Origin: Nitrospirae bacterium RBG_16_64_22
GTDB lineage: Bacteria; Nitrospirota; RBG-16-64-22
Assembly: GCA_001803795.1 (NCBI GenBank)
Contig: MHEK01000059.1
Coordinates: 1 to 42,147 of the forward strand
Direction: 5' to 3'
Length of the DNA stretch: 42,147 nucleotides
Part shown: piece by piece, positions 1-42,147 of the stretch
Layout: each line of letters opens with the position of its first letter
Position numbering within the stretch: the stretch's first letter is position 1
The notes under the pieces: generated by a model
The model's database searches: none
The model's input: the letters and a program-made list of their open reading frames with translations, nothing else
Told to the model about the DNA's origin: nothing
Made by a program: the position numbers and the translations under genes

Positions 1-1
1 C

Positions 2-283
2 ACGAATCTCCCTTATGATGGTGACTACGGCATACGCGCGAGCATTAAAGGAGCGGCGCGCGAGGGCCAGTGGAAGGTGAAGGGCGCGCAATTTGAGGAA
101 AAGACCGTGGGCAACGCGATGTGTACCATGTCTGGTAGGCCCAATGTGCCCGTACATACAGTGTGCAGCATCCCCCGCGGTAAAGGATACGTTCAGGTGG
201 ATATGCAAGCTCGTACGCTGAAGGAGTTGGCATCGATGGATGCGGTGGGCGCGCTGGTGCAAAAGGCGTACACCCGCTGGTGA
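2..283 (+). CDS. C-terminal part of a hypothetical protein entering from the left window edge (partial)
   Basis: Frame 2 is stop-free from nt 2 to TGA 281-283 (TNLPYDGDYGIRASIKGAARGQWKVKGAQFEEK...VQKAYTRW*). The ORF track only shows the GTG-initiated tail from 77. No family recognised. Confidence 0.35.
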   Translation, partial: TNLPYDGDYGIRASIKGAAREGQWKVKGAQFEEKTVGNAMCTMSGRPNVPVHTVCSIPRGKGYVQVDMQARTLKELASMDAVGALVQKAYTRW

Positions 284-452
284 CATCTGCCGGGCGGTTG
301 GTGTCTGATCTCCACTTCGCAGACACGGCCCCCTGTTGCTGTGCTGCCGCCCCGGTCCTTCTCCGACCTCCTTCATCCGCGGCGGCGCGGTCCACGACCC
401 CGGGGGGCTTACGCGAAAAGGGGCCGAGCGCGGCTGCGCCGCATTCCACGCG

Positions 453-974
453 TCAGGGCATCGTTTGTTTGGACGAGAACTTGCCGGTCTTGCCGTCGAG
501 CAGGACGCTGACGTCGCCCTTCTCCCAGCCGCCGACCACGCTCCAGGCGGTGCCGGGGCTCTTCGTGGCCTGGCCCATCATCATGAGCGACATCGCCGCA
601 TTGCCCTTGACCTTGAGACCGTTCTTCTTCGCCTCGGCCATCGCCTTGTCGCTGTCCGCGAACTCCTGGCCGACCGCATCCTTGATGTGCGGGTTGACCT
701 CGAGCGTCTCGACGACCTTTCCGCCCTTTACGTCAACGGAGTAACCCATCTTTGCCTTGGCCGAGTGGTACATGTACCCCCATTTCGGCGCCGTGCCGCC
801 TGCATCGGCCTGAAGCGTCGAGACGTTCACCAGCACAGCGTCCTTCTGCCACTTCTGCGCCGTCGCGTTGGCTGTCGCGAGTCCGGCCCTGGCTGTCTGG
901 CCCGCCGCCTGAGCAGACAGGGGCAAAAAGGTGAAAGCGGCGAGCAACAGGACGATGAGCATTCTTTGGATCAT
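453..974 (-). CDS. exported hypothetical protein (Sec signal peptide)
   Basis: 173-aa ORF. N-terminus MIQRMLIVLLLAAFTFLPLSAQA/AGQ is a classical signal peptide. AAAGGAGG lies 5 nt upstream of the ATG. Composition is normal (Lys/Gly/Ala-rich, not Arg/Pro-biased). Confidence 0.6.
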   Translation of the reverse strand: MIQRMLIVLLLAAFTFLPLSAQAAGQTARAGLATANATAQKWQKDAVLVNVSTLQADAGGTAPKWGYMYHSAKAKMGYSVDVKGGKVVETLEVNPHIKDAVGQEFADSDKAMAEAKKNGLKVKGNAAMSLMMMGQATKSPGTAWSVVGGWEKGDVSVLLDGKTGKFSSKQTMP

Positions 975-1095
975 GAAATCCTCCTTTCAGGGTGATTCCC
1001 GCAGTTTGTGGGCTCTGGAGTTCACTTCATGGGCGCGGCCTTGAGCGGCCCCTGCTCCCTCGGGGCCGGCTCGACCAGCAACGCTCGAAGGCGGA

Positions 1096-1413
1096 TCAGA
1101 AGGGTCTGAGCGGCCTCGGATAGGACGGCCTCAGGCACTCGATCGTCTCCAGGGGAATGCGATAGTAGGCGGCCCAGTAGGCTCCGGTCTTGCGCGAGAG
1201 CCCCCGCGAGCTTCGGATGACGGCGATGATATCCTCGGAAGAATAGGCCTCCTTCATCCACACGACATCCGGCGGCGTGCCGTAGTCCGCGATCCGGCGG
1301 ATGATGGACGCGCGATGCCGAACCGGGTCCACGCCTTCGGGATCGACGTCCCAGAAAAGCCTCTTCACCGATGCGGGAATGACGATCGCCGGTCCAGAGA
1401 ACATGGACAACAT
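1096..1413 (-). CDS. small conserved protein, DUF6922-like (type usually found beside AbiEii-type nucleotidyltransferases)
   Basis: Internal ATG of the 258-aa ORF gives 105 aa: MLSMFSGPAIVIPASVKRLFWDVDPEGVDPVRHRASIIRRIADYGTPPDVVWMKEAY...SRGLSRKTGAYWAAYY. The LFWDVDP...D..H...II.R....G pattern matches that family from memory. The part of the ORF upstream of this ATG is Arg/Pro/Ser junk overlapping galT. Confidence 0.55.
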   Translation of the reverse strand: MLSMFSGPAIVIPASVKRLFWDVDPEGVDPVRHRASIIRRIADYGTPPDVVWMKEAYSSEDIIAVIRSSRGLSRKTGAYWAAYYRIPLETIECLRPSYPRPLRPF

Positions 1414-1507
1414 TATACCGAAGAACGAATCGGCGTCACAGTCCCCCAAACGGGCACCAAACGGCGCCCGGCGGCTTCGCCGGAACCGCCCCTCCCGACG
1501 GCGGGCA

Positions 1508-2512
1508 TCAGGCCTTCCCAGACGCCGAGTCCCGGACCCCCCGCAGGAACGCGGCGCTTTCTTCCGGGAGGGCCGTGTTGATGTACATCCCCGAACCCAG
1601 CTCGAACCCGGCGGCTTTCGCCACGCGGGGGACGATGGCGATGTACCAGTGGAAGTAGTCGACCTCGGCCTCATCCGGCCCCAGGGACCTGAGAACGAGA
1701 TTGTAGGGCGGATCGCCGAGGCCCAGGTAGAGCGTTCGAAGGATCTTGCCGAGGACCCGGCCAAGGTCGGCGAGGGCCTCGTCGGTGATGCTCCCGAAAC
1801 TGGCATGATGGTCCTTGGGGAAGATCCACATGTGGAAGGGAGAGAGAGCGGCGTAAGGGACGAAGGCGACAAACCGTTCGTTCTCGGCGACGATCCGCGT
1901 CCCGTCGCCCCGCTCGTCGGCGATGATCCGGCACATGAGGCACTCCCCCGAGCTGTCCAAATAGTGGATGTACTCCACCAGGCGGTCGCGGACCTGCAGG
2001 GGAACGACGGGCGTGCCGACGATCTGGGCGTGCGAGTGGGCGAGGGACGTTCCGGCCTCTTCGCCGTGGTTCTTGAAGAGAATGACGTGGCGGACGCGCG
2101 GATCGGCGTAGAGAGCGAGGAATCGGTGGCGGTACGCCGACAGGATCGGCCCGAACTCCGCCTCGGACAGGAACGCGAGATGCCCGTCGTGGCGCGGCGT
2201 TTCGACGATCACTTCGTGCCTTCCGACTCCCTCGACCGTCCTCTTGAGCCCCGTGACGAGCCGCCGAGGTTCCCCTTGTTGAGAGAGGGCCGAGAACTTG
2301 TTCGGGAAGGCGCGCACGCGCCAGGGGGTCCCGTCCCGGTATGTCTCGTCTGGCGTCCGGGCCTCCTGCCCCGGGCAGAAGGGGCACTCGTGGGACACGG
2401 GGACGCCGGCGTGATGGGACCGCTCCCGCCTGAACTCGTCCGGACGGTGCGCCCGTTCCGTGGCGATGATGACCCATTCCCGCGTGATCAAGTTGAGTCG
2501 GAGCTCGGGCAT
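1508..2512 (-). CDS. galT: galactose-1-phosphate uridylyltransferase (HIT superfamily, GalT type)
   Basis: 334 aa. Has the CPFCPG zinc motif, the HSHAQI (HxHxQ) active-site motif and the N-terminal LITREWVIIA pattern. Confidence 0.85.
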   Translation of the reverse strand: MPELRLNLITREWVIIATERAHRPDEFRRERSHHAGVPVSHECPFCPGQEARTPDETYRDGTPWRVRAFPNKFSALSQQGEPRRLVTGLKRTVEGVGRHEVIVETPRHDGHLAFLSEAEFGPILSAYRHRFLALYADPRVRHVILFKNHGEEAGTSLAHSHAQIVGTPVVPLQVRDRLVEYIHYLDSSGECLMCRIIADERGDGTRIVAENERFVAFVPYAALSPFHMWIFPKDHHASFGSITDEALADLGRVLGKILRTLYLGLGDPPYNLVLRSLGPDEAEVDYFHWYIAIVPRVAKAAGFELGSGMYINTALPEESAAFLRGVRDSASGKA

Positions 2513-2553
2513 GGCCTCACCTCTTCTTCAGTTTGCGGTTCTCAATCTTCGAC

Positions 2554-2595
2554 TTCCAAATTTCCAATTTCCAATTTCCAATTTCCAATCTACAA
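2554..2595. repeat. heptad tandem array (TTTCCAA)n, 4 perfect + 2 degenerate units
   Basis: ttccaaa tttccaa tttccaa tttccaa tttccaa tctacaa, in the divergent galT / DUF4124 promoter region. Confidence 0.9.
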
Positions 2596-2629
2596 TACAT
2601 CTGCACTCTGGCGGACAGGGAGGGAAGCC

Positions 2630-3727
2630 GTGATCGATCCATTCTCTTCGAGTTGGGGTCGGCGCTCCAAGCCGGCCATCATTCTAGCCTTTTCCCTTCT
2701 CTTTGTCGCCCTCCACCTCTTCCCCGCGTCCTCCCCCGCCGCCGAAGGCCCCGTCTACCAGTACCACGACGACGAGGGGAACGTCCACTTCACCGACGAC
2801 CCGACGAAGATCCCATTCCCGGAGAAAGCGCCCTCCGACGACAGCGACAGGGCGGACCGCAAGGCGTATCTCCGGTCCCTCCGCGCCTGGCTTCACAACA
2901 CGGGAGCGACGGGCGAAGACATCCTCCTCGTTCTCATCGGCGACCACGTCCTCGGGCAGATCCGGACGGACGAATCGGTCCCCGTGAAGACGGCCTTCCT
3001 CCAATCGATCGGATCGCTCCGAAACGACGTGAGAACGCATCTCGGCGTCCCCGGCGCCCTCGCCGAGCCGGGCCTCGACCAGTGGATCGACCGGGCCTCC
3101 CGGCCCGAGGGCCTCGACCCAGAAGAGGTCGATCTTCTCCGGTCCGTGCCGACGGCCAGAATCGCCCGGTCTTACGAAATTGCCCTCGCCTCTTGGACGC
3201 GCCGCGGACGCTTCGCGGAGGACTGGCGCCAATGGCGCGCGCGCCACTTCTCCTACGAGGCCGGTACGCCGACGGCCGGAGAAGACCCCAACACCATCCG
3301 GCTGGGCGTTCTGTCCAGGCTCCTTCAGGCACACGAAGCCGCGAGAGCCCTCTGGGGGCTTCGCGGCGGTTCCCGCGCCTCCGCGGTCAAGCCGCCGCGG
3401 ATACCGGCGGCTCAGGAAGCCCCCATCCTGGCCGAGGGCCGGGCGCTTCTCCGCGAGCTTGTCCGGCTCGCCGCGGAAGAAAAAGTCCCCGCGGCGGCGA
3501 ACGCGGCCCGGCACGCCTCCCTGGCGGGACCATCGCTTCAGATCGAACAGTTCTTCGGCGGCCGGGTCGTCGGTCCGACGGAATGGGCATCGAAACTTGC
3601 CTCCGCCCTCCGGGCGAACGACTACGGCCGGTTTGCGGCTCTCCTGAAGAGTCCGCCGCCCGTAAAGAACAAGCCTTCGGAAATACCCCAGGAGGAGCCC
3701 CCGAAGAGAAGGAAGAAGAAACCTTGA
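2630..3727 (+). CDS. DUF4124 domain-containing membrane-anchored protein
   Basis: GTG at 2630 is preceded by AGGGAGGGA. N-terminal hydrophobic segment AIILAFSLLFVALHLF, then VYQYHDDEGNVHFTDDP (DUF4124 signature), basic tail KRRKKKP. The first two thirds of the 808-aa track ORF is antisense to galT and is discarded. Confidence 0.65.
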   Translation: MIDPFSSSWGRRSKPAIILAFSLLFVALHLFPASSPAAEGPVYQYHDDEGNVHFTDDPTKIPFPEKAPSDDSDRADRKAYLRSLRAWLHNTGATGEDILLVLIGDHVLGQIRTDESVPVKTAFLQSIGSLRNDVRTHLGVPGALAEPGLDQWIDRASRPEGLDPEEVDLLRSVPTARIARSYEIALASWTRRGRFAEDWRQWRARHFSYEAGTPTAGEDPNTIRLGVLSRLLQAHEAARALWGLRGGSRASAVKPPRIPAAQEAPILAEGRALLRELVRLAAEEKVPAAANAARHASLAGPSLQIEQFFGGRVVGPTEWASKLASALRANDYGRFAALLKSPPPVKNKPSEIPQEEPPKRRKKKP

Positions 3728-3760
3728 AAATTGGAAATTGTAAATTGGAAATTGTAAAGC
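3726..3760. repeat. heptad tandem array (GRAAATT)n, complementary sense to the 2554 array
   Basis: gaaaatt ggaaatt gtaaatt ggaaatt gtaaagc. It starts inside the TGA of the DUF4124 gene. The 14-nt unit ggaaattgtaaatt occurs twice. Confidence 0.9.
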
Positions 3761-3811
3761 GAAAGAACAGAGAAGAAGTTCCCCGCTTTGCGATTTACGC
3801 TTTTTGGCCAT

Positions 3812-3848
3812 CCTTTCACTTTGACATTTTCCAATTTCCAATCGCTCT
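3812..3848. repeat. degenerate heptad array ending in TTTCCAA x2
   Basis: cctttca ctttgac at tttccaa tttccaa tcgctct. Its reverse complement attggaaattg matches 3730-3740, giving an ~11-nt inverted repeat. Confidence 0.75.
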
Positions 3849-3940
3849 TGTGACCTACGCCGACCTCTTTCCTTTCCTGATTCCGACGATCCGCGTATTC
3901 CGCAAACCTTGGGGAAAGATCCGAGACAACTCTCGCCCGG

Positions 3941-3982
3941 TTGACACGAAACGAGGAAGTGTATATTTTATAGTGTATATTT
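3941..3982 (+). promoter_or_regulatory. candidate sigma70 promoter plus direct-repeat operator of the phd/vapC operon
   Basis: TTGACA 3941-3946 and an A/T-rich -10 region (tatatttt, 3962-3969). The 11-nt direct repeat AGTGTATATTT sits at 3958-3968 and 3972-3982, 19 nt before the ATG. Confidence 0.45.
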
Positions 3983-4000
3983 AACTGGGGACATCGTCTG

Positions 4001-4237
4001 ATGAGAGCAACAGCCAAGGAACTTCGAACCAGGGGCAGACAACTGATCGACGCGGTGGGCCGCGGAGAGGAGATAACGATCACCCACCGTGGAAAACCGC
4101 GCGCCAAGCTCATCCCCTTGCCTCGACGCCAGCCTCGCCGTTTGGCCGAGAGCCCTGCCTTCGGCCTCTGGAAGGACCATCCAAACGTACGCGACGTGGG
4201 TGCCTTCGTTGACAGGCTTCGCAGGAGCCGCCATTGA
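4001..4237 (+). CDS. type II antitoxin, Phd/YefM family
   Basis: 78 aa, MRATAKELRTRGRQLIDAVGRGEEITITHRGKPRAKLIPL. The stop overlaps the toxin start (TTGA). Confidence 0.8.
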   Translation: MRATAKELRTRGRQLIDAVGRGEEITITHRGKPRAKLIPLPRRQPRRLAESPAFGLWKDHPNVRDVGAFVDRLRRSRH

Positions 4238-4617
4238 CCCTGGTGGACACAGACGTCCTTGTCTGGTTCCTTCGCGGGAACCGGAAGGCCGCGGACGCGC
4301 TTGAACGACTGGACGGCTTCGCGATTTCCGCCGTCACGTACATGGAACTGGTCCAGGGGATGCGAAACAAGGAAGAGCTTCGCATCCTGCGGACCGCGAC
4401 CCGGGAGTGGCAGACCGAGACCCTTCCCCTCAACGAAGCGATCTCGAACCGGGCAGTCTTCTACGTGGAACAGCACTTCCACGAAGCGAACCTTCGTCTT
4501 GCCGACGCACTCATCGCCGCCACCGCCGTCGTGAACGGGATGCCCCTGTTCACCGGGAACATCAAGCACTACAAAATGATTTCGGACCTGTCTCTGAAGG
4601 TGTTCCGCGCCGCATGA
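4234..4617 (+). CDS. vapC: type II toxin, PIN-domain ribonuclease VapC
   Basis: 127 aa, TTG start. PIN acidic residues are in LVDTDVLV, YMELV, ADALIAAT and FTGNIKHY. Confidence 0.8.
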   Translation: MTLVDTDVLVWFLRGNRKAADALERLDGFAISAVTYMELVQGMRNKEELRILRTATREWQTETLPLNEAISNRAVFYVEQHFHEANLRLADALIAATAVVNGMPLFTGNIKHYKMISDLSLKVFRAA

Positions 4618-4711
4618 CACTCCGTTCTCGCACCCCCTTGGACACGCCGTATCTCCACCGGAGTCTTGACGCTTGCAAGAAATCGGCGCAAGTCCCGCGC
4701 CCCGAATCGAA

Positions 4712-4740
4712 TTGACACAGTGCCTTAGGCGCTGTAAGGT
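4712..4740 (+). promoter_or_regulatory. candidate sigma70 promoter upstream of mobA
   Basis: TTGACA 4712-4717, 17-nt spacer, TAAGGT 4735-4740. Confidence 0.3.
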
Positions 4741-4757
4741 ATGGACTTGAAATATCA

Positions 4758-5414
4758 ATGAATCCGCCCCTCGACAATTCAATCGGTCGAGCGGAGATGG
4801 GGCACCCATTTCCGTCCCTTAAGCTCTCGGGCGCGATCCTCGCCGGAGGCGAGAACCGGCGCATGCCCGTGCTCAAGCCCTTTCTCGACGTGGGCGGAGA
4901 GTGCATCCTCGACCGGACGATCGCCGTCCTCGGAAATCTGGTCGACGACCTCTTCATCGTCACGCGGACGCCGTCCCTATTCGCCGACTTCGGCGTGCGG
5001 TGCGTTCCGGATTCGCGGGAAGATCGGGGACCGCTGACGGGGATCGAAGCGGCCCTTGAGGCCGCCGTCCACCCTCGCGTGCTCGTCGCGGCCTGCGACA
5101 TGCCGGACCTCTCGGTCCACGCGGCCCGCCGCGTGGCCGGGTCCGCGGACAATGACGCGTGGGCCGTCATCCCTCGCGTGAACGGCCGGCTGGAACCGTT
5201 GTTCGCTTTGTACGACCGCCGCCTTCTCCCCCGGATCGGCGCGCTCCTGACGGAGGGGCGGCGCGCCGTTCACCCGCTGGCCGAGGACGCGCACGTCCGT
5301 GTCCTGGAGGTGAGCGCAATCGGGACGGACGGCAAAGATCCGTTTCGAAATATCAACACGCCCTCCGATCTTGTCGGAGGCCCCGTTCCGGTCCGCGGAA
5401 CGCCAGGGAGGTAG
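4758..5414 (+). CDS. mobA: molybdenum cofactor guanylyltransferase MobA
   Basis: [39 protein letters not shown] and NINTPSDL motifs. The start is uncertain (ATG 4758 or ATG 4797, MGHPF...). Confidence 0.75.
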
Positions 5415-5419
5415 CTCAC

Positions 5420-5614
5420 ATGTTCGGTCTCGGAATGCCGGAACTCCTGATCATTCTCTTGATCGTCGTCATCATCTTCGGCGCTTCGAGGCTCCCCCAG
5501 CTCGGAGAGGGCCTCGGAAAAGCGATCAAGAACTTCAAGAAAGGCGTGTCGTCGGACAAAGATGACAAGAGCGGCGGGGCGGAGACCCCTTCTTCCGACC
5601 GCCCCCAAAAATAG
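5420..5614 (+). CDS. tatA: twin-arginine translocase subunit TatA/E
   Basis: 64 aa from an internal ATG: [48 protein letters not shown] lies upstream. Confidence 0.85.
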
Positions 5615-5697
5615 CCGGAGCGCGGCCCATGGAAGGGTTTCAAACGAACGCCCCCCCGAAGGCGCCGCTCCAGAAAACCCGGTTGCAACCCCGCTGA

Positions 5698-8097
5698 ATG
5701 GAACGCTCGGACCCCCAATCGCTCGAGAAGAAAATCCGCCTGCTTGAAGGCCAGCTCAAGCGCCGCAAGAGCAAGATCGACTCTATTCAGGACGAGGTCG
5801 ACAACCTCCGGTCTGAGGTGGACCACCACAAGAAGAACCTCAAGCGGGCCACCCAGCAGATTTCCCTTTTCTCGCGCGTCGGGAGCGCGGCCGTCCGCGA
5901 CGACGCCGACGACGTCTTCCACCTCGTTCTATCACTCACCCTCTCCGTCCTTAAGGCCAAACAGGGATCGATCCTCCTGGTCGAGCGCGACAACGCCGAA
6001 CTCTTCATTAAGGAAGCCATCGGCCTCGACGAGGAGGTCGTCCGCACCTTTCGGACGAAACTCGGCCAGGGAATCTCCGGGTGGGTCGCCAAACAGCGCA
6101 CGCCCCTCCTGATCCCCGACATCGAGAAGGACCCGCGCTTCCGGAAGATTAGCGACCCCAAGTACGAGACCCGCTCCCTTCTGTGCGCCCCGCTGGTCAA
6201 GAAGAACCGCGTCCTGGGCGTTATCAATATCAATAACAAGGTCGATGGATCGTCGTTCTCCCGCGAAGAACTGGCCCTTCTGACCGCCCTCGCCGACCAG
6301 ATGGCCATCCTCGTCGAGAACGCCCTCCTCCTGCGGGAGTCGGCCGAAAAGACCGCCGAACTGCGGGATGCGAACGCGAAGCTCACCCAGGCCAACCGCG
6401 AGAAAAAGGAGTTCCTCGCCCGCGTCTCCCACGAGCTGAGGACTCCCCTGAACGCGATCAAGGGAGCCGTCCACTACCTCACGAACGCCTCCGAGAGCGT
6501 CCCGCCCGACCGGCTCCAGGAGTTCCTGGGGATCATCGATCTTGACAGCGGCCGCCTGAGCCAGATGATCTCCGACCTCCTGGACTACGCCCGCCTGGAA
6601 GACGAGGAGATCGTTCTCAGCAAGACGCCCCTTCTCCTGGGCAAGATCGTCGAGGAGGCCCTGCTCGACGTCCGCGGTCAGGCCCACGCGAAGGAGATAC
6701 AGCTCAAAACGCGGATCCCGTCCCGCGCGGGAAAGGTCCCGGCGGATCACGACCGCATCCTGCGCCTCCTCGCGGACCTTCTGTCGAACCTGATCCACTA
6801 TGCAAGGCCGCGATCGACCATCCACGCATCCCTGATGGAGAACAGGCCGACCCAGGTTATCCAGATCGCATGCGACGGATGCGAAATCCCCGAGGATGAC
6901 ATCGGACACATCTTCGACCCGCCGGGGCGGGAGGCGGATTCCCGGGCCGGCGCGACGCTCCGAACGGGTCTCGGACTGTACATCTCCCGCCGCATCCTCG
7001 AACTCCACGGGGGGCGGCTCGAGCTGGACATGAAGCCGGGAGGGGACGTTCGCTTCCTCCTCACGTTCGACATGACTGCGGACCGGGTCGTGACTCGCCT
7101 CTCCACCAAAGCCTTCGACCTCCTCAACGACCTCATCAGCGAGATCATGGACGTGCGCATCTCTTCCATCATGATGATCGATGAGGCCAGCGCCGAGTTG
7201 TCCATCCGCACGGCCCGAGGCCTCGACGACGAAACGATCCGCCGAACGCGTCTCCGGCTCGGCGACAATATCGCCGGATGGGTTGCGCTGGAAGGCCGTC
7301 CCCTCCTCATCGAGGACATCGAGAAGGACCTCGTCCTCAAGCGGACGAGCATCGCCCAGTACGAGACGCGGTCCCTCCTGTCCGTTCCCATCCGGGCCGG
7401 TGACCGGGTGCTCGGCGTCCTCAACGTCAACAACAAGGAGGACGGATCGGTTTTCAACAGGGTCGACCTGGAACGGGCCAGCGTCCTGGCCGAACGGGTC
7501 GCCCGCCTCGCTGAGACCCTCTCCGGCGATCCGGACCCGGAGTACGTCTCGGCCGCGGCGGAGGGACTCACCCAGATCCTGGACGCCTACCGCCGGTACA
7601 AGACCGGACACCGCCGGGACATGCTCCCGCACCTTCTACCCCTTCTTGACACGCTCGACCTCGCGGAAGACCTCCGGCGCGAGATCGTCTTCGCCTCCCT
7701 GTTCCACGACATGGGCCTGGTCAAGTTCCCCCAGCAGGTCCTGACGAAACCGGGGGCGTTCACGGCCTCCGAGTGGGAAATGATGCAGACCCACCCCGAC
7801 ACGACATCCAACATCCTGGGATCCCTTCTTGCGACCGAGACGGGCCGGGCGATCATCCGGCATCACCACGAATCGTTCGATGGGACCGGTTATCCGGACA
7901 GCCTCCGCGGAGAACAAATCCCGATCGGCGCCCGGATCCTCTCCATCGTCGACGCCTACGCCGCGATGCTGACGTCCCGTCCCTACGCTCCGCTCCGATC
8001 TTCCGACGAAGCCCAAGCCGAGCTCAGGCGGCTGGCCGGAAGCCGCTTCGATCCCCTGCTCGTCGAGCAATTCATCGTCTCCCTCCAGGCCCGTTGA
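5698..8097 (+). CDS. multidomain sensor: coiled coil - GAF - histidine kinase (HisKA + HATPase_c) - GAF - HD-GYP phosphodiesterase domain
   Basis: 799 aa. H-box ARVSHELRTPLNAIKG and G2 box GLGLYISRRILELHGG. Two paralogous GAF modules (GWVAKQRTPLLIPDIEKD...YETRSLLCAPL and GWVALEGRPLLIEDIEKD...YETRSLLSVPI). C-terminal LFHDMG ... HHHESFDGTGYPD (HD-GYP signature). Confidence 0.85.
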   Translation: MERSDPQSLEKKIRLLEGQLKRRKSKIDSIQDEVDNLRSEVDHHKKNLKRATQQISLFSRVGSAAVRDDADDVFHLVLSLTLSVLKAKQGSILLVERDNAELFIKEAIGLDEEVVRTFRTKLGQGISGWVAKQRTPLLIPDIEKDPRFRKISDPKYETRSLLCAPLVKKNRVLGVININNKVDGSSFSREELALLTALADQMAILVENALLLRESAEKTAELRDANAKLTQANREKKEFLARVSHELRTPLNAIKGAVHYLTNASESVPPDRLQEFLGIIDLDSGRLSQMISDLLDYARLEDEEIVLSKTPLLLGKIVEEALLDVRGQAHAKEIQLKTRIPSRAGKVPADHDRILRLLADLLSNLIHYARPRSTIHASLMENRPTQVIQIACDGCEIPEDDIGHIFDPPGREADSRAGATLRTGLGLYISRRILELHGGRLELDMKPGGDVRFLLTFDMTADRVVTRLSTKAFDLLNDLISEIMDVRISSIMMIDEASAELSIRTARGLDDETIRRTRLRLGDNIAGWVALEGRPLLIEDIEKDLVLKRTSIAQYETRSLLSVPIRAGDRVLGVLNVNNKEDGSVFNRVDLERASVLAERVARLAETLSGDPDPEYVSAAAEGLTQILDAYRRYKTGHRRDMLPHLLPLLDTLDLAEDLRREIVFASLFHDMGLVKFPQQVLTKPGAFTASEWEMMQTHPDTTSNILGSLLATETGRAIIRHHHESFDGTGYPDSLRGEQIPIGARILSIVDAYAAMLTSRPYAPLRSSDEAQAELRRLAGSRFDPLLVEQFIVSLQAR

Positions 8098-8212
8098 TGG
8101 GCGGATCATCATTCGCAGGACCGGAAAGTGATTGCCTCGGGGCGCGAAAACCGAATATCATCCCCGGCGAGTTTCGGCCGAGCACCGTGGCGCGCGATTG
8201 TCGGAGGATCAG

Positions 8213-8515
8213 ATGGACTTCTGGAGCTTTTGGGTTGTCTTCGGCCTCGTTGGCCAGGTCTGCTTCTTCATGCGATTCCTGGTTCAGTGGATCGCCTCAG
8301 AACGCCGGAAGGAATCCGTCATCCCCATCCAGTTCTGGTACTTCAGCCTGGGCGGAAGCGTTATTCTCCTCGTCTACGCCATTCACCGGAAGGACCCCGT
8401 CTTCATCCTGGGCCAGTCCGTCGGGTTCTTCATCTACATCCGGAACCTCTGGCTGATCGCGAAGAAAACACCCGAGAACGTGGGGACAGGGCGGACTCCC
8501 GAAGCCCTCCCATGA
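8213..8515 (+). CDS. lipid A biosynthesis N-terminal (LAB_N) domain membrane protein
   Basis: Internal ATG preceded by GGAGGA. MDFWSFWVVFGLVGQVCFFMRFLVQWIASERRKESVIPIQFWYFSLGGSVILLVYAIHRKDPVFILGQ is typical LAB_N. Confidence 0.75.
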   Translation: MDFWSFWVVFGLVGQVCFFMRFLVQWIASERRKESVIPIQFWYFSLGGSVILLVYAIHRKDPVFILGQSVGFFIYIRNLWLIAKKTPENVGTGRTPEALP

Positions 8516-9783
8516 CCCATCGAACACGGGAGAACAACACCCTCCCTCCTTTACCCTTCCGCCCCCTCGGCCGGCGAGAGACCGTCGGCGTCCTTCTCTC
8601 GATGGCCGCTCTGTGGGCCCTCCTCATCGTCGACCCGTACCTGGCCGGCGCCATCCGCGAGGCTCTCGCGCGTACCCGCGGCGTCCTGGAGTTCTTCGTC
8701 GAGACGGGCGACGGTCTCTGGCAGGGAATCGGGGCCATCATCCTCTACGCCGCCGGCATTCTCGCGGGACGCTCGGCGATCCGGCGCACGGGGGGCCGGG
8801 CTTTTCTCGCGATCGTTGTCGCGGGCCTCGCGACCCAAGTCATCAAGCACACGATGGGACTGCCCAGGCCCCGGATGTGGGAGGTCTCCGCCGGGAACCT
8901 GGGACCTTCCTTTCTGGCCGGGCTCGACACCTTCCCCTCCGGGCACACGGCGACAACCACGGCCCTCGCCGTCGTCCTGGCGGATGCGGCCCCAAGGCTC
9001 AAGCCTCTCATCCTCGCCTGGCCCGCCGCGATGGCGTTCGCCCGCGTCGCCGTCGGGGCCCACTTTCCTTCCGACGTCGCCGGAGGCATTCTCCTGGGCG
9101 CCGCCGCCGGATGGATCATCCGGATCACGCCCCCGAACGCCGTCGGCGCGACGCTCCGCCGCCTTTTCTGGAGCTTGAGGGGGCGGCTTTCCTTTTCCTT
9201 TCTCGCGGGCGTGGTCATCCTCTTCACCAGCCGCCCCTTCCTTCTCGCCCCTCCCCCCATCGCGCTCGAGGTCCCCGCTCTGCTCCTGCTCGTCTGCGGC
9301 CAGGCGCTCCGGTTCTGGCTCCGCGGGTGCCGGGGAGACGGGACGGCCGCGCCTTCCCCGTCCGTATCCGGACCGTATGCGTTCGTCCGCTACCCGGAAA
9401 TCACGGCCGCCGCGATGATCGGCCTCGGGCTCTCGCTTCTCACGGGTACGCTTTGGGTCCTGCTCGTTTTCCTGGTTATCTTCGTCACGGAATTCGGCGC
9501 GTACTATGCCGTTGAAGAGGGCGTCCGTCTCGCGGGAAGCGCGTCCTACGCCGAGCGTCGCCGGCGGATTCATTCTATCCTCCCCCGCCCAACGAGGCCC
9601 GTCTCTTCCGCCGGCTCGCCCGCCATCCCGTCGCCGGAAGATGGAACAATGCACCGCTTTCTCATCAGGAAAGCCGCTCCCGAGGCGTGGAACGCTGCCC
9701 TCCTCCTCCTCGCCGCGGCCGCCCTGGAGTTTTCCGAGCCCCTTCACCCGCCGCCGGTCCTTCCCGGCTTTCTGCCGGAGTAG
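8512..9783 (+). CDS. PAP2-family lipid phosphatase fused to a divergent ICMT/PEMT-like membrane domain
   Basis: ATGA overlap with the upstream gene. PAP2 motifs KHTMGLPRPR, PSGHT, AHFPSDV. The C-terminal multi-TM part has GPYAFVRYPE and VEEGVRLAGSASYAERRRR, resembling the GPYxxVRHPxY ... EExxL..FG..Y..Y motifs of isoprenylcysteine carboxyl methyltransferase-like enzymes. Confidence 0.7.
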   Translation: MTHRTRENNTLPPLPFRPLGRRETVGVLLSMAALWALLIVDPYLAGAIREALARTRGVLEFFVETGDGLWQGIGAIILYAAGILAGRSAIRRTGGRAFLAIVVAGLATQVIKHTMGLPRPRMWEVSAGNLGPSFLAGLDTFPSGHTATTTALAVVLADAAPRLKPLILAWPAAMAFARVAVGAHFPSDVAGGILLGAAAGWIIRITPPNAVGATLRRLFWSLRGRLSFSFLAGVVILFTSRPFLLAPPPIALEVPALLLLVCGQALRFWLRGCRGDGTAAPSPSVSGPYAFVRYPEITAAAMIGLGLSLLTGTLWVLLVFLVIFVTEFGAYYAVEEGVRLAGSASYAERRRRIHSILPRPTRPVSSAGSPAIPSPEDGTMHRFLIRKAAPEAWNAALLLLAAAALEFSEPLHPPPVLPGFLPE

Positions 9784-9795
9784 CGACTGAACAGC

Positions 9796-11511
9796 ATGGC
9801 TCCGTCCGCCACAGACAGGACCCCGGCCGGTCCATTGAAACCGCTGACGTGGCGGCGCGCGCCGATCGCCTTCCTGCTCGCCCTGACAGCTTTTCTCCTG
9901 ATCTTTCGCCTCGGCACGCCCGGCCTCACGGATCGGGACGAAGCCTCGTTCTCCGAGGCGGTCCGGGAGATGATCGAAGGCGGCGACTGGCTCACGCCCC
10001 ACTTCAACGGCGCGACGCGCTTCGACAAGCCGCCTCTCATCTACTACGTGATGGCCGTTCCCGTGACTGTCTTCGGTCTGTCGGAGTTCTCGCTCCGCTT
10101 CCACAGCGCAACGGCCGGCGTAGGGCTCGTCCTGCTCGTCTTCCTGTTCGCCCGCCGCCACGTCGGCCAGCGCGCCGCGATCTACTCAGCCGGGTGCCTC
10201 GCGGCGTCCCTGGGATTCCTCGTCCTGGGCCGGGCCGCCATCACCGATATGACGCTCCTGCTCCTCACGACGGGGGCTCTCTTTTCCTTCTTTCGGGCCT
10301 ACTGGTCCCCCGCGCCCAGCGGTCGTCCCTGGTACCGGCTCGCCGACGTCCTTCTGGCCCTCGCGTTTCTCGTCAAAGGACCGGTCGGCCCAATCGTCGT
10401 CTCCCTCGCGGCCACTGGCTTCCTTTTCGCCGCCGGAGGATTCAGGCGGTACGCGCGGGAAGCCCGCCCCTGGCTCTCGATCCTGATCGTCCTCGGCCTC
10501 TCCCTGCCATGGTTCGCCCTGATGCTCGCCATACACGGCCAGGCCTACGTCGACGCGGCCATGTACCACACGGTCACGAGGTACACGTCGACTCTCGGAG
10601 GGCACGGGGGAACGGTCATCTACTACTTCCCCGTCGTCCTTCTCCTCCTGTTTCCCTGGAGCATCTTCCTTCCCGGGACACTCATCGAGTCACTCAAAGG
10701 ATTCCGCGACAAGGCCCGCCGCGACGCGGTTTCTTCCTTCCCCGTATTCCTCTCGATCTGGACCGTCCTGGTCTTCGTCTTCTTCTCCCTTTCATCGACC
10801 CGGCTCCCCCACTACATTCTCCCCCTCTTTCCGGCGGCGGCGATTCTCGTGGGAACGCGCATCGCCCGCTGGGCCGAAGACCCGCCTGCGAGGCGCATAC
10901 TGCCGAGCCTCGTCGTGGCGGGCCTGGTCGGCGCCCTGCTCGCCGCCGGGGTCGCCGGCCTCGATCTCGTGTACGGGCGATACGGAGGCCTCGTCATGCG
11001 CGAGGTCCCATCCGCCCAGGCTGTCGACCTTGGCCCCTGGGGGCTGACCCTCGCCGCGATTCTCTTCGCCGGCTCGGCCGCACTCGCGTGGGCCGGTTCG
11101 CGGAGGAGATGGAACGCCGCCTGGCTCTCCGGCGTGACGGCGCTCTCCCTGGCGTTCATCACCATCGTCACGGCGATCCTCCCGGCAATAGACGCGAAGT
11201 TCCTGGCTCCAGGGAGAAACCTGGCGCGAAAAGCGGGGACGCTCGTGCCGCCGGGAGGCGCATGGGCGATCTACGAGGTCTACCGTCCGTCGTTCGTTTT
11301 CTATTCCGAGAGGCGGGTTGTCCAGATCCGGGAGGGCGAGGAGACGCGCCTTGCCGCCCGCATCTTGTCGGGGGAGGTGTCCGCCGTCCTCGCCCGGGAA
11401 TCGCGCGTCCAACGCATCAGAGAGATCGATCCGTCGTTGTCCGTCCAGGACGCTCAAGGAGGTCTCGCGCTGATGGTTAGCGCGGTTCGCGGGGAGGCAG
11501 AACCGCGATGA
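9796..11511 (+). CDS. ArnT/PMT-like polyprenyl-phosphate-sugar dependent glycosyltransferase (GT39/GT83 type)
   Basis: 571 aa, polytopic. N-terminal GLTDRDEASFSEAVREMIEGGDWLTPHFNGATRFDKPPLIYY is the family signature loop. Confidence 0.8.
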   Translation: MAPSATDRTPAGPLKPLTWRRAPIAFLLALTAFLLIFRLGTPGLTDRDEASFSEAVREMIEGGDWLTPHFNGATRFDKPPLIYYVMAVPVTVFGLSEFSLRFHSATAGVGLVLLVFLFARRHVGQRAAIYSAGCLAASLGFLVLGRAAITDMTLLLLTTGALFSFFRAYWSPAPSGRPWYRLADVLLALAFLVKGPVGPIVVSLAATGFLFAAGGFRRYAREARPWLSILIVLGLSLPWFALMLAIHGQAYVDAAMYHTVTRYTSTLGGHGGTVIYYFPVVLLLLFPWSIFLPGTLIESLKGFRDKARRDAVSSFPVFLSIWTVLVFVFFSLSSTRLPHYILPLFPAAAILVGTRIARWAEDPPARRILPSLVVAGLVGALLAAGVAGLDLVYGRYGGLVMREVPSAQAVDLGPWGLTLAAILFAGSAALAWAGSRRRWNAAWLSGVTALSLAFITIVTAILPAIDAKFLAPGRNLARKAGTLVPPGGAWAIYEVYRPSFVFYSERRVVQIREGEETRLAARILSGEVSAVLARESRVQRIREIDPSLSVQDAQGGLALMVSAVRGEAEPR

Positions 11512-12218
11512 GCATCCGTATCAGCGTCGTCATCCCGGCGCACAACGAGGGCAAAAACCTCCCCCCGCTGGCCGAGCAGACCGCCGCCGTCCTCATGGAG
11601 ATGGGCACGGAGTTCGAGATCCTTGTCGTCAACGACGGGAGCACGGACGACACCTCCGAGAGAATCAGGGAAACCGGGAGTCTGGTGCCCGAACTCCGCG
11701 AAATCCGGCTCAGGAAGAAATCGGGCCAGACGGCCGCGATCCTCGCCGGCTTTTCGCAAGCCCGCGGAGAGATCGTCATCACGATGGACGGCGACCAGCA
11801 GAACGACCCGGCCGACATCCCGAAGTTATTGGAGGCCCTCAAAGGTGCCGATGCCGCCGCCGGCTGGCGCGTTTCCCGGAAAGATCCATGGCTCACGGTT
11901 GCCGCTTCGAGGATAGCCAACGCCGTCCGCAACCGGCTGAGCGACGACTCGATCCGCGACACCGGGTGCGGCCTCAAGGCGTTTCGGCGCGAGACCCTCT
12001 CGTCCATCCCCGCCTTCAACGGAATGCACCGCTTCTTCCCGACCCTGATCCGACAGGCGGGATACAAAGTGGTCGAGGTCCCCGTCTCGCACCGTCCCCG
12101 CGCCCACGGCCAGACCCACTACTCGATCCGAAGCCGGGCGATCCGGGCCTTCGTGGACTTATTGGCCGTAAGGTGGATGAAGTCGCGGAGAATCCGCTAC
12201 GAAATTGAAGAGAAGTGA
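11508..12218 (+). CDS. family 2 glycosyltransferase, ArnC/DPM1-like polyprenyl-phosphate sugar synthase
   Basis: ATGA overlap with the ArnT-like gene. ISVVIPAHNEG, VVNDGSTD, TMDGDQQNDP (DxD) and a C-terminal membrane-associating helix. Confidence 0.8.
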   Translation: MSIRISVVIPAHNEGKNLPPLAEQTAAVLMEMGTEFEILVVNDGSTDDTSERIRETGSLVPELREIRLRKKSGQTAAILAGFSQARGEIVITMDGDQQNDPADIPKLLEALKGADAAAGWRVSRKDPWLTVAASRIANAVRNRLSDDSIRDTGCGLKAFRRETLSSIPAFNGMHRFFPTLIRQAGYKVVEVPVSHRPRAHGQTHYSIRSRAIRAFVDLLAVRWMKSRRIRYEIEEK

Positions 12219-12223
12219 GACAC

Positions 12224-12360
12224 CGTTATTGGTTATTGGTCAATCGTTATTGGTCAATCGTCATTCGCCAACCATTGACCATTGACTATTAACCATTAAC
12301 AGCTCTTGTCATTGACCATTGACCGCTCTTGCCATTGACCATTGACGATTGACTATTGAC
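12224..12360. repeat. heptad tandem array, ~19 units (CGTTATT/GGTCAAT then CATTGAC type)
   Basis: cgttatt ggttatt ggtcaat cgttatt ggtcaat cgtcatt cgccaac cattgac cattgac tattaac cattaac agctctt gt cattgac cattgac cgctctt gc cattgac cattgac gattgac tattgac. It contains a 23-nt higher-order repeat (12301-12323 / 12324-12346). Confidence 0.95.
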
Positions 12361-13645
12361 CAGCTGTGGGGATTCCGTAGGCCTCCGCCAAGAGCTGTAC
12401 GGGCGCGAGCATTTGGACGCCGACCGCCTCCTGGATCTGCCGCCCGCAGAGGGGAGCGTCCGTCACGATCCGGTCCGGCCGGTAGTGGCGGACGTTCTCG
12501 AAGAGATCAGCCCCGATCTCGAGCGACAGATCGTACGTCTTCTCCTTCATCCCGAACGCTCCGCCCATCCCACAGCAGAACGTATCGAGGTAGCCGATCG
12601 CAAGACCGGGAATCCAGCGGAGAAGATCGATCGTCTCATTCCCGATCCGCAGCGTCCGTGCGTGGCAAGCGTAGTGGTACCGAACGTCACCGCTCACGGG
12701 TCCGAGCGCCGTATCGAAGCGCCCCTGAAGGACAAGTTCTCCCAGAAAGGACGTCAGGTCCGTCACGGCCTTTGCCAGGCGGTTCGTCTCGGGGGTCGGC
12801 CAGAGGAACGGGGCATTGTTCCGCATCATGTGGACGCAGTTGCAGTCGGCGCAGACGATCCGGCGCCCCTCTTCGACGTAGGGAAGAAGCCTCGCCAGAT
12901 TCGCCTCGTGGAGCGACCGGGCCGTCTTCTCGTCCCCGATGCCGATGGACGGGAGGCCGCAGCAGTTGTGCGCGGGGACGACAACCTCCATCCCCTGGCG
13001 TTCCAGGACGGCCACGGCTGCCTGGCCGATCGCGGGATCGAAATAGTTGGCCGTACAGCCGGCAAAGTAGACGACCTCCCCTTTCGGGGCTCTCGAACTC
13101 CCCGATGTCCGCCCGCGTCTCGTTTCCGCCCAGTCGTGAAACGTCGGGCGGGCGAACCCGGGGAGCCTTCGGCGCGGATCGATCCCCGTCAAAGGCGCGG
13201 CGATCAGGCGGACGAGCGGATTGTTGACCAGGAGGTTCGAAACCGGCGCGAGCCGGCTCCCCCACCTTCCGACGGCGTCCACGCCGGCCATGAGACGCTC
13301 CTTGCGCGTCAGCCCGTTTTCGGCGTAACGTATCTTGGCTTTCATGATATGCTTGGCCAAGTCCAGGGAGCCGGGACACCGGAGTTCGCACTGACCGCAC
13401 AGGGAACAGAGCGCAAGCGCCTCGCGAAGGCCGCGATCGATCTCGCTCCTCTGTTCTTCCTGGTCTTCCAGGCCTTCCGGTAAATGACCAGGGCGGGGGG
13501 ATTGCTCGGCCTCTTCGAAAATCTTGTACAGGCGCGGAAAGGCCGCGCAGAATGTCTTACAGCGGTTGCACGAAACGCATTTGCCCGCGTGGGCCTTGAA
13601 CGAATCACCGAAAAGGACGGCCAAGGGATGGGCGGTCGGAAGCAT
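12353..13645 (-). CDS. (Fe-S)-binding oxidoreductase subunit, GlcF/GlpC/HdrD-like (helical ferredoxin + 2 CCG domains)
   Basis: 430 aa. CVSCNRCKTFC and CSLCGQCELRCP cluster motifs, then CCGLP and CCGMGGAF cysteine-rich (CCG) repeats. No partner subunit gene is adjacent. Confidence 0.75.
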   Translation of the reverse strand: MLPTAHPLAVLFGDSFKAHAGKCVSCNRCKTFCAAFPRLYKIFEEAEQSPRPGHLPEGLEDQEEQRSEIDRGLREALALCSLCGQCELRCPGSLDLAKHIMKAKIRYAENGLTRKERLMAGVDAVGRWGSRLAPVSNLLVNNPLVRLIAAPLTGIDPRRRLPGFARPTFHDWAETRRGRTSGSSRAPKGEVVYFAGCTANYFDPAIGQAAVAVLERQGMEVVVPAHNCCGLPSIGIGDEKTARSLHEANLARLLPYVEEGRRIVCADCNCVHMMRNNAPFLWPTPETNRLAKAVTDLTSFLGELVLQGRFDTALGPVSGDVRYHYACHARTLRIGNETIDLLRWIPGLAIGYLDTFCCGMGGAFGMKEKTYDLSLEIGADLFENVRHYRPDRIVTDAPLCGRQIQEAVGVQMLAPVQLLAEAYGIPTAGQ

Positions 13646-13668
13646 GCAAACTCCGTCACTGGCAAGAA

Positions 13669-13788
13669 CGGTTAATCGTCAATGGCAAAGTCGGTTAATG
13701 GCCAGCGAACGGCAAATGGCGATTGACCAATAACCAATAACGATTGACGAATAACGATTGACGATTAACCAATAGCGATCATCAATCC
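13669..13788. repeat. heptad tandem array, ~17 units (CGATTGA/CCAATAA type)
   Basis: cggttaa tcgtcaa tggcaaa gt cggttaa tggccag cgaacgg caaatgg cgattga ccaataa ccaataa cgattga cgaataa cgattga cgattaa ccaatag cgatcat caatcc. It directly abuts ATG 13789. Confidence 0.95.
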
Positions 13789-14610
13789 ATGACTTTCGAC
13801 GACGTTCGAAAACTGATCGAGAAGAAAACCTGGGACCAGGCGCTTGAAGCTGGGCGCCGCCTCGCGGCCGAAAGCAAGAAGGACGGCACGCCGCTCCTCC
13901 GGGCCGCCGAATTGTTTCTGAAAGCCGGCCGCAATCAGGAAGCGGTCGCCTGCTACACGTGGGCGGCCGACATCTTCGCCCACGCAGGCTTTCTCCTGAA
14001 GGCGATCGCCGCCACAAAACTCATCCTGAGGCTCGACCCGACAAACGCCGAGGCGCGGACTCGGCTCGACAATCTGGCCGCCCAGCACTCCGGACCCGCG
14101 TCGCGGGAGGCCCCGGCTCCTGCTCCCGCCGCCTCTTCGTCGAGGGAAGAGATGGAACCGATCGATCTCGCTCCCTCGCGCGACCCCGCAATCGGGATTC
14201 TCCCCCTCTTTCAGGGGCTTCCCGAAGAGGCGTTTCAGGACCTCGTGGGACCGATGGCCCTGCGTCAACTGCACGACGGGACTGAAATCATCCGGGAGGG
14301 GGAAACGGGGACATCTCTCTTCGTCCTCATCCACGGCGAGGTCAACGTCGAGACATCCGTCCGCGGCAAACGCGTGCATCTCGCCCGGCTCCGCGAGAAC
14401 GACTTCTTCGGCGAGATCGGCTTCCTCACGGGACAGCCGCGCACGGCCACGATCCGATCGATCGGGGCCGTGGAGATCCTGGAGCTTGACCGCGACGCCC
14501 TCACGTCTCTCGTCAGCCGTTACCCGGTCATCGCCGAACGTCTCCGGACGCTTTACATCTCCCGCGCCGAGCACACGGTGGAAATCGTCCGGAGAACGCT
14601 CAGGACGTAG
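13789..14610 (+). CDS. TPR-like N-terminal domain + cyclic nucleotide-binding domain protein
   Basis: 273 aa. The cNMP-binding beta-barrel motifs are LFQGLPEEAF...GETGTSLFVLIHGEV...FFGEIGFLTGQPRTATIRS. Confidence 0.75.
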   Translation: MTFDDVRKLIEKKTWDQALEAGRRLAAESKKDGTPLLRAAELFLKAGRNQEAVACYTWAADIFAHAGFLLKAIAATKLILRLDPTNAEARTRLDNLAAQHSGPASREAPAPAPAASSSREEMEPIDLAPSRDPAIGILPLFQGLPEEAFQDLVGPMALRQLHDGTEIIREGETGTSLFVLIHGEVNVETSVRGKRVHLARLRENDFFGEIGFLTGQPRTATIRSIGAVEILELDRDALTSLVSRYPVIAERLRTLYISRAEHTVEIVRRTLRT

Positions 14611-15486
14611 TCAGCGGCGCTTCCTCTCCCGCCTCTTGGACGAGACCCGGAACTCGTCGATGACTCTTCCGGCGGGATCGCGCAGGACCGCCGTCTCCCC
14701 TTCCGAGCTCCACGATGGAGACGGGTGCCCCCAGTAGAGACCCTCCGTCCCGCCGGCTTGTCCCGAATCCTTTCCCCAACCGGAGCCTGGGATGGGTTTC
14801 GGCGCGCTGAAGAGCATCAGACCGTACCCAGGCTTCATGATCACGCTGGGGAAAACGAAGCGATGCCCCGCCCGATCCTCGACTCCGTGTCCCTCGATAT
14901 TCGCTTCCCGGTCCGAGACGTTCACGACGCGGACGAACGGCGGGCGGCCCGAACCGGCCGGGCTCGCGCGAATGAAGGCAAAGTCGCCTACCAGCCTTTT
15001 CCAGATCCCCCGGCGGGCCGAGCGGGCGTCCCGCTGGGCCGCCAGCAGGCGGTCGTAGTGCTTGAGGTTTGGCGGGATCACCCAGACATGGGCGAAACCC
15101 TCCCGGACCAGGCGTTCGTTCACCATCGTCCCGTCTTTCCAGACGTACGCCAGCGTCCGGCCGTATCGGTCCCGCTCCTGCCGGTCGAGCTCGAAGCGAA
15201 CCCGGCTTCCCTTCACGAGCTGTTCGTTGAGCGCCCGGCTCTTCGCCGAGTACGGCTGGCCCCGTTCCGGCGCGTTGATCCCAAGATAGCGGACCTTCCG
15301 GCCGTCCGACAGGAGAATCGAGTCGCCGTCGTAGATTCGTTGAACCGTTCCGCCGAGCGGATCCGCCCGCGCACCGGAAACGGCCGGAAAGAAAACGAGG
15401 ATCGCAACGAGGAACGCGCAAACGCGGCGGAGGACGCCCTGCGCGAACAGCCCGGCCAGGTTCTGCCGTCTCACCCATTCACCCAT
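14611..15486 (-). CDS. secreted thermonuclease (SNase fold) fused to a lamin-tail-like domain
   Basis: Signal/anchor LRRVCAFLVAILVFFPAVSGARA. SNase core VQRIYDGDSILLSDGRKVRYLGINAPE...DRYGRTLAYVW...REGFAHV. C-terminal FVRVVNVSDREANIEGHGVEDRAGHRFVFP...GETAVLRDPAGRVIDEF resembles an LTD. The start lies inside an octad repeat array, so it is uncertain. Confidence 0.7.
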   Translation of the reverse strand: MGEWVRRQNLAGLFAQGVLRRVCAFLVAILVFFPAVSGARADPLGGTVQRIYDGDSILLSDGRKVRYLGINAPERGQPYSAKSRALNEQLVKGSRVRFELDRQERDRYGRTLAYVWKDGTMVNERLVREGFAHVWVIPPNLKHYDRLLAAQRDARSARRGIWKRLVGDFAFIRASPAGSGRPPFVRVVNVSDREANIEGHGVEDRAGHRFVFPSVIMKPGYGLMLFSAPKPIPGSGWGKDSGQAGGTEGLYWGHPSPSWSSEGETAVLRDPAGRVIDEFRVSSKRRERKRR

Positions 15487-15524
15487 TTACCGATTCACCG
15501 ATTCACCCATTCCCCGCTTCACCC
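15469..15524. repeat. octad tandem array (ATTCACCS)n, 7 units
   Basis: tctcaccc attcaccc atttaccg attcaccg attcaccc attccccg cttcaccc. It spans the pheT 3' end, its stop codon and the nuclease gene start. Confidence 0.9.
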
Positions 15525-17929
15525 GGACTCCCGGCGCCACGGACCTCGGCCCCGAGTCTATCCCTGAGCCGCCGGACGATCTCCGTCTGGACCGTGCCCA
15601 CTTCCTCTTCAGTGAGCGTCCGGTCGGGCAGGCGATAGACGACGCGAAGGCCCAGGCTCTTCCGTCCGGAAGGGAGAGGCGCCCCCGCATACTGGTCGAA
15701 CAGGAAGAACTTCTCGATCTTCGGGTCCTCCACGCCGCTCATGACGGAGTGAACCTCGGCGTATGGCACTCCCGAATCTATCATCACGGCCAGGTCCCGC
15801 TCGACGGACGGCTGGTTGGATTGACGGGCGAACCTAATCCCCTCCCGCCGCCCGGCCGCCAGGACATCGAGATCCAGCTCGAACAAGAGGCAAACCGCGG
15901 AAAGCCCCCACGCCTTGACGAGGTCCGGATGGATTTCGCCGAACGATCCCGCGTCGCGCCCGGCGACCGTGAGCCGCCCCTGCCTTCCGGGATGCAGGAG
16001 GGGGTCCGACTCCCCTCGAACAACGTCCGCGTCCATCACGTCGAGCGCGGCGGCGATCCCCTCCACAACGCCCTTTGCGTCGAAGAAATCGGCCGCCGGA
16101 GGTCGGCCCCACCAGCCTTCGGGCTCGCGGCTCCCCGCGATGAGTCCGGCGAGCACGACCCGCTCGGCCACGCCGGAAGCCTCCCGCGCGAAGACGGTCG
16201 TGACCTCGAAGAGACGCCCCCGATCCGCGCCCCGGGATTCATTCCGCCGCCACGTGTCGAGCAGGGAAGTCCACGCCGTCCCCCTGAGGAAGGCGGCGTC
16301 CTCGGCAAGCGGATTCGCCAGCCGCGGCATCCGCCGGCGGATGTCGGCCTCTGGGAGGAATGATGAGATCCGAACATCGTCCGTGAAGGAAAGATGCACG
16401 GCCTCGTCGAACCCCATGCCGGCCAGAATGGCCCGCGCCTCCCTCGCCAAGACCCAGCGCGTCCCGGGGATTGGCGGTGTCGGTCTTCCAATGGGAATCG
16501 TCTCTGGTATCGCGTCGTAGCCGTGGAGCCGAGCGATCTCCTCCACAAGATCGACCTCTTCCGCGATGTCGACCCGGTGAGACGGAACAAGCGCCGAGAG
16601 CATCTCTCCGCCCATCGTCACCCCGAAGCCCAGACGACCCAGGATCCCGGCGGCCTCTGCCGCACCGATGTTCTTCCCAAGCCGCCTGCCGAGACGGTCG
16701 ATCCCGACAGTCACGGTTTTCTCCGGCGCCTTCCCGGCTCGAACGTCGATCCGCCCGCCTGCCGCAGAACCACCCGCAACTTCCAGAATCAGCCGGGCGG
16801 CCCGGTCCAGCGCGCGGACGACGTTTTCAGGATCGACGCCACGTTCGAACCGGTAGGACGACTCGGACGCGACCCCAAGCGCCTTCGACGTGCGCCGGAT
16901 GGCCGAAGGAAGGAAATATGCGCTTTCGAGCATGACATCGCCCGTCCCGGCGGAGACGCCGCTCCCTTCCCCGCCCATGACCCCCGCGACCGCCAGCGGC
17001 CCGCGCGTGTCGCGGATCGTGAGAATCTCGCGGTCGAGTATCCGTTCGCAGCCGTCGAGCGTCACGATCTTCTCCCCGGCCGAGGCCCGGTCCACGATCA
17101 GCCGGCTCTCCGCCACGTGCGCGAGATCGAAGGCGTGCAGAGGCTGGCCCATCTCCATGAGAACGTAGTTCGTGACGTCCACCACGTTGTTGATCGGCCG
17201 AAGTCCCGCGGCTTCAATTCGGCGTACGAGCCACATGGGGGATGGCCCGACCGTCACGCCCCGGATCACCCGCGCCGCGTACCGGGGACAAAGGACCGTA
17301 TCCGTCACGTCCACGCGGGCAAGCGCGCTGATCGGCTCGCCGGACTCCGCGACATCCGTCGGCGGAAGACGGAGGGGGAGGCCGAAGAGGGCGGAGACCT
17401 CGCGCGCCAGCCCCAGGACAGAGAGCGCGTCAGGCCGGTTGGGCGTCACGGCAACTTCGAGGATCACGTCGTCGATGCCGAGGGCTTCGACGATCGGGCG
17501 GCCCGTGGAAAGAGATTCGGGAAGGAGGCAGATCCCGTCCGATTCCTTGGCGAGGCCCAACTCGCGTTCGGAGCAGAGCATCCCCTCCGAGACCTCGCCG
17601 CGGATCTTCGATTTCTTGATCGTCACGCCGCCCGGCAGAGAAGCCCCCGGACGCGCCAAGGGCGCCTTCGCCCCCGCGCGGACGTTCGGCGCGCCGCAGA
17701 CGACGGCGTACCGCCGCTCTCCGTCGCTCACGTCGCAGAGCGAAAGCTTGTCGGCGTTCGGGTGCCGCCGGACGGTGAGGACCTCGGCCACCACGACGTC
17801 GCCGATCCCCTCGCCCATCCGATGAATCCCCTCCACCTCGAACCCGGCCATCGTGAGCCGATGGGCCAGCTCCTCGGGGGAGACGGTTATGTCCACGAAT
17901 TCACGAAGCCAGTTCAGAGAGAGACGCAT
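15503..17929 (-). CDS. pheT: phenylalanine--tRNA ligase beta subunit
   Basis: 808 aa, MRLSLNWLREFV... N-terminus with tRNA-binding, B3/4, B5 and FDX-ACB regions recognisable. It lies in the conserved thrS-infC-rpmI-rplT-pheST context. Confidence 0.95.
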   Translation of the reverse strand: MRLSLNWLREFVDITVSPEELAHRLTMAGFEVEGIHRMGEGIGDVVVAEVLTVRRHPNADKLSLCDVSDGERRYAVVCGAPNVRAGAKAPLARPGASLPGGVTIKKSKIRGEVSEGMLCSERELGLAKESDGICLLPESLSTGRPIVEALGIDDVILEVAVTPNRPDALSVLGLAREVSALFGLPLRLPPTDVAESGEPISALARVDVTDTVLCPRYAARVIRGVTVGPSPMWLVRRIEAAGLRPINNVVDVTNYVLMEMGQPLHAFDLAHVAESRLIVDRASAGEKIVTLDGCERILDREILTIRDTRGPLAVAGVMGGEGSGVSAGTGDVMLESAYFLPSAIRRTSKALGVASESSYRFERGVDPENVVRALDRAARLILEVAGGSAAGGRIDVRAGKAPEKTVTVGIDRLGRRLGKNIGAAEAAGILGRLGFGVTMGGEMLSALVPSHRVDIAEEVDLVEEIARLHGYDAIPETIPIGRPTPPIPGTRWVLAREARAILAGMGFDEAVHLSFTDDVRISSFLPEADIRRRMPRLANPLAEDAAFLRGTAWTSLLDTWRRNESRGADRGRLFEVTTVFAREASGVAERVVLAGLIAGSREPEGWWGRPPAADFFDAKGVVEGIAAALDVMDADVVRGESDPLLHPGRQGRLTVAGRDAGSFGEIHPDLVKAWGLSAVCLLFELDLDVLAAGRREGIRFARQSNQPSVERDLAVMIDSGVPYAEVHSVMSGVEDPKIEKFFLFDQYAGAPLPSGRKSLGLRVVYRLPDRTLTEEEVGTVQTEIVRRLRDRLGAEVRGAGSPGEAGNG

Positions 17930-17939
17930 CCGTCACCCG

Positions 17940-17962
17940 TTTGATTTCGAATATTTGATTTC
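17940..17962. repeat. direct repeat TTTGATTTC x2 (14-nt period) just upstream of the pheT start
   Basis: tttgatttc gaata tttgatttc, read directly from the sequence. Confidence 0.6.
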
Positions 17963-18037
17963 CACAAAGCCAAGGCCACCGGCAAACGATCCAACAACCA
18001 CGAAAACTTCTTCGCGGGGGTAAAAAACGCTGCCCGG

Positions 18038-18385
18038 CTATTCCGGCTGTGCGACCGTGACCGGCTCTGGCGCGGCCTGGCCCTTCTTGTAGAACGTAAT
18101 GCCGACCCGCTGGATGTGATCCATCACGTCCGGATCGTCGATGTCTCCAAGAATCGACAGGTCGATCGTATACGGAAGGAGCAGGTCGTCCAGTTCCTCG
18201 ATGATTCCGTACACCACCTTTAGCGTCAGATCCGCGCCGCCGCGCAGAGCGAGGTCGATATCGGACCCGTTCTTGTAGATGCCTTTGGCGCGCGAACCAT
18301 ACAGAATTGCCTCATCCACCTGAGGACAGCGGCTCAGAACCGCCGAAATCTTCTGGATGGCCGTGTCCGGCAGACCGTATTTCAT
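18038..18385 (-). CDS. minimal nucleotidyltransferase (MNT, HI0073-like)
   Basis: 115 aa from an internal ATG (MKYGLPDT...). LYGSRAKGIYKNGSDIDLAL carries the GSxxxG...DxD NTase motif. ATGA overlap with the upstream HEPN-type gene. Confidence 0.8.
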   Translation of the reverse strand: MKYGLPDTAIQKISAVLSRCPQVDEAILYGSRAKGIYKNGSDIDLALRGGADLTLKVVYGIIEELDDLLLPYTIDLSILGDIDDPDVMDHIQRVGITFYKKGQAAPEPVTVAQPE

Positions 18386-18807
18386 TCCTGTTCTTCCTTC
18401 TTCAGGTCCTCCAGCTTGATTCGGAGCGCCTCGAATTCGGTTAGATATGCGCTCCGAATGGCGGAAATGATTTGCCCGGCCGTGGCCTCGTCGTACGTGT
18501 GGGAGGTCAGATTCCTGCTCTTGACCATGTCCATCCATGTCTCGCCGTCTTGGATGAGGCCGGATCTGAAAGCGGTGCGGGTCGCGTCTTTGGAGCCATA
18601 CAAGTTCTGAACGCCGCGGCTTTCAAGAAAATCCCTCAGCGTGTTCCATGCCAGCTCATGCGTGAATTCGAAGGCCTGGATCATTCCCTGCCCCTCCAGT
18701 TTCGAGAGCGGCCGTTGCCGGGCCAGTTCCACGGCCTCCTGCAACTGGGAAAGGGCTTTGATGAAGTGATTGAAACGCTGAACCCAGCGGATGTCCTGCC
18801 TGCTCAT
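18382..18807 (-). CDS. HEPN-type nucleotidyltransferase substrate-binding protein (HI0074 family)
   Basis: 141 aa from MSRQDIRWVQRFNHFIKAL.... Rx4H motif in SRNLTSHTYD. It is paired with the MNT gene. Confidence 0.8.
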   Translation of the reverse strand: MSRQDIRWVQRFNHFIKALSQLQEAVELARQRPLSKLEGQGMIQAFEFTHELAWNTLRDFLESRGVQNLYGSKDATRTAFRSGLIQDGETWMDMVKSRNLTSHTYDEATAGQIISAIRSAYLTEFEALRIKLEDLKKEEQE

Positions 18808-18876
18808 GCGCGATCCCTCCCGGAACACCCTGCCAAGACCTTCCCTTGCCGGCCTGCGTCGCCGCGCGGTCCGGGA

Positions 18877-19905
18877 TCAGAACTGATGCAGAAACCTGAG
18901 GTCGTTCTCCGCGAACAGCCGGATGTCGTCGATCCCGTAGCGGAGCATGGCGATCCTTTCGACGCCCATGCCGAAGGCGAACCCGCTCGTTTCCTCCGGG
19001 TCGTAGCCCACGGCACGGAAGACGTTCGGATGAATGAGCCCGGCGCCCAGGATCTCGAGCCACCCGCTCCCGCCGCAGACACGGCACCCCTTCCCGCCGC
19101 AGAGGACGCACCCGATGTCCATCTCCGCGCCCGGCTCCACGAATGGGAAGAACGACGGGCGGAACCGGACGCGCACGTCCGGCGAGAAGACGGTCCGCGC
19201 GAAGAGGGAAAGAACGCCCTTCAGGTCGGCGAAAGAAACCTCGCGGTCGACGAGAAACCCTTCCACCTGGTGGAACATCGGCGCGTGGGTCACGTCGGCG
19301 TCGCGCCGGTAAACTTTCCCCGGCGCCACGATCCGGATCGGCGGCTTGAGACGCTCCATCACGCGAACCTGGACGGGCGATGTGTGAGTGCGAAGAAGCA
19401 GGCCTCCCGGAAGGAAGAAGGTGTCCTGCATGTCGCGGGCCGGATGATCGAGAGGGAAATTGAGCGCTTCGAAATTGTAGCGGTCGGTCTCGACCTCGGG
19501 CCCCTCGGCCACGGCGAATCCGAGCGCCGAGAACACGCCGACGATCTCGTCCATCACTTGCGTGATGGGATGGAGGCGGCCGCGAAGCGGCTGGCGCCCG
19601 GGAAGCGAGACGTCGACAGTCTCGGACGAGAGTCTCGCGTCGCGCGCCTGGGCCTCGAGAACTTCCTCGCGGGACCGGATCGCCTCCTCGATCTCGCGCT
19701 TAGCCGTATTGACGGCGCTTCCGGCCAGGGACTTCTCGCTCCCCGTCAGCTCGGCCAGGCGGCGGAACATCTCCGCGAGCCGCCCTTTCTTCCCGAGGTA
19801 GAGCACCCGGAGAGACTCGATCGCCGCAAGGCTGTCGGCCTTTCCGACGGCGTCCGACGCTTCCGCGGCGAGTGCGCGGCTTTGATCGACGAGGGATTCA
19901 CTCAT
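18877..19905 (-). CDS. pheS: phenylalanine--tRNA ligase alpha subunit
   Basis: 342 aa. Class II motifs (HPARDMQDTFF, FRPSFFPFVEPGAE, GAGLIHPNV). Confidence 0.95.
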   Translation of the reverse strand: MSESLVDQSRALAAEASDAVGKADSLAAIESLRVLYLGKKGRLAEMFRRLAELTGSEKSLAGSAVNTAKREIEEAIRSREEVLEAQARDARLSSETVDVSLPGRQPLRGRLHPITQVMDEIVGVFSALGFAVAEGPEVETDRYNFEALNFPLDHPARDMQDTFFLPGGLLLRTHTSPVQVRVMERLKPPIRIVAPGKVYRRDADVTHAPMFHQVEGFLVDREVSFADLKGVLSLFARTVFSPDVRVRFRPSFFPFVEPGAEMDIGCVLCGGKGCRVCGGSGWLEILGAGLIHPNVFRAVGYDPEETSGFAFGMGVERIAMLRYGIDDIRLFAENDLRFLHQF

Positions 19906-20033
19906 GGTGGCGGGGTGGCTAGGTGGTTCGGTAGTTAGGTGGTTTGGAACTTCCCATCAAATCATCACCTATCAACCCATCGACCCAACCACCCATCAAC
20001 CCGGCCGCCTGACAACCCGTCGATCCGTCGATC
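19906..20033. repeat. two-armed octad array: (GGTGGNNN)n arm then (CATCRACC)n arm
   Basis: ggtggcgg ggtggcta ggtggttc ggtagtta ggtggttt ... ccatcaaa tcatcacc tatcaacc catcgacc caaccacc catcaacc cggccgcc tgacaacc cgtcgatc cgtcgatc. It fills the whole rplT-pheS spacer. Confidence 0.9.
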
Positions 20034-20388
20034 AGGCGGCCTGGGGCCGGACGGACTCGACCAACTGGCGGAACCCGGCCGGATCCGACACGGCCATCTC
20101 GGCCAGGACTTTCCGATCGAGGTCTACGTCCGCCTTCTGGAGGGCGGCGATCAAGCGGCTGTACGAGATCCCGTTCTCCCGGGCCGCGGCGTTGACTCTC
20201 GCGATCCACAGACGGCGAAAATCCCGCTTCTTCGCGCGCCGGTCGCGGAACGCGTACTTGAGAGCCCGGTCGACGGCTTCCGTCGCCGTCCGGAAAAGCT
20301 TGCTCTTGGCCCCCGTGTACCCCTTGGCCATCTCGAGGCGCTTCTTATGGCGCCGGCGGGTGACGATCCCGCCCTTCACGCGTGGCAT
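20032..20388 (-). CDS. rplT: 50S ribosomal protein L20
   Basis: [24 protein letters not shown].... GAGGAGGAG is upstream. Confidence 0.95.
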
Positions 20389-20441
20389 TTTCTCCTCCTC
20401 CCAATTCTGGTGCCTGAGCGTTCGGTCTACGGGGTTTCCCC

Positions 20442-20489
20442 ATTCACCGATTCACCCATTCACCGATTCACCGATTAACCCATTTTCCC
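20442..20489. repeat. octad tandem array (ATTCACCS)n, 6 units
   Basis: attcaccg attcaccc attcaccg attcaccg attaaccc attttccc. It ends in the rpmI stop codon. The 20-nt block attcaccgattcacccattc is identical to 15493-15512. Confidence 0.9.
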
Positions 20490-20689
20490 TACTTGTACGG
20501 CAGAAGCCTCCGGAGCGAGGCGACTTCCTTCGTCGCCTCGACGACCTCGGACTTGGTGAGCTTTCGCATTCTCTTCGACTGCTTGCCCGTCAGCAGATGG
20601 CTGGCGAACGTCTTCTTGAACATGAACTTCCCGCTCGCCGTCTTCTTGAGCCGTTTGGCGGCCCCTCTGTGAGTCTTGAGCTTTGGCAT
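20489..20689 (-). CDS. rpmI: 50S ribosomal protein L35
   Basis: 66 aa from an internal ATG (MPKLKTHRGAAKRLKKTASGKF...), preceded by GGGAGGAAGGG. Confidence 0.9.
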   Translation of the reverse strand: MPKLKTHRGAAKRLKKTASGKFMFKKTFASHLLTGKQSKRMRKLTKSEVVEATKEVASLRRLLPYK

Positions 20690-20741
20690 GAGTATCCCTT
20701 CCTCCCGCAAATGGCTTGGCGGTCTGGGTCGGCTCTTCTCG

Positions 20742-20773
20742 ATCAACCCATCAACCCGTCCGCCTGTCCAACC
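20742..20773. repeat. octad tandem array (ATCAACCC type), 4 units
   Basis: atcaaccc atcaaccc gtccgcct gtccaacc, 1 nt from the infC stop. Confidence 0.8.
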
Positions 20774-20774
20774 T

Positions 20775-21293
20775 TTACTTCGCCTGCTTCGCCGACACCA
20801 GAGCGGTCATCGCGTTTCCCTCGAACTTCGCCGCCTGTTCGATCGTCGCGAAGCTTGCAATATCGCTCAGAAACCGGTCGATGACGACCCTTCCCAGCTC
20901 CGTGTGCGCTTTCTCTCTCCCGCGGAACATCACCGTGACCTTGGCCTTGTTCCCATCCGCCAGAAACCGCTGGACGTTCCGCTTCTTGATCTCCAGGTCA
21001 TGCTTGTCCGTGTTGATCCTCAGCTTGACCTCTTTGACCAAGATCGTCTTCTGGTGCTGGCGCGAGGAGTGCGCCTTTTTGCTCAATTCGTACTTGTATT
21101 TCCCGAAGTCGAGGATCTTGCAGACCGGCGGGACCGCGGTCGCCGCGATCTCTACCAGGTCGAGGCCGTAGGTCTCGGCCTGGCCGAGCGCCTCCCGGGT
21201 CGACACGACCCCCAGTTGCTCTCCTTCGGGACTGATCAGGCGGACTTCCCGAGCCTGGATTTCCCTATTCACGCGAATGGACAATCTTGCGAT
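20775..21293 (-). CDS. infC: translation initiation factor IF-3, probable non-canonical ATC (AUC) start
   Basis: IF-3 sequence (RVNREIQAREVRLISPEGEQLGVV...). The track start is TTG 21284, but AAGGAGGTG (21309-21301) is 7 nt from the in-frame ATC 21293 and about 16 nt from the TTG. Confidence 0.85.
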   Translation of the reverse strand: MARLSIRVNREIQAREVRLISPEGEQLGVVSTREALGQAETYGLDLVEIAATAVPPVCKILDFGKYKYELSKKAHSSRQHQKTILVKEVKLRINTDKHDLEIKKRNVQRFLADGNKAKVTVMFRGREKAHTELGRVVIDRFLSDIASFATIEQAAKFEGNAMTALVSAKQAK

Positions 21294-21320
21294 GGAGCAC
21301 CACCTCCTTAATCAAATGAA

Positions 21321-21348
21321 GATTTCGGATTGTTGATTGAGGATTGCG
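21321..21348. repeat. heptad tandem array (GATTGNN)n, 4 units
   Basis: gatttcg gattgtt gattgag gattgcg, in the thrS-infC spacer. Confidence 0.8.
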
Positions 21349-21379
21349 CAAAGCTTACCAGTCCGCAATCCACGATTCG

Positions 21380-23299
21380 TCATCCCCTTGCCGCAAGCTG
21401 GGTTTCGTTCGCCCTCAGCCGAACCTCCTCCTCCAGCCTCGACATGAAGGCATCGAGCGGCATCACGCCGAGGTCAATGCCGCCCCGGGCTCGCACCGAG
21501 ACGGCCCCGTCCCCGGCCTCGCGCTTTCCGACGACGAGGAGGTACGGAATCTTTTGCATGGCCCCGTCCCGGACCTTCGCCCCGATCTTCTCGGAGCGGA
21601 AGTCGGATTCCGCGCGGAATCCCCGGTCGGCAAGCGCCTTCTCGACCGACTCGGCGTAGGCGGCTTGGACGTCCGTCACCGGAAGTACACGGACCTGGAC
21701 CGGGGCAAGCCATGCGGGGAACGCTCCTCCGTAATGCTCGACGAGGACGCCGAAGAACCTCTCCAGCGACCCCAGCAGGGCCCGGTGGACCATGTACGGG
21801 TGCTCCCGCTCCCCGCGGTCGTTCGTAAAGAACAGGTCGAAGCGGCGCGGAAGGTTGAAATCGAACTGAATCGTCCCGCACTGCCACGCCCGCCCCAAGC
21901 TGTCCTTGATCTTGATGTCGATCTTCGGCCCGTAGAAGGCCCCTCCCCCCTCGTCCACGCCGTAGGAGAGACCGGCCGAGTCCAGGGCCGCGCGGAGAGC
22001 CCCCTCGGCCGTACGCCACTCGTGCGGCTCGCCGACCGCCTCGGACGGCCGCGTGGAGAGGAATATCTCGTACTCCCGGAACCCGAACACGGCCAGCATG
22101 TCGAGAGTGAACGCCAGGACCCTCCGGATCTCCCCCTCGACCTGGTCCGGCCGGCAGAAGATGTGGGCGTCGTCCTGCGTGAACCCCCGGACGCGCATCA
22201 GGCCGTGAAGCACGCCCGAGCGCTCGTACCGATACACCGTGCCGAGCTCCGCCCACCGGATCGGAAGGTCCCGGTACGACCGGAGCCGGCTCTTGTAGAT
22301 CATGATGTGGAACGGGCAGTTCATCGGCTTGATCTCGTAAGCCGTCCCTTCCACCTCCATCGGAGAGAACATGTTCTCCCGGTAGAAATCGAGGTGCCCG
22401 GAGGTCTTCCACAGGTCGAGCCGGGCCATGTGCGGCGTGTAGACCAGCTCGTACCCGCCCCTTCTGTGCTCCTCTCGCCAGTGGTCCTCGATGATCTGCC
22501 GGACGCGCGCCCCCTTGGGATGCCAGAGGACGAGGCCCGCCCCCGTCTCCTCGGGAATGGAAAAGAGGTCCAAGTCCCGCCCGAGCCGCCGGTGGTCGCG
22601 CTTCTTGATCTCCTCGAGCCTGGCAAGATAGGCATCGACCTCCTCGCGGGTGGGAAACGACGTCCCGTAGATCCGCTGGATCATCTTGTTCCGCTCGTCC
22701 CCCCGCCAGTACGCGCCCGCGAGCGAAAGGAGCTTGACCGCGCCGATCCGCCCGGTCGAAGGAACGTGCGGGCCTCTGCAAAGGTCGACGAACTCGCCCT
22801 GCCGATAGACCGAGATTGCCTGCCCCGCCGGAAGCTCTTGAACGATCTCGACCTTATACGTCTCGCCCTGGTCCGCGAACAGGCGGACGGCTTCATCCCG
22901 GGAGAGCTCCTCCCTCCGGACCGGCAGGTCCTCCCCGATGATCCGCGCCATCTCGGCCTCGATCCGGGGCAGGTCCTCCTCGGCCAGGGGGGGGTCGATG
23001 TCGAAATCGTAGTAGTACCCGTCCTCGATGGCGGGGCCGATGGTGACTTTCGCGCGCGGGAAGAGACGCTTCACGGCCTGGGCCATCAAGTGAGACGCGG
23101 AATGCCGGTAGACCTCCCGGCCCTCCGGCGACACAAACGTCACGGCCTCGACCACGGCGCCCTCGGGAACGGGAGCGGAAAGGTCCACGACTCTCCCGTC
23201 CACGCGCGCGGCCAGGACGTCCCGGCCGGCGCTCAGGACCTCGGCCGCCGTCGTGCCCGCCGGAACGGTCCGCGAACTTCCCTCTACAATAACCGTCAC
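21380..23299 (-). CDS. thrS: threonine--tRNA ligase
   Basis: TGS, editing, class II core and anticodon-binding regions are recognisable. GTG 23299 (VTVIVEGSS...) has GAGGGA 5 nt upstream and matches the usual N-terminus. The longest ORF starts at ATG 23317, which has no SD. Confidence 0.9.
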   Translation of the reverse strand: MTVIVEGSSRTVPAGTTAAEVLSAGRDVLAARVDGRVVDLSAPVPEGAVVEAVTFVSPEGREVYRHSASHLMAQAVKRLFPRAKVTIGPAIEDGYYYDFDIDPPLAEEDLPRIEAEMARIIGEDLPVRREELSRDEAVRLFADQGETYKVEIVQELPAGQAISVYRQGEFVDLCRGPHVPSTGRIGAVKLLSLAGAYWRGDERNKMIQRIYGTSFPTREEVDAYLARLEEIKKRDHRRLGRDLDLFSIPEETGAGLVLWHPKGARVRQIIEDHWREEHRRGGYELVYTPHMARLDLWKTSGHLDFYRENMFSPMEVEGTAYEIKPMNCPFHIMIYKSRLRSYRDLPIRWAELGTVYRYERSGVLHGLMRVRGFTQDDAHIFCRPDQVEGEIRRVLAFTLDMLAVFGFREYEIFLSTRPSEAVGEPHEWRTAEGALRAALDSAGLSYGVDEGGGAFYGPKIDIKIKDSLGRAWQCGTIQFDFNLPRRFDLFFTNDRGEREHPYMVHRALLGSLERFFGVLVEHYGGAFPAWLAPVQVRVLPVTDVQAAYAESVEKALADRGFRAESDFRSEKIGAKVRDGAMQKIPYLLVVGKREAGDGAVSVRARGGIDLGVMPLDAFMSRLEEEVRLRANETQLAARG

Positions 23300-23463
23300 G
23301 CCGATCCCTCGTCCCATCCGATTGACTCGCGGCTCACGGTTGACCAGCGCCGCGGACTGGAAGAAAAAGACGACCCCCCCAGCCGTCGTTCCCGGACGGC
23401 GGAGACGATGTCCCTTTGACCGGCCTCCAGAGGCAATTCAAAGCGGCGGGAAATGGCAACGAA

Positions 23464-23538
23464 TGGTAGGCACGCGGGGTTTCGAACCCCGGACCTCTAC
23501 CGTGTCAAGGTAGCGCTCTCCCCCTGAGCTACGCGCCT
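23464..23538 (-). tRNA. tRNA-Val (anticodon GAC)
   Basis: Folded by hand on the minus strand: AGGCGCG TA GCTC AGGGGGA GAGC G CTACC TTGACAC GGTAG AGGTC CGGGG TTCGAAA CCCCG CGTGCCT A CCA. 7-bp acceptor stem (one G-U), encoded CCA, 75 nt. Confidence 0.9.
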
Positions 23539-23633
23539 GTGAAGTATTCCTAAGGTTCAGCAAAGCAAGGGAAATCTTATGGGAGGGCGCCCATCCTGTC
23601 AAGGGAAAATGCGTCCGCGAGGTTCCGGCGTCC

Positions 23634-23662
23634 TTGACTCCCCCGCCCCCATCTGTTAGTTT
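23634..23662 (+). promoter_or_regulatory. candidate sigma70 promoter upstream of the aminotransferase-deoC pair
   Basis: TTGACT 23634-23639, 17-nt spacer, TAGTTT 23657-23662. Confidence 0.35.
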
Positions 23663-23679
23663 CGCGGCTCTTCAGCCCA

Positions 23680-24612
23680 ATGACCCGGAACCGAGCAGGC
23701 ATGCGCCCTCTCGACAGACAGATCGTCTATTTCAACGGCCGATTCCTCCCCGCCGGCCGGGCCTGCCTTTCCATCTTCGACCGTGGAATTCTCTACGGGG
23801 ACGGGATCTTCGAGACCTTCCGAAGCTACGGCGGAAAGCTCTTTCGCGTCAGGGATCATCTCGGCCGCCTCGCCTCGTCGGCAAAGGCCGTTGGAATGGC
23901 CCTGCCGCTACCCGCCGAAAGGCTCCATGCCATCCTTTCAGAGTGCCTTCGGCGGAATCAGCTTCGAGACGCGACACTCCGGCTCACGATCACGAGGGGG
24001 AGCGGAACGCCGGGCGACCTCGCCCCTCGAACCGATCCGGCCCACACCGTCTTCATCACGGCCAAGCCGATTTCTCCGCCCGGCCCCTCCCAGGTCCGCC
24101 AAGGGGTCGCCGCGGTCATAATCAGGCGATTCCGGACCGACCGCCAGGGGGTCCCCCCCCGGAGCAAGACGACGAGCCGGCTCCTGGGGATCCTGGCCCG
24201 CCGGGAGGCGAAGGACGCCGGCGCCTTCGAGGGAATACTCCTGAACGACAAGGGAGAGATTACGGAAGGAACGACGACGAACATATTCTGGGTCCGGAAG
24301 GGAATGCTCTACACACCGCCTTTCCGCGCGGGCATCCTTCCGGGAATCACGCGGGCCGTTACGCTGGAGGCCGCGCGGCGGATCGGCCTCCCCGTCCGCC
24401 TGGAAACCGGGAGGCCCGCGCGGCTTTACCGCGCCGACGAGGTCTTTCTCACCGGGACCTCGATCGAAGTGCTCTCCGTCTCCGGTGTGGACGGCCGCCG
24501 AATCGGCACGGGGCGCCCCGGTCCTGTCACCCGGAGACTCCAGGAGGCCTTCCGTCAGATCGTCGAAACCGAGACTCATTCCAAGCTGGCCCCCCCGGAG
24601 AAGCGACGATGA
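23680..24612 (+). CDS. class IV (fold type IV) PLP aminotransferase: branched-chain/D-amino-acid aminotransferase or aminodeoxychorismate lyase type
   Basis: 310 aa. IFDRGILYGDGIFETFRSYGG, KTTSRL, EGTTTNIFWV and GILPGITR motifs. An alternative start is at M8 (23701). Confidence 0.8.
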   Translation: MTRNRAGMRPLDRQIVYFNGRFLPAGRACLSIFDRGILYGDGIFETFRSYGGKLFRVRDHLGRLASSAKAVGMALPLPAERLHAILSECLRRNQLRDATLRLTITRGSGTPGDLAPRTDPAHTVFITAKPISPPGPSQVRQGVAAVIIRRFRTDRQGVPPRSKTTSRLLGILARREAKDAGAFEGILLNDKGEITEGTTTNIFWVRKGMLYTPPFRAGILPGITRAVTLEAARRIGLPVRLETGRPARLYRADEVFLTGTSIEVLSVSGVDGRRIGTGRPGPVTRRLQEAFRQIVETETHSKLAPPEKRR

Positions 24613-25286
24613 ACCCGATCCAGTCCGCCGAAGACCTCGCGTCCCGAATCGACGCTTCCCTTCTCTTTTCCGGGGCCACGTTCACCGACGTCCATCGCCT
24701 CTGCCTCGAAGCCCGGCGCGAGCGGTATCACGCCGTCTGCGTCAATCCCGTCTACGTCCCGTCGGCCGTCGACTGGCTGAAGGACTCGGGGATCGCCGTC
24801 GTTGCGGCCGTTTCGTTCCCCCTCGGCGCCGGAACGACGCCGACCCGCGTCATCGAGGCGATGGAAGCCGTCAAGAACGGCGCGGCCGAACTGGACATCG
24901 TGATGCCCCTCGGCCCGTTCAAGTCCGGCCGGCTGGACCTCGTCCGCGTCGACCTCGGGAACCTCATCAGCCTCACGCCGACCGTCGTCCACAAAATCAT
25001 CCTGGAAACGCACCTGCTCGCGGACGAGGAATGGCCCATCGCCGTCGACTTGGCGATCGAAGCCGGAGCACAGTTCGTGAAGAACGGCACGGGGAACGGC
25101 CCGCCCGTCTCGCCAGCCGTCATCCGGCGTCTCCGCCAGCTCGTCGGAACGCGGTGCCGGATCAAGGCCGCCGGCGGAATCCGGACGCTCGAAGATGCGG
25201 AAGCCCTGTTCGAAGCCGGAGCCGACCGGATCGGAACGAGCATGGCCGAGGATATGATGACCCGCTTCAGGGAAAGGCTGGCGTAG
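24609..25286 (+). CDS. deoC: deoxyribose-phosphate aldolase
   Basis: ATGA overlap with the aminotransferase gene. VCVNPVYV, FPLGAG, ELDIVMP, FVKNGTG (Schiff-base Lys region) and IKAAGGIR. Confidence 0.8.
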   Translation: MNPIQSAEDLASRIDASLLFSGATFTDVHRLCLEARRERYHAVCVNPVYVPSAVDWLKDSGIAVVAAVSFPLGAGTTPTRVIEAMEAVKNGAAELDIVMPLGPFKSGRLDLVRVDLGNLISLTPTVVHKIILETHLLADEEWPIAVDLAIEAGAQFVKNGTGNGPPVSPAVIRRLRQLVGTRCRIKAAGGIRTLEDAEALFEAGADRIGTSMAEDMMTRFRERLA

Positions 25287-25289
25287 GCA

Positions 25290-25318
25290 TTGACACCTCC
25301 CCTCTTCCAAGGTATAGT
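25290..25318 (+). promoter_or_regulatory. near-consensus sigma70 promoter of the chemosensory locus
   Basis: TTGACA 25290-25295, 17-nt spacer, TATAGT 25313-25318. About 100 nt of leader precede ATG 25422. Confidence 0.55.
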
Positions 25319-25421
25319 TTTCCTTGAGAAAAGCGGCGCTCTTCCTTTTTCCGACATTTACATGCGGTCAACATAACACCCAGAGGTTCTTCGCAAGATG
25401 AAGGACCCCCACTAAGGATTC

Positions 25422-26834
25422 ATGGCCGGCGAAACGATCCTCGCCATCGACGACAGCCCCACCGTCCGAAAACTCATGGAGATGATCCTCTCCACCGAAG
25501 GGTACCGAATCATCACGGCGGCCGACGGGATGGAAGGGATCGCCAAGGCCAAGGTGGAGGAGCCGGCTGTCATTCTCGTCGACTTCGTCATGCCCAAAAT
25601 GAACGGGTTCCAGGTCTGCAAGGCGATCAAGGAGACCGCGAACCTGCAGGACACGCCGATCATCCTGGTCACGTCGAAGGGCGAAACGGTCGGCTCAAAA
25701 TTCGTCAACTTGTTGGGCATTACGGAGTACTTCACTAAGCCGTTTCAGCCGGAAGACCTCCTCGAAAGGATCCGCGAGGTGATCGACCGGTCGCCCCGGC
25801 CGCAGGCCCTGGCGGCCGCCGAGACGCTCGTCGCCGCAACCGAGACGGTCATTGAGGCCGAACCGGTCGAGGTCGCCGAAACCGTCGAAGAAACCCCGCC
25901 GGCCCCTTCCCCCGAAGCGCCCGCCCTTCCCCCTATCCCGGGACTGGAAGAGCGCGTCGAAGCCCTCGTGCGGGCCACTCTCCAGAGGTTCTTCAAGGAG
26001 GAGTTCCCGTCGATCGTCCGCTCCGTCCTCCCGGCGGGCCTCGGCTCATCGTCCGAGGCGGGCGCACAATCGGGCAAGAACGTTTCCCTCTCCGGGGATC
26101 TCTCCCTCTTCCCCCTGCCCGACATTCTCCAGCTCATTTCGATCCAGAAGAGGACCGGGTGCCTCTGGATCGGTTCCGAAGAGAACCATGCGGAGGCTTT
26201 CTTCGAGGGTGGACTCGTCGTCTTCGCCGCCCTCGAGCACAAGCCCCCGGAGGATCTCATCGGCCGTCTTCTCATGGAATCGTCCAAGATCAACGCGGCC
26301 CAGCTCCGCCACGCTCTCGCCGATTCGGAGAAGTCCGGCGTCCCGCTGGGCCAACTGCTCGTCCGCGGAAGCCTGATCACGGCGGCGGAACTCCTCAGCG
26401 TCGTCCGGATCCAGAGCCAGAGGACCGTCTATCGGGCGCTCGGCTGGAAATCGGGACGGTTCGCCTTCACCCGAGAGCCCCTGCCTGCGGCTTTCGCGGG
26501 GACCGGCCTCTCCCTCAGCGTAGACGACCTGATTCTCGAAGGCGTCCGCCGGATCGACGAGTGGCAGGTCATCTCCCAGAAACTTCCGAGCCTGAACATC
26601 ATCCTCACCCGCCTGATCTCGAACGCGGAAGAGATGGGAAAGATCAATCTGAACCCGTCCGAGCTCAAGGTCCTGCAACTCATCGACGGCAAGCGGGACA
26701 TCAAGGCAATTATCCGCGACAGCGGCATGGGCGACTTCGAGGTCTGCAAGATCCTTTACGTCCTGATGTCCACGAACCTTCTGAAAAAAGTCGGAGAAAC
26801 CGAGCGCTCACGCAGGACTCCCCAGTTTCTTTGA
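25422..26834 (+). CDS. response regulator: N-terminal receiver + Pro/Ala/Glu linker + C-terminal PATAN (DUF4388) domain
   Basis: 470 aa. REC motifs ILAIDDS...LVDFVMP...VTSKG...TKPF. The PATAN/DUF4388 signature is LSGDLSLFPLPDILQLISIQKRTGCLWI ... GQLLV. AAGGA is upstream of the ATG. Confidence 0.8.
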   Translation: MAGETILAIDDSPTVRKLMEMILSTEGYRIITAADGMEGIAKAKVEEPAVILVDFVMPKMNGFQVCKAIKETANLQDTPIILVTSKGETVGSKFVNLLGITEYFTKPFQPEDLLERIREVIDRSPRPQALAAAETLVAATETVIEAEPVEVAETVEETPPAPSPEAPALPPIPGLEERVEALVRATLQRFFKEEFPSIVRSVLPAGLGSSSEAGAQSGKNVSLSGDLSLFPLPDILQLISIQKRTGCLWIGSEENHAEAFFEGGLVVFAALEHKPPEDLIGRLLMESSKINAAQLRHALADSEKSGVPLGQLLVRGSLITAAELLSVVRIQSQRTVYRALGWKSGRFAFTREPLPAAFAGTGLSLSVDDLILEGVRRIDEWQVISQKLPSLNIILTRLISNAEEMGKINLNPSELKVLQLIDGKRDIKAIIRDSGMGDFEVCKILYVLMSTNLLKKVGETERSRRTPQFL

Positions 26835-26895
26835 CGCAGATGAGGGAAGGGGTCTTAACTCACGCTAAAATATGCGCTTTTTAACGGGCGATCCC

Positions 26896-26924
26896 TTGAC
26901 AGCCCGGGGACCCTGTGATACGGT
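26896..26924 (+). promoter_or_regulatory. candidate internal sigma70 promoter upstream of cheY
   Basis: TTGACA 26896-26901, 17-nt spacer, TACGGT 26919-26924. Confidence 0.35.
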
Positions 26925-26976
26925 TTGGCTACCGACCGCAATGCCAGGCAGTGAGTATGTTTCACCCGGAGGAATC

Positions 26977-27339
26977 ATGGCCAATATCTTGATTGCCGAC
27001 GACAGTTATTCCGAGCTCCAAATCTTCCAGGCCACCCTGGAGCCCACCGGTCACCGGCTCATCACCGTCATGGACGGCGAAGCCGCCGAGGAGAAGGTCA
27101 AGGCCGAGCCGATCAACCTCATCATCCTCGACGTCATCATGCCGAAGAAGAACGGGTTCCAGGTCTGCCGGACGCTCAAGACGGACGAAAAGTACAAGCA
27201 CATCCCGATCATCATGTGCACGCAGAAAGACCAGGACAGCGACAAGTTCTGGGGGATGAAGCAGGGCGCGGACGAGTACCTCACGAAACCCTTCAACCCC
27301 GCCGACCTTGTCCGCCTGGTCAAGAAGTACCTTTCCTGA
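26977..27339 (+). CDS. cheY: single-domain CheY-like response regulator (PilH/PixH-like)
   Basis: 120 aa from an internal ATG with GGAGGA upstream. ILIADDS, ILDVIMP, MCTQK and TKPF. Confidence 0.85.
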   Translation: MANILIADDSYSELQIFQATLEPTGHRLITVMDGEAAEEKVKAEPINLIILDVIMPKKNGFQVCRTLKTDEKYKHIPIIMCTQKDQDSDKFWGMKQGADEYLTKPFNPADLVRLVKKYLS

Positions 27340-27365
27340 TCCGCATGGGCCGGAGGGGCCTCAGG

Positions 27366-28235
27366 ATGATATCGAAGTCGATGAAGAGAACGCGAAACCC
27401 GGGAGCCGCCGCGCTCGCCGGGCTGTGCTTGTGGCTTCTTTCGCCGGCGGCGCCGGGCCGGGCCGCTGAAGAGATCGTCTGGACGGGGGAGCGTTCGATC
27501 TACTACGGCGGCCTCCAGGACGCCGCCAACGAGTTCACGCGGCTGACCAAGATCAAAGTGACGGCAATCCCGGGAGGGTGCGGGGCCGCCTCCGCCGGCG
27601 TCAAGCAAGGCAAGGTCGACGTGGGCGGCCTATGCTGCGCCATCAAGGAAGAGGAACTCTCCAAGTTCGGCTTCAAGCACTACCCCATCGGAATCGAGGG
27701 CCTTGCCATCGTCGTCCACCCCTCCAACCCGGTCAAGTCTCTCACCCAACAGCAGGTCAGGGACATTCTCACCGGCAAGATCACGAACTGGAGGGAAGTC
27801 GGCGAGAAGGACCGGCCGATCAAGGTCGTCGCCCGCCCGCATTGCACGGACCGGGAAGGGAACTGGAAGCAGATCGTTCCCGACAAGAAGCTCCTGGCCA
27901 AGGGGCGGATAGACGTCAAGGAAGACCAGGACGTCCTTCTGGCCGTGAAGGACCACGAGAACTCCATCGGCATCATCGGGCTGAACATGGTCAATCCCCG
28001 CTTCGCGCGGGCGATTGCGATCGACGGAATCGTGCCAGGGCGCCCGTCGCTCATCGACGGCACCTATCCCTGGAAGATCCAGAACTCCCTCATCCTGGCT
28101 TCGAACAGCTCCGCCGCCGCGAAGAAATTCGTCGACTTCATTCTAGGCGACGGGAGAAAGCTCCTCCACAAGGACCTGGTCTTCCTCGACGAGGTGAAGC
28201 CCGCCTCTGCCAAGAAGACCGGAAAGGGAAAGTAG
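27366..28235 (+). CDS. exported PstS-family (PBP_like_2) periplasmic substrate-binding protein, orphan
   Basis: Signal peptide AAALAGLCLWLLSPAAPGRAA. Hallmark LTQQQVRDILTGKITNWREVG of PstS-like proteins. GGAGGGG lies 7 nt before ATG 27366 (alternative ATG 27345). No ABC permease or ATPase genes are nearby. Confidence 0.7.
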   Translation: MISKSMKRTRNPGAAALAGLCLWLLSPAAPGRAAEEIVWTGERSIYYGGLQDAANEFTRLTKIKVTAIPGGCGAASAGVKQGKVDVGGLCCAIKEEELSKFGFKHYPIGIEGLAIVVHPSNPVKSLTQQQVRDILTGKITNWREVGEKDRPIKVVARPHCTDREGNWKQIVPDKKLLAKGRIDVKEDQDVLLAVKDHENSIGIIGLNMVNPRFARAIAIDGIVPGRPSLIDGTYPWKIQNSLILASNSSAAAKKFVDFILGDGRKLLHKDLVFLDEVKPASAKKTGKGK

Positions 28236-28245
28236 GCTCCGCGCG

Positions 28246-28728
28246 ATGGCCGAGTCGACATTCGTTCAGGACGCTCCCGCCGCCGAAGAGGCCTCTCTGG
28301 GCTTCTGCACTTTTCAGATCGGCGGAGAGTTCTACGGCCTGGACATTGTCCTCGTCCAGGAGGTGATCCGTTCGCAGAAGGTCTTCCCCGTACCGACGAC
28401 GCCCCCGTACGTTCTCGGCGTCATTAATCTTCGGGGAACCATCATCCCTATAGTCGACATCAAGCGCGTTCTCATGCAGACCCCCTGGCGGGAAACCCCC
28501 GACACGCGCCTTCTGATCCTTCAGCAGGATCAGACCCTTGTCGGATGGGCCGTCGACGCCGTCGGAGACATCGCGTGGCTGCCCGTCTCGCGCGTCGAGC
28601 CCTTTCAGACCCGCCGTGACGAGCCGGGGTTCAAGTACGTCGATCGGATCGGAAAGGTGTCGGAACAGACGGCGCTCGCCCTCGTTGACGGGCCTCGCCT
28701 GATTGCTGATCTTCGGATTCGAGGATAG
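28246..28728 (+). CDS. cheW: CheW-like coupling protein
   Basis: 160 aa. FQIGGEFYGLDIVLVQEVI...VLGVINLRGTIIPIVD. Confidence 0.85.
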   Translation: MAESTFVQDAPAAEEASLGFCTFQIGGEFYGLDIVLVQEVIRSQKVFPVPTTPPYVLGVINLRGTIIPIVDIKRVLMQTPWRETPDTRLLILQQDQTLVGWAVDAVGDIAWLPVSRVEPFQTRRDEPGFKYVDRIGKVSEQTALALVDGPRLIADLRIRG

Positions 28729-28761
28729 GACTCTGGCAACGGCGGCGGAAAAGAACGGACC

Positions 28762-28785
28762 GTCCGCGCCCATCTGAGCGCGGAC
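28762..28785 (+). other. perfect 8-bp GC-rich stem-loop in the cheW-mcp spacer (no U-tract)
   Basis: GTCCGCGC ccatctga GCGCGGAC. It is followed by the GGAGGAGG RBS of mcp, so a terminator is unlikely; it is possibly an mRNA processing or stability element. Confidence 0.35.
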
Positions 28786-28809
28786 AGGACCCGATCGGAG
28801 GAGGTCGTT

Positions 28810-30672
28810 ATGGCTCAGACCACGAAGGAACGCATCATTCCGGCCCAGCAGTCGGCCGGGCTCGGCATCGGGGCGAAGATCGGGATCATCATCGCCCTCC
28901 TGGCCGTCCTCATCGGCATCGCGACAGCCGTATACCTCTACGCCAAGATGAGCGGGACCCTCACGGGCGAGATCGAGAAGCGCGGCCGGGCCCTGGCCTC
29001 GGGACTCGCGACGAGCGCCACGAACCCGATCCTGACCAACTCGAAGAGCGTCCTCAAAACGATCGCCAATGACATCCTCAAAGAGGAAGCCGTCGACTAC
29101 GTTGTGATCCTGAACGACGAAGGCAAGTCTCTCTTCAACTCCTTTGAGGGCGAGAAGATCCCGGATGAAGTCGCCAACGCCGCGAAGACCGCAAACAAGA
29201 CCGCCGTCGACAGACAGAACCTCAAACTGAGGGGAATCGAAATTCTCAACATCAGCGCCCCGGCCGTGGAAGGGAAAGTCGGCTCTGTCCACATCGGCAT
29301 GTCGACAGCCGGAATCGCGCTCCTCGTACGCAACACGATCTTCGTGATACTTACCGTGTTCACCTTCGTTCTCATCGGCGGGTGGGCCATCGCGTATGTC
29401 GTCTCCAACCGCATCATCGTCGCCCCGATCCAGGACGTCATGTCCGTCGCCCGGTCGGTCGGACAGGGAGACCTGTCCCGCGAGGTCAAGGTAACCAGCC
29501 AGGACGAGATCGGTCAGCTCGGCGCCACGGTCAACGAGACGGTCAAGCGGCTGCGCCACCTGGTCCAAACGGAGGACGAGCGGAACCAGATGCAGCGCCA
29601 GGTCATGGACCTCCTCTCGATCGTCTCCGCGGCCGCGGAAGGAGACCTGACCAAGCAGGCCGTCGTCACGGCCGACGCCCTCGGATCGCTGGCCGACGCC
29701 TTCAACCTGATGGTCGACGGTCTGACGACCCTGATCAACCAAGTGAAGGACGCCTCTCTCGAGATCGACGGCGCCTCCCGGAAGGTCCTGTCCGCCGCCG
29801 ACGGTATCCGCCGCAGCGCGGAGGAGCAGACCGTCCACATCGGCCAGACGGCCCGCACCGTCAACGCGATGAGCCAGTCTATGACGCAGATGGCCCAGAG
29901 CGCCGAGTCCGCGGCCCAGTCATCCGCCGTGGCCACCGATACGGCGCTCAAGGGCGAAAATTCCGTGGCCGAAACGATCCGCGGCATGCACCGGATCCGA
30001 AGCACCGTTCAAACGACGTCCAAGAAGGTCAAGAGCCTCGGCGAACGGTCGATGGAAATCGGCGCCATCATCGAAGTGATCAACGACATCGCCACGCAGA
30101 CGAACCTCCTGGCGTTGAATGCCGCCATCGAGGCCGCCAGGGCCGGCGAACACGGCAAGGGATTCGCCGTCGTCGCGGACGAAGTGCGGAAACTGGCCGA
30201 ACGATCCGCCAAAGCAACGAAGGACATCGCCAACCTCATCAAGGGAATCCAGGTCGAGACGAACGAGGTGGTCACTGCCATGGAAGAAGGGACGCGGGAG
30301 GTGGAGGAAGGAACCCGCCTTGCCGACCAGGCCGGATCCGCCCTCAAGGAGATCGAGACGGTGGTCCGCCGAACGGCCCAATCCGTCACCGAGATCTCCC
30401 AGGCCGCCCGCCTTCAAGCGAAATCCACCGAAGAGGTCGTCCGAACCATGGAGGGAATGTCCACGGCGACGCGTCAGGCGGTCGAAAACGTCCGCGGTGC
30501 CTCCGAGACCATCCGCGGTCTGGCCGAGCTATCAGCCCGTCTCGTCTCGTCAATCGGTCGGTTCAGGGTCAAGGAGAAGAGAGCCGAGCCCGCCGGCGTG
30601 TCTGCCTCTTCCGCCCGGCGGCCCGCGCTTCAGGAAGAAGAGATCGACCTGGGGTTTTTGGAAACGAAATAA
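28810..30672 (+). CDS. methyl-accepting chemotaxis protein (2 TM, ~150-aa periplasmic domain, HAMP, MA domain)
   Basis: 620 aa. GGAGGAGG RBS. Highly conserved hairpin tip [47 protein letters not shown]. Confidence 0.9.
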
Positions 30673-30676
30673 GAGC

Positions 30677-30716
30677 GGGGGAATCGGTGCGTCGGTGAAT
30701 GGGTTGATGGGGAGAA
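30677..30716. repeat. octad tandem array (CGGTGAAT/GGGTTGAT type), 5 units
   Basis: gggggaat cggtgcgt cggtgaat gggttgat ggggagaa, starting 4 nt after the mcp stop. It is the G-rich complement of the ATTCACCG/ATCAACCC arrays. Confidence 0.8.
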
Positions 30717-30764
30717 TCCAGCCCCCCAACCACCCGGCCGCCCGGTTCTTCGATCGGAGCGTGA

Positions 30765-33281
30765 ATGGCTGGAAAGTTTGACAAATCGGCCTTGATCGAG
30801 TTCTTCCTGATCGAGGCCGAAGATCACATCCAGAACCTCACGAACGGCCTGCTCGCAATCGAGAAGGCGCCGGAGAACCGGGACGTCCTCGACGAGCTGT
30901 TCCGGACGGCCCATACGCTGAAGGGCTCCGCGGCCATGATGGGCTACAGCGTCGTGAGCGAGATCGCCCACCGCATGGAGGACGCGCTGAGCCAGGTCCG
31001 CTCGGGCGAGCGTACCGCCGACACCAAGATCGTCAACTTCGCGTTAGAGACCCTCGACTCGATCAAGCAGGTCATCCAGGACATCACACAGCGAAAAGAA
31101 GAAGACCCGCGCCTCGCGGGCCGGGTCAACGCGAGGTTCCAGGAGTTTTTCCACGGCGGTCCGCCGGCCGAGCCCGTCCCGGTCCCGTCCGCGGCGCCTC
31201 CGCCCCCTTCCGCCGCATCCGTCTCATTGCCTCCCAAGGCGCCCCCCGCCCCATCCGCTGTTCCGCCCGAGACGGCGCCTTCCGCACCGCCTCTCACCCT
31301 GAAGACCTCCATCGACGAAGCCAAGAAGGAGGGCGTCGTCGAAAAGCGCGAGTGGGGAAAGCGGGCAACGGACGTCTCTGAGATCGAGAAGCAGGTCATC
31401 CGCGTCAACATCAACCAGCTTAACAACCTGATGAATCTGGTCGGCGAGCTCGTCATCAAGCGGAACCATCTCGAGCGCCAACTCCACTTCGTCCAGGCCG
31501 TCAAGGAACAGCTTTCTTTCAGCCAGGCGCGTCTTCTCAAGACTGTCCGGGGCTTCGAGGAGAAGTACGAGTTCTCCCTCCCCGCCGCCGCGCCGGCTCC
31601 GGCGGCCAAGCCGGAATTGGGTTCGTTCACCGGCGACTTCTTCGACATGGAGTTCGACCGTTACGACGATTTCAACCTCCTCTCTCGCCAACTCGTCGAG
31701 ATCACGAACGACCTCAACGAGGTCATGAACGAATTCAACTCCTTCTTCGACGGGTTCGACGAGGAGACGTCCCACATCTCGATGATCACGAGCCGCCTGC
31801 AGGAAGAGATCACGGCGGCCCGCATGGTCGAGCTCGACCGGCTCTTCCTCCGGTTCTCGAGGCCCGTCCGGGACCTGGCCCAGGCCGAAGGAAAGGCCGT
31901 CTCCATCATCATCGCCGGCGGCGAAACGAAGATCGACAAAACAGTCTTCGAGATGATCTCCGACCCCCTCATGCACCTCGTCCGCAACGCGGTCTCCCAC
32001 GGGATCGAGCCCCGCGAGGAACGGATCCGCCGGGGCAAGGAGCCGACCGGCACGGCCATTCTTCGGGCCCGCCACGAGGGGAACTCGATCATCCTCGAGG
32101 TCGAGGACGACGGGCGCGGGATCGATCCGGAGCTTCTGCGCACGGAGGCCGTGCGCCGTGGATTCCTGAGCCCGGCCGCCGCCAAGGAGCTCTCCGATTC
32201 CGAGGCGATCAACCTCATCTTCCTTCCGGGCTTCTCGACGCGCCGTGAGGTCACCGAGATCTCCGGCCGCGGCGTCGGCATGGACGTCGTGAACACCGAT
32301 ATCGCCAAGGTCAACGGACGGATCGAGGTCCAGACCGAGCTGGGCGTGGGAACCAAGTTCAGCATCAAGCTCCCGCTCACGCTCGCGATCTCCCAGGCGC
32401 TCATCGTCCGGTGCGGCGGCAGCGAGTTCGCCATCCCCCTAGCCACCGTCGAGGAGACGACCCGCTTCACGCTCCGCGACATCCAGACGGTCGCCGGCGA
32501 GGAGGTCGTCAACCTGCGCGGCAGGTTCCTCCCCCTCATCCGGCTCGAGAATCTCTTCGGAATGCAGCCCCTTCAGCCCCCCGACCGGTACACAAAATAC
32601 CCCTCCCTGATTCTCGGAGTCCTCGAGAAGCGTGTCGGCCTGATGGTCGAGGAGATCGTCGGCCGGGAGGACATCGTCGTCAAGGGGATGGGAGAGTTCT
32701 TCCGCGACGTCCGGATCTTCTCCGGGGCGTCCGTCTCCGGCGAAGGAACGGTCCGGCTCATCATCGACTCCTTCAACCTCGTCGGACAACAGGGAATCGC
32801 CGAGAAGGCGAAGGCCACGTTCATCAAGGGTGAATCCGCCGCGGCCGCTCCCGAAGCCGTGGCGCCGGCCGGCGCGATCGCTCTCGCCGAGGAGGCCCCC
32901 TCCGGGCCTCCCTCGGTCCTCGTAGTCGACGACTCGATCAGCATCCGGAAGTACGTCAGCCACGTCCTCGAGCGCGTCGGCTTCAAGGTCGAGGTCGCCG
33001 TCCACGGGCTCGAAGCGCTGGAAAAGATGTCCGGTCGGAAGTTCAACCTCGTCATCACGGACCTCGAAATGCCCGTCATGCACGGATACGAGCTGATCGC
33101 CGAGCTCAAACGGTCCCCGAAGACGGCCAGGCTTCCCATCGTCGTCCTCACGTCGCGGGCCGGCGAGAAGCACCGCCAGAAGGCCCTGGAGATGGGCGCG
33201 CAGGACTACATCGTCAAGCCGTTCGACGAACAGACGCTCATCGACATCACACGGCGGCTCACGCAGACCGTCGCGGCCTGA
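30765..33281 (+). CDS. cheA: hybrid chemotaxis histidine kinase CheA-REC (Hpt, extended dimerisation region, HATPase, CheW-like, C-terminal receiver)
   Basis: 838 aa. Hpt FRTAHTLKGSAA. N/G boxes HLVRNAVSHGIE, DDGRGID, GRGVGMDVV. CheW-like region. C-terminal VLVVDDS...ITDLEMP...LTSR...VKPF. Confidence 0.9.
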   Translation: MAGKFDKSALIEFFLIEAEDHIQNLTNGLLAIEKAPENRDVLDELFRTAHTLKGSAAMMGYSVVSEIAHRMEDALSQVRSGERTADTKIVNFALETLDSIKQVIQDITQRKEEDPRLAGRVNARFQEFFHGGPPAEPVPVPSAAPPPPSAASVSLPPKAPPAPSAVPPETAPSAPPLTLKTSIDEAKKEGVVEKREWGKRATDVSEIEKQVIRVNINQLNNLMNLVGELVIKRNHLERQLHFVQAVKEQLSFSQARLLKTVRGFEEKYEFSLPAAAPAPAAKPELGSFTGDFFDMEFDRYDDFNLLSRQLVEITNDLNEVMNEFNSFFDGFDEETSHISMITSRLQEEITAARMVELDRLFLRFSRPVRDLAQAEGKAVSIIIAGGETKIDKTVFEMISDPLMHLVRNAVSHGIEPREERIRRGKEPTGTAILRARHEGNSIILEVEDDGRGIDPELLRTEAVRRGFLSPAAAKELSDSEAINLIFLPGFSTRREVTEISGRGVGMDVVNTDIAKVNGRIEVQTELGVGTKFSIKLPLTLAISQALIVRCGGSEFAIPLATVEETTRFTLRDIQTVAGEEVVNLRGRFLPLIRLENLFGMQPLQPPDRYTKYPSLILGVLEKRVGLMVEEIVGREDIVVKGMGEFFRDVRIFSGASVSGEGTVRLIIDSFNLVGQQGIAEKAKATFIKGESAAAAPEAVAPAGAIALAEEAPSGPPSVLVVDDSISIRKYVSHVLERVGFKVEVAVHGLEALEKMSGRKFNLVITDLEMPVMHGYELIAELKRSPKTARLPIVVLTSRAGEKHRQKALEMGAQDYIVKPFDEQTLIDITRRLTQTVAA

Positions 33282-33315
33282 GAGGCGCGGCTTCGACGCG
33301 CTTGGAGACCCGTTC

Positions 33316-33777
33316 ATGCCCGAGACATCCTCATCCGGCCCCGGACGCCTTGTCCTCTTCAATCTCGACGCCCAGCATTTCGGCTTCCGGATCGACAACC
33401 TGATCGAGATCGGGACCGTGGGGGCCGTTCGCCCCGCGTCCGATCTTCCCGGCTACGTTTCCGGAATCACGCTGTCGCGAGGGCGCGAAGTGGCGATTCT
33501 CGACCTCCGCTCCATCCTCGGCCTGCCGGCGCGCCGCCTTTCCCCATCCACGCCTCTCATCGTCATGCGCATCGGTGCCCAAGCCCTCGGGATCGCCGTG
33601 GACGCCGTTTCCAATATCCACACCGCTCCCGGAACGTGGCACCCGTTCCCAGCGGGCGCCGTGCCCGAAGACCGCAACCCGTATACGGCCGTCACGCGAA
33701 TCGACGACGACCTCCTTTTGATCCTGGATGAGCAGATGCTCCTGCCCATCGCCCGCGCCGTCAAAAAAGCCGCATGA
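33316..33777 (+). CDS. cheW: CheW-like coupling protein
   Basis: 153 aa. LVLFNLDAQHFGFRIDNLIEI...VSGITLSRGREVAILDL. Confidence 0.8.
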   Translation: MPETSSSGPGRLVLFNLDAQHFGFRIDNLIEIGTVGAVRPASDLPGYVSGITLSRGREVAILDLRSILGLPARRLSPSTPLIVMRIGAQALGIAVDAVSNIHTAPGTWHPFPAGAVPEDRNPYTAVTRIDDDLLLILDEQMLLPIARAVKKAA

Positions 33778-34235
33778 AAACTCAAACCTTCCCGGGCATC
33801 GAACCCGTACTCACGTTCAGGGTCGGCCCCCGCTTTCTCGGAATCCCGATCTCCAAGATCCTCGAAATCCTTCCGACTCCCATGCCGACACCCGTCCCGC
33901 TCGCCTTCGCCCATGTCGAGGGAATCGTGGAATACCGGAAGGCCCTCATCCCCGTCTATAACCTGTGCCGCCGCCTCTCCGTGCCATCCGACCCGTCGAT
34001 TTCGCCACACCTGATCGTGATCCGGGACGGAGACGCCTTGTTTGGCGTGACGGTGGACGAAATCGGAAAAATCATCTCGCAGCCCGCGCCCGCGGATCTG
34101 CCCGCGGACCGGTCGGTCCACGGACTGCCGCCCGGGCTCCTCCAGTTCGCCGCGGACGACAGCGGAAGCGTTGTCCCCGTTATCCTGCCGCAGGCATTGC
34201 TTGCGGCCCGGAACACCATTCGAATGGAAGCCTAA
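33774..34235 (+). CDS. cheW: CheW-like coupling protein (divergent)
   Basis: 153 aa. ATGA overlap with the preceding cheW. LTFRVGPRFLGIPISKILEI...VEGIVEYRKALIPVYNL. Confidence 0.75.
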   Translation: MKTQTFPGIEPVLTFRVGPRFLGIPISKILEILPTPMPTPVPLAFAHVEGIVEYRKALIPVYNLCRRLSVPSDPSISPHLIVIRDGDALFGVTVDEIGKIISQPAPADLPADRSVHGLPPGLLQFAADDSGSVVPVILPQALLAARNTIRMEA

Positions 34236-34259
34236 CCCGTCCGCATTCGGCGGAAAGGA

Positions 34260-35636
34260 ATGGGAGGGATCATGAAACCGAAACTCCTCTTGGCGGATGA
34301 CAGCATCACCATCCAGAAAGTGGTGGAACTGATATTCTCGAACGAAAACTTCGAGATCATCACCGTCAACAATGGGGCCGACGCCCTCGCGAAAGCGAAG
34401 GCCGAGCGCCCCGATATCGTCCTGGCCGACATCTACATGCCAAAGCTGGATGGATACGAACTTTGCCAGGAGATGAAGAAGGATCCCGATGTCGCCGGCA
34501 CTCCCGTCATTCTTCTCGTCGGGGCGTTCGAGAGCTTTGACGAAAGCCGCAGCGCCGCCGTCGGGGCGACCGGACACATCACAAAGCCGTTCGAATCGCA
34601 GGAGCTCGTCGGGAAGGTGCGCGAGACGATCGAAGCCGCGGCGGCGGCCCGATCCGCCAAGGAGGCTCCCCGCCCTTCCGAACCCGCGGCCGCCGAGGAC
34701 CAGTGGACCGTGATCGACATCACATCGGGGGCCCGTCCGCTTCCGGCACCCCAAGCCCCCGAGGAGGAGGCCGACCTATGGAAGGACGTCTCGCTCATCG
34801 GAGAAACCCCCGCGGCTGAATTCTACCCGGAGGAAAAGGCCGCCCCCCGCCCGCCGGCCTCCGAACCTCAAGGCGAGGTATTCGAGATCTCCGTCGAGGA
34901 AAAAGCCGCCCCGGCCGTCGAGGCGCCGCCCCAGGCGCAGCCGGCCGCCCACACGACCCTTCACGGAACGCCCGTCACGGTCTATGAAGACGCCCGCGAA
35001 GAAAAAGCCGAGACCCCCGAGGTCCGCCCCCCGATCGAGCTTTCCGCCTCGGAACAGCCCTTCGAGCTCCAGTCGTTCGAGAGTCTCGACGAGGCCCATC
35101 TCCTCGGCGCCGAATTCGGCGTTCCGCCCCGGATCGAGCCCGCGGCCGTCCCCCCGCCCAAGGCCGGCGAAGAGAAGATCGAGAAGCTGCAGACAGCCGA
35201 GATGTACGAGTTCCTCGCCCCGGAGGAAATTCTCACCGAAGAGTCGATCGAGATGGTTCCGTCCGCCGTCGAAGAACCTTCTCTCCCAGAGAAACCCCCG
35301 ATCGCGGCGCCTTCCGCGGCCGCGCCGATGGTCGATCTGGATGTCACCCTCGAAGCGATTCCCGTCCCTCCGCCTCCCGCGGAAGAAGAGTTCGCGGAGG
35401 TTGTCATTCCAGAGGAACTCCCTCCACCGCCCCAGGCCCAGGCGGCCGCCGTCCCGTCGGGGGAGGAACTCGCGGCTCTGATCGAGCCGATGCTTCGCCG
35501 GATCGTGGAGGAACTCCTGCCGAACATCTCTCGGGAGACCCTGGACCGTGTCGCGTGGGAAGTGGTCCCAGACCTCGCCGAGGTCCTCATTTCGAAGGAG
35601 ATTCAGAACCTCAAGCAGGGAATGTCGAACAACTAG
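34260..35636 (+). CDS. response regulator: receiver + long acidic Pro/Ala/Glu-rich region + short conserved C-terminal helical module
   Basis: 458 aa. REC motifs LLADDS...LADIYMP...LVGAF...TKPF. The tail ends LRRIVEELLPNISRETLDRVAWEVVPDLAEVLISKEIQNLK. The start may be ATG 34272 (MKPKLL...). Confidence 0.75.
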   Translation: MGGIMKPKLLLADDSITIQKVVELIFSNENFEIITVNNGADALAKAKAERPDIVLADIYMPKLDGYELCQEMKKDPDVAGTPVILLVGAFESFDESRSAAVGATGHITKPFESQELVGKVRETIEAAAAARSAKEAPRPSEPAAAEDQWTVIDITSGARPLPAPQAPEEEADLWKDVSLIGETPAAEFYPEEKAAPRPPASEPQGEVFEISVEEKAAPAVEAPPQAQPAAHTTLHGTPVTVYEDAREEKAETPEVRPPIELSASEQPFELQSFESLDEAHLLGAEFGVPPRIEPAAVPPPKAGEEKIEKLQTAEMYEFLAPEEILTEESIEMVPSAVEEPSLPEKPPIAAPSAAAPMVDLDVTLEAIPVPPPPAEEEFAEVVIPEELPPPPQAQAAAVPSGEELAALIEPMLRRIVEELLPNISRETLDRVAWEVVPDLAEVLISKEIQNLKQGMSNN

Positions 35637-35655
35637 CGACACGGGACAACCGACA

Positions 35656-36402
35656 ATGATCCGCCGCCTTTCGAGAGCCATCCCAATTCTTGCGTGCCTG
35701 TCGGCGTGCCTTCCTCTCGCCGCGTCCCATACCGCGGCGGCGAAGGAGGCGTCGGCCGCCTCTTCCGTCGTCAATCCGCAGGCCCTTCTTTTCAAGATGG
35801 AAGAGGCCTACAACCACATCCAGTCGTACCGGGCGGTCGTCTTGAGCCGGGAACGCGTCGGGGGCGTTCTTCAACCCGAGGACAAAACCCTCTTCGAGTT
35901 CAAGAAGCCTTTTGAGCTGTTCATGACTTGGCTGGACGGACCGAAGAAAGGGAACCGGCTATACTTCCGAACCGGCTGGAACGAAGACCGGATCCGCCTC
36001 CGGCAGGCGGGAATCCTCGGAGCCATCCCGATCAATCTGGATCCGGCGTCCTCGCTCCTCAAGAACGGGACGAACCACACGATCCGGGAGGCGGGTCTCG
36101 GCTTCTTCATCCAGACCATGACGTCCAACGCACGGCGGGCGCAGGCAGCCGGAATTCTCGAAATTCGTCCCCTGGGGAAACAGACCGTTGAGGGGCGCCC
36201 CGTCCAGGCCTTCGACGTGCACATCGGATCGAGACCGGGGAACGGCTACTACTGCCGGAGGCTTCTCGTCGACATCGACGCCGAGATCCCCCTTCCCATC
36301 CGCTTCACGACATTCGACTGGGACGGCAATATCGTGGAGCAGTTCGTTTACCGGGACCTGACGCTCAACCCGCCCCTGCAAGACCTCGAACGGAAGATCT
36401 GA
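35656..36402 (+). CDS. exported DUF1571 / LolA-like (outer-membrane lipoprotein-sorting fold) protein
   Basis: Internal ATG. Signal peptide MIRRLSRAIPILACLSACLPLAA. SYRAVVLSRERVGGVLQPEDKTLFEFKKPFELFMTWLDGPKKGNRLYF matches the DUF1571 pattern from memory. Confidence 0.6.
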   Translation: MIRRLSRAIPILACLSACLPLAASHTAAAKEASAASSVVNPQALLFKMEEAYNHIQSYRAVVLSRERVGGVLQPEDKTLFEFKKPFELFMTWLDGPKKGNRLYFRTGWNEDRIRLRQAGILGAIPINLDPASSLLKNGTNHTIREAGLGFFIQTMTSNARRAQAAGILEIRPLGKQTVEGRPVQAFDVHIGSRPGNGYYCRRLLVDIDAEIPLPIRFTTFDWDGNIVEQFVYRDLTLNPPLQDLERKI

Positions 36403-36417
36403 GCGCCGTCCGGCGCT
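36402..36417. terminator. short GC hairpin between convergent genes (weak terminator candidate)
   Basis: AGCGCC gtcc GGCGCT immediately after the DUF1571-like gene stop. There is no clear U-tract. Confidence 0.25.
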
Positions 36418-36462
36418 GGCTCCAGCCGAAGAACATCGTCAGGGGCCTTCGGGCGCAAGTCC

Positions 36463-36684
36463 CTACCACTTGTGCCCGCCGCAAGGACAGTCCAGGTACG
36501 CCTCGGACGCCCGTCCCTGAAGGACTTCATTCATCATCCTCTCCCACAGCATAACGTACTCGTCTTCGCTCAACCGATACCCGAACGCCCGCAGAGCCCC
36601 CTCGGTATCGGCCGCAAGTCTCGTCCGGAACGAAGCATCGACGGCCAGCCGATTCACGACCTCACGATAGGCGCTTGTGATCAT
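36463..36684 (-). CDS. small NHLP/Nif11-leader-like protein (possible RiPP precursor or Os1348-like NHLP-clan protein)
   Basis: 73 aa from ATG 36684, with AAGGAGG 6 nt upstream. VVNRLAVDASFRTRLAADTEGALRAFGYRLSEDE resembles NHLP-type leader helices. The C-terminus is ...EAYLDCPCGGHKW. Confidence 0.55.
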   Translation of the reverse strand: MITSAYREVVNRLAVDASFRTRLAADTEGALRAFGYRLSEDEYVMLWERMMNEVLQGRASEAYLDCPCGGHKW

Positions 36685-37100
36685 CTCCAACCTCCTTTTG
36701 TATGGGTCTTCAGCCTCCTTACTGGGCGGACACCATAGCACGAAACGAAAGTCCCGCCCGTGACCCCAATCACGCCTGGCGATATCACGCCACGGAAAGA
36801 AACAAGTAGGGTGCCAACGACACAGGAAAAAGGCAACATGTTGATATCACAGTGGTTTCTTCCATCACCGAAGAACGCCGTTGAGCAACCCTGTCTACGA
36901 TCGTGTATGGGGTGTATGGAACCGTCAACAGGCGTCCATCACCGACCATGGGATGAACATGCGCCGCGTATTTGGTTCGACATTGCATACCCGGATCGTC
37001 TCGCCCGGGCGAGGATCGCCGTCAGTGGGTTCATCCGTCCGAAGAATCTCGTCCCAATATCTCGAACCAGCCAGCCCGCGTGATCTGATATCATGAAAAA

Positions 37101-38162
37101 ATGAGCGCGCGAGGATCCTCTCCACACCTTCCCGACGTCGCGGCGATTTCCTTCCCGGCGCTTGCGGCGGCGGTTGAAGAACTCGGCCTGCCCCTCTACC
37201 GGGCCCGCCAGATCCGCCGGTGGATCGACGCGCGCGGCGCGACGAGCTTCGCCGAGATGACGGACCTCCCAAAGGCCCTCCGCGAACAGCTCCAGACGCG
37301 GGTGCGGCTCTTCACGCCGGATATCATTCGGGAGAATACGGCCCCGGATGGGACCCGCAAGTTCCTCCTCGAGCTCGAAGACGGCCTGACGGTCGAATGC
37401 GTTCTCATTCCGGACAAAGACCGGTTGACCCTCTGCCTCTCCACGCAGGTCGGTTGTCCCGTCAATTGTTCCTTCTGTCTGACCGGACGGATGGGTCTCG
37501 TGCGGAACCTTGCGACCGCGGAGATCGTGGGACAGGTCCGGTCCGTGCGGGCGCGAACGCCGCGACGGATCTCGAACATCGTCCTGATGGGAATGGGCGA
37601 GCCGCTTCTAAACTTCGAGAACACGGCCGACGCGCTTCGCCGCCTGACGGACCCGATGGGATTCGGATTCTCGTCGCGCCGGATCACGCTCTCCACCGCC
37701 GGAATCATTCCGGGCATAGAGCGCCTCGGCCGCGAAGGCCCTCACGTCAATCTCGCCGTCTCGCTCAATGCAACGACGGACGAACTCCGGACACGTCTGA
37801 TTCCCATCAACCGGAAATGGCCGATCGGCCGGCTTCTCGCGGCGCTCCGCGCCTACCCCCTCCCGCCCCGGAGGCGGATCACGATCGAGTACGTTCTTCT
37901 CGGCGGGGAGAATGACACGGACGAGGACGCCCGCCGGCTCGCGGCTCTTCTCAAGGGCCTGCGGTGCAAGGTCAACCTGATCCCCTTCAACCCCTTCCCG
38001 GAATCGTCCCACCGGACCCCCGACCGGAGAAGGGTCGAATGCTTTCAGCGAATCCTGACCGAGAAACGGTATTCGGCATTCATCCGGGAGAGCCGCGGGA
38101 AGGAAATCCGTGCCGCCTGCGGCCAGCTCTGGGCGGAGGAGAAAAAGTCCGGGGCAAGTTGA
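37101..38162 (+). CDS. rlmN: 23S rRNA (adenine2503-C2)/tRNA methyltransferase RlmN (radical SAM)
   Basis: 353 aa. YRARQIRRWI, CLSTQVGCPVNCSFCLTG (CxxxCxxC), MGMGEPLLN and the C-terminal AACGQL. Confidence 0.9.
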   Translation: MSARGSSPHLPDVAAISFPALAAAVEELGLPLYRARQIRRWIDARGATSFAEMTDLPKALREQLQTRVRLFTPDIIRENTAPDGTRKFLLELEDGLTVECVLIPDKDRLTLCLSTQVGCPVNCSFCLTGRMGLVRNLATAEIVGQVRSVRARTPRRISNIVLMGMGEPLLNFENTADALRRLTDPMGFGFSSRRITLSTAGIIPGIERLGREGPHVNLAVSLNATTDELRTRLIPINRKWPIGRLLAALRAYPLPPRRRITIEYVLLGGENDTDEDARRLAALLKGLRCKVNLIPFNPFPESSHRTPDRRRVECFQRILTEKRYSAFIRESRGKEIRAACGQLWAEEKKSGAS

Positions 38163-38184
38163 GAGTTGAAAGTTGAAGGGTGAA
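38157..38184. repeat. heptad tandem array (AGTTGAA)n, 4 units
   Basis: agttgag agttgaa agttgaa gggtgaa. It includes the rlmN stop codon. Confidence 0.85.
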
Positions 38185-38198
38185 GACCGACCGGCGAT

Positions 38199-38759
38199 CT
38201 ACCCGGCGTCAACCGGCGGTCCGTCCAGCCGGCGGCCGCCAAGGTACCGCTTCGAGAAATACGGCGCATCGAGCGAGTCGATCTGCACTTTTCGGCTCTT
38301 CCGGGACGCGTGAATGAACAACCGCTCGCCCAAGTAGATTCCCACATGCGACGGAAACCGGGCGTATGTCCGGAAAAAGACCAGATCGCCCGCACGGAGA
38401 TCGCCCGGCTCCACGAACCGGCCGAAGACGAACATCTCCCGGGCCGTTCGCGGAAGGAGAACTCCCGCCGCGTCGAAGGCCGTCCGAACGAAAAAGGAAC
38501 AATCCATCCCTCTCGCCGTCGTGCCGCCAAAACGGTACGGAATGCCCGCGAACGCCGTGGCCTCTTCAACGACGCGGCCCGCGAGGGCCTCGTCGCTCTG
38601 AATCTCACTGGGCCCACTCCGATCGCCGACGGCCGAATACTGCCCGCTCTCTTTTGGGAGATCTTCGTTCTCCGCCCAAGCGGGAGCGCCGCCAAGGGCG
38701 AGCGCGCAGAACGCCGTCGCGGCCCCGCTCAAAAGCGCGGCCGTCTTCCTCGACGTCAT
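38199..38759 (-). CDS. NlpC/P60 (C40) family cell-wall peptidase, exported
   Basis: Internal ATG with GGGAGGGGAA upstream. Signal peptide AALLSGAATAFCALALGGAPAWA. GIPYRFGGTTARGMDCSFFV (catalytic Cys) and SHVGIYLG (His). Confidence 0.85.
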   Translation of the reverse strand: MTSRKTAALLSGAATAFCALALGGAPAWAENEDLPKESGQYSAVGDRSGPSEIQSDEALAGRVVEEATAFAGIPYRFGGTTARGMDCSFFVRTAFDAAGVLLPRTAREMFVFGRFVEPGDLRAGDLVFFRTYARFPSHVGIYLGERLFIHASRKSRKVQIDSLDAPYFSKRYLGGRRLDGPPVDAG

Positions 38760-39259
38760 TTCCCCTCCCTTCCGACCGCCTCGGTCACGGACACACGACC
38801 TCCCTCCCACGCCAGGGAAACCCACGCGCCGCCGATCTTGAGCTCAAGACGGAGGACCCGGCCGGACGCATCCATCGAAGCGCGGTACGGCGTTCCGGCG
38901 GCCAGACGCGTCAGATCGACCGGCTTCGCCGCCTCGACGGCGGCATTGACTTCCGCCGCGCTGAGGCCCAGGCCCCGCGACAAGGAGTAGAAGGTCTGTC
39001 CGGGCATGAGCGCGCCCGAAAGGTCGTAGGATACTTCGACCGGAATCGGTTCCCGGGCCAGCCGGGATATGGAGACGGCCCCGACCGGACCGCTCAAGAT
39101 ACGCGAGAGATATTCGAGCCGCCCCAGGCCAGCCGCAACGTAGAAAATCATCCCCACAAGGACTGTCCCGCAGACAACGCCGAAAACGATCCGGCGGAAT
39201 CGGACAGACCCGGCCGGAGAGCCCAGGATGCGGCTATGCTTCTCCGGCACACTTTTCAC
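38756..39259 (-). CDS. membrane-anchored protein with LysM-like/OapA-type domain
   Basis: TM helix IVFGVVCGTVLVGMIFYVAAGL, then MPGQTFYSLSRGLGLSAAEVNAAVEAAKPVDLTRLAAGTPYR. ATGA overlap with the NlpC/P60 gene. The start is uncertain (GTG 39259 or 39250) and overlaps the scpB end. Confidence 0.5.
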   Translation of the reverse strand: MKSVPEKHSRILGSPAGSVRFRRIVFGVVCGTVLVGMIFYVAAGLGRLEYLSRILSGPVGAVSISRLAREPIPVEVSYDLSGALMPGQTFYSLSRGLGLSAAEVNAAVEAAKPVDLTRLAAGTPYRASMDASGRVLRLELKIGGAWVSLAWEGGRVSVTEAVGREGK

Positions 39260-39899
39260 CTGGATCGCCGCTGTCGCTCGGGGCAGGCGCGCTTCGCTCC
39301 TCGGCTGGCGGAGCCGCTTCGCCTCCTTCCTTCCCTTCCGCCTCACCGAACGGAAGCTCCAGGGGAAGCTCGGCGTCCGCCATGTCCTGGAACTCCTTGA
39401 GACTCGGAAGCTGGCTCAGGTCCTTGAGGCCGAAGTACTGGAGGAACTCCTGCGTCGTCCCGTACATGATCGGCCGTCCCGCCACGTCCATGCGGCCCAG
39501 CATCCGCACGAGCCGCCGCTCCAAGAGCGTCTTGAGCGCCCCGCCGCAGTCGACGCCCCGGACTTGCTCCACCTCTGCCCGGGTGACCGGCTGGCGATAC
39601 GCGACGATCGCCAGCGTCTCGAGTCCCGCCCGCGAGAGCCGGGCGGGCGTCTTGGACAGGAGACGGCGGACCCAGGGAGCGTACTGCGGGCGCGTGACCA
39701 TCTGCCAGCCTCCCGCAACCTCCACGACGTGAAGGCCGCTGTCGCGCACCTCCAGTTCGTCGCGCACCTCCGTCAGCGCCTCGCGGACCTCTTCCCGGTC
39801 CACGCCGTCGAAGAGATCGGCCATTCGATCGACCGAAAGAGGTTCAGGCGCCACAAAGAGGAACGCCTCCAGGACGGCCCGGATCTCGCTTCGCGTCAC
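39234..39899 (-). CDS. scpB: segregation and condensation protein B
   Basis: 221 aa. GTG start overlapping the scpA stop (GTGA). LEAFLFVAPEPLSV...LSRAGLETLAIVAYRQPVTRAEVEQVRGV. Confidence 0.9.
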   Translation of the reverse strand: MTRSEIRAVLEAFLFVAPEPLSVDRMADLFDGVDREEVREALTEVRDELEVRDSGLHVVEVAGGWQMVTRPQYAPWVRRLLSKTPARLSRAGLETLAIVAYRQPVTRAEVEQVRGVDCGGALKTLLERRLVRMLGRMDVAGRPIMYGTTQEFLQYFGLKDLSQLPSLKEFQDMADAELPLELPFGEAEGKEGGEAAPPAEERSAPAPSDSGDPGEKCAGEA

Positions 39900-40666
39900 G
39901 CCGCGGCCTCGCTCGCCGGCAGGGTCTCTGGGGGATCGTCCGGCACCGCGCGCGTGATGTGGATTGGCCCGAAGAGGGCCACCTGAACAACCCGGACCGC
40001 GCGGATGCGAACCAGCTCCAGCAAGGCCAGGAACGTGACGATCACGCCCAGCCGCGTCCTCTCCTTGTCAAAGAGGTCCTCGAACGCCAGGGAATCAGCC
40101 TCCTTAAGGCGGCTGAGAATGTGCGTGATCTTCTCGCTCACGGTGATCCTTTCAAGCGTAATCTCGCGCACCCCCTGATCGGGGACCCGATCGAGCACTT
40201 TCCGCAACGAATCCAGAAGATCGAAGAGCGTAACGCTTCCGGGCGGGAGATCGGCCTCGTGAGCCGGCGGAAGAGGAGGAGCCTCCGCCCGCCGCGGGAA
40301 GATATTGCGCCAGACGTCCTGCCGTTCTTCGAGGACCTCAGCCGCGTCCTTGTACCGCTGGTACTCCAGCAGGCGCTGGACCAGTTCGGCCCGCGGATCC
40401 TGACCCGACTCGTCCTCTCCCCCGCCCGCCGTTTCGTCGGGTGGAAGGAGCATCTGCGACTTCACCTTCGTCAGCGTTGCAGCCATCACCAGGAACTCCC
40501 CCGCGAGATCCAGGTTCAGCGTCTTCATCAGATCGACGTACTCGAGATACTGCTGGGTGATGAACGCGATTGGGATGTCGAAGATGTCGATCTCGTGTTT
40601 CTTGATGAGATGAAGAAGGAGGTCCAGCGGACCCTCGAAAACCTCCAGCTTGACTTCGTACCCCAT
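39896..40666 (-). CDS. scpA: segregation and condensation protein A
   Basis: 256 aa. YEVKLEVFEGPLDLLLHLIKKHEIDIFDIPIAFITQQYLEY. Confidence 0.9.
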   Translation of the reverse strand: MGYEVKLEVFEGPLDLLLHLIKKHEIDIFDIPIAFITQQYLEYVDLMKTLNLDLAGEFLVMAATLTKVKSQMLLPPDETAGGGEDESGQDPRAELVQRLLEYQRYKDAAEVLEERQDVWRNIFPRRAEAPPLPPAHEADLPPGSVTLFDLLDSLRKVLDRVPDQGVREITLERITVSEKITHILSRLKEADSLAFEDLFDKERTRLGVIVTFLALLELVRIRAVRVVQVALFGPIHITRAVPDDPPETLPASEAAA

Positions 40667-40757
40667 CTCTCCCCCCCCAAAAAACGCGGCTATCCTACCG
40701 GAATCGGCCCTTCATGGCAACAGGACGCGGGGAATGCAGGACACTCGAAGGAAGAGG

Positions 40758-42056
40758 CTACAATCGGTCCCGGATCGAAACGTAATCGCGTCGGCGGGGA
40801 CCCACATAGAGCTGGCGCGGACGGCCGATCCGACGGTCTGGCTCGCCCATCATTTCGGTCCACTGGGCAACCCACCCCACCGTCCGCGCCATCGCGAAGA
40901 TGACGGTGAACATGTTGAGCGGAATGCCGATCGACTTGAGAATGATCCCCGAATAGAAGTCGACGTTCGGATAAAGTTTCCTCTCGACAAAGTACGGATC
41001 GTTAAGCGCCACCCGCTCAAGTTCGAGGGCCGTCTCGAACAGGGGAACGTTCTCCGCCCCAATCTCCTTGAGGACCTGGTGGCACATGTCGCGGAGAATT
41101 TGCGCCCGGGGATCGAAGTTCTTGTAGATGCGGTGGCCGAACCCCATGAGCCGGAACGTGTCGTTCTTGTCCTTAGCCCTCCCGATCACCGACGGAATAT
41201 GCTTGGGATCGCCGATCTGGTCGAGCATCCGGATGACCTCTTCGTTCGCCCCGCCATGCGCCGGTCCCCAGAGGGCGCCGATCCCCGCCGAGACGGCCGC
41301 GAACGGGTTCGCCAGCGAGGAGCCCGCCAGGCGGACCGTGGATGTAGAGGCGTTCTGCTCGTGATCGGCGTGGAGAATGAAGATGATGTCCATCGCCCGC
41401 GTCACCGTCGGGCTGATCTCGTACGTCTCGCACGGCGTCGCGAACATCATCCGCAGGAAATTCTCCGTAAGACCGAGCGAGTTGTCCGGATAGATGAAGG
41501 GCTGGCCCATCGAGTACTTGTACGAATCGGCCGCGATCGTCGGCATCTTGGCGATCAGCCGGTGGGCCGAGATCTCCCGGTGGCGGGGGTTATGGATGTC
41601 GAGCGAATCGTGGTAGAAGGAAGATAACGCCCCGACGACACCGACCATGATCGCCATCGGATGCGCGTCGCGCCGGAACCCCTGGTAGAAATCGCGAAGT
41701 CCCTCGTGGACCATCGTGTGATGGAGGATGTTCTTCTTGAACTCCTCCATCCGGGCGGCCGTCGGAAGGTCTCCGTACAGGAGCAGATAACACGTTTCCA
41801 GGTACGAACTCTTCTCCGCGAGCTGTTCGATCGGATAGCCGCGGTAGAGGAGGACCCCCTCGTCCCCGTCGATGAAGGTGATCCGGCTCTCGCACGACGC
41901 CGTCGATTGGAAGCCGGAATCATATGTCAGATATCCCAGGGCGGGATAGAGCTTTCGAATATCGATGACGGACGGGCCGATCGACCCGTCGAGAACGGGG
42001 AGCTCGACCGATTTTCCCGTTGCGTTGTCGGTGATCGTGACGGTCTTGTTCGCCAT
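40758..42056 (-). CDS. gltA: citrate synthase (type II, GltA)
   Basis: 432 aa. [30 protein letters not shown] and [14 protein letters not shown] motifs. Confidence 0.95.
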
Positions 42057-42126
42057 CGCATCGAATCCTGTTCTGCGGGAGTTTTTCGCATCCGAAACGG
42101 AACCGGCTTGGACTGGGATCAGTCTA

Positions 42127-42147
42127 AGCGTTCAGCGTTCAGCGTTC
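42127..42147. repeat. heptad tandem array (AGCGTTC) x3, truncated by the window edge
   Basis: agcgttc agcgttc agcgttc, upstream of gltA. Confidence 0.8.

Follow-up and report, generated by a model that had tools for sequence, protein, structure and literature searches.

Tandem arrays in the gene spacers

The window, that is the whole stretch of DNA analysed here, comprises 42,147 nt of contig MHEK01000059.1 of Nitrospirae bacterium RBG_16_64_22, a groundwater bacterium whose gene spacers are populated by fast-changing 7-/8-base tandem arrays. Arrays were detected by TRF at period 7 or 8 over the window. The features, with the support for each, are as follows.

2554-2595, minus strand: TTGGAAA heptads, about 5-6 copies (TRF 5.0 copies, 96% match), in the divergent spacer between a galT-like gene (1508-2512, minus) and the DUF4124 gene (2630-3727, plus)
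3724-3758, plus strand: TTGGAAA/TTGTAAA heptads, 5 copies (TRF period 7 and 14), beginning at the stop codon (TGA, 3725-3727) of the DUF4124 gene, which has a Pfam DUF4124 match
3812-3848, plus strand: TTTCCAA heptads, 2-3 copies (TRF 3828-3842; inverted repeats I1-I5)
12224-12265, plus strand: GTTATTG/GTCAATC heptads, about 6 copies (TRF period 7, 14, 21), beginning 6 nt past the GT2 stop (12216-12218)
12271-12362, minus strand: GGTCAAT heptads (CCG/Fer4 sense), about 13 units, which also form a higher-order unit of 23 nt (TRF: 12.6 copies at period 7; period 23 as well); the CCG/Fer4 TAG stop (12353-12355) falls within
13654-13779, no strand assigned: inverted pair of heptad arrays, GTCAATN / CGATTGAC / CCAATAA (TRF; inverted repeats), of the GGTCAAT-array family, filling the divergent spacer between CCG/Fer4 and a cNMP-binding gene
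15469-15524, minus strand: GGTGAAT[CG] octads, about 7 copies (TRF 6.8 copies; pattern matches), enclosing the pheT stop (TGA, 15503-15505) and the first ATG (15486) of the downstream SNase-LTD ORF
19906-19947, minus strand: C-rich sense octads AAACCACC TAACTACC GAACCACC TAGCCACC CCGCCACC (TRF 19906-19942; sister-genome alignment), extending to the pheS ATG (19905)
19953-20002, minus strand: GGGTTGAT-type G-rich octads, about 6 copies (TRF)
20004-20040, minus strand: hairpin across the rplT stop, GGCCGCCUGA ... UCAGGCGGCC, with a loop of 2x TCGACGGN (TRF 20017-20033; alignment; fold)
20442-20488, minus strand: GGTGAAT[CG] octads, 5-6 copies (TRF 5.4 copies), directly 3' of the rpmI stop (20489-20491)
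20742-20774, minus strand: two perfect GGGTTGAT and two degenerate octads (TRF 20742-20757), beginning 1 nt past the infC stop (20775-20777)
21321-21348, minus strand: weak GCAATCC-like heptads in the thrS-infC spacer, about 3 loose copies (sequence reading; below the TRF threshold)
30677-30716, plus strand: five degenerate G-rich octads, GGGGAATC GGTGCGTC GGTGAATG GGTTGATG GGGAGAAT (sequence reading; 3-mismatch pattern match at 30678-30700), beginning 4 nt past the mcp stop (30670-30672)
38156-38184, plus strand: AAGTTGA heptads, 4 copies (TRF 3.1 copies), with the rlmN TGA stop (38160-38162) inside the first unit
42127-42147, no strand assigned: three perfect copies of AGCGTTC (TRF 100% match), running off the end of the window; the array precedes the citrate synthase start (42056, minus) by 71 nt

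The period-7/8 places reported by TRF were 2554-2589, 3724-3758, 3828-3842, 12225-12254, 12271-12362, 13729-13778, 15471-15524, 19906-19942, 19953-20002, 20017-20033, 20442-20484, 20742-20757, 38156-38177 and 42127-42147. They match the arrays listed in an earlier sequence-only reading of this DNA, in which 30677-30716, 21321-21348 and 20742-20773 are the weaker items; at the place orthologous to 21321-21348 in sister genome L001 (8917-8940), TRF gave period 7 with 3.4 copies. Ten arrays (402 nt) were found by TRF within the 5112 nt of spacer and none in the 37143 nt of coding sequence of the window, against a mean of 0.01 arrays in 100 dinucleotide-preserving shuffles. Meanwhile, the autocorrelation of the spacers reached maxima at lags 7, 14 and 21 (0.299, 0.298 and 0.285 vs ~0.262) and lesser ones at lags 8, 16 and 24. 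Hence, the strict periodicity claimed in that reading, with units set end to end without gaps, lies far beyond chance. The arrays are genuine, but their presence in "most" spacers was overstated, as about 12 of the 30 spacers of at least 20 nt, or 11 of the 24 of at least 80 nt, bear one (counted from the window spacer list).

Placement, strand and shared blocks

Stop-adjacent arrays follow the DUF4124 gene, GT2, CCG/Fer4, pheT, rplT, rpmI, infC, mcp and rlmN, and for four of these nine (pheT, rlmN, CCG and the DUF4124 gene) the stop codon lies within the array's first units. The proposed placement at stop codons was thus borne out for the genes named, with GT2 and CCG/Fer4 added, but arrays also occupy two divergent (promoter) spacers, and a C-rich one directly adjoins the start codon of pheS, before which a Shine-Dalgarno sequence was not visible. 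Being confined to spacers and clustered at stop codons, the arrays of the window are not evenly scattered random microsatellites.

On the sense strand, G exceeded C in 9/9 stop-adjacent arrays of the window. The same bias was seen in 80 metagenome loci carrying the GGTGAAT[CG] octad, for which genes were called crudely from the longest ORFs with a GC3 filter: within 30 nt after a stop, 27 arrays had the G-rich strand as sense vs 4 with the C-rich strand, and 13 of the 27 overlapped the ORF end. Arrays inside ORFs all (17/17) kept the reading frame, and their sense strand was the C-rich one, which is free of stops.

A 20-nt block is identical at 15493-15512 and 20442-20461, two loci 5 kb apart, as had been noticed previously. 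A 37-nt stretch of the 2554-2595 array recurs unchanged in an array of metagenome locus L091, and by inspection CCG has the same 23-nt higher-order unit on either side. The contigs in which the octad occurs span 32-70% GC, and at least some belong to Nitrospirota, a spread not predicted by local slippage alone.

Array-armed hairpins

Significant array-armed hairpins were found in 5/12 folded spacer strands (four spacers and rpmI-rplT), with z from -3.1 to -6.4; array folds in L074 gave z from -4.3 to -9.8. The array at 3724-3758 is the 5' arm of a hairpin and forms an inverted repeat with 3814-3842 (z -3.17), the array at 3812-3848 being its 3' arm and inverted partner. That at 12224-12265 is also a hairpin arm, as judged by inverted repeats (z -6.37), and the pair at 13654-13779 contains a 14-nt perfect inverted pair (z -4.05 on the plus and -2.52 on the minus strand). 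In the rplT-pheS spacer, 19953-20002 and 19906-19947 are the 5' and 3' arms of a hairpin built on a 42-nt inverted repeat (z -3.13); the former is the only window array with a full canonical G4 motif (regex match 19976-20002). The last units of 20442-20488 pair with a conserved stretch that precedes the rplT ribosome-binding site (z -3.86). RNA structure was absent from the 2554-2595 spacer on either strand (z -0.4, -0.3) and was not found for the 15469-15524 spacer (z +0.22), nor was significant structure found for 20742-20774 (z -0.30); the array at 30677-30716 pairs with downstream C-rich sequence, with a fold no better than shuffles (z -0.11).

The rplT-stop hairpin is kept in the sister clade. 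There, the units of the rplT-pheS spacer are CACAGAGG and its complement CCTCTGTG, where the window has GGGTTGAT/AACCACC. As inverted pairing was retained between the window and the L001 clade despite the replaced units, it looks like selection on structure; alternatively, a mechanism making both arms simultaneously could leave such pairing. Many arrays are arranged as inverted pairs and form long hairpins in transcripts, which may have a secondary role resembling that of REP-type 3' stem-loops, in mRNA-end protection, RNase III processing or the uncoupling of neighbouring cistrons.

Variation among relatives

Between close relatives, arrays were rapidly resized, gained, lost and replaced. The rpmI-rplT octad has 5 copies in L083, as in the window; L082 has 12 copies and L081 has 20, and the flanks are 100% identical. 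The infC-rpmI array has 2 units in the window and 3 in the sister genome, and at the 3' end of CCG the array of L217 has 3 units vs about 13 in the window. In L215 (84% protein identity), the spacer on the cNMP side of CCG is 66 nt long and array-free, and on the other side, also without an array, the neighbouring genes overlap. In L216, the CCG/Fer4-cNMP spacer is 209 nt long with longer arrays, and TTGGAAA/TTGTAAA units occur at the CCG site where the window has GGTCAAT. Farther afield, 67/81 rplT neighbourhoods from other genomes held no arrays, and a Chthonomonadaceae genome has the same array architecture in the same operon. Short-read contigs L084, L085, L216 and L217 terminate inside arrays; as independent assemblies reproduce the arrays, an assembly artefact is ruled out.

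The sequence-only reading had likened the arrays to the binding platforms of TRAP or to a CsrA sponge. A tuned binding array is not supported: unit sequences vary between loci, one site has 5, 12 or 20 copies between identical flanks, one relative lacks the arrays altogether and, in another, the same site is taken by units of a different family. Neither the number of units nor their sequence is tuned, and the arrays are dispensable. Phasing of DNA curvature, judged from the helical repeat, is unlikely because 7- and 8-bp periods are out of phase with its 10.5 bp. Of that reading, therefore, the non-random placement, the strand rule and the reality of the arrays stand, but neither the platform nor the novelty in kind does.

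Kind and origin of the arrays

The arrays are long simple-sequence repeats (SSRs) of the heptamer class with 7-/8-nt units, a kind already described, although the sequence-only reading had not recognised it as such. For published long SSRs with ~7-nt units, placement on the coding strand within 50 bp past a stop, convergent inverted pairs and length differences among related species are all on record (Rehm et al. 2015, PMC4692102; MacGregor 2015, PMC4679880). As ~7-nt-unit long SSRs, the Xanthomonas GGGAATC arrays, the cyanobacterial STRR and the Beggiatoaceae TAACTGA arrays are all comparable; the same properties are reported for the Xanthomonas and Nostoc repeats (PMC4692102). What is new is the octad GGTGAAT[CG] and its in-frame copies in Nitrospirota housekeeping genes.

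The best reading, which is fairly probable, is that of dispensable repeats that are prone to slippage, disperse and are filtered by selection. The arrays would be resized by replication slippage or unequal recombination, and blocks of a given unit family would spread to further sites; template switching, or gene conversion from one array to another, is the probable route proposed for this movement between loci. Purifying selection would then decide where arrays survive: they would be excluded from coding sequence because 7-/8-nt units shift the reading frame, tolerated in untranslated spacers, and able to encroach on a gene's final codons only when so oriented that a stop soon follows. The major units contain TGA on the G-rich strand. 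Such a filter would explain why arrays begin at stop codons and have a sense strand rich in G and poor in C. These filter arguments account for only part of the strong strand rule (9/9; 27 vs 4): the GGTCAAT and TTGGAAA units lack a stop on the sense strand, and arrays like that after rpmI sit exactly past an intact native stop. Selection may, in addition, act against C-rich untranslated strands because Rho could load on them. Between co-directional genes of the metagenome loci, the split was only 17 G-rich-sense vs 9 C-rich-sense.

Tandem arrays in the intergenic spacers

Arrays were detected by spacer autocorrelation and by TRF (tandem-repeat detection). The period-7/8 autocorrelation proposed in the sequence-only reading was run on the window, and base-match probability in the spacers was 0.299, 0.298 and 0.285 at lags 7, 14 and 21 over a background of about 0.262, with smaller peaks at lags 8, 16 and 24. 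Coding sequence gave a period-3 signal only. TRF returned exactly periodic, indel-free arrays of period 7 or 8 and 3-13 copies at nearly all positions named in that reading; the listed arrays mostly held, those at 21321-21348 and in part of 20742-20773 being weak, and the 20-nt block said to be identical at two loci was confirmed. The arrays are excluded from the coding sequence of the window: ten arrays of at least 3 copies (402 nt) were found in 5112 nt of spacer versus none in 37143 nt of coding sequence, and 100 dinucleotide-preserving shuffles of the spacers gave a mean of 0.01 arrays. The statement that most spacers carry arrays was too broad, as counting from the spacer list gave only about 12 of 30.

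At least six unrelated unit sequences with two periods occur within 42 kb, and several unit families are each present at several loci. The units comprise GGTGAAT[CG] (called the octad below), GGGTTGAT, GGTCAAT, TTGGAAA and AAGTTGA, and at the RNA level they include (GGUGAAUS)n, (GGUCAAU)n and GGGUUGAU. In this lineage several unit families, octads among them, are found in nearly half of the longer spacers, and every intercistronic gap of the essential infC-rpmI-rplT-pheST operon bears an array. The G+C content of the window is 64%.

Genes of the window
21380-23317, minus strand, thrS
20775-21284, minus strand, infC
20489-20689, minus strand, rpmI
20032-20388, minus strand, rplT
18877-19905, minus strand, pheS
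18038-18828, minus strand, nucleotidyltransferase/HEPN-type pair, between pheS and pheT
15503-17929, minus strand, pheT
25422-35636, plus strand, chemotaxis cluster

A scan with the L20 protein identified a sister genome, "Nitrospirae bacterium NC_groundwater_891..." (L001, identical to L081; JACPZO010000028.1), whose DNA is about 91% identical to the window over 18877-30293. Exact-protein look-up added four contigs, namely L082 (another sister-clade MAG), L083 (an ENA assembly) and the Logan contigs L084 and L085, and orthologues of the CCG/Fer4 gene supplied three further loci, L215, L216 and L217.

Tandem repeats are mishandled by short-read assemblers and several contigs break within arrays, so an assembly artefact was considered. 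The independent L083 nevertheless matches the window at 99.85% identity over 4069 nt without gaps, arrays included, and in relatives, NCBI MAGs and Logan assemblies alike have arrays at these positions. The absence from independent assemblies that would have pointed to an artefact was therefore not what we found, and the probability of this explanation is practically nil. Of 81 rplT neighbourhoods from different genomes, 67 lack such arrays. The window, its sister and L074, a MAG of Chthonomonadaceae, are conspicuous with 12-15 array bases per kb.

Position and strand of the arrays

Nine window arrays adjoin a stop codon, which lies inside the first units for the pheT, rlmN, CCG/Fer4 and DUF4124 genes; the array after rpmI begins exactly behind the intact native stop. 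Arrays are also present in two divergent promoter spacers and next to one start codon, the latter at 19906-19947 only, and the position after stops is dominant in the window. The sense strand has more G than C in all nine stop-adjacent arrays (7-38 G versus 0-13 C). Hence the rule that arrays begin at stop codons with the G-rich strand in sense, as claimed from the sequence alone, was borne out, and stop-adjacent arrays place their C-poor strand in the mRNA.

For an independent strand test, metagenome contigs were searched for runs of three GGTGAAT[CG] units. At least 120 contigs matched, of which 80 loci were analysed with crude gene calls. The upstream gene had the G-rich strand as sense at 35 arrays, 27 of them within 30 nt of the stop and 13 overlapping it, and the C-rich strand as sense at 29, only 4 of them within 30 nt. 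Since 27 of 35 compares with 4 of 29, the strand rule also holds among these 80 of at least 120 loci. Between co-directional gene pairs in the same sample, 17 arrays were G-rich-sense versus 9 C-rich-sense, a split that is only suggestive as a signal of Rho avoidance.

Coding properties of the units were read directly. The G-rich strands of GGTGAAT, GGTTGAT and AGTTGAA offer TGA in all three frames over three units, and GGTCAAT and TTGGAAA have no stop on the sense strand. The octad contains a Shine-Dalgarno-like GGUGA and UGA, and its G variant also AUG. Because the unit GGUGAAUG holds all three, arrays can make apparent stops and starts and mislead annotation. The SNase-LTD ORF (14611-15486, minus strand, secreted-nuclease-like) has its first ATG inside the octad array 15469-15524 (minus strand), 17 nt after the pheT stop. 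In practice, arrays break short-read assemblies and can shift annotated stops and starts, as for the pheT stop, the SNase-LTD start and pheS, which lacks a Shine-Dalgarno sequence.

Turnover of arrays between relatives

Copy numbers in orthologous spacers, a comparison that had been proposed together with the arrays, were then obtained. Octad counts in the rpmI-rplT array are 5 (window and L083), 12 (L082) and 20 (L081, as assembled), with identical flanks, and contigs L084 and L085 end inside it. Outside the array this spacer is identical between clades, including the 53 nt upstream of rplT. The infC-rpmI array has 2 units in one clade versus 3 in the other. In the rplT-pheS spacer, a hairpin over the rplT stop is conserved in the sister clade; past this hairpin come, in the window, G-rich octads and then their C-rich complements up to the pheS ATG, and, in the sister clade, three copies of CACAGAGG with their complement, plus three copies of CAGCNACC at the ATG.

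Similar differences surround the CCG/Fer4 gene (stop 12353-12355, minus strand), which in the window has arrays on both flanks. In L215 (84% identity), the spacer upstream of the orthologue is 66 nt long and free of arrays, and the downstream gene overlaps. L216 (82%) shares the upstream heptads of the window in a longer array and has TTGGAAA/TTGTAAA after the stop, a family located in the window behind the DUF4124 gene, and L217 (86%) carries the window heptads in 3 units versus about 13 in the window. Because the rpmI-rplT, infC-rpmI, rplT-pheS and CCG/Fer4 sites all differ among relatives, arrays come and go, change length and are exchanged for other arrays over short times, and unit families change sites. 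The arrays are thus hypervariable, dispensable and replaceable. Public assemblies thereby hold a small natural experiment, in which the same sites have 0, 3, 5, 12, 13 or 20 units, or another family.

The 53-nt segment between the octad array and the rplT start (20389-20441, minus strand) is 100% identical to the sister clade despite about 91% identity overall. It contains a GGGGAAACCCC apex and, in the predicted fold, pairs with the last array units. The segment, which has no Rfam match, may be an L20 autoregulatory structure.

Relation to described repeat classes

The sequence-only reading had not recognised the arrays as a described family, but the class has been described (PMC4692102, PMC4679880). 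Long simple-sequence repeats (LSSR) with 5-11-nt units, heptanucleotides predominating, were surveyed genome-wide by Mrazek, Guo and Shah in 2007; in the account of that survey in PMC4679880, they are longer than expected by chance, show a sporadic phylogenetic distribution and are attributed tentatively to polymerase slippage, and genes are free of units whose length is not divisible by 3. Measured against that second-hand account, the window arrays show the same features, i.e., runs beyond chance, 0 nt in 37143 nt of coding sequence, and variable copy number between conserved flanks. The survey, as summarized there, apparently did not include the window lineage or unit.

Closer counterparts are the GGGAATC arrays of Xanthomonas and the GGGGA(C/T)T arrays of Nostoc described by Rehm et al. 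in 2015 (PMC4692102). They have 2-26 copies, are about 90% intergenic and spread genome-wide; the nearest ORF lies on the 5' side, mostly at most 50 bp away by its stop, on the coding strand and sometimes overlapping, and 70-75 convergent inverted pairs per genome are capable of forming stem-loops (PMC4692102). These repeats are transcribed, their function is given as unresolved, and there is no link to surface or phase-variable genes; STRR heptamers are mentioned in the same paper (PMC4692102). The window arrays likewise are dispersed tandems of short units whose length is not a multiple of 3, form convergent inverted pairs and keep a G-rich coding strand after stops (9 of 9 in the window; 27 versus 4 in 80 of at least 120 metagenome loci), and the octad GGTGAATC resembles GGGAATC. 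They differ in having 8-nt besides 7-nt units and several unrelated families together in 42 kb, in mostly lacking four G3 tracts for a quadruplex, and in their host, a groundwater MAG labelled Nitrospirota. No GGGAATC tandems were found in the window, even at 2 mismatches.

TAACTGA direct repeats were described by MacGregor in 2015 in marine Beggiatoaceae, some Cyanobacteria and Bacteroidetes (PMC4679880). They occupy many intergenic sites, including ribosomal-protein operons and a place beside pheS, with occasional ORF copies; the unit contains stop codons and is shared by distant lineages with no known transfer mechanism (PMC4679880). Most of those arrays stand immediately upstream of starts in forward orientation, replacing the ribosome-binding site (PMC4679880), whereas the window arrays lie mainly after stops and only 19906-19947 abuts a start. 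The window has no TAACTGA tandems.

The window was also compared with older repeat families. Heptamer-class arrays have reportedly been known since 1990 from the cyanobacterial STRR of Mazel et al., which are said to be tandem heptamers in non-coding DNA with several families per genome, the units in heterocystous cyanobacteria reportedly being CCCCAGT, TTGGTCA (STRR2) and CAACAGT. TTGGTCA-like tandems occur at 12229, 12250 and 13724 only at 1-2 mismatches, and the window unit TTGGTTATTGGTCA presumably is a near match to STRR2. Unlike STRR, the window host is labelled Nitrospirae and octads form part of the arrays. In proteobacteria, REP/BIME/REPIN elements take the form of imperfect palindromes around a conserved core and depend on RAYT transposases for mobility. 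The window arrays resemble them in lying after stops and between convergent or co-directional genes, in forming hairpins from inverted pairs and in varying between strains; however, their arms are tandem 7-8-nt arrays rather than palindromes, and a Pfam scan of approximately 45 window ORFs found no RAYT.

Therefore, the window arrays belong to the long simple-sequence-repeat heptamer class. They have the class features but neither the unit and quadruplex potential of the Xanthomonas repeats nor the unit and position of TAACTGA. Our literature search returned nothing specific on Nitrospirae arrays or on octanucleotide arrays. An old class of bacterial repeats can be studied well in this lineage, which amounts to a natural experiment.

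Protein-binding platforms and G-quadruplexes as possible readings

The sequence-only reading had proposed that the arrays are periodic platforms recognised, on the TRAP or CsrA-sponge principle, by an RNA- or DNA-binding protein that assembles into rings or filaments; binding of the HutP kind and ribosome stand-by sites would be related possibilities. The exact, indel-free periodicity and the G-rich strand in mRNA would suit such a role, the octad has its GGUGA, UGA and, in the G variant, AUG, and the TTGGAAA units include the CsrA core GGA. GGUGA is complementary to UCACC of the 16S 3' end. TRAP- and CsrA-type RNAs use one conserved motif (GAG/UAG triplets spaced 2-3 nt apart, or a looped GGA) in copies matched to the oligomer, whereas here at least six unrelated units and two periods coexist, a single site has 5, 12 or 20 copies, and a close relative has no array. 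The same units also stand in divergent promoter spacers and, elsewhere, within coding sequence on the opposite strand, and no candidate binding protein is encoded nearby. Binding of S1, Csp or CsrA has been proposed for the TAACTGA repeats (MacGregor 2015, PMC4679880). Varied units, variable copy number and an empty site in a relative nonetheless make such a platform very unlikely for the window.

G-quadruplex formation, as proposed for the GGGNATC repeats of Xanthomonas and Nostoc, would agree with the G-rich sense strand right after stops, as in PMC4692102, and a full motif of four G3N5 is present at 19976-20002. The modal octad copy number of 4 in the metagenome loci (80 of at least 120) would fit as well, but it is biased because the search pattern demanded at least 3 units. 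Four G3 tracts (G3N1-7 x4) occur in only two array regions, 19976-20002 and, with flanking sequence, 15506-15532; GGTGAAT[CG] alternates GGG and GG, and the heptads TTGGAAA, GGTCAAT and AAGTTGA have no G tracts. With one clean motif only, quadruplexes were rejected as a general explanation, and we regard this reading as highly improbable.

Chi/KOPS-like oriented octamers, DnaA boxes and CRP/FNR half-sites were considered and set aside, as was the RNA polymerase pause consensus G-10 Y-1 G+1, which fits GGTGAATCGGTG.

Predicted hairpins with array arms

Twelve spacer strands were folded and scored against shuffles (z). Inverted array pairs are present in four window spacers, and many arrays form predicted hairpin arms. 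Five strands gave folds beyond the shuffles with an array as arm.

Predicted hairpins with an array arm
12216-12362, plus strand, z -6.4
13646-13788, plus strand, z -4.05
20389-20488, rpmI-rplT spacer, z -3.9
3722-3850, z -3.2
19906-20040, rplT-pheS spacer, z -3.1

For the two heptad spacers, folding of the opposite strand gave z -3.7 (12216-12362, minus strand) and z -2.5 (13646-13788, minus strand). No significant structure was found in 5 of the 12 folded strands, namely both strands of 2513-2629, the pheT array and the infC-rpmI and mcp-cheA spacers.

A layout of the same kind is seen in L074, the Chthonomonadaceae MAG (Armatimonadota), in which heptad arrays form both arms of very stable predicted hairpins (z -4.3 to -9.8). 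In the same operon the order is stop, (unit)n, loop, (complement)n, Shine-Dalgarno sequence and start, and the pheS-pheT spacer contains a 33-bp perfect (AGAAAAC)n/(GUUUUCU)n stem.

L074 hairpins, in spacers around rplT and pheS and one about 2 kb upstream
8025-8172
9865-10001
10349-10495
11632-11780

The pheS start of the window (19905, minus strand) has no visible Shine-Dalgarno sequence, and C-rich octads (19906-19947) reach the ATG, as C-rich units do in both clades. In the predicted fold these octads pair with the G-rich array before them, so the pheS start region would lie inside a long stem.

These folds raise the reading that the hairpin is the functional unit, i.e., that stem-loops with tandem-repeat arms have been selected between cistrons or after genes. 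They could act as RNase III sites, as 3'-end protectors, or in translational coupling or uncoupling of neighbouring cistrons, and stems with repeat arms would tolerate register shifts. Five of 12 folded strands (four spacers and rpmI-rplT) beat their shuffles, the inverted pair at rplT-pheS is kept in both clades with different units and its 3' arm covers the pheS start, and an unrelated Chthonomonadaceae genome has the same layout in the same operon, perfect duplex included. Moreover, among the 87 octad arrays listed, a C-rich partner within 250 nt lies downstream 13 times versus upstream 4 times. About 80% of these 87, however, have no same-family partner within 250 nt, the arrays at 2554-2595, 15469-15524 and 20742-20774 are unstructured, and L215 has neither arrays nor hairpins at the CCG gene. 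Units beyond 5, up to 20, would form a single-stranded tail only, and fold-back template switching could yield inverted pairs as a by-product. On balance we consider selected hairpins unlikely, though worth retaining.

Intrinsic (Rho-independent) termination does not account for the arrays. In 12000-24000 there are 10 terminator-like sites, all of them away from arrays and as many as in shuffles, and no hairpin with a U tract occurs at any array examined, which also counts against the selected hairpins. Known RNA families, including the L20 leader and the T-box, were rejected as well: in the Rfam search only a tRNA scored above the gathering threshold, and 19800-21500 gave chance-level matches (E 0.3-0.5).

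Spread of the octad and copies within genes

Octad-bearing contigs, among the at least 120 that matched, span 32-70% GC and hold several copies each. No homologous flanks were found between the window and the metagenome octad loci, which match in the arrays only. In viral contigs, composition-matched scrambled octad arrays gave 3, 2 and 0 matches versus 4 for the real octad; as far as viral contigs go, the wide occurrence of the octad therefore cannot be called special, because scrambled octads are about as frequent.

In 17 cases among the metagenome loci the octad lies inside a long ORF, where the C-rich, stop-free strand is always sense and the frame is kept.

ORFs with frame-preserving octad blocks
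L114, 1183-3945, minus strand
L142, 2730-3803, plus strand
L108, 1708-2931, plus strand
L141, 197-1336, minus strand
L136, 10495-11766, minus strand

Host genes encode valyl-tRNA synthetase (ValS; L114, assigned to Nitrospirota/Thermodesulfovibrionales) and ferrochelatase (L142, two inserts); inspection of the translations by eye suggested a membrane protein and genes of LpxK-like and MoeA-like type as further hosts. These octad-bearing housekeeping genes are on low-GC Nitrospirota contigs. The inserts read SPIHRFTD-like and fall in surface loops, in gaps relative to solved homologues. Among ValS proteins of 79-95% identity, the same surface loop contains the SPIHRFTD insert in some, different repeat-like inserts in others, and is nearly empty in the rest. 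Because intermediates of 1-2 units would be frameshifts in an essential gene, the octad copies must have come as whole blocks. The frame-preserving copies thus argue for whole-block insertion over unit-by-unit growth and give a concrete handle on the dispersal mechanism.

A second polymorphic in-frame insert was seen in the same Nitrospirota proteins (ValS alignment columns approximately 253-270; also L136 and L141), reading PPSPPLVKGGVEGG, SPPLARGELKGG or PSPSRGEGKGGG. Judged from the protein sequence, another repeat element, perhaps of a GC-rich hairpin type, may encode this insert.

On contigs of 66-70% GC, several short arrays follow one another over about 300 nt and form a composite, at whose outer end stands the octad array. 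The order is conserved: TCGTAA-like units, about 4.4 copies of TCGAGGC, CGGACAT, GGACCTG and then the octads. These loci represent either a single orthologous spacer or a composite element that has dispersed.

Composites of about 300 nt
L093, 3250-3520
L115, 330-700
L119, 12080-12400
L121, 5850-6260
L139, 1-300

A dedicated sequence-specific propagation of the MITE/REPIN or templated-insertion type might seed such arrays, with pre-formed blocks of a unit family being inserted at new sites and slippage merely resizing them afterwards. Several families each occurring at several loci, one family at a site that bears another in a relative, the exactly frame-preserving blocks, the ValS loop insert that is present, absent or different, and the range of the octad over contigs of differing GC would all fit. 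Against this, no transposase, RAYT or reverse transcriptase was found among the approximately 45 window ORFs (Pfam), no target-site duplications or conserved terminal sequences were identified, and the scrambled octads were about as common in viral contigs. Ectopic gene conversion between arrays, with no dedicated enzyme, could match the pattern as well. Dedicated propagation is thus improbable in our judgement. A broader proposal, that GGTGAAT[CG] is actively propagated as blocks by a sequence-specific process across Nitrospirota whose genomes differ greatly in GC content, with in-frame copies entering surface loops of essential proteins as SPIHRFTD-type peptides, and that the resulting array hairpins between cistrons serve as register-tolerant RNA processing or stability elements, is unlikely. 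If true, it would mean a self-renewing class of operon punctuation that occurs independently in at least two phyla.

Likely origin of the arrays

In the window arrays, resizing probably proceeds by slippage or unequal recombination, and blocks are probably copied between loci. Position and strand would then reflect which insertions survive: an array would reach a gene end only in the orientation giving a prompt stop, and an untranslated C-rich stretch may load Rho. This filter does not explain everything, namely GGTCAAT, TTGGAAA, the rpmI array and the inverted pairing. Because of these stopless units, the intact rpmI stop and the pairing that survives unit replacement, we keep both the selected hairpins and the dedicated propagation as alternatives.

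Other features of the window

In the window lineage, pheS and pheT are separated by the nucleotidyltransferase and HEPN-type substrate-binding pair, which is toxin-antitoxin-like (18038-18828, minus strand). In the sister clade (L081, 11670-16157), pheS is followed by small unknown genes, DUF2283 genes and a TIR_2 gene, and pheT is absent within 4.5 kb of pheS. Upstream of thrS lies a tRNA-Val(GAC) gene (23464-23538, minus strand). It has a promoter close to the consensus (TTGACA, 17 nt, TAAGAT; 23602-23574), and 23387-23369 holds a terminator-like hairpin. A small ORF (36463-36741, minus strand) gave a sub-threshold match to PF14407, a Frankia-type ribosomally synthesised peptide (27.6 bits versus a cut-off of 48). 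At 3940-3990 (plus strand), the TRF call "AGTGTAT x3" corresponds to a direct repeat, AGTGTATATTT(TAT)AGTGTATATTT, which lies shortly after a TTGACA and before a PIN-domain (VapC-like) gene (4234-4617); it looks like an operator or promoter rather than a member of the array families.

Follow-up and report, generated by a model that had tools for sequence, protein, structure and literature searches.

Is a lone gene enclosed by two large arrays of tandem heptads a switchable unit that recombination between its flanks could turn around or remove, or an ordinary chromosomal gene with repeat-filled spacers on either side? The question arises from a locus in the window analysed here (the whole 42,147-nucleotide stretch of DNA), where a gene for a GlpC-like Fe–S protein lies between two heptad arrays that share an exact inverted repeat of 23 nt. 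A first-pass annotation had read this geometry as that of an invertible or excisable cassette, or of a gene insulated by structured DNA. The arrangement of the locus in relatives, the composition of the arrays and their occurrence elsewhere lead us to a different answer: the arrays are probably slippage-prone, intergenic long simple-sequence repeats around a vertically inherited gene.

The gene and its two repeat spacers

The GlpC-like gene (12353–13645, minus strand) encodes a protein of 430 aa that carries a 4Fe-4S dicluster domain at its N-terminus along with two CCG domains (Pfam matches to CCG, 9.8e-21, and to Fer4_8). Against NCBIfam, the protein scored 282.9 bits with NF008369 (cut-off 278) and 185.4 bits with TIGR03379 (cut-off 279.9). 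It is convergent with an ArnC-like GT2 glycosyltransferase gene (11508–12218, plus strand; Pfam Glycos_transf_2, 6.3e-28) and divergent from a gene for a cNMP-binding protein (13789–14610, plus strand; Pfam cNMP_binding, 3.4e-21). The earlier description of a lone minus-strand gene between two plus-strand blocks was accurate except that the second block consists of the cNMP gene only, with the minus strand resuming at 14611. When the main ORFs of the 42-kb window were scanned with Pfam, neither glpA/glpB nor any other flavoprotein subunit gene came to light, in agreement with the view that the Fe–S protein has no partner subunit gene here; a homologue at 38% identity adjoins a Pyr_redox_2 flavoprotein, in a different context. 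The same scans found no recombinase, transposase or integrase among the ORFs tested, as the first-pass annotation had stated for recombinases, and no Y1/RAYT-type transposase. Exact-protein look-ups with the GlpC-like, cNMP and GT2 proteins of the window returned no other assembly of the same species on record.

We delimited the arrays with Tandem Repeats Finder (TRF) and parsed their units as heptads. In the left spacer, the sub-array distal to the GlpC-like gene (12224–12267) begins 6 nt past the GT2 stop codon and alternates the heptads GTTATTG and GTCAATC, which yields the 14-mer GTTATTGGTCAATC in about 2.4 copies (TRF periods 7, 14 and 21). The gene-proximal sub-array (12271–12362) has the opposite polarity and consists of CATTGAC heptads with CCGCTCTTGCC-like inserts; TRF reported it at period 7 (12.6 copies) and period 23 (2.6 copies), and its 23-nt super-period is accompanied by ATTGACNATTGAC matches. 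Its final units run into the GlpC-like gene, where they cover the stop codon and the two codons before it, and the C-terminal residues of the protein are set by the abutting array. In the right spacer, the proximal sub-array (13654–13699) is built of GTCAATG-type heptads with a 23-nt super-period (CGTCAATGGCAAAAACGGTTAAT; TRF period 23) and is an inverted copy of 12293–12339 (pair I3, 47 nt, 81%). The distal sub-array (13720–13779) repeats the 14-mer AATAACGATTGACS, the reverse complement of the left distal unit (TRF periods 7, 14 and 21; pairs I2 and I4), and stops 9 nt short of the ATG of the cNMP gene; no Shine–Dalgarno (SD) sequence was seen, consistent with the earlier report of an array that abuts this start without one. 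Both arrays had been placed at 12224–12360 and 13669–13788 and both are real, the right one starting about 15 nt and ending about 9 nt earlier by the TRF limits.

In each spacer, the 14-mers thus lie away from the GlpC-like gene and the heptads with their 23-nt super-period beside it. The two sub-arrays have opposite polarity, so that each spacer forms a long, imperfect palindrome, and the left and right spacers are inverted paralogues of a single composite element. The arrays are AT-rich with an ATTGAC core and no G-tracts, and their units are non-palindromic 7- and 14-mers. They run from codon to codon across each spacer, even overlapping coding ends, and have variable ends with no target-site duplications or duplicated flanks.

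The 23-mer CGTTATTGGTTATTGGTCAATCG is made up of three heptads extended by one base at either end. Its left copy (12224–12246, plus strand) forms the outer end of the left distal sub-array, and its right copy (13720–13742, minus strand) the inner end of the right one. The exact reverse complementarity that had been claimed for the two segments was reproduced with 0 mismatches, reading of the sequence bore out that the flanking bases do not pair, and the direct match also noted between the arrays corresponds to the longest direct spacer match, the 10-mer ATTGACGATT. Shuffles of the whole window gave an expectation of 0.00 for such an inverted match; when the heptads of the two sub-arrays were permuted, ~17% of random unit orders contained an exact inverted match of 23 nt or longer. 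The 23-mer is significant against random sequence only and is expected from unit composition. Inverted similarity extends past it (63 nt at 75%, 47 nt at 83%, 47 nt at 81% and 42 nt at 88% complementarity), and because the spacers are inverted paralogues, direct and inverted matches between them, the exact 23-mer included, follow automatically. The exact 23-mer was absent from all 129 loci fetched for comparison and is conserved in no relative.

A fixed gene with changing arrays in relatives

A comparison of synteny in relatives had been proposed as a check on the cassette and was carried out. It covered two groundwater Nitrospirota, a Nitrospirae MAG (L004; 86% aa identity) and a Nitrospiria MAG (L005; 80%), together with two short contigs, L001 (84% aa identity) and L002, whose content fits the same arrangement. 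Over ~1.6–18 kb of the window, L004 and L005 align colinearly at 84–89% nucleotide identity with no inversion, and L001 and L002 carry the same divergent cNMP/GlpC-like pair. In these assemblies, the window and the four relatives that show a flank agree on one position and one orientation of the GlpC-like gene. Its orthologues share 80–86% aa identity at the same site in the genome, and we conclude that it is a resident chromosomal gene. A composite transposon or integron cassette was rejected on the same evidence, on direct matches of only 10–13 nt and on the absence of transposase and integrase genes among the window ORFs tested. The start codon of the cNMP gene and the N-terminus MTFD were likewise conserved in the spacer comparison across relatives, including the one that is free of arrays.

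The arrays around this gene share one architecture in the window, L002, L004 and L005 and differ in copy number. The 14-mer is repeated 2.4 times in the window and 10.4 times in L004, array-bearing spacers measure 118–221 nt, and the longest exact inverted match between left and right is 23 nt in the window, 55 nt in L004 and 16 nt in L005. The genes of L002 and L005 are 95.6% identical, yet the 3′ side in L002 is occupied by a CAATTTC-family array; the left-side family of L002 resembles the window arrays at 2543–2596 and 3724–3758. These observations indicate that array turnover is rapid. In L001, the gene is present without arrays: a repeat-free spacer of 66 bp remains, the left spacer is absent, and the GT2-PMT pair is replaced precisely at that spacer. 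A tree rooted with the distant homologues P0004 (49%) and P0006 (38%), which lie in unrelated neighbourhoods without arrays, placed L001 inside the array-bearing clade (71.5% bootstrap), which suggests array loss. The arrays are dispensable.

Despite this turnover, the composite structure and the ATTGAC core are kept across lineages whose genes are 10–16% apart in nucleotides. Such retention is not an obvious outcome of purely neutral slippage, so selection or a copying mechanism may act. In a homogenisation test based on 10-mers shared by left and right arrays, similarity within genomes was not above that between genomes, so that nothing points to concerted evolution. Among the 129 loci, only this one contained the double 14-mer unit.

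Arrays beyond the locus, folding and transcription signals

Across the 42 kb examined, 7-/8-nt arrays are present in about 11 of about 25 spacers, including the thrS-infC-rpmI-rplT-pheST cluster. A TTCCAAT heptad array (2543–2596) lies upstream of a DUF4124 gene (2630–3727), which is followed by a two-part array (3724–3842) composed of TTGGAAA/TTGTAAA units (3724–3758, the reverse complement of the TTCCAAT family) and then of two TTTCCAA units (3828–3842). This spacer is therefore also two-part with opposite polarities, and the DUF4124 gene is bracketed by a second inverted pair of arrays of the same family. Octad arrays comprise TCACCCAT (15471–15524), which spans the pheT stop and the start of an SNase-like gene, a two-part array of GGTGGNNN and then CCCATCAA units between rplT and pheS (19906–20033; RNA fold z = −3.45, dinucleotide-preserving shuffles), and ATTCACCG between rpmI and rplT (20442–20484). 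The families are local: TTCCAAT is found at 2.5–3.8 kb, ATTGAC at 12.2–13.8 kb and octads mostly at 15.5–20.8 kb, with one weak octad array apart, near 30.7 kb.

In metagenomes, ATTGACNATTGACNATTGAC was found in many unrelated contigs with GC contents from 31 to 69% among the matches listed, and 16 of the 120 metagenome loci among the matches listed had an inverted partner array within 300 bp. Same-family pairs on unrelated metagenome contigs bracket 0.4–2.5 kb, or about one or two genes, in inverted (3) and direct (3) orientation. The bracketing geometry is not special to the GlpC-like gene.

DNA folds of the array spacers gave z = −3.4 and −2.4 with dinucleotide-preserving shuffles. With mononucleotide shuffles, RNA folds of array spacers in all relatives ranged from z −3 to −10, apart from one strand of the left spacer of L004 (−1.4), and the array-free spacer of L001 was near 0. 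These data are compatible with the proposal that structured DNA insulates the gene, in that both spacers are hairpin-prone quasi-palindromes, with the reservation that a geometry found around other genes does not single this one out. The right array fills the whole divergent spacer, so the promoters of the GlpC-like/cNMP pair must lie inside it, as had been deduced for the GlpC-like gene. A scan of 12100–13900 for sigma-70 promoters and intrinsic terminators detected none in the right array and counts not above those of shuffles; the sole promoter-like site in the arrays is antisense and lies in the left one. Inspection by eye for sigma-54 or leaderless −10 motifs yielded nothing convincing. 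Rfam at the gathering threshold matched only tRNA-Val, and none of its families matched the arrays.

Competing explanations and known heptamer systems

Of the hallmarks of an inverton, flanking inverted repeats are present; no recombinase was found among the window ORFs tested, and no second orientation was seen in the window and four relatives. In a cassette, the repeats on either side, inverted or direct, would recombine and thereby turn the GlpC-like gene around or delete it, and the locus does offer exact inverted repeats of 23 nt in the window and 55 nt in L004, as well as short direct matches (10 nt). Judged by RecA substrate lengths, 55 nt is probably enough for occasional homologous recombination, and low-frequency RecA-mediated inversion between the arrays may occur, the present comparison being one of consensus assemblies. 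However, the gene keeps a single orientation and position in the window and in L001, L002, L004 and L005, is present where arrays are absent (L001), has no recombinase among the window ORFs tested, and is flanked by direct matches of only 10–13 nt; the same geometry surrounds other genes in random relative orientation. In relatives, the arrangement is fixed and the repeats diverge freely, with the 23-mer not conserved. The first-pass annotation had itself named such a pattern as grounds for refutation, and by this standard the cassette proposal fails; we consider it very improbable. It is also improbable that a mobile composite element of MITE- or REPIN-like type, a heptad hairpin of ~130 bp, was inserted independently in both spacers in opposite orientations, with other families inserted elsewhere. 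Such an element would fit the inverted paralogy of the spacers, the different families in homologous spacers of the close relatives L002 and L005, the likeness of the left family of L002 to other window arrays and the recurrence of inverted pairs across unrelated contigs. The arrays nevertheless lack defined ends and target-site duplications and extend from codon to codon, their length is different in every genome, no transposase or RAYT-type gene was found among the window ORFs tested, and of the 129 loci only this one has the double 14-mer unit. Among named classes, MITEs were rejected for want of defined terminal inverted repeats and target-site duplications, REP/BIME/REPIN elements because the units are non-palindromic 7-/14-mers and no RAYT/Y1 gene occurs in the window, and a CRISPR-like reading was ruled out by unit structure and the absence of associated genes.

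A functional role is conceivable but rather unlikely. Here the arrays would be cis-regulatory or structural elements under selection, such as arrays bound by a lineage-specific protein or hairpins that terminate transcription, insulate genes or stabilise mRNA, and slippage would tune or phase-vary the GlpC-like/cNMP pair. This is in keeping with the retention of array position, unit core and polarity in four lineages, with arrays that occupy the entire divergent promoter region, with conserved hairpin potential, with copy numbers that differ among relatives, and with the precedents of a heptamer 5′-UTR hairpin (PMC12721329) and of STRR hairpins (PMC2670836). It is harder to reconcile with L001, which has the same genes without arrays, with L002, which has swapped one array for another family, and with arrays that have no Rfam match and, bar the one antisense promoter-like site in the left array, no promoter- or terminator-like consensus. 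We also consider it unlikely that the arrays are selected lineage-specific cis-elements (hairpin or cruciform insulators, or arrays bound by a putative heptad-reading protein, with slippage tuning the divergent pair) or recombination hot spots bordering exchangeable gene blocks, the latter version being suggested by the GT2-PMT replacement at the left spacer of L001 and the family swap in L002.

The explanation that we favour, slippage-prone long simple-sequence repeats (SSRs) around an ordinary gene, accords with what characterises STRR-like long SSRs: the arrays have tandem units in the 5–11-nt range, are intergenic at many loci of the window and vary in copy number. On this view, both spacers are filled by tandem repeats of 7 nt that share an ATTGAC core and are arranged in 14-nt and 23-nt super-units. 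The arrays grow, shrink and are replaced, presumably by replication slippage together with strand-switching or recombination, and the GlpC-like gene stays put in the same orientation. On single strands or transcripts, the arrays would fold as long imperfect hairpins, which, between the convergent genes, could behave like terminators or insulators. The right array must hold the promoters of the divergent pair, GlpC-like and cNMP, together with their 5′ leaders, and a change in copy number could thus modulate the expression of both. No inversion, excision or dedicated recombinase would be needed.

Heptamers are the most abundant class of long SSRs in prokaryotes, and slippage has been proposed as their source (PMC4679880). 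In Xanthomonas campestris and X. axonopodis, GGGAATC heptamers form about 70–75 paired inverted arrays per genome (Rehm et al. 2015, PMC4692102). As in that system, we observed dispersed intergenic tandem heptamers in a high-GC genome (~65%), repeat lengths that are not conserved between close relatives, and near arrays on opposite strands that are able to form stem-loops or cruciforms; both spacers of the locus hold opposite-strand arrays close together, in the Xanthomonas manner of pairing. The Xanthomonas unit is G-rich and quadruplex-forming, in contrast to the AT-rich ATTGAC core without G-tracts described here, which further differs in its 14-/23-nt super-units, in the several unrelated families within 42 kb and in its Nitrospirota host. 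Cyanobacterial STRRs are 7-bp tandem intergenic units of unknown function with several families per genome, and where STRR arrays of opposite polarity adjoin, for example between hupS and hupL, they form hairpins (PMC2670836). The present arrays resemble them in 7-bp intergenic tandem units, multiple families and hairpins where opposite polarities adjoin, and differ in phylum, base composition and unit sequences. The string TTGGTCA, which we take to be STRR2, also occurs inside the 14-mer here, perhaps by coincidence.

TAACTGA direct repeats are intergenic in marine Beggiatoaceae, Cyanobacteria and Bacteroidetes (MacGregor 2015, PMC4679880). Like the arrays of the window, they extend almost to start codons, leaving a gap of a few nucleotides, also in ribosomal-protein operons and often where an SD is absent; in relatives, the same neighbouring genes are separated by shorter spacers that lack repeats, and contigs often break in the repeats. 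They are mostly of one family, direct and short (2–6 copies), whereas multiple families, paired inverted sub-arrays and super-units are present here. In Haemophilus influenzae, a 7-nt (ATCTTTC) array of hmw lies between promoter and start codon, contributes to a long hairpin in the RNA and determines expression through its copy number (PMC12721329). It shares with our locus a heptanucleotide array upstream of a start codon; it differs in its single orientation and its demonstrated RNase III-dependent phase variation. REP/BIME elements of enterobacteria are imperfect palindromes of 20–40 nt that are linked to RAYT transposases. They too are extragenic, alternate in orientation, form hairpins and occur between convergent genes and inside operons, in contrast to the tandem 7-nt units of a window in which no RAYT was seen.

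For the GlpC-like gene, these findings change very little: it is a resident gene, and there is no evidence for a switchable cassette. For this uncultured groundwater Nitrospirota lineage, they show that roughly half of the spacers in the window hold family-specific 7-/8-nt arrays, often as inverted pairs. These arrays adjoin start and stop codons, enter a cluster of ribosomal-protein and tRNA-synthetase genes and break short-read assemblies, and therefore matter for the assembly and annotation of MAGs. The known range of prokaryotic heptamer repeats is extended by a new phylum and by an AT-rich unit with 14-/23-nt super-units.

The GlpC-like gene and its flanking arrays

The minus-strand gene at 12353-13645 encodes a 430-aa protein that combines a 4Fe-4S dicluster domain with a pair of CCG domains. 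GlpC-like is the best name for it: its score narrowly clears the cut-off of the GlpC model NF008369 (282.9 against 278) but falls far short of the one for TIGR03379 (185 against 280). Its neighbours are a convergent GT2 glycosyltransferase gene on the left and a divergent cNMP-binding protein gene on the right. The Fer4-CCG linker of the protein is variable, including a CTGGTCTTC x3 repeat in the window (13451-13478) and a G/C-homopolymer-rich insertion in two relatives, L003 (~260-345) and L004, which gives 443 aa instead of 430. At the locus of a more distant, 38%-identical homologue (L127, 8646-11281), the homologue's gene comes immediately downstream of a Pyr_redox_2/Rubredoxin_C flavoprotein gene within a molybdopterin-oxidoreductase cluster, which hints at a possible partner type for the lone gene of the window.

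Tandem Repeats Finder detected arrays with periods of 7, 14, 21 and 23 at 12224-12267 and 12271-12362 in the left spacer and at 13654-13699 and 13720-13779 in the right spacer, where GC content was 0.44-0.45 compared with 0.64 window-wide. Each spacer consists of two sub-arrays of opposite polarity. In the left spacer, GTTATTG and GTCAATC heptads alternate on the GT2 side as a 14-mer unit, followed by a short junction (CGCCAAC) and then, toward the GlpC-like stop codon, by CATTGAC heptads with CCGCTCTTGCC-like inserts that form a 23-nt super-period; the final units overlap the stop codon and the last two codons. The right spacer is the mirror image, with GTCAATG heptads of the same 23-nt super-period beside the GlpC-like start codon and a reverse-complement 14-mer array ending 9 nt before the cNMP start, so that the layout reads [14-mers][heptads] gene [heptads, rc][14-mers, rc]. 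Since both polarities are present in each spacer, the two match each other in direct as well as inverted orientation.

The first-pass annotation had described an exact 23-nt inverted repeat with unmatched adjoining bases, together with a direct repeat between the spacers. These observations were real and accurately described: the 23-mer CGTTATTGGTTATTGGTCAATCG has a plus-strand copy at 12224-12246 and a minus-strand copy at 13720-13742 with 0 mismatches, no such match is expected from window shuffles, the bases beside the two copies do not pair, and the quoted 10-mer is the longest direct match. The 23-mer is notable only against random sequence, however. When the order of the distal sub-array heptads (6 left and 8 right, drawn from few unit types) was permuted, ~17% of trials produced an exact inverted match of 23 nt or longer. 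The two copies are not positional counterparts, since the left one is outermost in its sub-array and the right one innermost. Inverted similarity between the spacers extends well past the 23-mer, with paired segments of 63 nt (75%), 47 nt (83%), 47 nt (81%) and 42 nt (88%). The exact 23-mer was found in 0 of 129 loci compared.

Each spacer was predicted to fold as a long imperfect DNA hairpin (z = -3.4 left and -2.4 right, relative to dinucleotide-preserving shuffles). A scan of the arrays around the GlpC-like gene found no consensus promoter or terminator, and these arrays had no Rfam match.

A stable gene between rapidly changing arrays

The protein database contained few close relatives of the GlpC-like protein, namely three Logan clusters at 82-86% identity, the next homologue being at 49%, and the genome collection yielded two matching MAGs, L004 ('Nitrospirae bacterium', groundwater) and L005 ('Nitrospiria bacterium', Hainich groundwater site). 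Nucleotide identity of the gene was 99.8% between L003 and L004, 95.6% between the relatives L002 and L005, 89.6% between the window and L004, and 86.6% between the window and a further relative, L001. The composite architecture was common to L004, L005 and the right side of L002, with different copy numbers in every case. The 14-mer was present in 2.4 copies in the window versus 10.4 in L004 (97% matches), L005 carried ~17 GGTCAAT units where the window holds a few, and the longest exact left/right inverted match measured 23 nt in the window, as against 55 nt for L004 and 16 nt for L005. The L003 sequence breaks within the arrays at both ends. RNA folding gave z = -3 to -10 for the array-bearing spacers of relatives, except for one strand of the L004 left spacer (-1.4).

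Array families were also exchanged. On the 3′ side of the gene in L002 (2310-2360), a CAATTTC/CAATTTA family, the same as that at 2543-2596 and 3724-3758 of the window, replaces the ATTGAC family despite the 95.6% gene identity with L005, and gives the GlpC-like protein another C-terminal tail. Across loci, the C-terminal residues vary with the abutting sequence (GIPTAGQ*, GISTTVNS..., GIEESEIS..., GHSA*). Shared 10-mers gave no sign of within-genome homogenisation of left and right arrays. In L004, the cNMP-binding gene (1355-2100) aligned to the window protein in two pieces, residues 1-36 and 47-274, pointing to a frameshift, an indel or a misassembly close to its 5′ end, beside the array.

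In L001, the arrays are absent: the cNMP and GlpC-like genes are separated by 66 bp that are unrelated and free of repeats, with an RNA fold z near 0, and the convergent GT2 gene and the GlpC-like gene overlap. In a neighbour-joining tree, L001 nested within the array-bearing clade (71.5% bootstrap; rooted on the 49% homologue, with moderate rooting support), which makes array loss in L001 somewhat likelier than a late gain elsewhere. Between L001 2193-4511 and window 9796-12218, the GT2 and PMT products were only 31% and 36% identical, whereas the cNMP and GlpC-like genes retained 82-84%. The left flank has therefore been replaced by a functionally analogous glycosylation gene pair, and the breakpoint coincides with the left spacer at the GlpC-like 3′ end.

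The repeat geometry had led the first-pass annotation to propose an invertible or excisable cassette. Its report that a recombinase is absent held, as neither a recombinase nor a transposase was found among the window ORFs tested. The synteny comparison it had called for showed the gene in a fixed place and orientation while the repeats diverged, L004 and L005 being colinear with the window over ~1.6-18 kb at 84-89% nucleotide identity without inversion; this is the pattern that the first-pass annotation itself had named as refuting its proposal. A cassette is thus not supported by the comparison of consensus assemblies, in which rare inversion would be invisible. The GlpC-like gene resides stably in a housekeeping region, and its arrays are dispensable and change rapidly both in length and in family.

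Arrays elsewhere in the window and in metagenomes

Arrays of 7- or 8-nt units were frequent in the 42-kb window, occupying about 11 of ~25 spacers on a gene map built from GC3 and Pfam. A TTCCAAT family lies on one side of a DUF4124 gene (2543-2596) and, in reverse complement, on the other (3724-3758, plus 3828-3842); an octad family (TCACCCAT, CCCATCAA, ATTCACCG, ATCAACCC) fills the thrS-infC-rpmI-rplT-pheS-pheT spacers and the pheT/SNase junction; and an AAGTTGA array is located at 38156-38184. Every spacer from infC to pheS (infC-rpmI, rpmI-rplT and rplT-pheS; 19906-20033, 20442-20484 and 20742-20757) holds an octad array that is rich in G and U when read on the mRNA strand. In the rplT-pheS spacer, two sub-arrays again run with opposite polarities and the RNA fold is strong (z = -3.45); this hairpin occupies a position at which E. 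coli has a pheST attenuator.

Unit families clustered locally, with TTCCAAT only at 2.5-3.8 kb (2543-3842), ATTGAC only at 12.2-13.8 kb (12224-13779), and the C-rich octads at 15.5-20.8 kb (15471-20757) plus one weak array at ~30690-30745; the sharing of a family by neighbouring spacers suggests short-range copying. The weak array lies in the MCP/CheA spacer of a chemotaxis-like signalling cluster (25422-35636) with genes for response regulators (one with DUF4388), a PBP-like protein, three CheW-domain proteins, an MCP and a CheA-like kinase with a receiver domain. At 18038-18828, nucleotidyltransferase (Polbeta/NTP_transf_2) and NTase_sub_bind (HEPN-like) genes, presumably a toxin-antitoxin module, split the usual pheST pair between pheT and pheS. 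A PIN-domain (VapC-like) gene at 4234-4617 follows a small ORF, and the AGTGTAT x3 repeat located upstream (3958-3979) resembles an operator or promoter more than it does the heptad arrays.

Such arrays are also widespread in unrelated metagenome contigs, where the pattern ATTGACNATTGACNATTGAC occurred at no fewer than 120 loci, with GC from 31 to 69% among the matches listed. Among these listed matches, 16 of 120 had an inverted partner array within 300 bp, typically [ATTGACG]n - short loop - [CGTCAAT]n, and same-family arrays bracketed 0.4-2.5 kb at six loci (3 inverted, 3 direct). In a soil metagenome locus (L026, 1-609), inverted (ATTGACG)5 and (CGTCAAT)6 bracket one 133-aa gene for a 23S-rRNA-intervening-sequence (four-helix-bundle) protein (Pfam PF05635, 4e-16).

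Relation to known repeats and possible roles

The arrays belong to an already known kind of repeat. Heptamers are described in PMC4679880 as the commonest long SSR class in prokaryotes, with slippage proposed as the cause. The closest match is the GGGAATC repeat of Xanthomonas, which is found between genes in a 65%-GC genome, differs in length from one relative to another, and makes up 70-75 paired inverted arrays in each genome (PMC4692102). In Cyanobacteria, 7-bp STRRs fold into intergenic hairpins with no known function (PMC2670836); TAACTGA repeats directly adjoin start codons and also turn up in ribosomal-protein operons, and relatives lack them in the same spacers (PMC4679880); and in Geobacter metallireducens heptamer sites are paired across opposite strands (PMC2700814). 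The window arrays differ from these systems in their AT-rich ATTGAC core unit, their 14- and 23-nt super-units, the coexistence of several locally clustered families, and the host phylum.

We infer that the arrays are long simple-sequence repeats that grow and shrink by slippage, their inverted halves probably arising through strand-switching or recombination. Three oddities remain, namely a composite inverted architecture kept across lineages, the local clustering of families, and a flank replacement in L001 exactly at the left spacer. They leave a modest chance that the arrays are selected structural or recombinational elements. Their hairpins could serve as terminator-like or insulating structures between transcription units. 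In Haemophilus influenzae, a 7-nt repeat array in the hmw 5′ leader can set expression via an RNA hairpin (PMC12721329). Since the right array takes up all of the divergent promoter region, its length could influence expression of the cNMP and GlpC-like genes.

Follow-up and report, generated by a model that had tools for sequence, protein, structure and literature searches.

The ninth gene (g09) of a ten-gene chemosensory locus in the window analysed here (the whole stretch of 42,147 nucleotides) is, judged from its sequence, a homologue of RomR, the cell-polarity regulator of Myxococcus. The locus is a real, non-flagellar chemotaxis-like operon, and the region is predicted to form one operon in an uncultured Nitrospirota bacterium from groundwater or sediment. 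A kinase for RomR has never been found in Myxococcus, and in M. xanthus romR is flanked by no kinase gene (PMC2034494); here, a RomR homologue shares a predicted operon with a CheA kinase. We consider it probable that the encoded pathway is a chemosensory one of non-flagellar kind, with cell polarity and, probably, type IV pili as the targets of its outputs.

The g09 ORF (34260..35636, + strand) encodes a REC domain, a linker and a C-terminal RomR-C helix (RVAWEVVPDLAEVLISKEIQNLK); its likely start at 34272 makes the protein colinear with RomR. The RomR REC references were fragments from the N-termini of proteins of Myxococcus and Anaeromyxobacter, not full-length M. xanthus RomR. Aligned with the Myxococcus RomR N-terminus P0110, a fragment that has the V17, D53 and E108 known from published RomR, the g09 REC is gapless over 120 aa (51% identity, 74% positives). 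Its identity to Myxococcus and Anaeromyxobacter RomR-type RECs is 50-55%, versus 28-35% to all other RECs, and g09 and the RomR-type RECs both have Gly at the position of CheY T87 and a KPFESQ motif. The linker of ~277 aa contains 18% Glu, 17% Ala and 17% Pro. In the RomR-C helix, which was assigned from published descriptions and Myxococcales fragments, the Trp and the Pro never vary and several Glu residues vary little or not at all, which fits the published RomR-C with its W394; the distance from this Trp to the C-terminus is 25 residues, against 26 for W394 of the 420 residues of RomR. Gene order points the same way. In M. xanthus, romR adjoins MXAN4462, a gene with two CheW domains (PMC2034494), and valS on the other flank; the order CheW, CheW, romR-like, valS, found in 35 of 43 related loci, matches MXAN4462-4461-4460. 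The initial annotation described g09 as a REC with a low-complexity tail. Both elements are present, but the protein it left unclassified can be identified as a RomR homologue by REC identity, RomR-C and microsynteny.

This identity means that the output of the locus is not simply unknown, as had been supposed; the MglA/MglB polarity module is indicated, with the logic of the Myxococcus Frz system. Myxococcus RomR is polar and connects to the MglA GTPase via RomX, bound at the REC domain, and to MglC and MglB via RomR-C. An mglB-mglA pair was found in three cluster-bearing Nitrospirota MAGs, a set distinct from the window's genome and its closest relatives (L001 and L002). In one, the 781-kb contig CAYUSP010000002.1 holds both the che cluster and mglB-mglA (L017 and L202); the others are MHDZ01 (L032 and L205) and DMKB01 (L044 and L207). 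The MglA query matched PDB 6HJH at 100%, and the MglB ORF matched PDB MglB entries with an E value of 5e-59. Neither the window nor the sequence up to 10 kb from any of 80 related che loci contains a pilus gene, mglA, mglB or romX.

The locus consists of ten co-directional ORFs on the + strand (g01-g10, 25422-36402), in all of which a Pfam scan recovered the domains initially listed. With the likely starts, intergenic gaps range from -4 to 142 bp. The proposed promoter is borne out as a near-consensus sigma-70-like match, TTGACA-17-TATAGT (25290..25318, + strand; 11/12 consensus positions), 104 nt 5' of the g01 start; it is the sole such match in the 12 kb between 25000 and 37200, and is a consensus match only. 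The neighbours of the operon are housekeeping genes: a class IV aminotransferase and an aldolase-like gene on the 5' side, with thrS-infC-rpmI-rplT-pheS-pheT farther 5', and RlmN, ScpB, ScpA and citrate synthase on the 3' side. Pfam scans of the window's other plausible ORFs detected no CheR, CheB, pilus, flagellar or gliding genes, in keeping with the initial annotation, which had reported no CheR/CheB in or next to the locus and no motility genes in the window. Its non-flagellar chemosensory reading is likewise upheld by the PATAN regulator, CheY, CheW, MCP and hybrid CheA-REC. No expression evidence for the locus was found; the sequence was present only in DNA metagenome runs.

Gene content was tallied in 78 related loci, 46 of Nitrospiria type and 32 of Thermodesulfovibrionia or Desulfuromonadales type. 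The Nitrospiria-type loci, whose CheA identity is 48-92%, comprise REC-PATAN in 37, an MCP in 44, CheA-REC in all 46, at least three CheW genes in 30 and a RomR-like gene in 42. The locus is not conserved as a block of ten: eight of the genes are conserved across the 46 Nitrospirota loci, but the binding-protein gene occurs patchily in four close loci, always joined to a CheW-MCP cassette, and the DUF1571 gene in two. CheR and CheB are absent from 46/46 Nitrospiria-type loci; among the 80 related loci, a search for CheR, CheB and CheZ found neither CheR nor CheZ, and CheB in one only (L040). Methylation adaptation is therefore not part of the cluster.

The first gene, g01 (25422..26834, + strand), encodes a response regulator with a REC domain (residues 6-118; Response_reg E 6.7e-24), an acidic Pro/Ala linker, a PATAN/DUF4388 domain (224-382; E 9.5e-30) and a C-terminal extension. 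Its REC can be aligned with E. coli CheY at the acidic pocket, the phospho-acceptor Asp and the KPF Lys, and its PATAN part had no sequence match among solved structures. A REC-PATAN gene opens the cluster in 37/46 Nitrospiria-type loci and in 21/32 of the Thermodesulfovibrionia or Desulfuromonadales type. This domain order is the reverse of that in PixG and PatA, in which PATAN precedes REC, and the cyanobacterial order occurs in 0/78 related loci. PilG is a single-domain CheY without PATAN. The core order noted as mirroring Pix and Pil holds for the succession of PATAN regulator, CheY, CheW, MCP and CheA-REC, but not for the architecture of the first regulator. In Synechocystis, PATAN binds PilB1 and PilC, and PixG and PixH are antagonistic. 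Transfer of PATAN function to g01 is uncertain, because its domain order is opposite to that of the only experimentally studied PATAN regulators. The g02 gene (26977..27339, + strand) encodes a single-domain CheY of 120 aa (Response_reg E 5.4e-25); its ORF opens at 26872 with REC from ORF residue 39, and the likely start is 26977. Its relatives have 119-121 aa.

The products of g03 and g05 may sense together. A signal peptide and PBP_like_2 (E 3.3e-27) mark g03 (27345..28235, + strand; ORF 27216-28235, likely start 27345 or 27366) as a secreted PstS-fold binding protein. It scores 112 bits against TIGR02136, under the 206.6 cut-off, and its AF2 model (pLDDT 78.6) has PstS of C. perfringens as the top fold match (TM 0.85, target-normalised). 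In residue-level alignments to solved PstS and canonical PstS-like proteins, four conserved Cys and a His (GGC, GGLCC, RPHC) take the place of the phosphate-binding residues, and relatives at 30-40% identity keep this Cys signature. The label "PstS-like" thus stands for the fold but not for the ligand, which is probably not phosphate. The g03-type gene always occurs in the order CheY-PBP-CheW-MCP, an order that recurs in relatives. The transmembrane MCP g05 (28810..30672, + strand; weak sCache_3_2, HAMP, MCPsignal) has a periplasmic domain of ~130 aa and two HAMP-like units, and its signalling domain belongs to heptad class 40H. Compared with E. coli Tar, which is of class 36H, it has two symmetric 14-aa insertions flanking the hairpin; it keeps one of the four methylation-site Glx pairs of Tar and has no C-terminal NWETF-type pentapeptide. 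The sensor domain co-varies with the binding protein, unlike the signalling domain. For example, the MCP of locus L047 is 46% identical to g05 in the sensor domain and 39% in the signalling domain, and MCP orthologues without a binding protein show 22-31% versus ~60%. We regard g03 as a putative co-sensor of g05.

All three CheW paralogues reported at first match Pfam CheW. g04 (28246..28728, + strand; E 1.6e-28) is the most canonical, with 30% identity to E. coli CheW and an NLRG motif; g07 (33316..33777, + strand; E 3.4e-20; 20-25% identity to other CheWs) and g08 (33774..34235, + strand; E 3.2e-20) are divergent. The start of g08 overlaps the stop of g07 at 33774-33777, in agreement with the coupling (ATGA) described before, and a CheW-CheW pair 3' of CheA was detected in 30/46 close loci. 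In the hybrid kinase g06 (30765..33281, + strand), one Hpt (His50 in HTLKGS) and a long region for dimerisation (about 210-344) are combined with HATPase_c, a P5 of CheW-like type and a REC at the C-terminus; the Pfam scan detected no P2 domain. Its kinase core can be aligned with CheA of E. coli and of T. maritima, starting at about residue 329-344. An ELEFDRYD motif (FDMEFDRYD in g06) is common to the CheA or CheA-REC of Thermodesulfovibrionia, Chloroflexota and Meiothermus.

The last gene, g10 (35656..36402, + strand), encodes a LolA/RseB-like DUF1571 protein (DUF1571 E 8e-28; MucB_RseB 24.4 bits, cut-off 22.3) with a lipoprotein-type signal (LSAC). Its ORF spans 35548-36402, with a likely start at 35656, 19 bp past g09; a single-sequence AF2 model reached pLDDT 33. 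Since a g10-type gene is present only in the window, L001 and L002, with valS or other genes in this place elsewhere, it was most likely added within this lineage, perhaps as a passenger.

Together, these features suggest how the pathway may work. A periplasmic signal would reach the 40H MCP g05, perhaps via the Cys-lined g03. Through CheW g04, and perhaps also g07 and g08, g05 would control the CheA-REC g06, a role suggested by the domains. Judging from gene linkage, phosphorylated g06 may pass phosphate to g01, g02 and g09, the RomR homologue being the third candidate phosphate acceptor in the cluster. By analogy with cyanobacterial PixG and PixE, the PATAN part of g01 would bind the pilus extension motor, and g02 would likely serve as an antagonist or phosphate sink, as PixH does. 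Signal termination would use REC sinks, including CheA's own REC. The output is likely to be cell polarity together with type IV pili.

Some features of these proteins could also be accommodated by an ACF-type pathway that steers no motility, in which the PATAN and RomR-like proteins organise the pole, division, adhesion or matrix production; we consider this possible but unlikely. CheA-REC proteins of the same architecture from two Thermodesulfovibrionia genomes are labelled 'cheaACF' (PMC10782961, supplementary table), although the label could not be tied to the g06 family, since Magnetobacterium casensis was not among the sequences recovered. There is a weak resemblance of RomR-C to Pfam DUF2497 (12/21 members match, best E 0.014), two RomR-C fragments are named PopZ by JGI, and the window and the flanks examined show no linked motility gene. 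In Bdellovibrio, RomR and MglA act in prey invasion, not surface motility (cited in PMC4316618). However, all experimentally studied PATAN regulators from chemosensory clusters act on type IV pili, and in a published survey 26/26 genomes with intact RomR, MglA and MglB also have type IV pilus genes.

The initial annotation had proposed that all ten genes work together as a Tfp system of Pix/Pil type, including two atypical output proteins without a known target. The gene order and the lack of CheR/CheB agree with it, as does the long CheA dimerisation region, a reported trait of Tfp-class CheAs in Cyanobacteria and Chloroflexota; a Chloroflexota locus has the ELEFDRYD motif and the order REC-PATAN, CheY, CheW, CheA. 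This proposal is nevertheless improbable: the PATAN regulator is reversed, with no PATAN-REC in the 78 relatives; CheA has only one Hpt, and a photoreceptor module is missing from the MCP; g09 belongs to an identifiable family; and DUF1571 is not conserved and the binding protein is patchy. A flagellar (F-class) chemotaxis system with CheR and CheB encoded elsewhere, already disfavoured, is very improbable: 40H MCPs also serve flagellar systems, cultured Nitrospirota additionally have F1-class CheA and, of this genome, the present reading covers the window, but g06 has no detected P2 and ends in REC, g01 has PATAN, a RomR homologue is included, the 80 loci offer no CheR or CheZ and CheB only in L040, no flank examined holds a flagellar gene, and F1 CheAs from cultured Nitrospirota, which have about 630-653 aa and a dimerisation domain of 63 aa, do not resemble g06.

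The polarity pathway proposed here resembles several known systems in part. Periplasmic solute-binding proteins present ligands to MCPs in the pairs MBP-Tar (E. coli) and PstS-CtpL (P. aeruginosa), as g03 may do here: it lies two genes 5' of the MCP with cheW between and co-varies with the sensor domain. It differs in having no linked transporter genes and in carrying Cys4-His in place of the phosphate-binding residues of PstS. The Pil-Chp system of P. aeruginosa (PilG-H-I-J-K, ChpA-B) shares two antagonistic CheY-type regulators, CheW, MCP, CheA-REC and a link to pilus polarity, but its PilG and PilH each consist of one domain, its ChpA carries many Hpt domains, it includes a CheR (PilK) and a CheB (ChpB), and it lacks PATAN and RomR. 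The Tfp-class Tax1/Pix system (PixG-PixH-PixI-PixJ-PixL) is similar in having a PATAN regulator first, then a single-domain CheY, CheW, MCP and CheA-REC, with a long CheA dimerisation region and no CheR or CheB; cyanobacterial Tfp-class systems are likewise without linked CheR/CheB (PMC11181946). It differs in the PATAN-REC order of PixG, in PixJ, a GAF photoreceptor where the MCP here has a periplasmic sCache-like sensor plus binding protein, and in having no RomR, extra CheW pair or binding protein.

The ACF-class Frz system of M. xanthus also has a CheA-REC kinase, ending at RomR and the MglA/MglB polarity module for pole switching of motility machines. However, its cytoplasmic receptor FrzCD, CheR/CheB (FrzF, FrzG) and FrzZ and FrzX outputs are absent here, and romR is unlinked to frz in M. 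xanthus. M. xanthus RomR itself (MXAN_4461) shares with g09 a REC (50-55% identical, gapless, with equivalents of V17, D53 and E108 kept), a disordered Pro-rich linker, which in g09 also contains much Glu and Ala, and a short, Glu-rich helix at the C-terminus in which Trp and Pro are invariant. Genomes related to that of the window also encode MglA and MglB. As in MXAN4460-4462, two CheW domains precede romR and, in most Nitrospirota relatives, valS follows, but the CheW domains are encoded by two translationally coupled genes here and by one in MXAN4462, and DUF1571 and rlmN replace valS in the window's lineage. M. xanthus romR has no flanking kinase gene, whereas g09 belongs to a complete chemosensory cluster that includes an MCP and a CheA-REC.

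The chemosensory cluster lies on the + strand as ten co-directional ORFs with high third-position G+C (25422-36402), in a window of about 64% G+C. Pfam bore out every domain named in the initial annotation across all ten: REC and DUF4388/PATAN (gene 1), CheY (gene 2), PBP_like_2 (gene 3), CheW (gene 4), an MCP with a weak sCache_3_2, HAMP and MCPsignal (gene 5), CheA-REC (gene 6), CheW (genes 7 and 8), REC with a long tail (gene 9), and DUF1571 with a weaker MucB_RseB (gene 10). The Che core domains, namely MCP signalling, CheW, and the Hpt, dimerisation, HATPase_c and P5 domains of CheA, all exceeded the Pfam cut-offs. Three of the listed ORFs open too early; the likely starts (all + strand) are 26977 for CheY, which then has 120 aa like its relatives, 27345 or 27366 for the binding protein, where a signal peptide follows, and 35656 for the DUF1571 protein, which has a lipobox-like LSAC. 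With these starts the intergenic gaps run from -4 to 142 bp, giving an operon-like layout. The translational ATGA overlap proposed for the last two CheW genes (7 and 8) is present in the sequence. The proposed promoter site at 25290-25318 holds a TTGACA-17-TATAGT element that matches the consensus at 11 of 12 positions and is the sole such match in 12 kb. Rfam and tRNA scans revealed no RNA family or tRNA inside the locus.

The genes neighbouring the cluster are housekeeping genes, and Pfam searches of all other plausible ORFs in the window turned up neither CheR nor CheB, nor any gene for pili, flagella or gliding, in line with the absences first noticed. The sole RNA gene detected in the window is a tRNA-Val (anticodon GAC) at 23464-23538 (- strand), just upstream of thrS. 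Other features were observed in passing. A PIN-domain ORF is located at 4234-4617 (+), and 5698-8097 (+) encodes a 799-aa protein that has GAF domains, HisKA and HATPase_c and ends in an HD_5 (HD-type) domain, so joining a histidine kinase to an output of the phosphohydrolase type. It is followed at 8128-12218 (+) by an envelope-modification run comprising a LAB_N/PAP2/PEMT-like fusion, an ArnT/PMT_2-type glycosyltransferase and a family 2 glycosyltransferase, the last joined by an overlapping stop/start. The product of 14611-15486 (-), with staphylococcal-nuclease and lamin-tail domains, is probably a secreted or surface nuclease. At 18038-18828 (-), pheT and pheS are separated by two genes, one for a nucleotidyltransferase (Polbeta/NTP_transf_2) and one of the NTase_sub_bind (HEPN-like) kind, in the arrangement of an MNT-HEPN toxin-antitoxin pair. 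The 700-bp gap between DUF1571 and rlmN holds a 92-aa ORF (36463-36741, - strand) with a sub-threshold match to Frankia_peptide (27.6 bits against a cut-off of 48), whose members are ribosomally synthesised peptides. A sequencing-run search located the window DNA in sediment, soil and groundwater metagenomes; the runs found were DNA metagenomes only.

With the window CheA, 80 loci were recovered from species-representative genomes. Almost without exception these are MAGs of Nitrospirota, obtained from groundwater, sediment and soil; in the two closest, CheA is 92% identical to that of the window. ORFs were called in every locus and labelled by phmmer with the window domains and E. coli CheA, CheB, CheR, CheW, CheY, CheZ, MotA, MotB and Tar as queries. 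Two groups were compared: 46 Nitrospiria-type loci (CheA 48-92% identical) and 32 Thermodesulfovibrionia- or Desulfuromonadales-type loci (34-38%). CheA-REC was found throughout (46/46 and 32/32), REC-PATAN in 37/46 and 21/32, and an MCP in 44/46 and 23/32. At least three CheW genes were present in 30 of the Nitrospiria-type loci and in none of the 32 others, and a REC protein with the C-terminal motif of gene 9 in 42 and none, respectively. The second group retains REC-PATAN, CheY, CheW and CheA-REC, with the MCP placed divergently. The binding protein occurred in 4/46 and 5/32 loci, and DUF1571 in 2/46 and 0/32. CheR and CheB were missing from both groups (0/46 and 0/32 for each); over all 80 loci, CheR was never found and CheB once, in a KSB3 genome. 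These counts indicate a conserved unit of eight genes. Of the ten-gene order initially proposed, these eight hold in relatives, the binding protein is optional, and DUF1571 is private to the immediate lineage of the window. The clusters of relatives are likewise flanked by housekeeping genes (valS, nadC, birA, coaX). Where the CheW pair went undetected, its fusion to CheA was ruled out, as the genes are not fused in those loci.

Gene 9 is, by its sequence, a homologue of RomR, the polarity regulator of Myxococcus xanthus. Its REC domain was compared with a RomR N-terminal fragment from Myxococcus (P0110). A probe for the RomR N-terminus matched database proteins of Myxococcus, Corallococcus, Archangium and Anaeromyxobacter, with 70-95% of residues identical; the comparisons themselves rest on the retrieved database protein, checked against published residue numbers. 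P0110 has Val17, Asp53 and Glu108, the residue numbers published for RomR, which identifies it as a RomR N-terminus. Over 120 residues aligned without a gap, the gene-9 REC is 51% identical and 74% similar to it. Identity to RomR-type N-terminal fragments of Myxococcus and Anaeromyxobacter is 50-55%; for all the other RECs tested, the three of the locus itself among them, it is 28-35%. Gene 9 and the RECs of genes 1, 2 and 6 all have the acidic pocket (DD), the phospho-acceptor Asp (D57 equivalent) and the conserved Lys (in KPF). At the position of CheY T87, those three carry Thr, whereas gene 9 and the RomR-type RECs carry Gly, together with a KPFESQ motif that includes the RomX-contacting Glu.

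The remainder of the protein also fits RomR. A variable-length, unstructured, Pro-rich linker is a RomR trait (PMC3441718), and the gene-9 linker conforms to it: in the window it spans 277 aa, of which Glu makes up 18% and Ala and Pro 17% each, and among full-length orthologues (about 330-589 aa) the tail varies in length and the linker lacks conservation. Orthologue tails end in (E/D)(R/K)VAWEV(I/V)PxLAExLIxEEIERLK. In the alignment of this C-terminal region (RomR-C), W41, P45, A48, E55 and I56 are invariant, as are, wholly or nearly, several Glu. This agrees with published accounts of RomR-C as a short helix at the C-terminus in which Glu residues are conserved and Trp and Pro do not vary. 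In RomR, a protein of 420 residues, W394 is essential for MglC binding (PMC12719032); the conserved Trp stands 25 residues from the C-terminus in gene 9 and 26 in RomR. A RomR-C profile search found the same motif in fragments from Myxococcales and Polyangiaceae, all matches being shorter than 120 aa. Of the "two extra output-type proteins" first noted at the 3' end, gene 9 is the RomR homologue; DUF1571 (gene 10) was seen only in the window and its two closest relatives (L001, L002) and has no conserved linkage with che genes. A single-sequence AlphaFold2 model of the DUF1571 protein had a pLDDT of 33, too low to be of use.

It was also observed that RomR-C (window 35439-35636 plus orthologues, alignment A1) weakly resembles Pfam DUF2497, the PopZ pole-organising family: 12 of 21 members matched, with a best E of 0.014 and all below threshold. 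Two RomR-C fragments carry the JGI name 'PopZ'. The two families are alike in having a disordered, acidic, Pro-rich region and a short C-terminal helix with W...P.L.E..(I/V)..EIER. Sequence searches of the PDB returned no RomR chain; the literature mentions a RomX structure (8ZNA) only.

Gene order provides independent evidence of orthology between the romR-like gene and romR. In M. xanthus, romR (MXAN4461) lies between the valyl-tRNA synthetase gene (MXAN4460) and a gene for a protein with two CheW domains (MXAN4462) (PMC2034494). Among the 43 Nitrospirota loci that have a romR-like gene, 35 show the order CheW, CheW, romR-like, valS (L004-L066, e.g. L004:13574-17954), with valS 14-399 bp downstream on the same strand. 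The window keeps the CheW pair; there and in its two closest relatives, DUF1571 and rlmN stand in place of valS. The shared microsynteny suggests that the M. xanthus romR locus is a leftover of a che cluster like the Nitrospirota one. A further step, which we take only tentatively and consider somewhat less than an even bet, is that the Nitrospirota cluster represents the ancestral arrangement, with RomR as a direct substrate of CheA, and that the M. xanthus locus of two-CheW gene, romR and valS is its remnant.

The partner polarity module of RomR, MglA/MglB, was sought in the related genomes. The MglA query is 100% identical to PDB 6HJH. None of the 80 che loci had an mglA homologue closer than 10 kb. 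Pairs of mglB and mglA were located in Nitrospirota by scanning first for YTVPGQVFY, a motif of MglA, and then with protein guidance; the pairs listed include none from L001 or L002. Compared with the M. xanthus protein, the Nitrospirota MglA reaches 365 bits. The MglB query served solely to locate the ORF, whose identity was then taken from the PDB, where it matches MglB entries at E 5e-59. The che-romR cluster and mglB-mglA occur together in at least three related MAGs: CAYUSP01 (L017 and L202), where about 120 kb separate them on a single 781-kb contig, MHDZ01 (L032 and L205) and DMKB01 (L044 and L207).

The binding protein of gene 3 was initially called PstS-like, which holds for its fold: the AlphaFold2 model (pLDDT 78.6) gave target-normalised TM scores of 0.85 to 4GD5 and 0.86 to 4Q8R (C. 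perfringens PstS), and the fold search pointed to the PstS fold only and to no ligand. It probably does not hold for phosphate binding. Alignments to solved PstS and canonical relatives revealed that the phosphate-binding residues are replaced, with GSST becoming GERS, GGSG becoming GGCG, SR or SD becoming LCC, and SRxxxSGT becoming ARPHCTDRE. The protein scores 112.4 bits against the PstS model TIGR02136, below the cut-off of 206.6, and no pstCAB genes were found near it. Four Cys and one His (G-C, CC, HC) are invariant in the close subfamily, and the Cys signature is kept in relatives at 30-40% identity. The close subfamily has few members: matches at E < 1e-42 amount to about 14 clusters (90% identity), and in a search of 1.84 billion representatives only 21 matches reached E 1e-30 and only three exceeded 50% identity. 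Members of the clade include the window protein (27345-28235) and its relatives P0230-P0239, P0353, P0354, P0357, P0369, P0371, P0375 and P0424. The close subfamily was seen only in Nitrospirota, and every context seen was CheY-PBP-CheW-MCP.

By pairwise identity, the periplasmic domain of the MCP tracks the binding protein and not its own signalling domain. The MCP of L047, a locus with the binding protein, is 46% identical to that of the window in the sensor domain and 39% in the signalling domain; MCP orthologues without the binding protein are 22-31% identical in the former and about 60% in the latter. This co-variation and the constant gene context argue that gene 3 and the MCP periplasmic domain form a sensor cassette. 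The Cys-lined site suggests a thiophilic metal or metalloid as the ligand; it is equally possible that the four Cys form two structural disulfides. The binding protein and the matching sensor domain may together make up a novel kind of chemosensor in the periplasm, one for thiophilic ligands such as metals, metalloids or sulfur species. As a rare clade always attached to an MCP cassette, this PstS-fold protein is a small, separate lead. In another Nitrospirota assembly (L282:7718-13455), CheY, the Cys-rich binding protein, CheW and an MCP are present; in place of CheA, the MCP is followed by two genes (263 and 421 aa) without a Pfam match above threshold and a FIMAH-domain gene.

As for the signalling core, the MCP belongs to heptad class 40H, with two symmetric 14-residue insertions around the hairpin relative to E. 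coli Tar, presumably of class 36H; it has a second HAMP-like unit and keeps one of the four Glx pairs of the Tar methylation sites. The three CheW proteins are only 20-23% identical to each other and are thus old paralogues, not recent copies. CheA has a single Hpt, with His50 in HTLKGS as read from the sequence; its dimerisation region spans about 135 residues, and a P2 domain was not detected. Its class remains hinted at in both directions. Long dimerisation domains are reported for Tfp-class CheAs of Cyanobacteria and Chloroflexota, while the sole CheA-REC of two Magnetobacteriaceae genomes, which has the architecture of gene 6 and may or may not be its orthologue, is labelled ACF (PMC10782961). 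The ELEFDRYD motif of the long dimerisation region recurs in CheA or CheA-REC proteins of Chloroflexota, Meiothermus and Thermodesulfovibrio, and a scan for it did not recover Magnetobacterium casensis. The presence of the motif in Deinococcota and Chloroflexota indicates that this CheA family is wider than Nitrospirota. The Deinococcota loci (L294, L310, L312, L317, L321 and L323, from Deinococcales, Meiothermus and Thermaceae) have the order MCP, MCP, CheA-REC, REC, and a Chloroflexota locus (L311) has REC-PATAN, CheY, CheW, CheA.

A working can be proposed from the established domains, operon-like layout, conservation, RomR homology, MglA/MglB of related genomes and binding protein-MCP coupling. 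The binding protein may load the MCP, which would control CheA-REC via CheW, and CheA would phosphorylate REC-PATAN, CheY and RomR. Synechocystis PATAN binds PilB1 and PilC (literature including PMC11181946), and by analogy the PATAN protein may act on a pilus motor. CheY may antagonise this output or drain phosphate, like PixH (PMC11181946). Phospho-RomR would relocate and reset MglA/MglB polarity, as proposed for Myxococcus (PMC3441718, PMC2034494). With neither CheR nor CheB in the cluster, the system would have no methylation-based adaptation, as is likewise reported for cyanobacterial systems (PMC11181946). The main rival to this working is a polarity or adhesion role unrelated to motility. 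The conserved genes flanking the che cluster and mglBA all have housekeeping roles, and none is a candidate for a pil gene or romX.

Two routes by which chemosensory systems reach pilus polarity are known, a PATAN regulator and the RomR/MglA module, and the cluster combines them in a single predicted operon. In the literature searched, neither route is described in Nitrospirota and RomR is not mentioned together with PATAN; MglA or RomR in Nitrospirota is undiscussed, and the lone paper in which both terms, MglA and 'Nitrospir', occur mentions the phylum in connection with the Rup family and not with MglA. The component families are all known, and their combination is undescribed in that literature. 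In Myxococcus, RomR is central to organising a front-rear polarity that can be switched, and genetics points to a cycle of phosphorylation at its D53. Its 2007 description found no kinase gene flanking romR and left the kinase unidentified (PMC2034494), nor is one named in the later RomR literature surveyed. Here, a RomR homologue, a CheA-REC, an MCP and three CheWs are encoded in one predicted operon kept in dozens of Nitrospirota genomes. Operon and microsynteny together thus offer CheA as a biochemically testable candidate kinase class for RomR, and the cluster offers an evolutionary explanation of the odd CheW gene beside Myxococcus romR. If the arrangement is indeed ancestral, RomR would have originated as an output regulator of chemosensory systems, and the kinase so long sought for it would be a CheA.

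Compared with known systems, the locus shares with Tfp/Pix-Tax (PMC10782961, PMC11181946) two CheY-like regulators and a hybrid CheA that ends in a REC and shows no P2. Like the cyanobacterial Tfp branch, it is without CheR and CheB (none in the window; CheR in none and CheB in one of the 80 loci). The Pix-like core proposed initially stands in these respects and fails in one, the PATAN order being reversed. PatA-type regulators such as PixG and PatA have an N-terminal PATAN and a C-terminal REC (PMC11181946), whereas in gene 1 Pfam places REC at residues 6-118 and PATAN at 224-382, and the cyanobacterial PATAN-REC order was found in 0 of 78 related loci. The Frz system of M. xanthus consists of the cytoplasmic FrzCD, FrzF (CheR), FrzG (CheB) and the dual-REC FrzZ, none of which was matched here; unlike FrzCD, the MCP of this cluster has two transmembrane segments and a periplasmic domain.

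Follow-up and report, generated by a model that had tools for sequence, protein, structure and literature searches.

A PstS-fold binding protein with a cysteine- and histidine-lined cleft, encoded within a Pix/Pil-like chemosensory operon of Nitrospirae bacterium RBG_16_64_22

In the present study, a stretch of 42,147 nucleotides from Nitrospirae bacterium RBG_16_64_22 (contig MHEK01000059.1, here contig C59; hereafter the window) was analysed, and a chemosensory gene cluster containing the gene of a periplasmic binding protein (PBP) was observed (Table 1). The order of the genes, with a PATAN-type regulator, CheY, CheW, an MCP and a CheA-REC hybrid, matches that of Pix/Pil (Tfp-type) systems; in this cluster, the receiver of the PATAN-type regulator lies ahead of the PATAN domain, and the PBP gene is inserted between CheY and CheW. 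The initial annotation had placed the PBP between cheY and cheW, ahead of the MCP and away from any ABC permease or ATPase. This arrangement was confirmed, with gaps of 26 nt to the end of cheY (27339) and 10 nt to the start of cheW (28246), and with none of the 31 ABC ATPase matches of the genome, and no pstC-like permease, on contig C59. The CheY-like receiver shows 66-98% identity across related loci. The promoter candidate is the only such site in 24600-37000, where shuffled sequences gave a mean of 1.1 sites. In the genome, which is 89% complete, CheR matches are confined to contigs C20, C57 and C46, two PilT genes score above the cut-off, and no flagellin was detected.

Table 1. Genes, domains and pocket residues of the chemosensory cluster (positions of the window)
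Feature	Position	Strand	Basis
Sigma-70-like promoter candidate, TTGACA-17-TATAGT, before the first gene of the cluster	25290..25318	+	11/12 consensus match only
Response regulator, REC + DUF4388 (PATAN)	25422..26834	+	Pfam Response_reg 84.6, DUF4388 103.6 bits
Single-domain CheY-like receiver, directly upstream of PBP	26977..27339	+	Pfam Response_reg 89.3 bits
Secreted PBP_like_2 protein, Cys4-His cleft, 289 aa	27366..28235	+	Stop-free translation, Pfam, AlphaFold2 model
Putative Sec-type signal peptide, residues 1-34 (KRTR, hydrophobic run, GRA/AEE cleavage site)	27366..27467	+	Read from sequence
E42-R43-S44, in place of the Ser-Thr/Asp-Thr N-terminal phosphate loop	27489..27497	+	MAFFT alignment
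C72, position of PBP-1 ligand Ser41	27579..27581	+	HMM alignment, codon checked
C90-C91; C90 at the position of PBP-1 ligand Ser59	27633..27638	+	HMM alignment, codons checked
R157-P-H159-C160-T161-D162-R163, in place of PstS R-x-D-G-S-G-T	27834..27854	+	Alignment, codons checked
CheW	28246..28728	+	Pfam CheW 99.5 bits
MCP: TM1, small periplasmic domain, TM2, HAMP, signalling domain; presumed PBP partner	28810..30672	+	Pfam MCPsignal 166.4, HAMP 61.7 bits
MCP periplasmic domain, ~residues 45-170, single Cache/PAS-like	28942..29319	+	AlphaFold2, Foldseek
CheA-REC hybrid kinase	30765..33281	+	Pfam Hpt, H-kinase_dim, HATPase_c, CheW, Response_reg
Two further CheW genes (33316-33777 and 33774-34235)	33316..34235	+	Pfam CheW 72.5, 72.6 bits
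Response regulator, long low-complexity tail	34260..35636	+	Pfam Response_reg 81.7 bits

The product of 27366-28235 matches Pfam PBP_like_2 (97.1 bits, cut-off 27) and falls below the curated PstS cut-offs of NCBIfam (TIGR02136, 113.1 vs 206.6 bits; TIGR00975, 17.5 vs 205; NF008171, 11.3 vs 339). The AlphaFold2 model of the protein (pLDDT 90.9) has a low-pLDDT helix at residues 12-24, within the predicted signal peptide, and an RR-x-F-L motif is absent from that peptide. The best Foldseek matches of the model are the phosphate-bound PstS structures 4q8r and 4gd5 (TM-score by target 0.87 and 0.86), and all top matches are PstS structures. The model is nearest to closed, phosphate-bound PstS (0.86-0.87), and the open B. 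burgdorferi form scores 0.62. The Pfam and Foldseek results agree with the earlier claim of a PstS-type fold behind a signal peptide, the latter being a prediction. All four motifs previously quoted, LTQQQVRDILTGKITNWREVG, GGCGAASAG, GGLCCAIKEE and RPHCTDREGN, were found in the translated ORF. However, the stated total of four cysteines holds for the mature part (C72, C90, C91 and C160) and not for the whole protein, which has five, including C21 in the predicted signal peptide. Likewise, the PstS-type hallmark is present but is not specific to the subfamily, LTQQQV...NW being a general PBP_like_2 signature in which G137 and W142 remain invariant when the alignment includes true PstS. Relatives have been automatically annotated as "phosphate transport system substrate-binding protein", and the ESM Atlas gave only generically named PBP_like_2 clusters.

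The anion pocket was mapped by an HMM alignment to 4q8r together with a MAFFT alignment, read against the nine phosphate ligands that the accessible text of the C. perfringens PBP-1 study gives, namely S11, T12, S13, S41, S59, R125, S129, G130 and T131 (PMC5381212). PBP-1 (PDB 4q8r / 4gd5) is the solved structure nearest to the PBP of the che operon, at 24% identity (HMM E-value 2e-30, rmsd 2.4-2.6 A). At these nine positions, the PBP of the che operon reads E, R, S, C, C, R, T, D and R; thus, two are identical (Arg125 to R157, Ser13 to S44), one is conservative (Ser129 to T161), and six are replaced, two of them by cysteine. The columns of the N-terminal loop hold S/[DT]/T in homologues outside the family that carries the four cysteines, and A/H/F (109, 124 and 109 of 159) or E/R/S within it. 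The position of Ser59 in PBP-1, occupied in other PstS proteins by the Asp of the low-barrier hydrogen bond, becomes C90, and C91 takes the place of the conserved Arg that follows; in the non-family homologues these two columns are Ser in 155/191 and Arg in 173/191. Only C72 and C90 sit exactly on ligand serines, whereas C91, H159 and C160 adjoin ligand positions. Cationic residues are kept in the family, with R157 in 155, R163 in 145 and K161 in 130 of the 159 members (T161 in the window protein). Hence the intact phosphate site named earlier as evidence against a changed ligand was not seen, and the six replacements, including that of the selectivity position by Cys, support the suggestion, made from the sequence, that the ligand may not be phosphate.

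The cysteine-histidine set is a conserved property. C72, C90, C91, H159 and C160 are invariant in 19/19 orthologues (49-91% identity), and the pattern of mature cysteines and H159 is therefore not a matter of chance. Across 350 homologues the C-C-C-H-C set is nearly all-or-none, being complete in 159, with partial patterns in only a handful. The Cys4-His site is also kept in all 28 diverse members (24-56% identity), which were chosen by their CC and HC motifs, so that C72 alone played no part in the choice. A clear score gap separates the clade (224-589 bits) from true PstS outside it (at most 113 bits), and at least 722 protein clusters were found at E<=1e-40 among only 8000 candidates scored. 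There are at most six matches per genome at E<=1e-20, a count for which the four-cysteine motif was not a criterion, and two paralogues were confirmed in each of the genomes G000, G006 and G016; many paralogues, if borne out, would make a rare and specialised ligand, arsenite for instance, less likely. The family inhabits groundwater, marine sediment and similar gradient sites. Of the 159 members, 83 have four cysteines in total; an even total is also typical of disulfide-bonded secreted proteins, and this counts against reading the residues as a ligand site.

The gene neighbourhoods of relatives were then compared. Recurrence of the che co-localisation in other genomes, proposed earlier as a test, was seen in 9/9 related genome loci, and the nine che-linked PBPs (in che clusters or beside an MCP), the window protein included, form one clade (SH-aLRT 99). 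At loci L011 and L012, the PBP gene lies directly upstream of the MCP gene despite a rearranged cluster. The expected co-occurrence with MCP genes is thus found in this clade of nine, but in the wider family kinases and diguanylate cyclases are the usual partners. Among 37 Nitrospirota downstream neighbours, Pfam identified HATPase_c in 26 (histidine kinases) and GGDEF, MCPsignal and CheW in two each, with LuxQ-periplasm matched in three, and 38/38 Nitrospirota downstream genes lie on the same strand as the PBP. The strand count is without L058, L063 and L097, all three of which are in the tree, and neither the tree nor the Pfam tally includes L013, whose PBP lies in two frames. Tree labels "HK" and "other" derive from single-sequence phmmer matches and under-call kinases (L080, L092 and L096 are HisKA_2 by Pfam). 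In sediment metagenomes, GGDEF was found in 54/72 downstream neighbours (HAMP-GGDEF cyclases); no PBP ORF was obtained at L129 and L174 among these loci. The paralogue of the che-operon PBP in the same genome (37% identity; C97:24626-25546) is followed downstream by genes for a dCache_3-HAMP kinase and for a REC-GGDEF regulator.

Non-signalling neighbours gave no hint of the ligand, either among the upstream genes of the sediment clade or at three loci where the unit of PBP, kinase and sigma54 regulator is succeeded by genes for a beta-propeller protein and a MacB-like FtsX protein. The former are housekeeping genes (ThiF 15/58, Hydantoinase_B 11/58) from a scan of 58/66 ORFs that left out one duplicate, five short ORFs, the 249-aa ORF of L140 and the 1147-aa ORF of L159. 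No arsenic genes were seen beside the loci examined. At L068, one of 40 Nitrospirota loci, a BPD_transp_1 permease and an ABC_tran/AAA_assoc_C ATPase are encoded directly upstream of the PBP. A hidden transporter was considered on this account and rejected, the permease having no relative above 70 bits in the window genome or the other loci and the ATPase yielding generic matches only. At L070 there is no more than a short ATPase fragment, which sits where the contig begins, downstream of the PBP and ~5.6 kb away.

The periplasmic domain of the MCP was modelled with eight orthologues (pLDDT 76.9), across which many of its residues are invariant. Foldseek matched it to the sensor domains of WalK, KinD, CitA and LuxQ, and a weak sCache_3_2 match was obtained in the MCP (20.1 bits, below the 28.4 cut-off). 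A docking domain shared across the family was considered and rejected, the MCP sensor having no sequence similarity to the kinase of the paralogue or to the 37 partners, save two MCP orthologues. In sequence this sensor is unlike the sensor domains of the kinases paired with relatives, and one docking mode cannot be assumed.

What these results establish is the fold, the replaced residues and how invariant they are, the missing transporter partner and the conserved receptor adjacency. Because the PBP is always encoded beside receptors and not transporters, and its phosphate site is replaced, it most likely feeds a signal other than phosphate into the chemosensory pathway. Herein, we propose that a signalling-only binding protein of PstS fold docks on the single-Cache domain of the MCP and reports a thiophilic or redox-active species. 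On balance we favour this model, inferring docking from the conserved gene adjacency only, and likewise the ligand and the direction of signalling. In the rebuilt anion pocket, the thiols of C72, C90, C91 and C160 and the imidazole of H159 would line the interdomain cleft, ringed by the retained or added cationic residues R43, R157 and R163. The species, present in the periplasm, would be enclosed by the PBP or react with it; it may be a sulfur anion such as sulfide, polysulfide or thiosulfate, a metalloid such as As(III) or Sb(III), or the ion of a soft metal. In its closed or reacted state, the PBP would dock on the MCP, whose gene is the second one downstream, at the small single-Cache domain in the periplasm, and docking would modulate the CheA-REC and the REC-PATAN/CheY outputs of the Pix/Pil-like system.

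The same partner and role might be retained without a small ligand, if the cleft cysteines formed reversible disulfides, e.g. a first inside lobe I and a second spanning the cleft, and acted as a thiol-disulfide switch that informs the MCP of oxidants or of the redox state of the periplasm. This reading is unlikely in our judgement, yet it has several points in its favour, including the four mature cysteines, the frequent total of exactly four, the gradient habitats of the family, and nearby His, Arg and Lys that would lower the thiol pKa; in the model, the vicinal CC would lie at the hinge end of a strand, lobes I and II carrying C72 and C160, respectively. However, the retention of the anion-binding R157, and of R163, looks like that of a pocket still holding an anion. 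Moreover, DsbA, DsbB and VKOR were not found in the genome (89% complete), and the thiols of the PBP may therefore stay reduced. It is less probable still that a structural metal or cofactor (Zn, Fe or an Fe-S cluster) is permanently bound by the Cys4-His set, with the PBP as a constitutive receptor subunit or binding its signal elsewhere on the surface. The site sits exactly in the ligand cleft of a Venus-flytrap fold, as judged against the published PBP-1 ligands, although Cys4 and Cys3His are classic metal sites and a negatively charged metal-thiolate centre would suit the surrounding Arg and Lys. Tat export was considered as a pointer to a pre-assembled cofactor and was rejected: a few members carry Tat-like RRxFL signals (9/159), but these are no commoner than among the other homologues, the PstS relatives (19/191), and the window protein has none. 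Thus, a cofactor assembled in the cytoplasm cannot be family-wide.

Most chemoreceptor-linked solute-binding proteins (SBPs) known from the accessible text of a review (PMC8050422) serve a transporter as well. The PBP could therefore belong to an ABC transporter encoded elsewhere, with MCP signalling as a second job, as in PstS-CtpL and MBP-Tar, and the gene pair upstream of the family member at L068 would fit such a role. We nevertheless consider it very improbable, since the L068 permease has no relatives elsewhere in the examined loci and the ATPase matches are generic, and no transporter is among the 25 most frequent Pfam families listed for the 37 downstream and 58 upstream neighbours. 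In addition, the two transporter-type PBP_like_2 genes of the genome, a tup-like gene on contig C30 and pstS on contig C33, each lie beside their own permease and ATPase. A pst operon short of its own pstS, which the initial annotation had held to be a sign of a displaced transporter component, was not seen, the complete pstS-pstC-pstA-pstB set lying together at C33:18599-24422. Least credible of all is an ordinary phosphate-binding PstS paralogue reporting phosphate to the MCP. The fold, the retained phosphate-binding Arg and the automatic annotations of relatives point that way; against them stand the replaced ligands with Cys at the selectivity position, the scores far below the PstS model cut-offs, and the gap that sets the clade apart.

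The proposed signalling-only protein shares features with several known systems. Like signalling-dedicated SBPs of the LuxP, TorT, AioX and BasB type, it is encoded on the same strand beside a receptor with a periplasmic domain, and no cognate transporter was found in the 42-kb window (genome 89% complete). LuxP is an SBP devoted to one receptor, LuxQ, whose periplasmic domain is Cache/PAS-like. LuxP differs from the window PBP in its SBP family, its AI-2 ligand and its output; the pair is named among the SBP-kinase pairs in the accessible text of the review (PMC8050422). According to the same source, PstS-CtpL of P. aeruginosa also involves a PBP_like_2 protein, through which the MCP is activated instead of binding the ligand itself, as is proposed here. 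However, that PstS is a true transporter component, encoded with pstCAB and with an affinity of 9 nM for Pi, and the sensor of CtpL is an HBM domain (PMC8050422), whereas the window PBP has a Cys4-His site, no transporter partner, a gene inside a che operon and a single-Cache MCP. Halobacterium salinarum encodes BasB-BasT and CosB-CosT with the gene of the binding protein immediately ahead of that of the transducer, much as the PBP gene precedes the MCP gene at L011 and L012, but these archaeal proteins belong to other SBP families (BasB to Peripla_BP_6), respond to amino acids or quaternary amines, and are encoded outside a Pix/Pil-like che operon (PMC8050422). The initial annotation did not recognise a binding-protein gene inside a Tfp-type che operon as described; basB and cosB are precedents for receptor adjacency, so that only the Pix/Pil-like placement appears undescribed in the accessible sources.

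A precedent is offered by AioX-AioS. Arsenite is sensed by AioX, a binding protein of phosph(on)ate type, by way of a Cys-As link, and the kinase AioS receives the signal; in this pair, too, a phosph(on)ate-type scaffold has been turned to signalling only by a cleft cysteine, with its gene beside that of a membrane receptor (PMC5908839). AioX differs in its Pfam family (Phosphonate-bd, PF12974), in its single ligand cysteine (Cys106) as against four and a His here, and in its histidine-kinase partner (PMC5908839). All solved PBP_like_2 proteins bind phosphate, arsenate or tungstate (PMC10443332), and nearly all chemoreceptor-linked indirect sensing borrows the binding protein of a transporter. 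The literature searched contained no account of a PstS-like sensor with a cysteine-lined cleft, nor of a che operon that includes a PBP_like_2 gene, although subscription journals and supplementary tables may hold one.

More tentatively, we suggest that the C-x17-CC-x67-HC cleft could mark an unrecognised, widespread family of periplasmic thiol-based sensors on a phosphate-binding fold, serving as interchangeable input modules for chemoreceptors, histidine kinases and diguanylate cyclases and detecting reduced sulfur species, thiophilic metal(loid)s or the periplasmic redox state in bacteria of redox gradients. A phosphate fold would thereby have been turned into a cysteine-lined putative sensor, wired to chemoreceptors, kinases and c-di-GMP enzymes in bacteria of groundwater and sediment. 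A single soluble protein would suffice for a direct test of the hypothesis, and the identity of the ligand would reveal what these mostly uncultured organisms navigate by, add new chemistry to periplasmic sensing and correct hundreds of automatic "phosphate transport" annotations.

The window protein is encoded by an open frame whose ATG start, preceded by a GGAGGGG stretch, lies 26 nt past the cheY stop, and the cheW start follows 10 nt beyond its own stop. All genes of the che cluster are on the + strand, in the Pfam-assigned order REC-DUF4388 (PATAN), CheY, window protein, CheW, MCP with HAMP, CheA-REC, two CheW, a long-tailed receiver and a DUF1571 protein. A single sigma-70-like promoter was observed ahead of the cluster, approximately 100 nt 5' of its first gene, and no strong + strand terminator was found inside it. 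The window protein scored 97.1 bits with Pfam PBP_like_2 and 113.1 bits with the NCBIfam PstS-family model, against a cut-off of 206.6. The motifs quoted in the initial annotation were all recovered in the translation; its count of four cysteines holds for the mature part (C72, C90, C91 and C160) and not for the whole protein, which has a fifth, C21, in the N-terminal signal-like segment.

Locations of the window gene, its paralogues and related loci
Feature	Location	Content
Window gene	window 27366-28235 (+)	289 codons
Promoter	window 25290-25318	near-consensus TTGACA-17-TATAGT
Own pst genes	contig C33	pstS, pstC, pstA, pstB in a row
pstC, pstA	contig C33:19637-23550	unusually long, open frames 765 and 539 aa; permease domain within C-terminal part
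Second binding protein	contig C30	own ATPase and permease adjoining
Weak PBP_like_2 match	contig C79	on LysR-like gene
Paralogue	contig C97:24626-25546	37% identical to window protein; same C, CC, HC residues
Apparent paralogue operon	contig C97:21768-25546 (= L027:3769-7547, minus strand)	4-Cys paralogue, kinase, REC-GGDEF regulator
Kinase-linked locus (genome G013)	L068:2865-12491; also L070, L074	4-Cys protein, dCache kinase, sigma-54 regulator, then beta-propeller and FtsX genes
Split che-linked PBP gene	L013:3032-3789 (CAKKRA010000064)	matched in two frames, query residues 28-171 and 175-276
Different PBP_like_2 branch (G172, G199, family f7)	L085:18188-19099; L095:5884-6882	adjoins MCP genes in che clusters

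The AlphaFold2 model of the window protein, built from a 44-sequence alignment (mean pLDDT 90.9), grouped with PstS structures in Foldseek, the top matches being the closed, phosphate-bound PBP-1 of C. perfringens (4q8r and 4gd5; TM-score by target 0.87 and 0.86, rmsd 2.4-2.6 A). According to the available text of PMC5381212, nine PBP-1 residues bind phosphate (Ser11, Thr12, Ser13, Ser41, Ser59, Arg125, Ser129, Gly130 and Thr131), and Ser59 stands where other PstS have the Asp of the low-barrier hydrogen bond. In an HMM alignment of the orthologue profile with 4q8r, numbered identically to that paper, Ser41, Ser59, Arg60, Arg125, Asp127, Gly128, Ser129, Gly130 and Thr131 correspond to C72, C90, C91, R157, H159, C160, T161, D162 and R163, respectively. 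Therefore, C72 and C90 fall exactly on phosphate-ligating serines, one of which is the selectivity position, and C91, C160 and H159 are sequence neighbours of phosphate ligands. E42-R43-S44 aligned on the Ser-Thr-Ser loop (MAFFT with canonical PstS sequences), and only the arginine and one serine of the PBP-1 ligands are kept unchanged, which supports the earlier doubt that phosphate is the ligand.

A word-indexed search returned approximately 20 close relatives (51-91% identity, 224-589 bits), all Nitrospirota-type where named, followed by ordinary PstS-like proteins of at most 113 bits. C72, C90, C91, H159 and C160 were invariant across 19 of 19 full-length orthologues, as were R43, D85, R157, D162 and R163. 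Searched exhaustively, the 50%-identity representatives yielded 8429 matches at E<=0.001, and the best 150 of these included about two dozen more distant proteins with the CC and HC motifs. When all 350 fetched homologues (150-420 aa) were aligned to the family profile, the five site columns read C-C-C-H-C in 159 and C-C-C-M-C in 2; the main alternative was the PstS pattern Ser-Ser-Arg-x-x, and mixed patterns were only a handful, suggesting that the five residues are gained or lost as a set. The 159 4-Cys members carry R157 (155), R163 (145) and K161 (130), with His (124) or Arg (28) at position 43, and the pocket stays cationic through these residues. A search with the profile found at least 722 clusters at E<=1e-40 among 8000 candidates scored; named members come from Nitrospirota and Gammaproteobacteria and bear no annotation beyond "substrate-binding domain-containing protein" or an automatic phosphate-binding label. 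The split gene of L013 is a frameshift or assembly error, and two ENA assembly sequences (P0020, P0021) look similarly shifted.

The own genome (118 contigs, 89% complete) holds five PBP_like_2 matches, including the window gene; judging from its motif, the second binding protein on contig C30 appears to be of the tungstate type. The own pstS sits with pstCAB, which argues against the window gene being a displaced transporter component. Among the matches of the own genome, no ABC ATPase or pstC-like match fell on the window's contig, consistent with the initial annotation, which had noted no neighbouring permease or ATPase. Of 40 Nitrospirota loci, one (L068) has an ABC permease and ATPase immediately 5' of the PBP, and in L070 the only trace is a short ATPase fragment where the contig begins, approximately 5.6 kb off on the downstream side; the own genome has no counterparts of these genes. 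The upstream unit of L068 encodes a BPD_transp_1 permease of 570 aa together with an ABC_tran/AAA_assoc_C ATPase; in L068, L070 and L074, which represent one Nitrospirota lineage, the beta-propeller protein (360 aa) is conserved and the FtsX permease is MacB-like.

A pattern scan in which each species was represented by a single genome gave 9 loci from groundwater Nitrospirota MAGs, and che genes adjoin the PBP gene in all 9, so that the co-localisation recurs in other genomes. CheY lies immediately upstream in 7 of the 9, and CheW and MCP follow in the 5 with continuing contig. In L011 and L012, the MCP gene follows the PBP gene directly, without an intervening CheW, and CheA-REC is encoded on the other strand; therefore, PBP-MCP adjacency outlasts cluster rearrangement. 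The family profile was run over 401 genomes of the phylum, and the 40 best matches outside the own genome, taken with approximately 6 kb of flanking sequence at either end, had the CC and HC motifs in 40/40. All 38 callable downstream genes were on the PBP strand, mostly 0-90 nt away, and 37 of them yielded HATPase_c (26), HisKA (24), HAMP (16), dCache_3 (10), dCache_1 (9), CHASE4 (8), sCache_3_2 (7), HisKA_2 (3), GGDEF (2), MCPsignal (2) and CheW (2), with no transporter family among the 25 Pfam families listed. A metagenome scan with an alignment built more closely around the gammaproteobacterial-type branch gave 80 loci, mostly from marine sediments; 78 had a PBP ORF, all with the motifs, and 54 of 72 downstream neighbours contained GGDEF, e.g. 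HAMP-GGDEF and GGDEF-EAL proteins of approximately 525 aa. No transporter partner was found for the window protein, and family members are constantly paired with transmembrane receptors of three classes. The different branch in L085 and L095 has Cys at only two site positions (equivalents of 42 and 90), retains the Arg91 and Ser-Gly equivalents, and possibly represents another binding-site variant coupled to chemoreceptors.

A maximum-likelihood tree was built from 53 proteins by quick search, with SH-aLRT as the only support measure and true PstS as outgroup. The 9 che-linked proteins formed one group in it (support 99), nested among kinase-linked members; the simplest reading would be that a sensor protein associated with kinases was recruited once into a che cluster. 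The short periplasmic domain of the MCP (about residues 45-170) is well conserved in 8 orthologues; its model, of moderate confidence (pLDDT 76.9), predicts a single Cache/PAS-like domain resembling the sensor domains of WalK, KinD, CitA and LuxQ, and its sequence shows no similarity to the sensor domains of kinases that partner the relatives. The own genome has three MCP genes in all, two PilT genes above cut-off, CheR genes only on contigs other than the window's, and no flagellin found at 89% completeness. Such a gene set would be compatible with an output through pili or another non-flagellar route, without proving it.

The window protein is a secreted Venus-flytrap protein in which a thiol-rich, still cationic cleft replaces the phosphate pocket. 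We propose that it docks on the periplasmic domain of the receptor and that the signal would be its ligand-bound, metal-bound or oxidised state. The closest mechanistic precedent is AioX, which, as the available text of PMC5908839 describes, captures arsenite through a Cys of its phosph(on)ate-type pocket and activates the kinase AioS. The Arg, Lys and His residues that were kept or added speak for a ligand that is anionic or thiophilic. A pure thiol-disulfide switch is also in play, given that the cysteines are even in number and that the CC pair lies at the hinge; however, the own genome, although incomplete (89%), gave no DsbA, DsbB or VKOR matches, suggesting that thiol oxidation is not routine in this organism. 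The Cys4-His site might instead carry a cofactor preassembled in the cytoplasm, but Tat signals are not enriched in the 4-Cys family, which speaks against this.

Receptor activation mediated by binding proteins is known already, and the window system is a variant of that kind. According to the available text of PMC8050422, genes for binding proteins that target chemoreceptors mostly accompany transporter genes, with basB and cosB of H. salinarum as the named exceptions, and genes for binding proteins that target kinases accompany signalling genes. For the 13 PBP_like_2 proteins with solved structures, the available text of PMC10443332 gives phosphate as the ligand of almost all, two binding also arsenate and tungstate. 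In the literature covered (few subscription papers, no supplements), neither a cysteine-lined PBP_like_2 member nor a PBP_like_2 gene inside a che operon was found. The interpretation in the initial annotation is thus supported and can be widened: the window protein represents the che-linked branch within a large and uncharacterised family of signalling-only binding proteins, whose Cys4-His cleft is invariant. Moreover, the paralogue on contig C97 is followed directly by a dCache_3-HAMP-HisKA-HATPase kinase and a REC-GGDEF regulator, and the other two genus genomes searched (G006 and G016) likewise carry both copies. With this apparent operon and the che operon, one organism would therefore feed the same kind of sensor into the che pathway and into c-di-GMP signalling.
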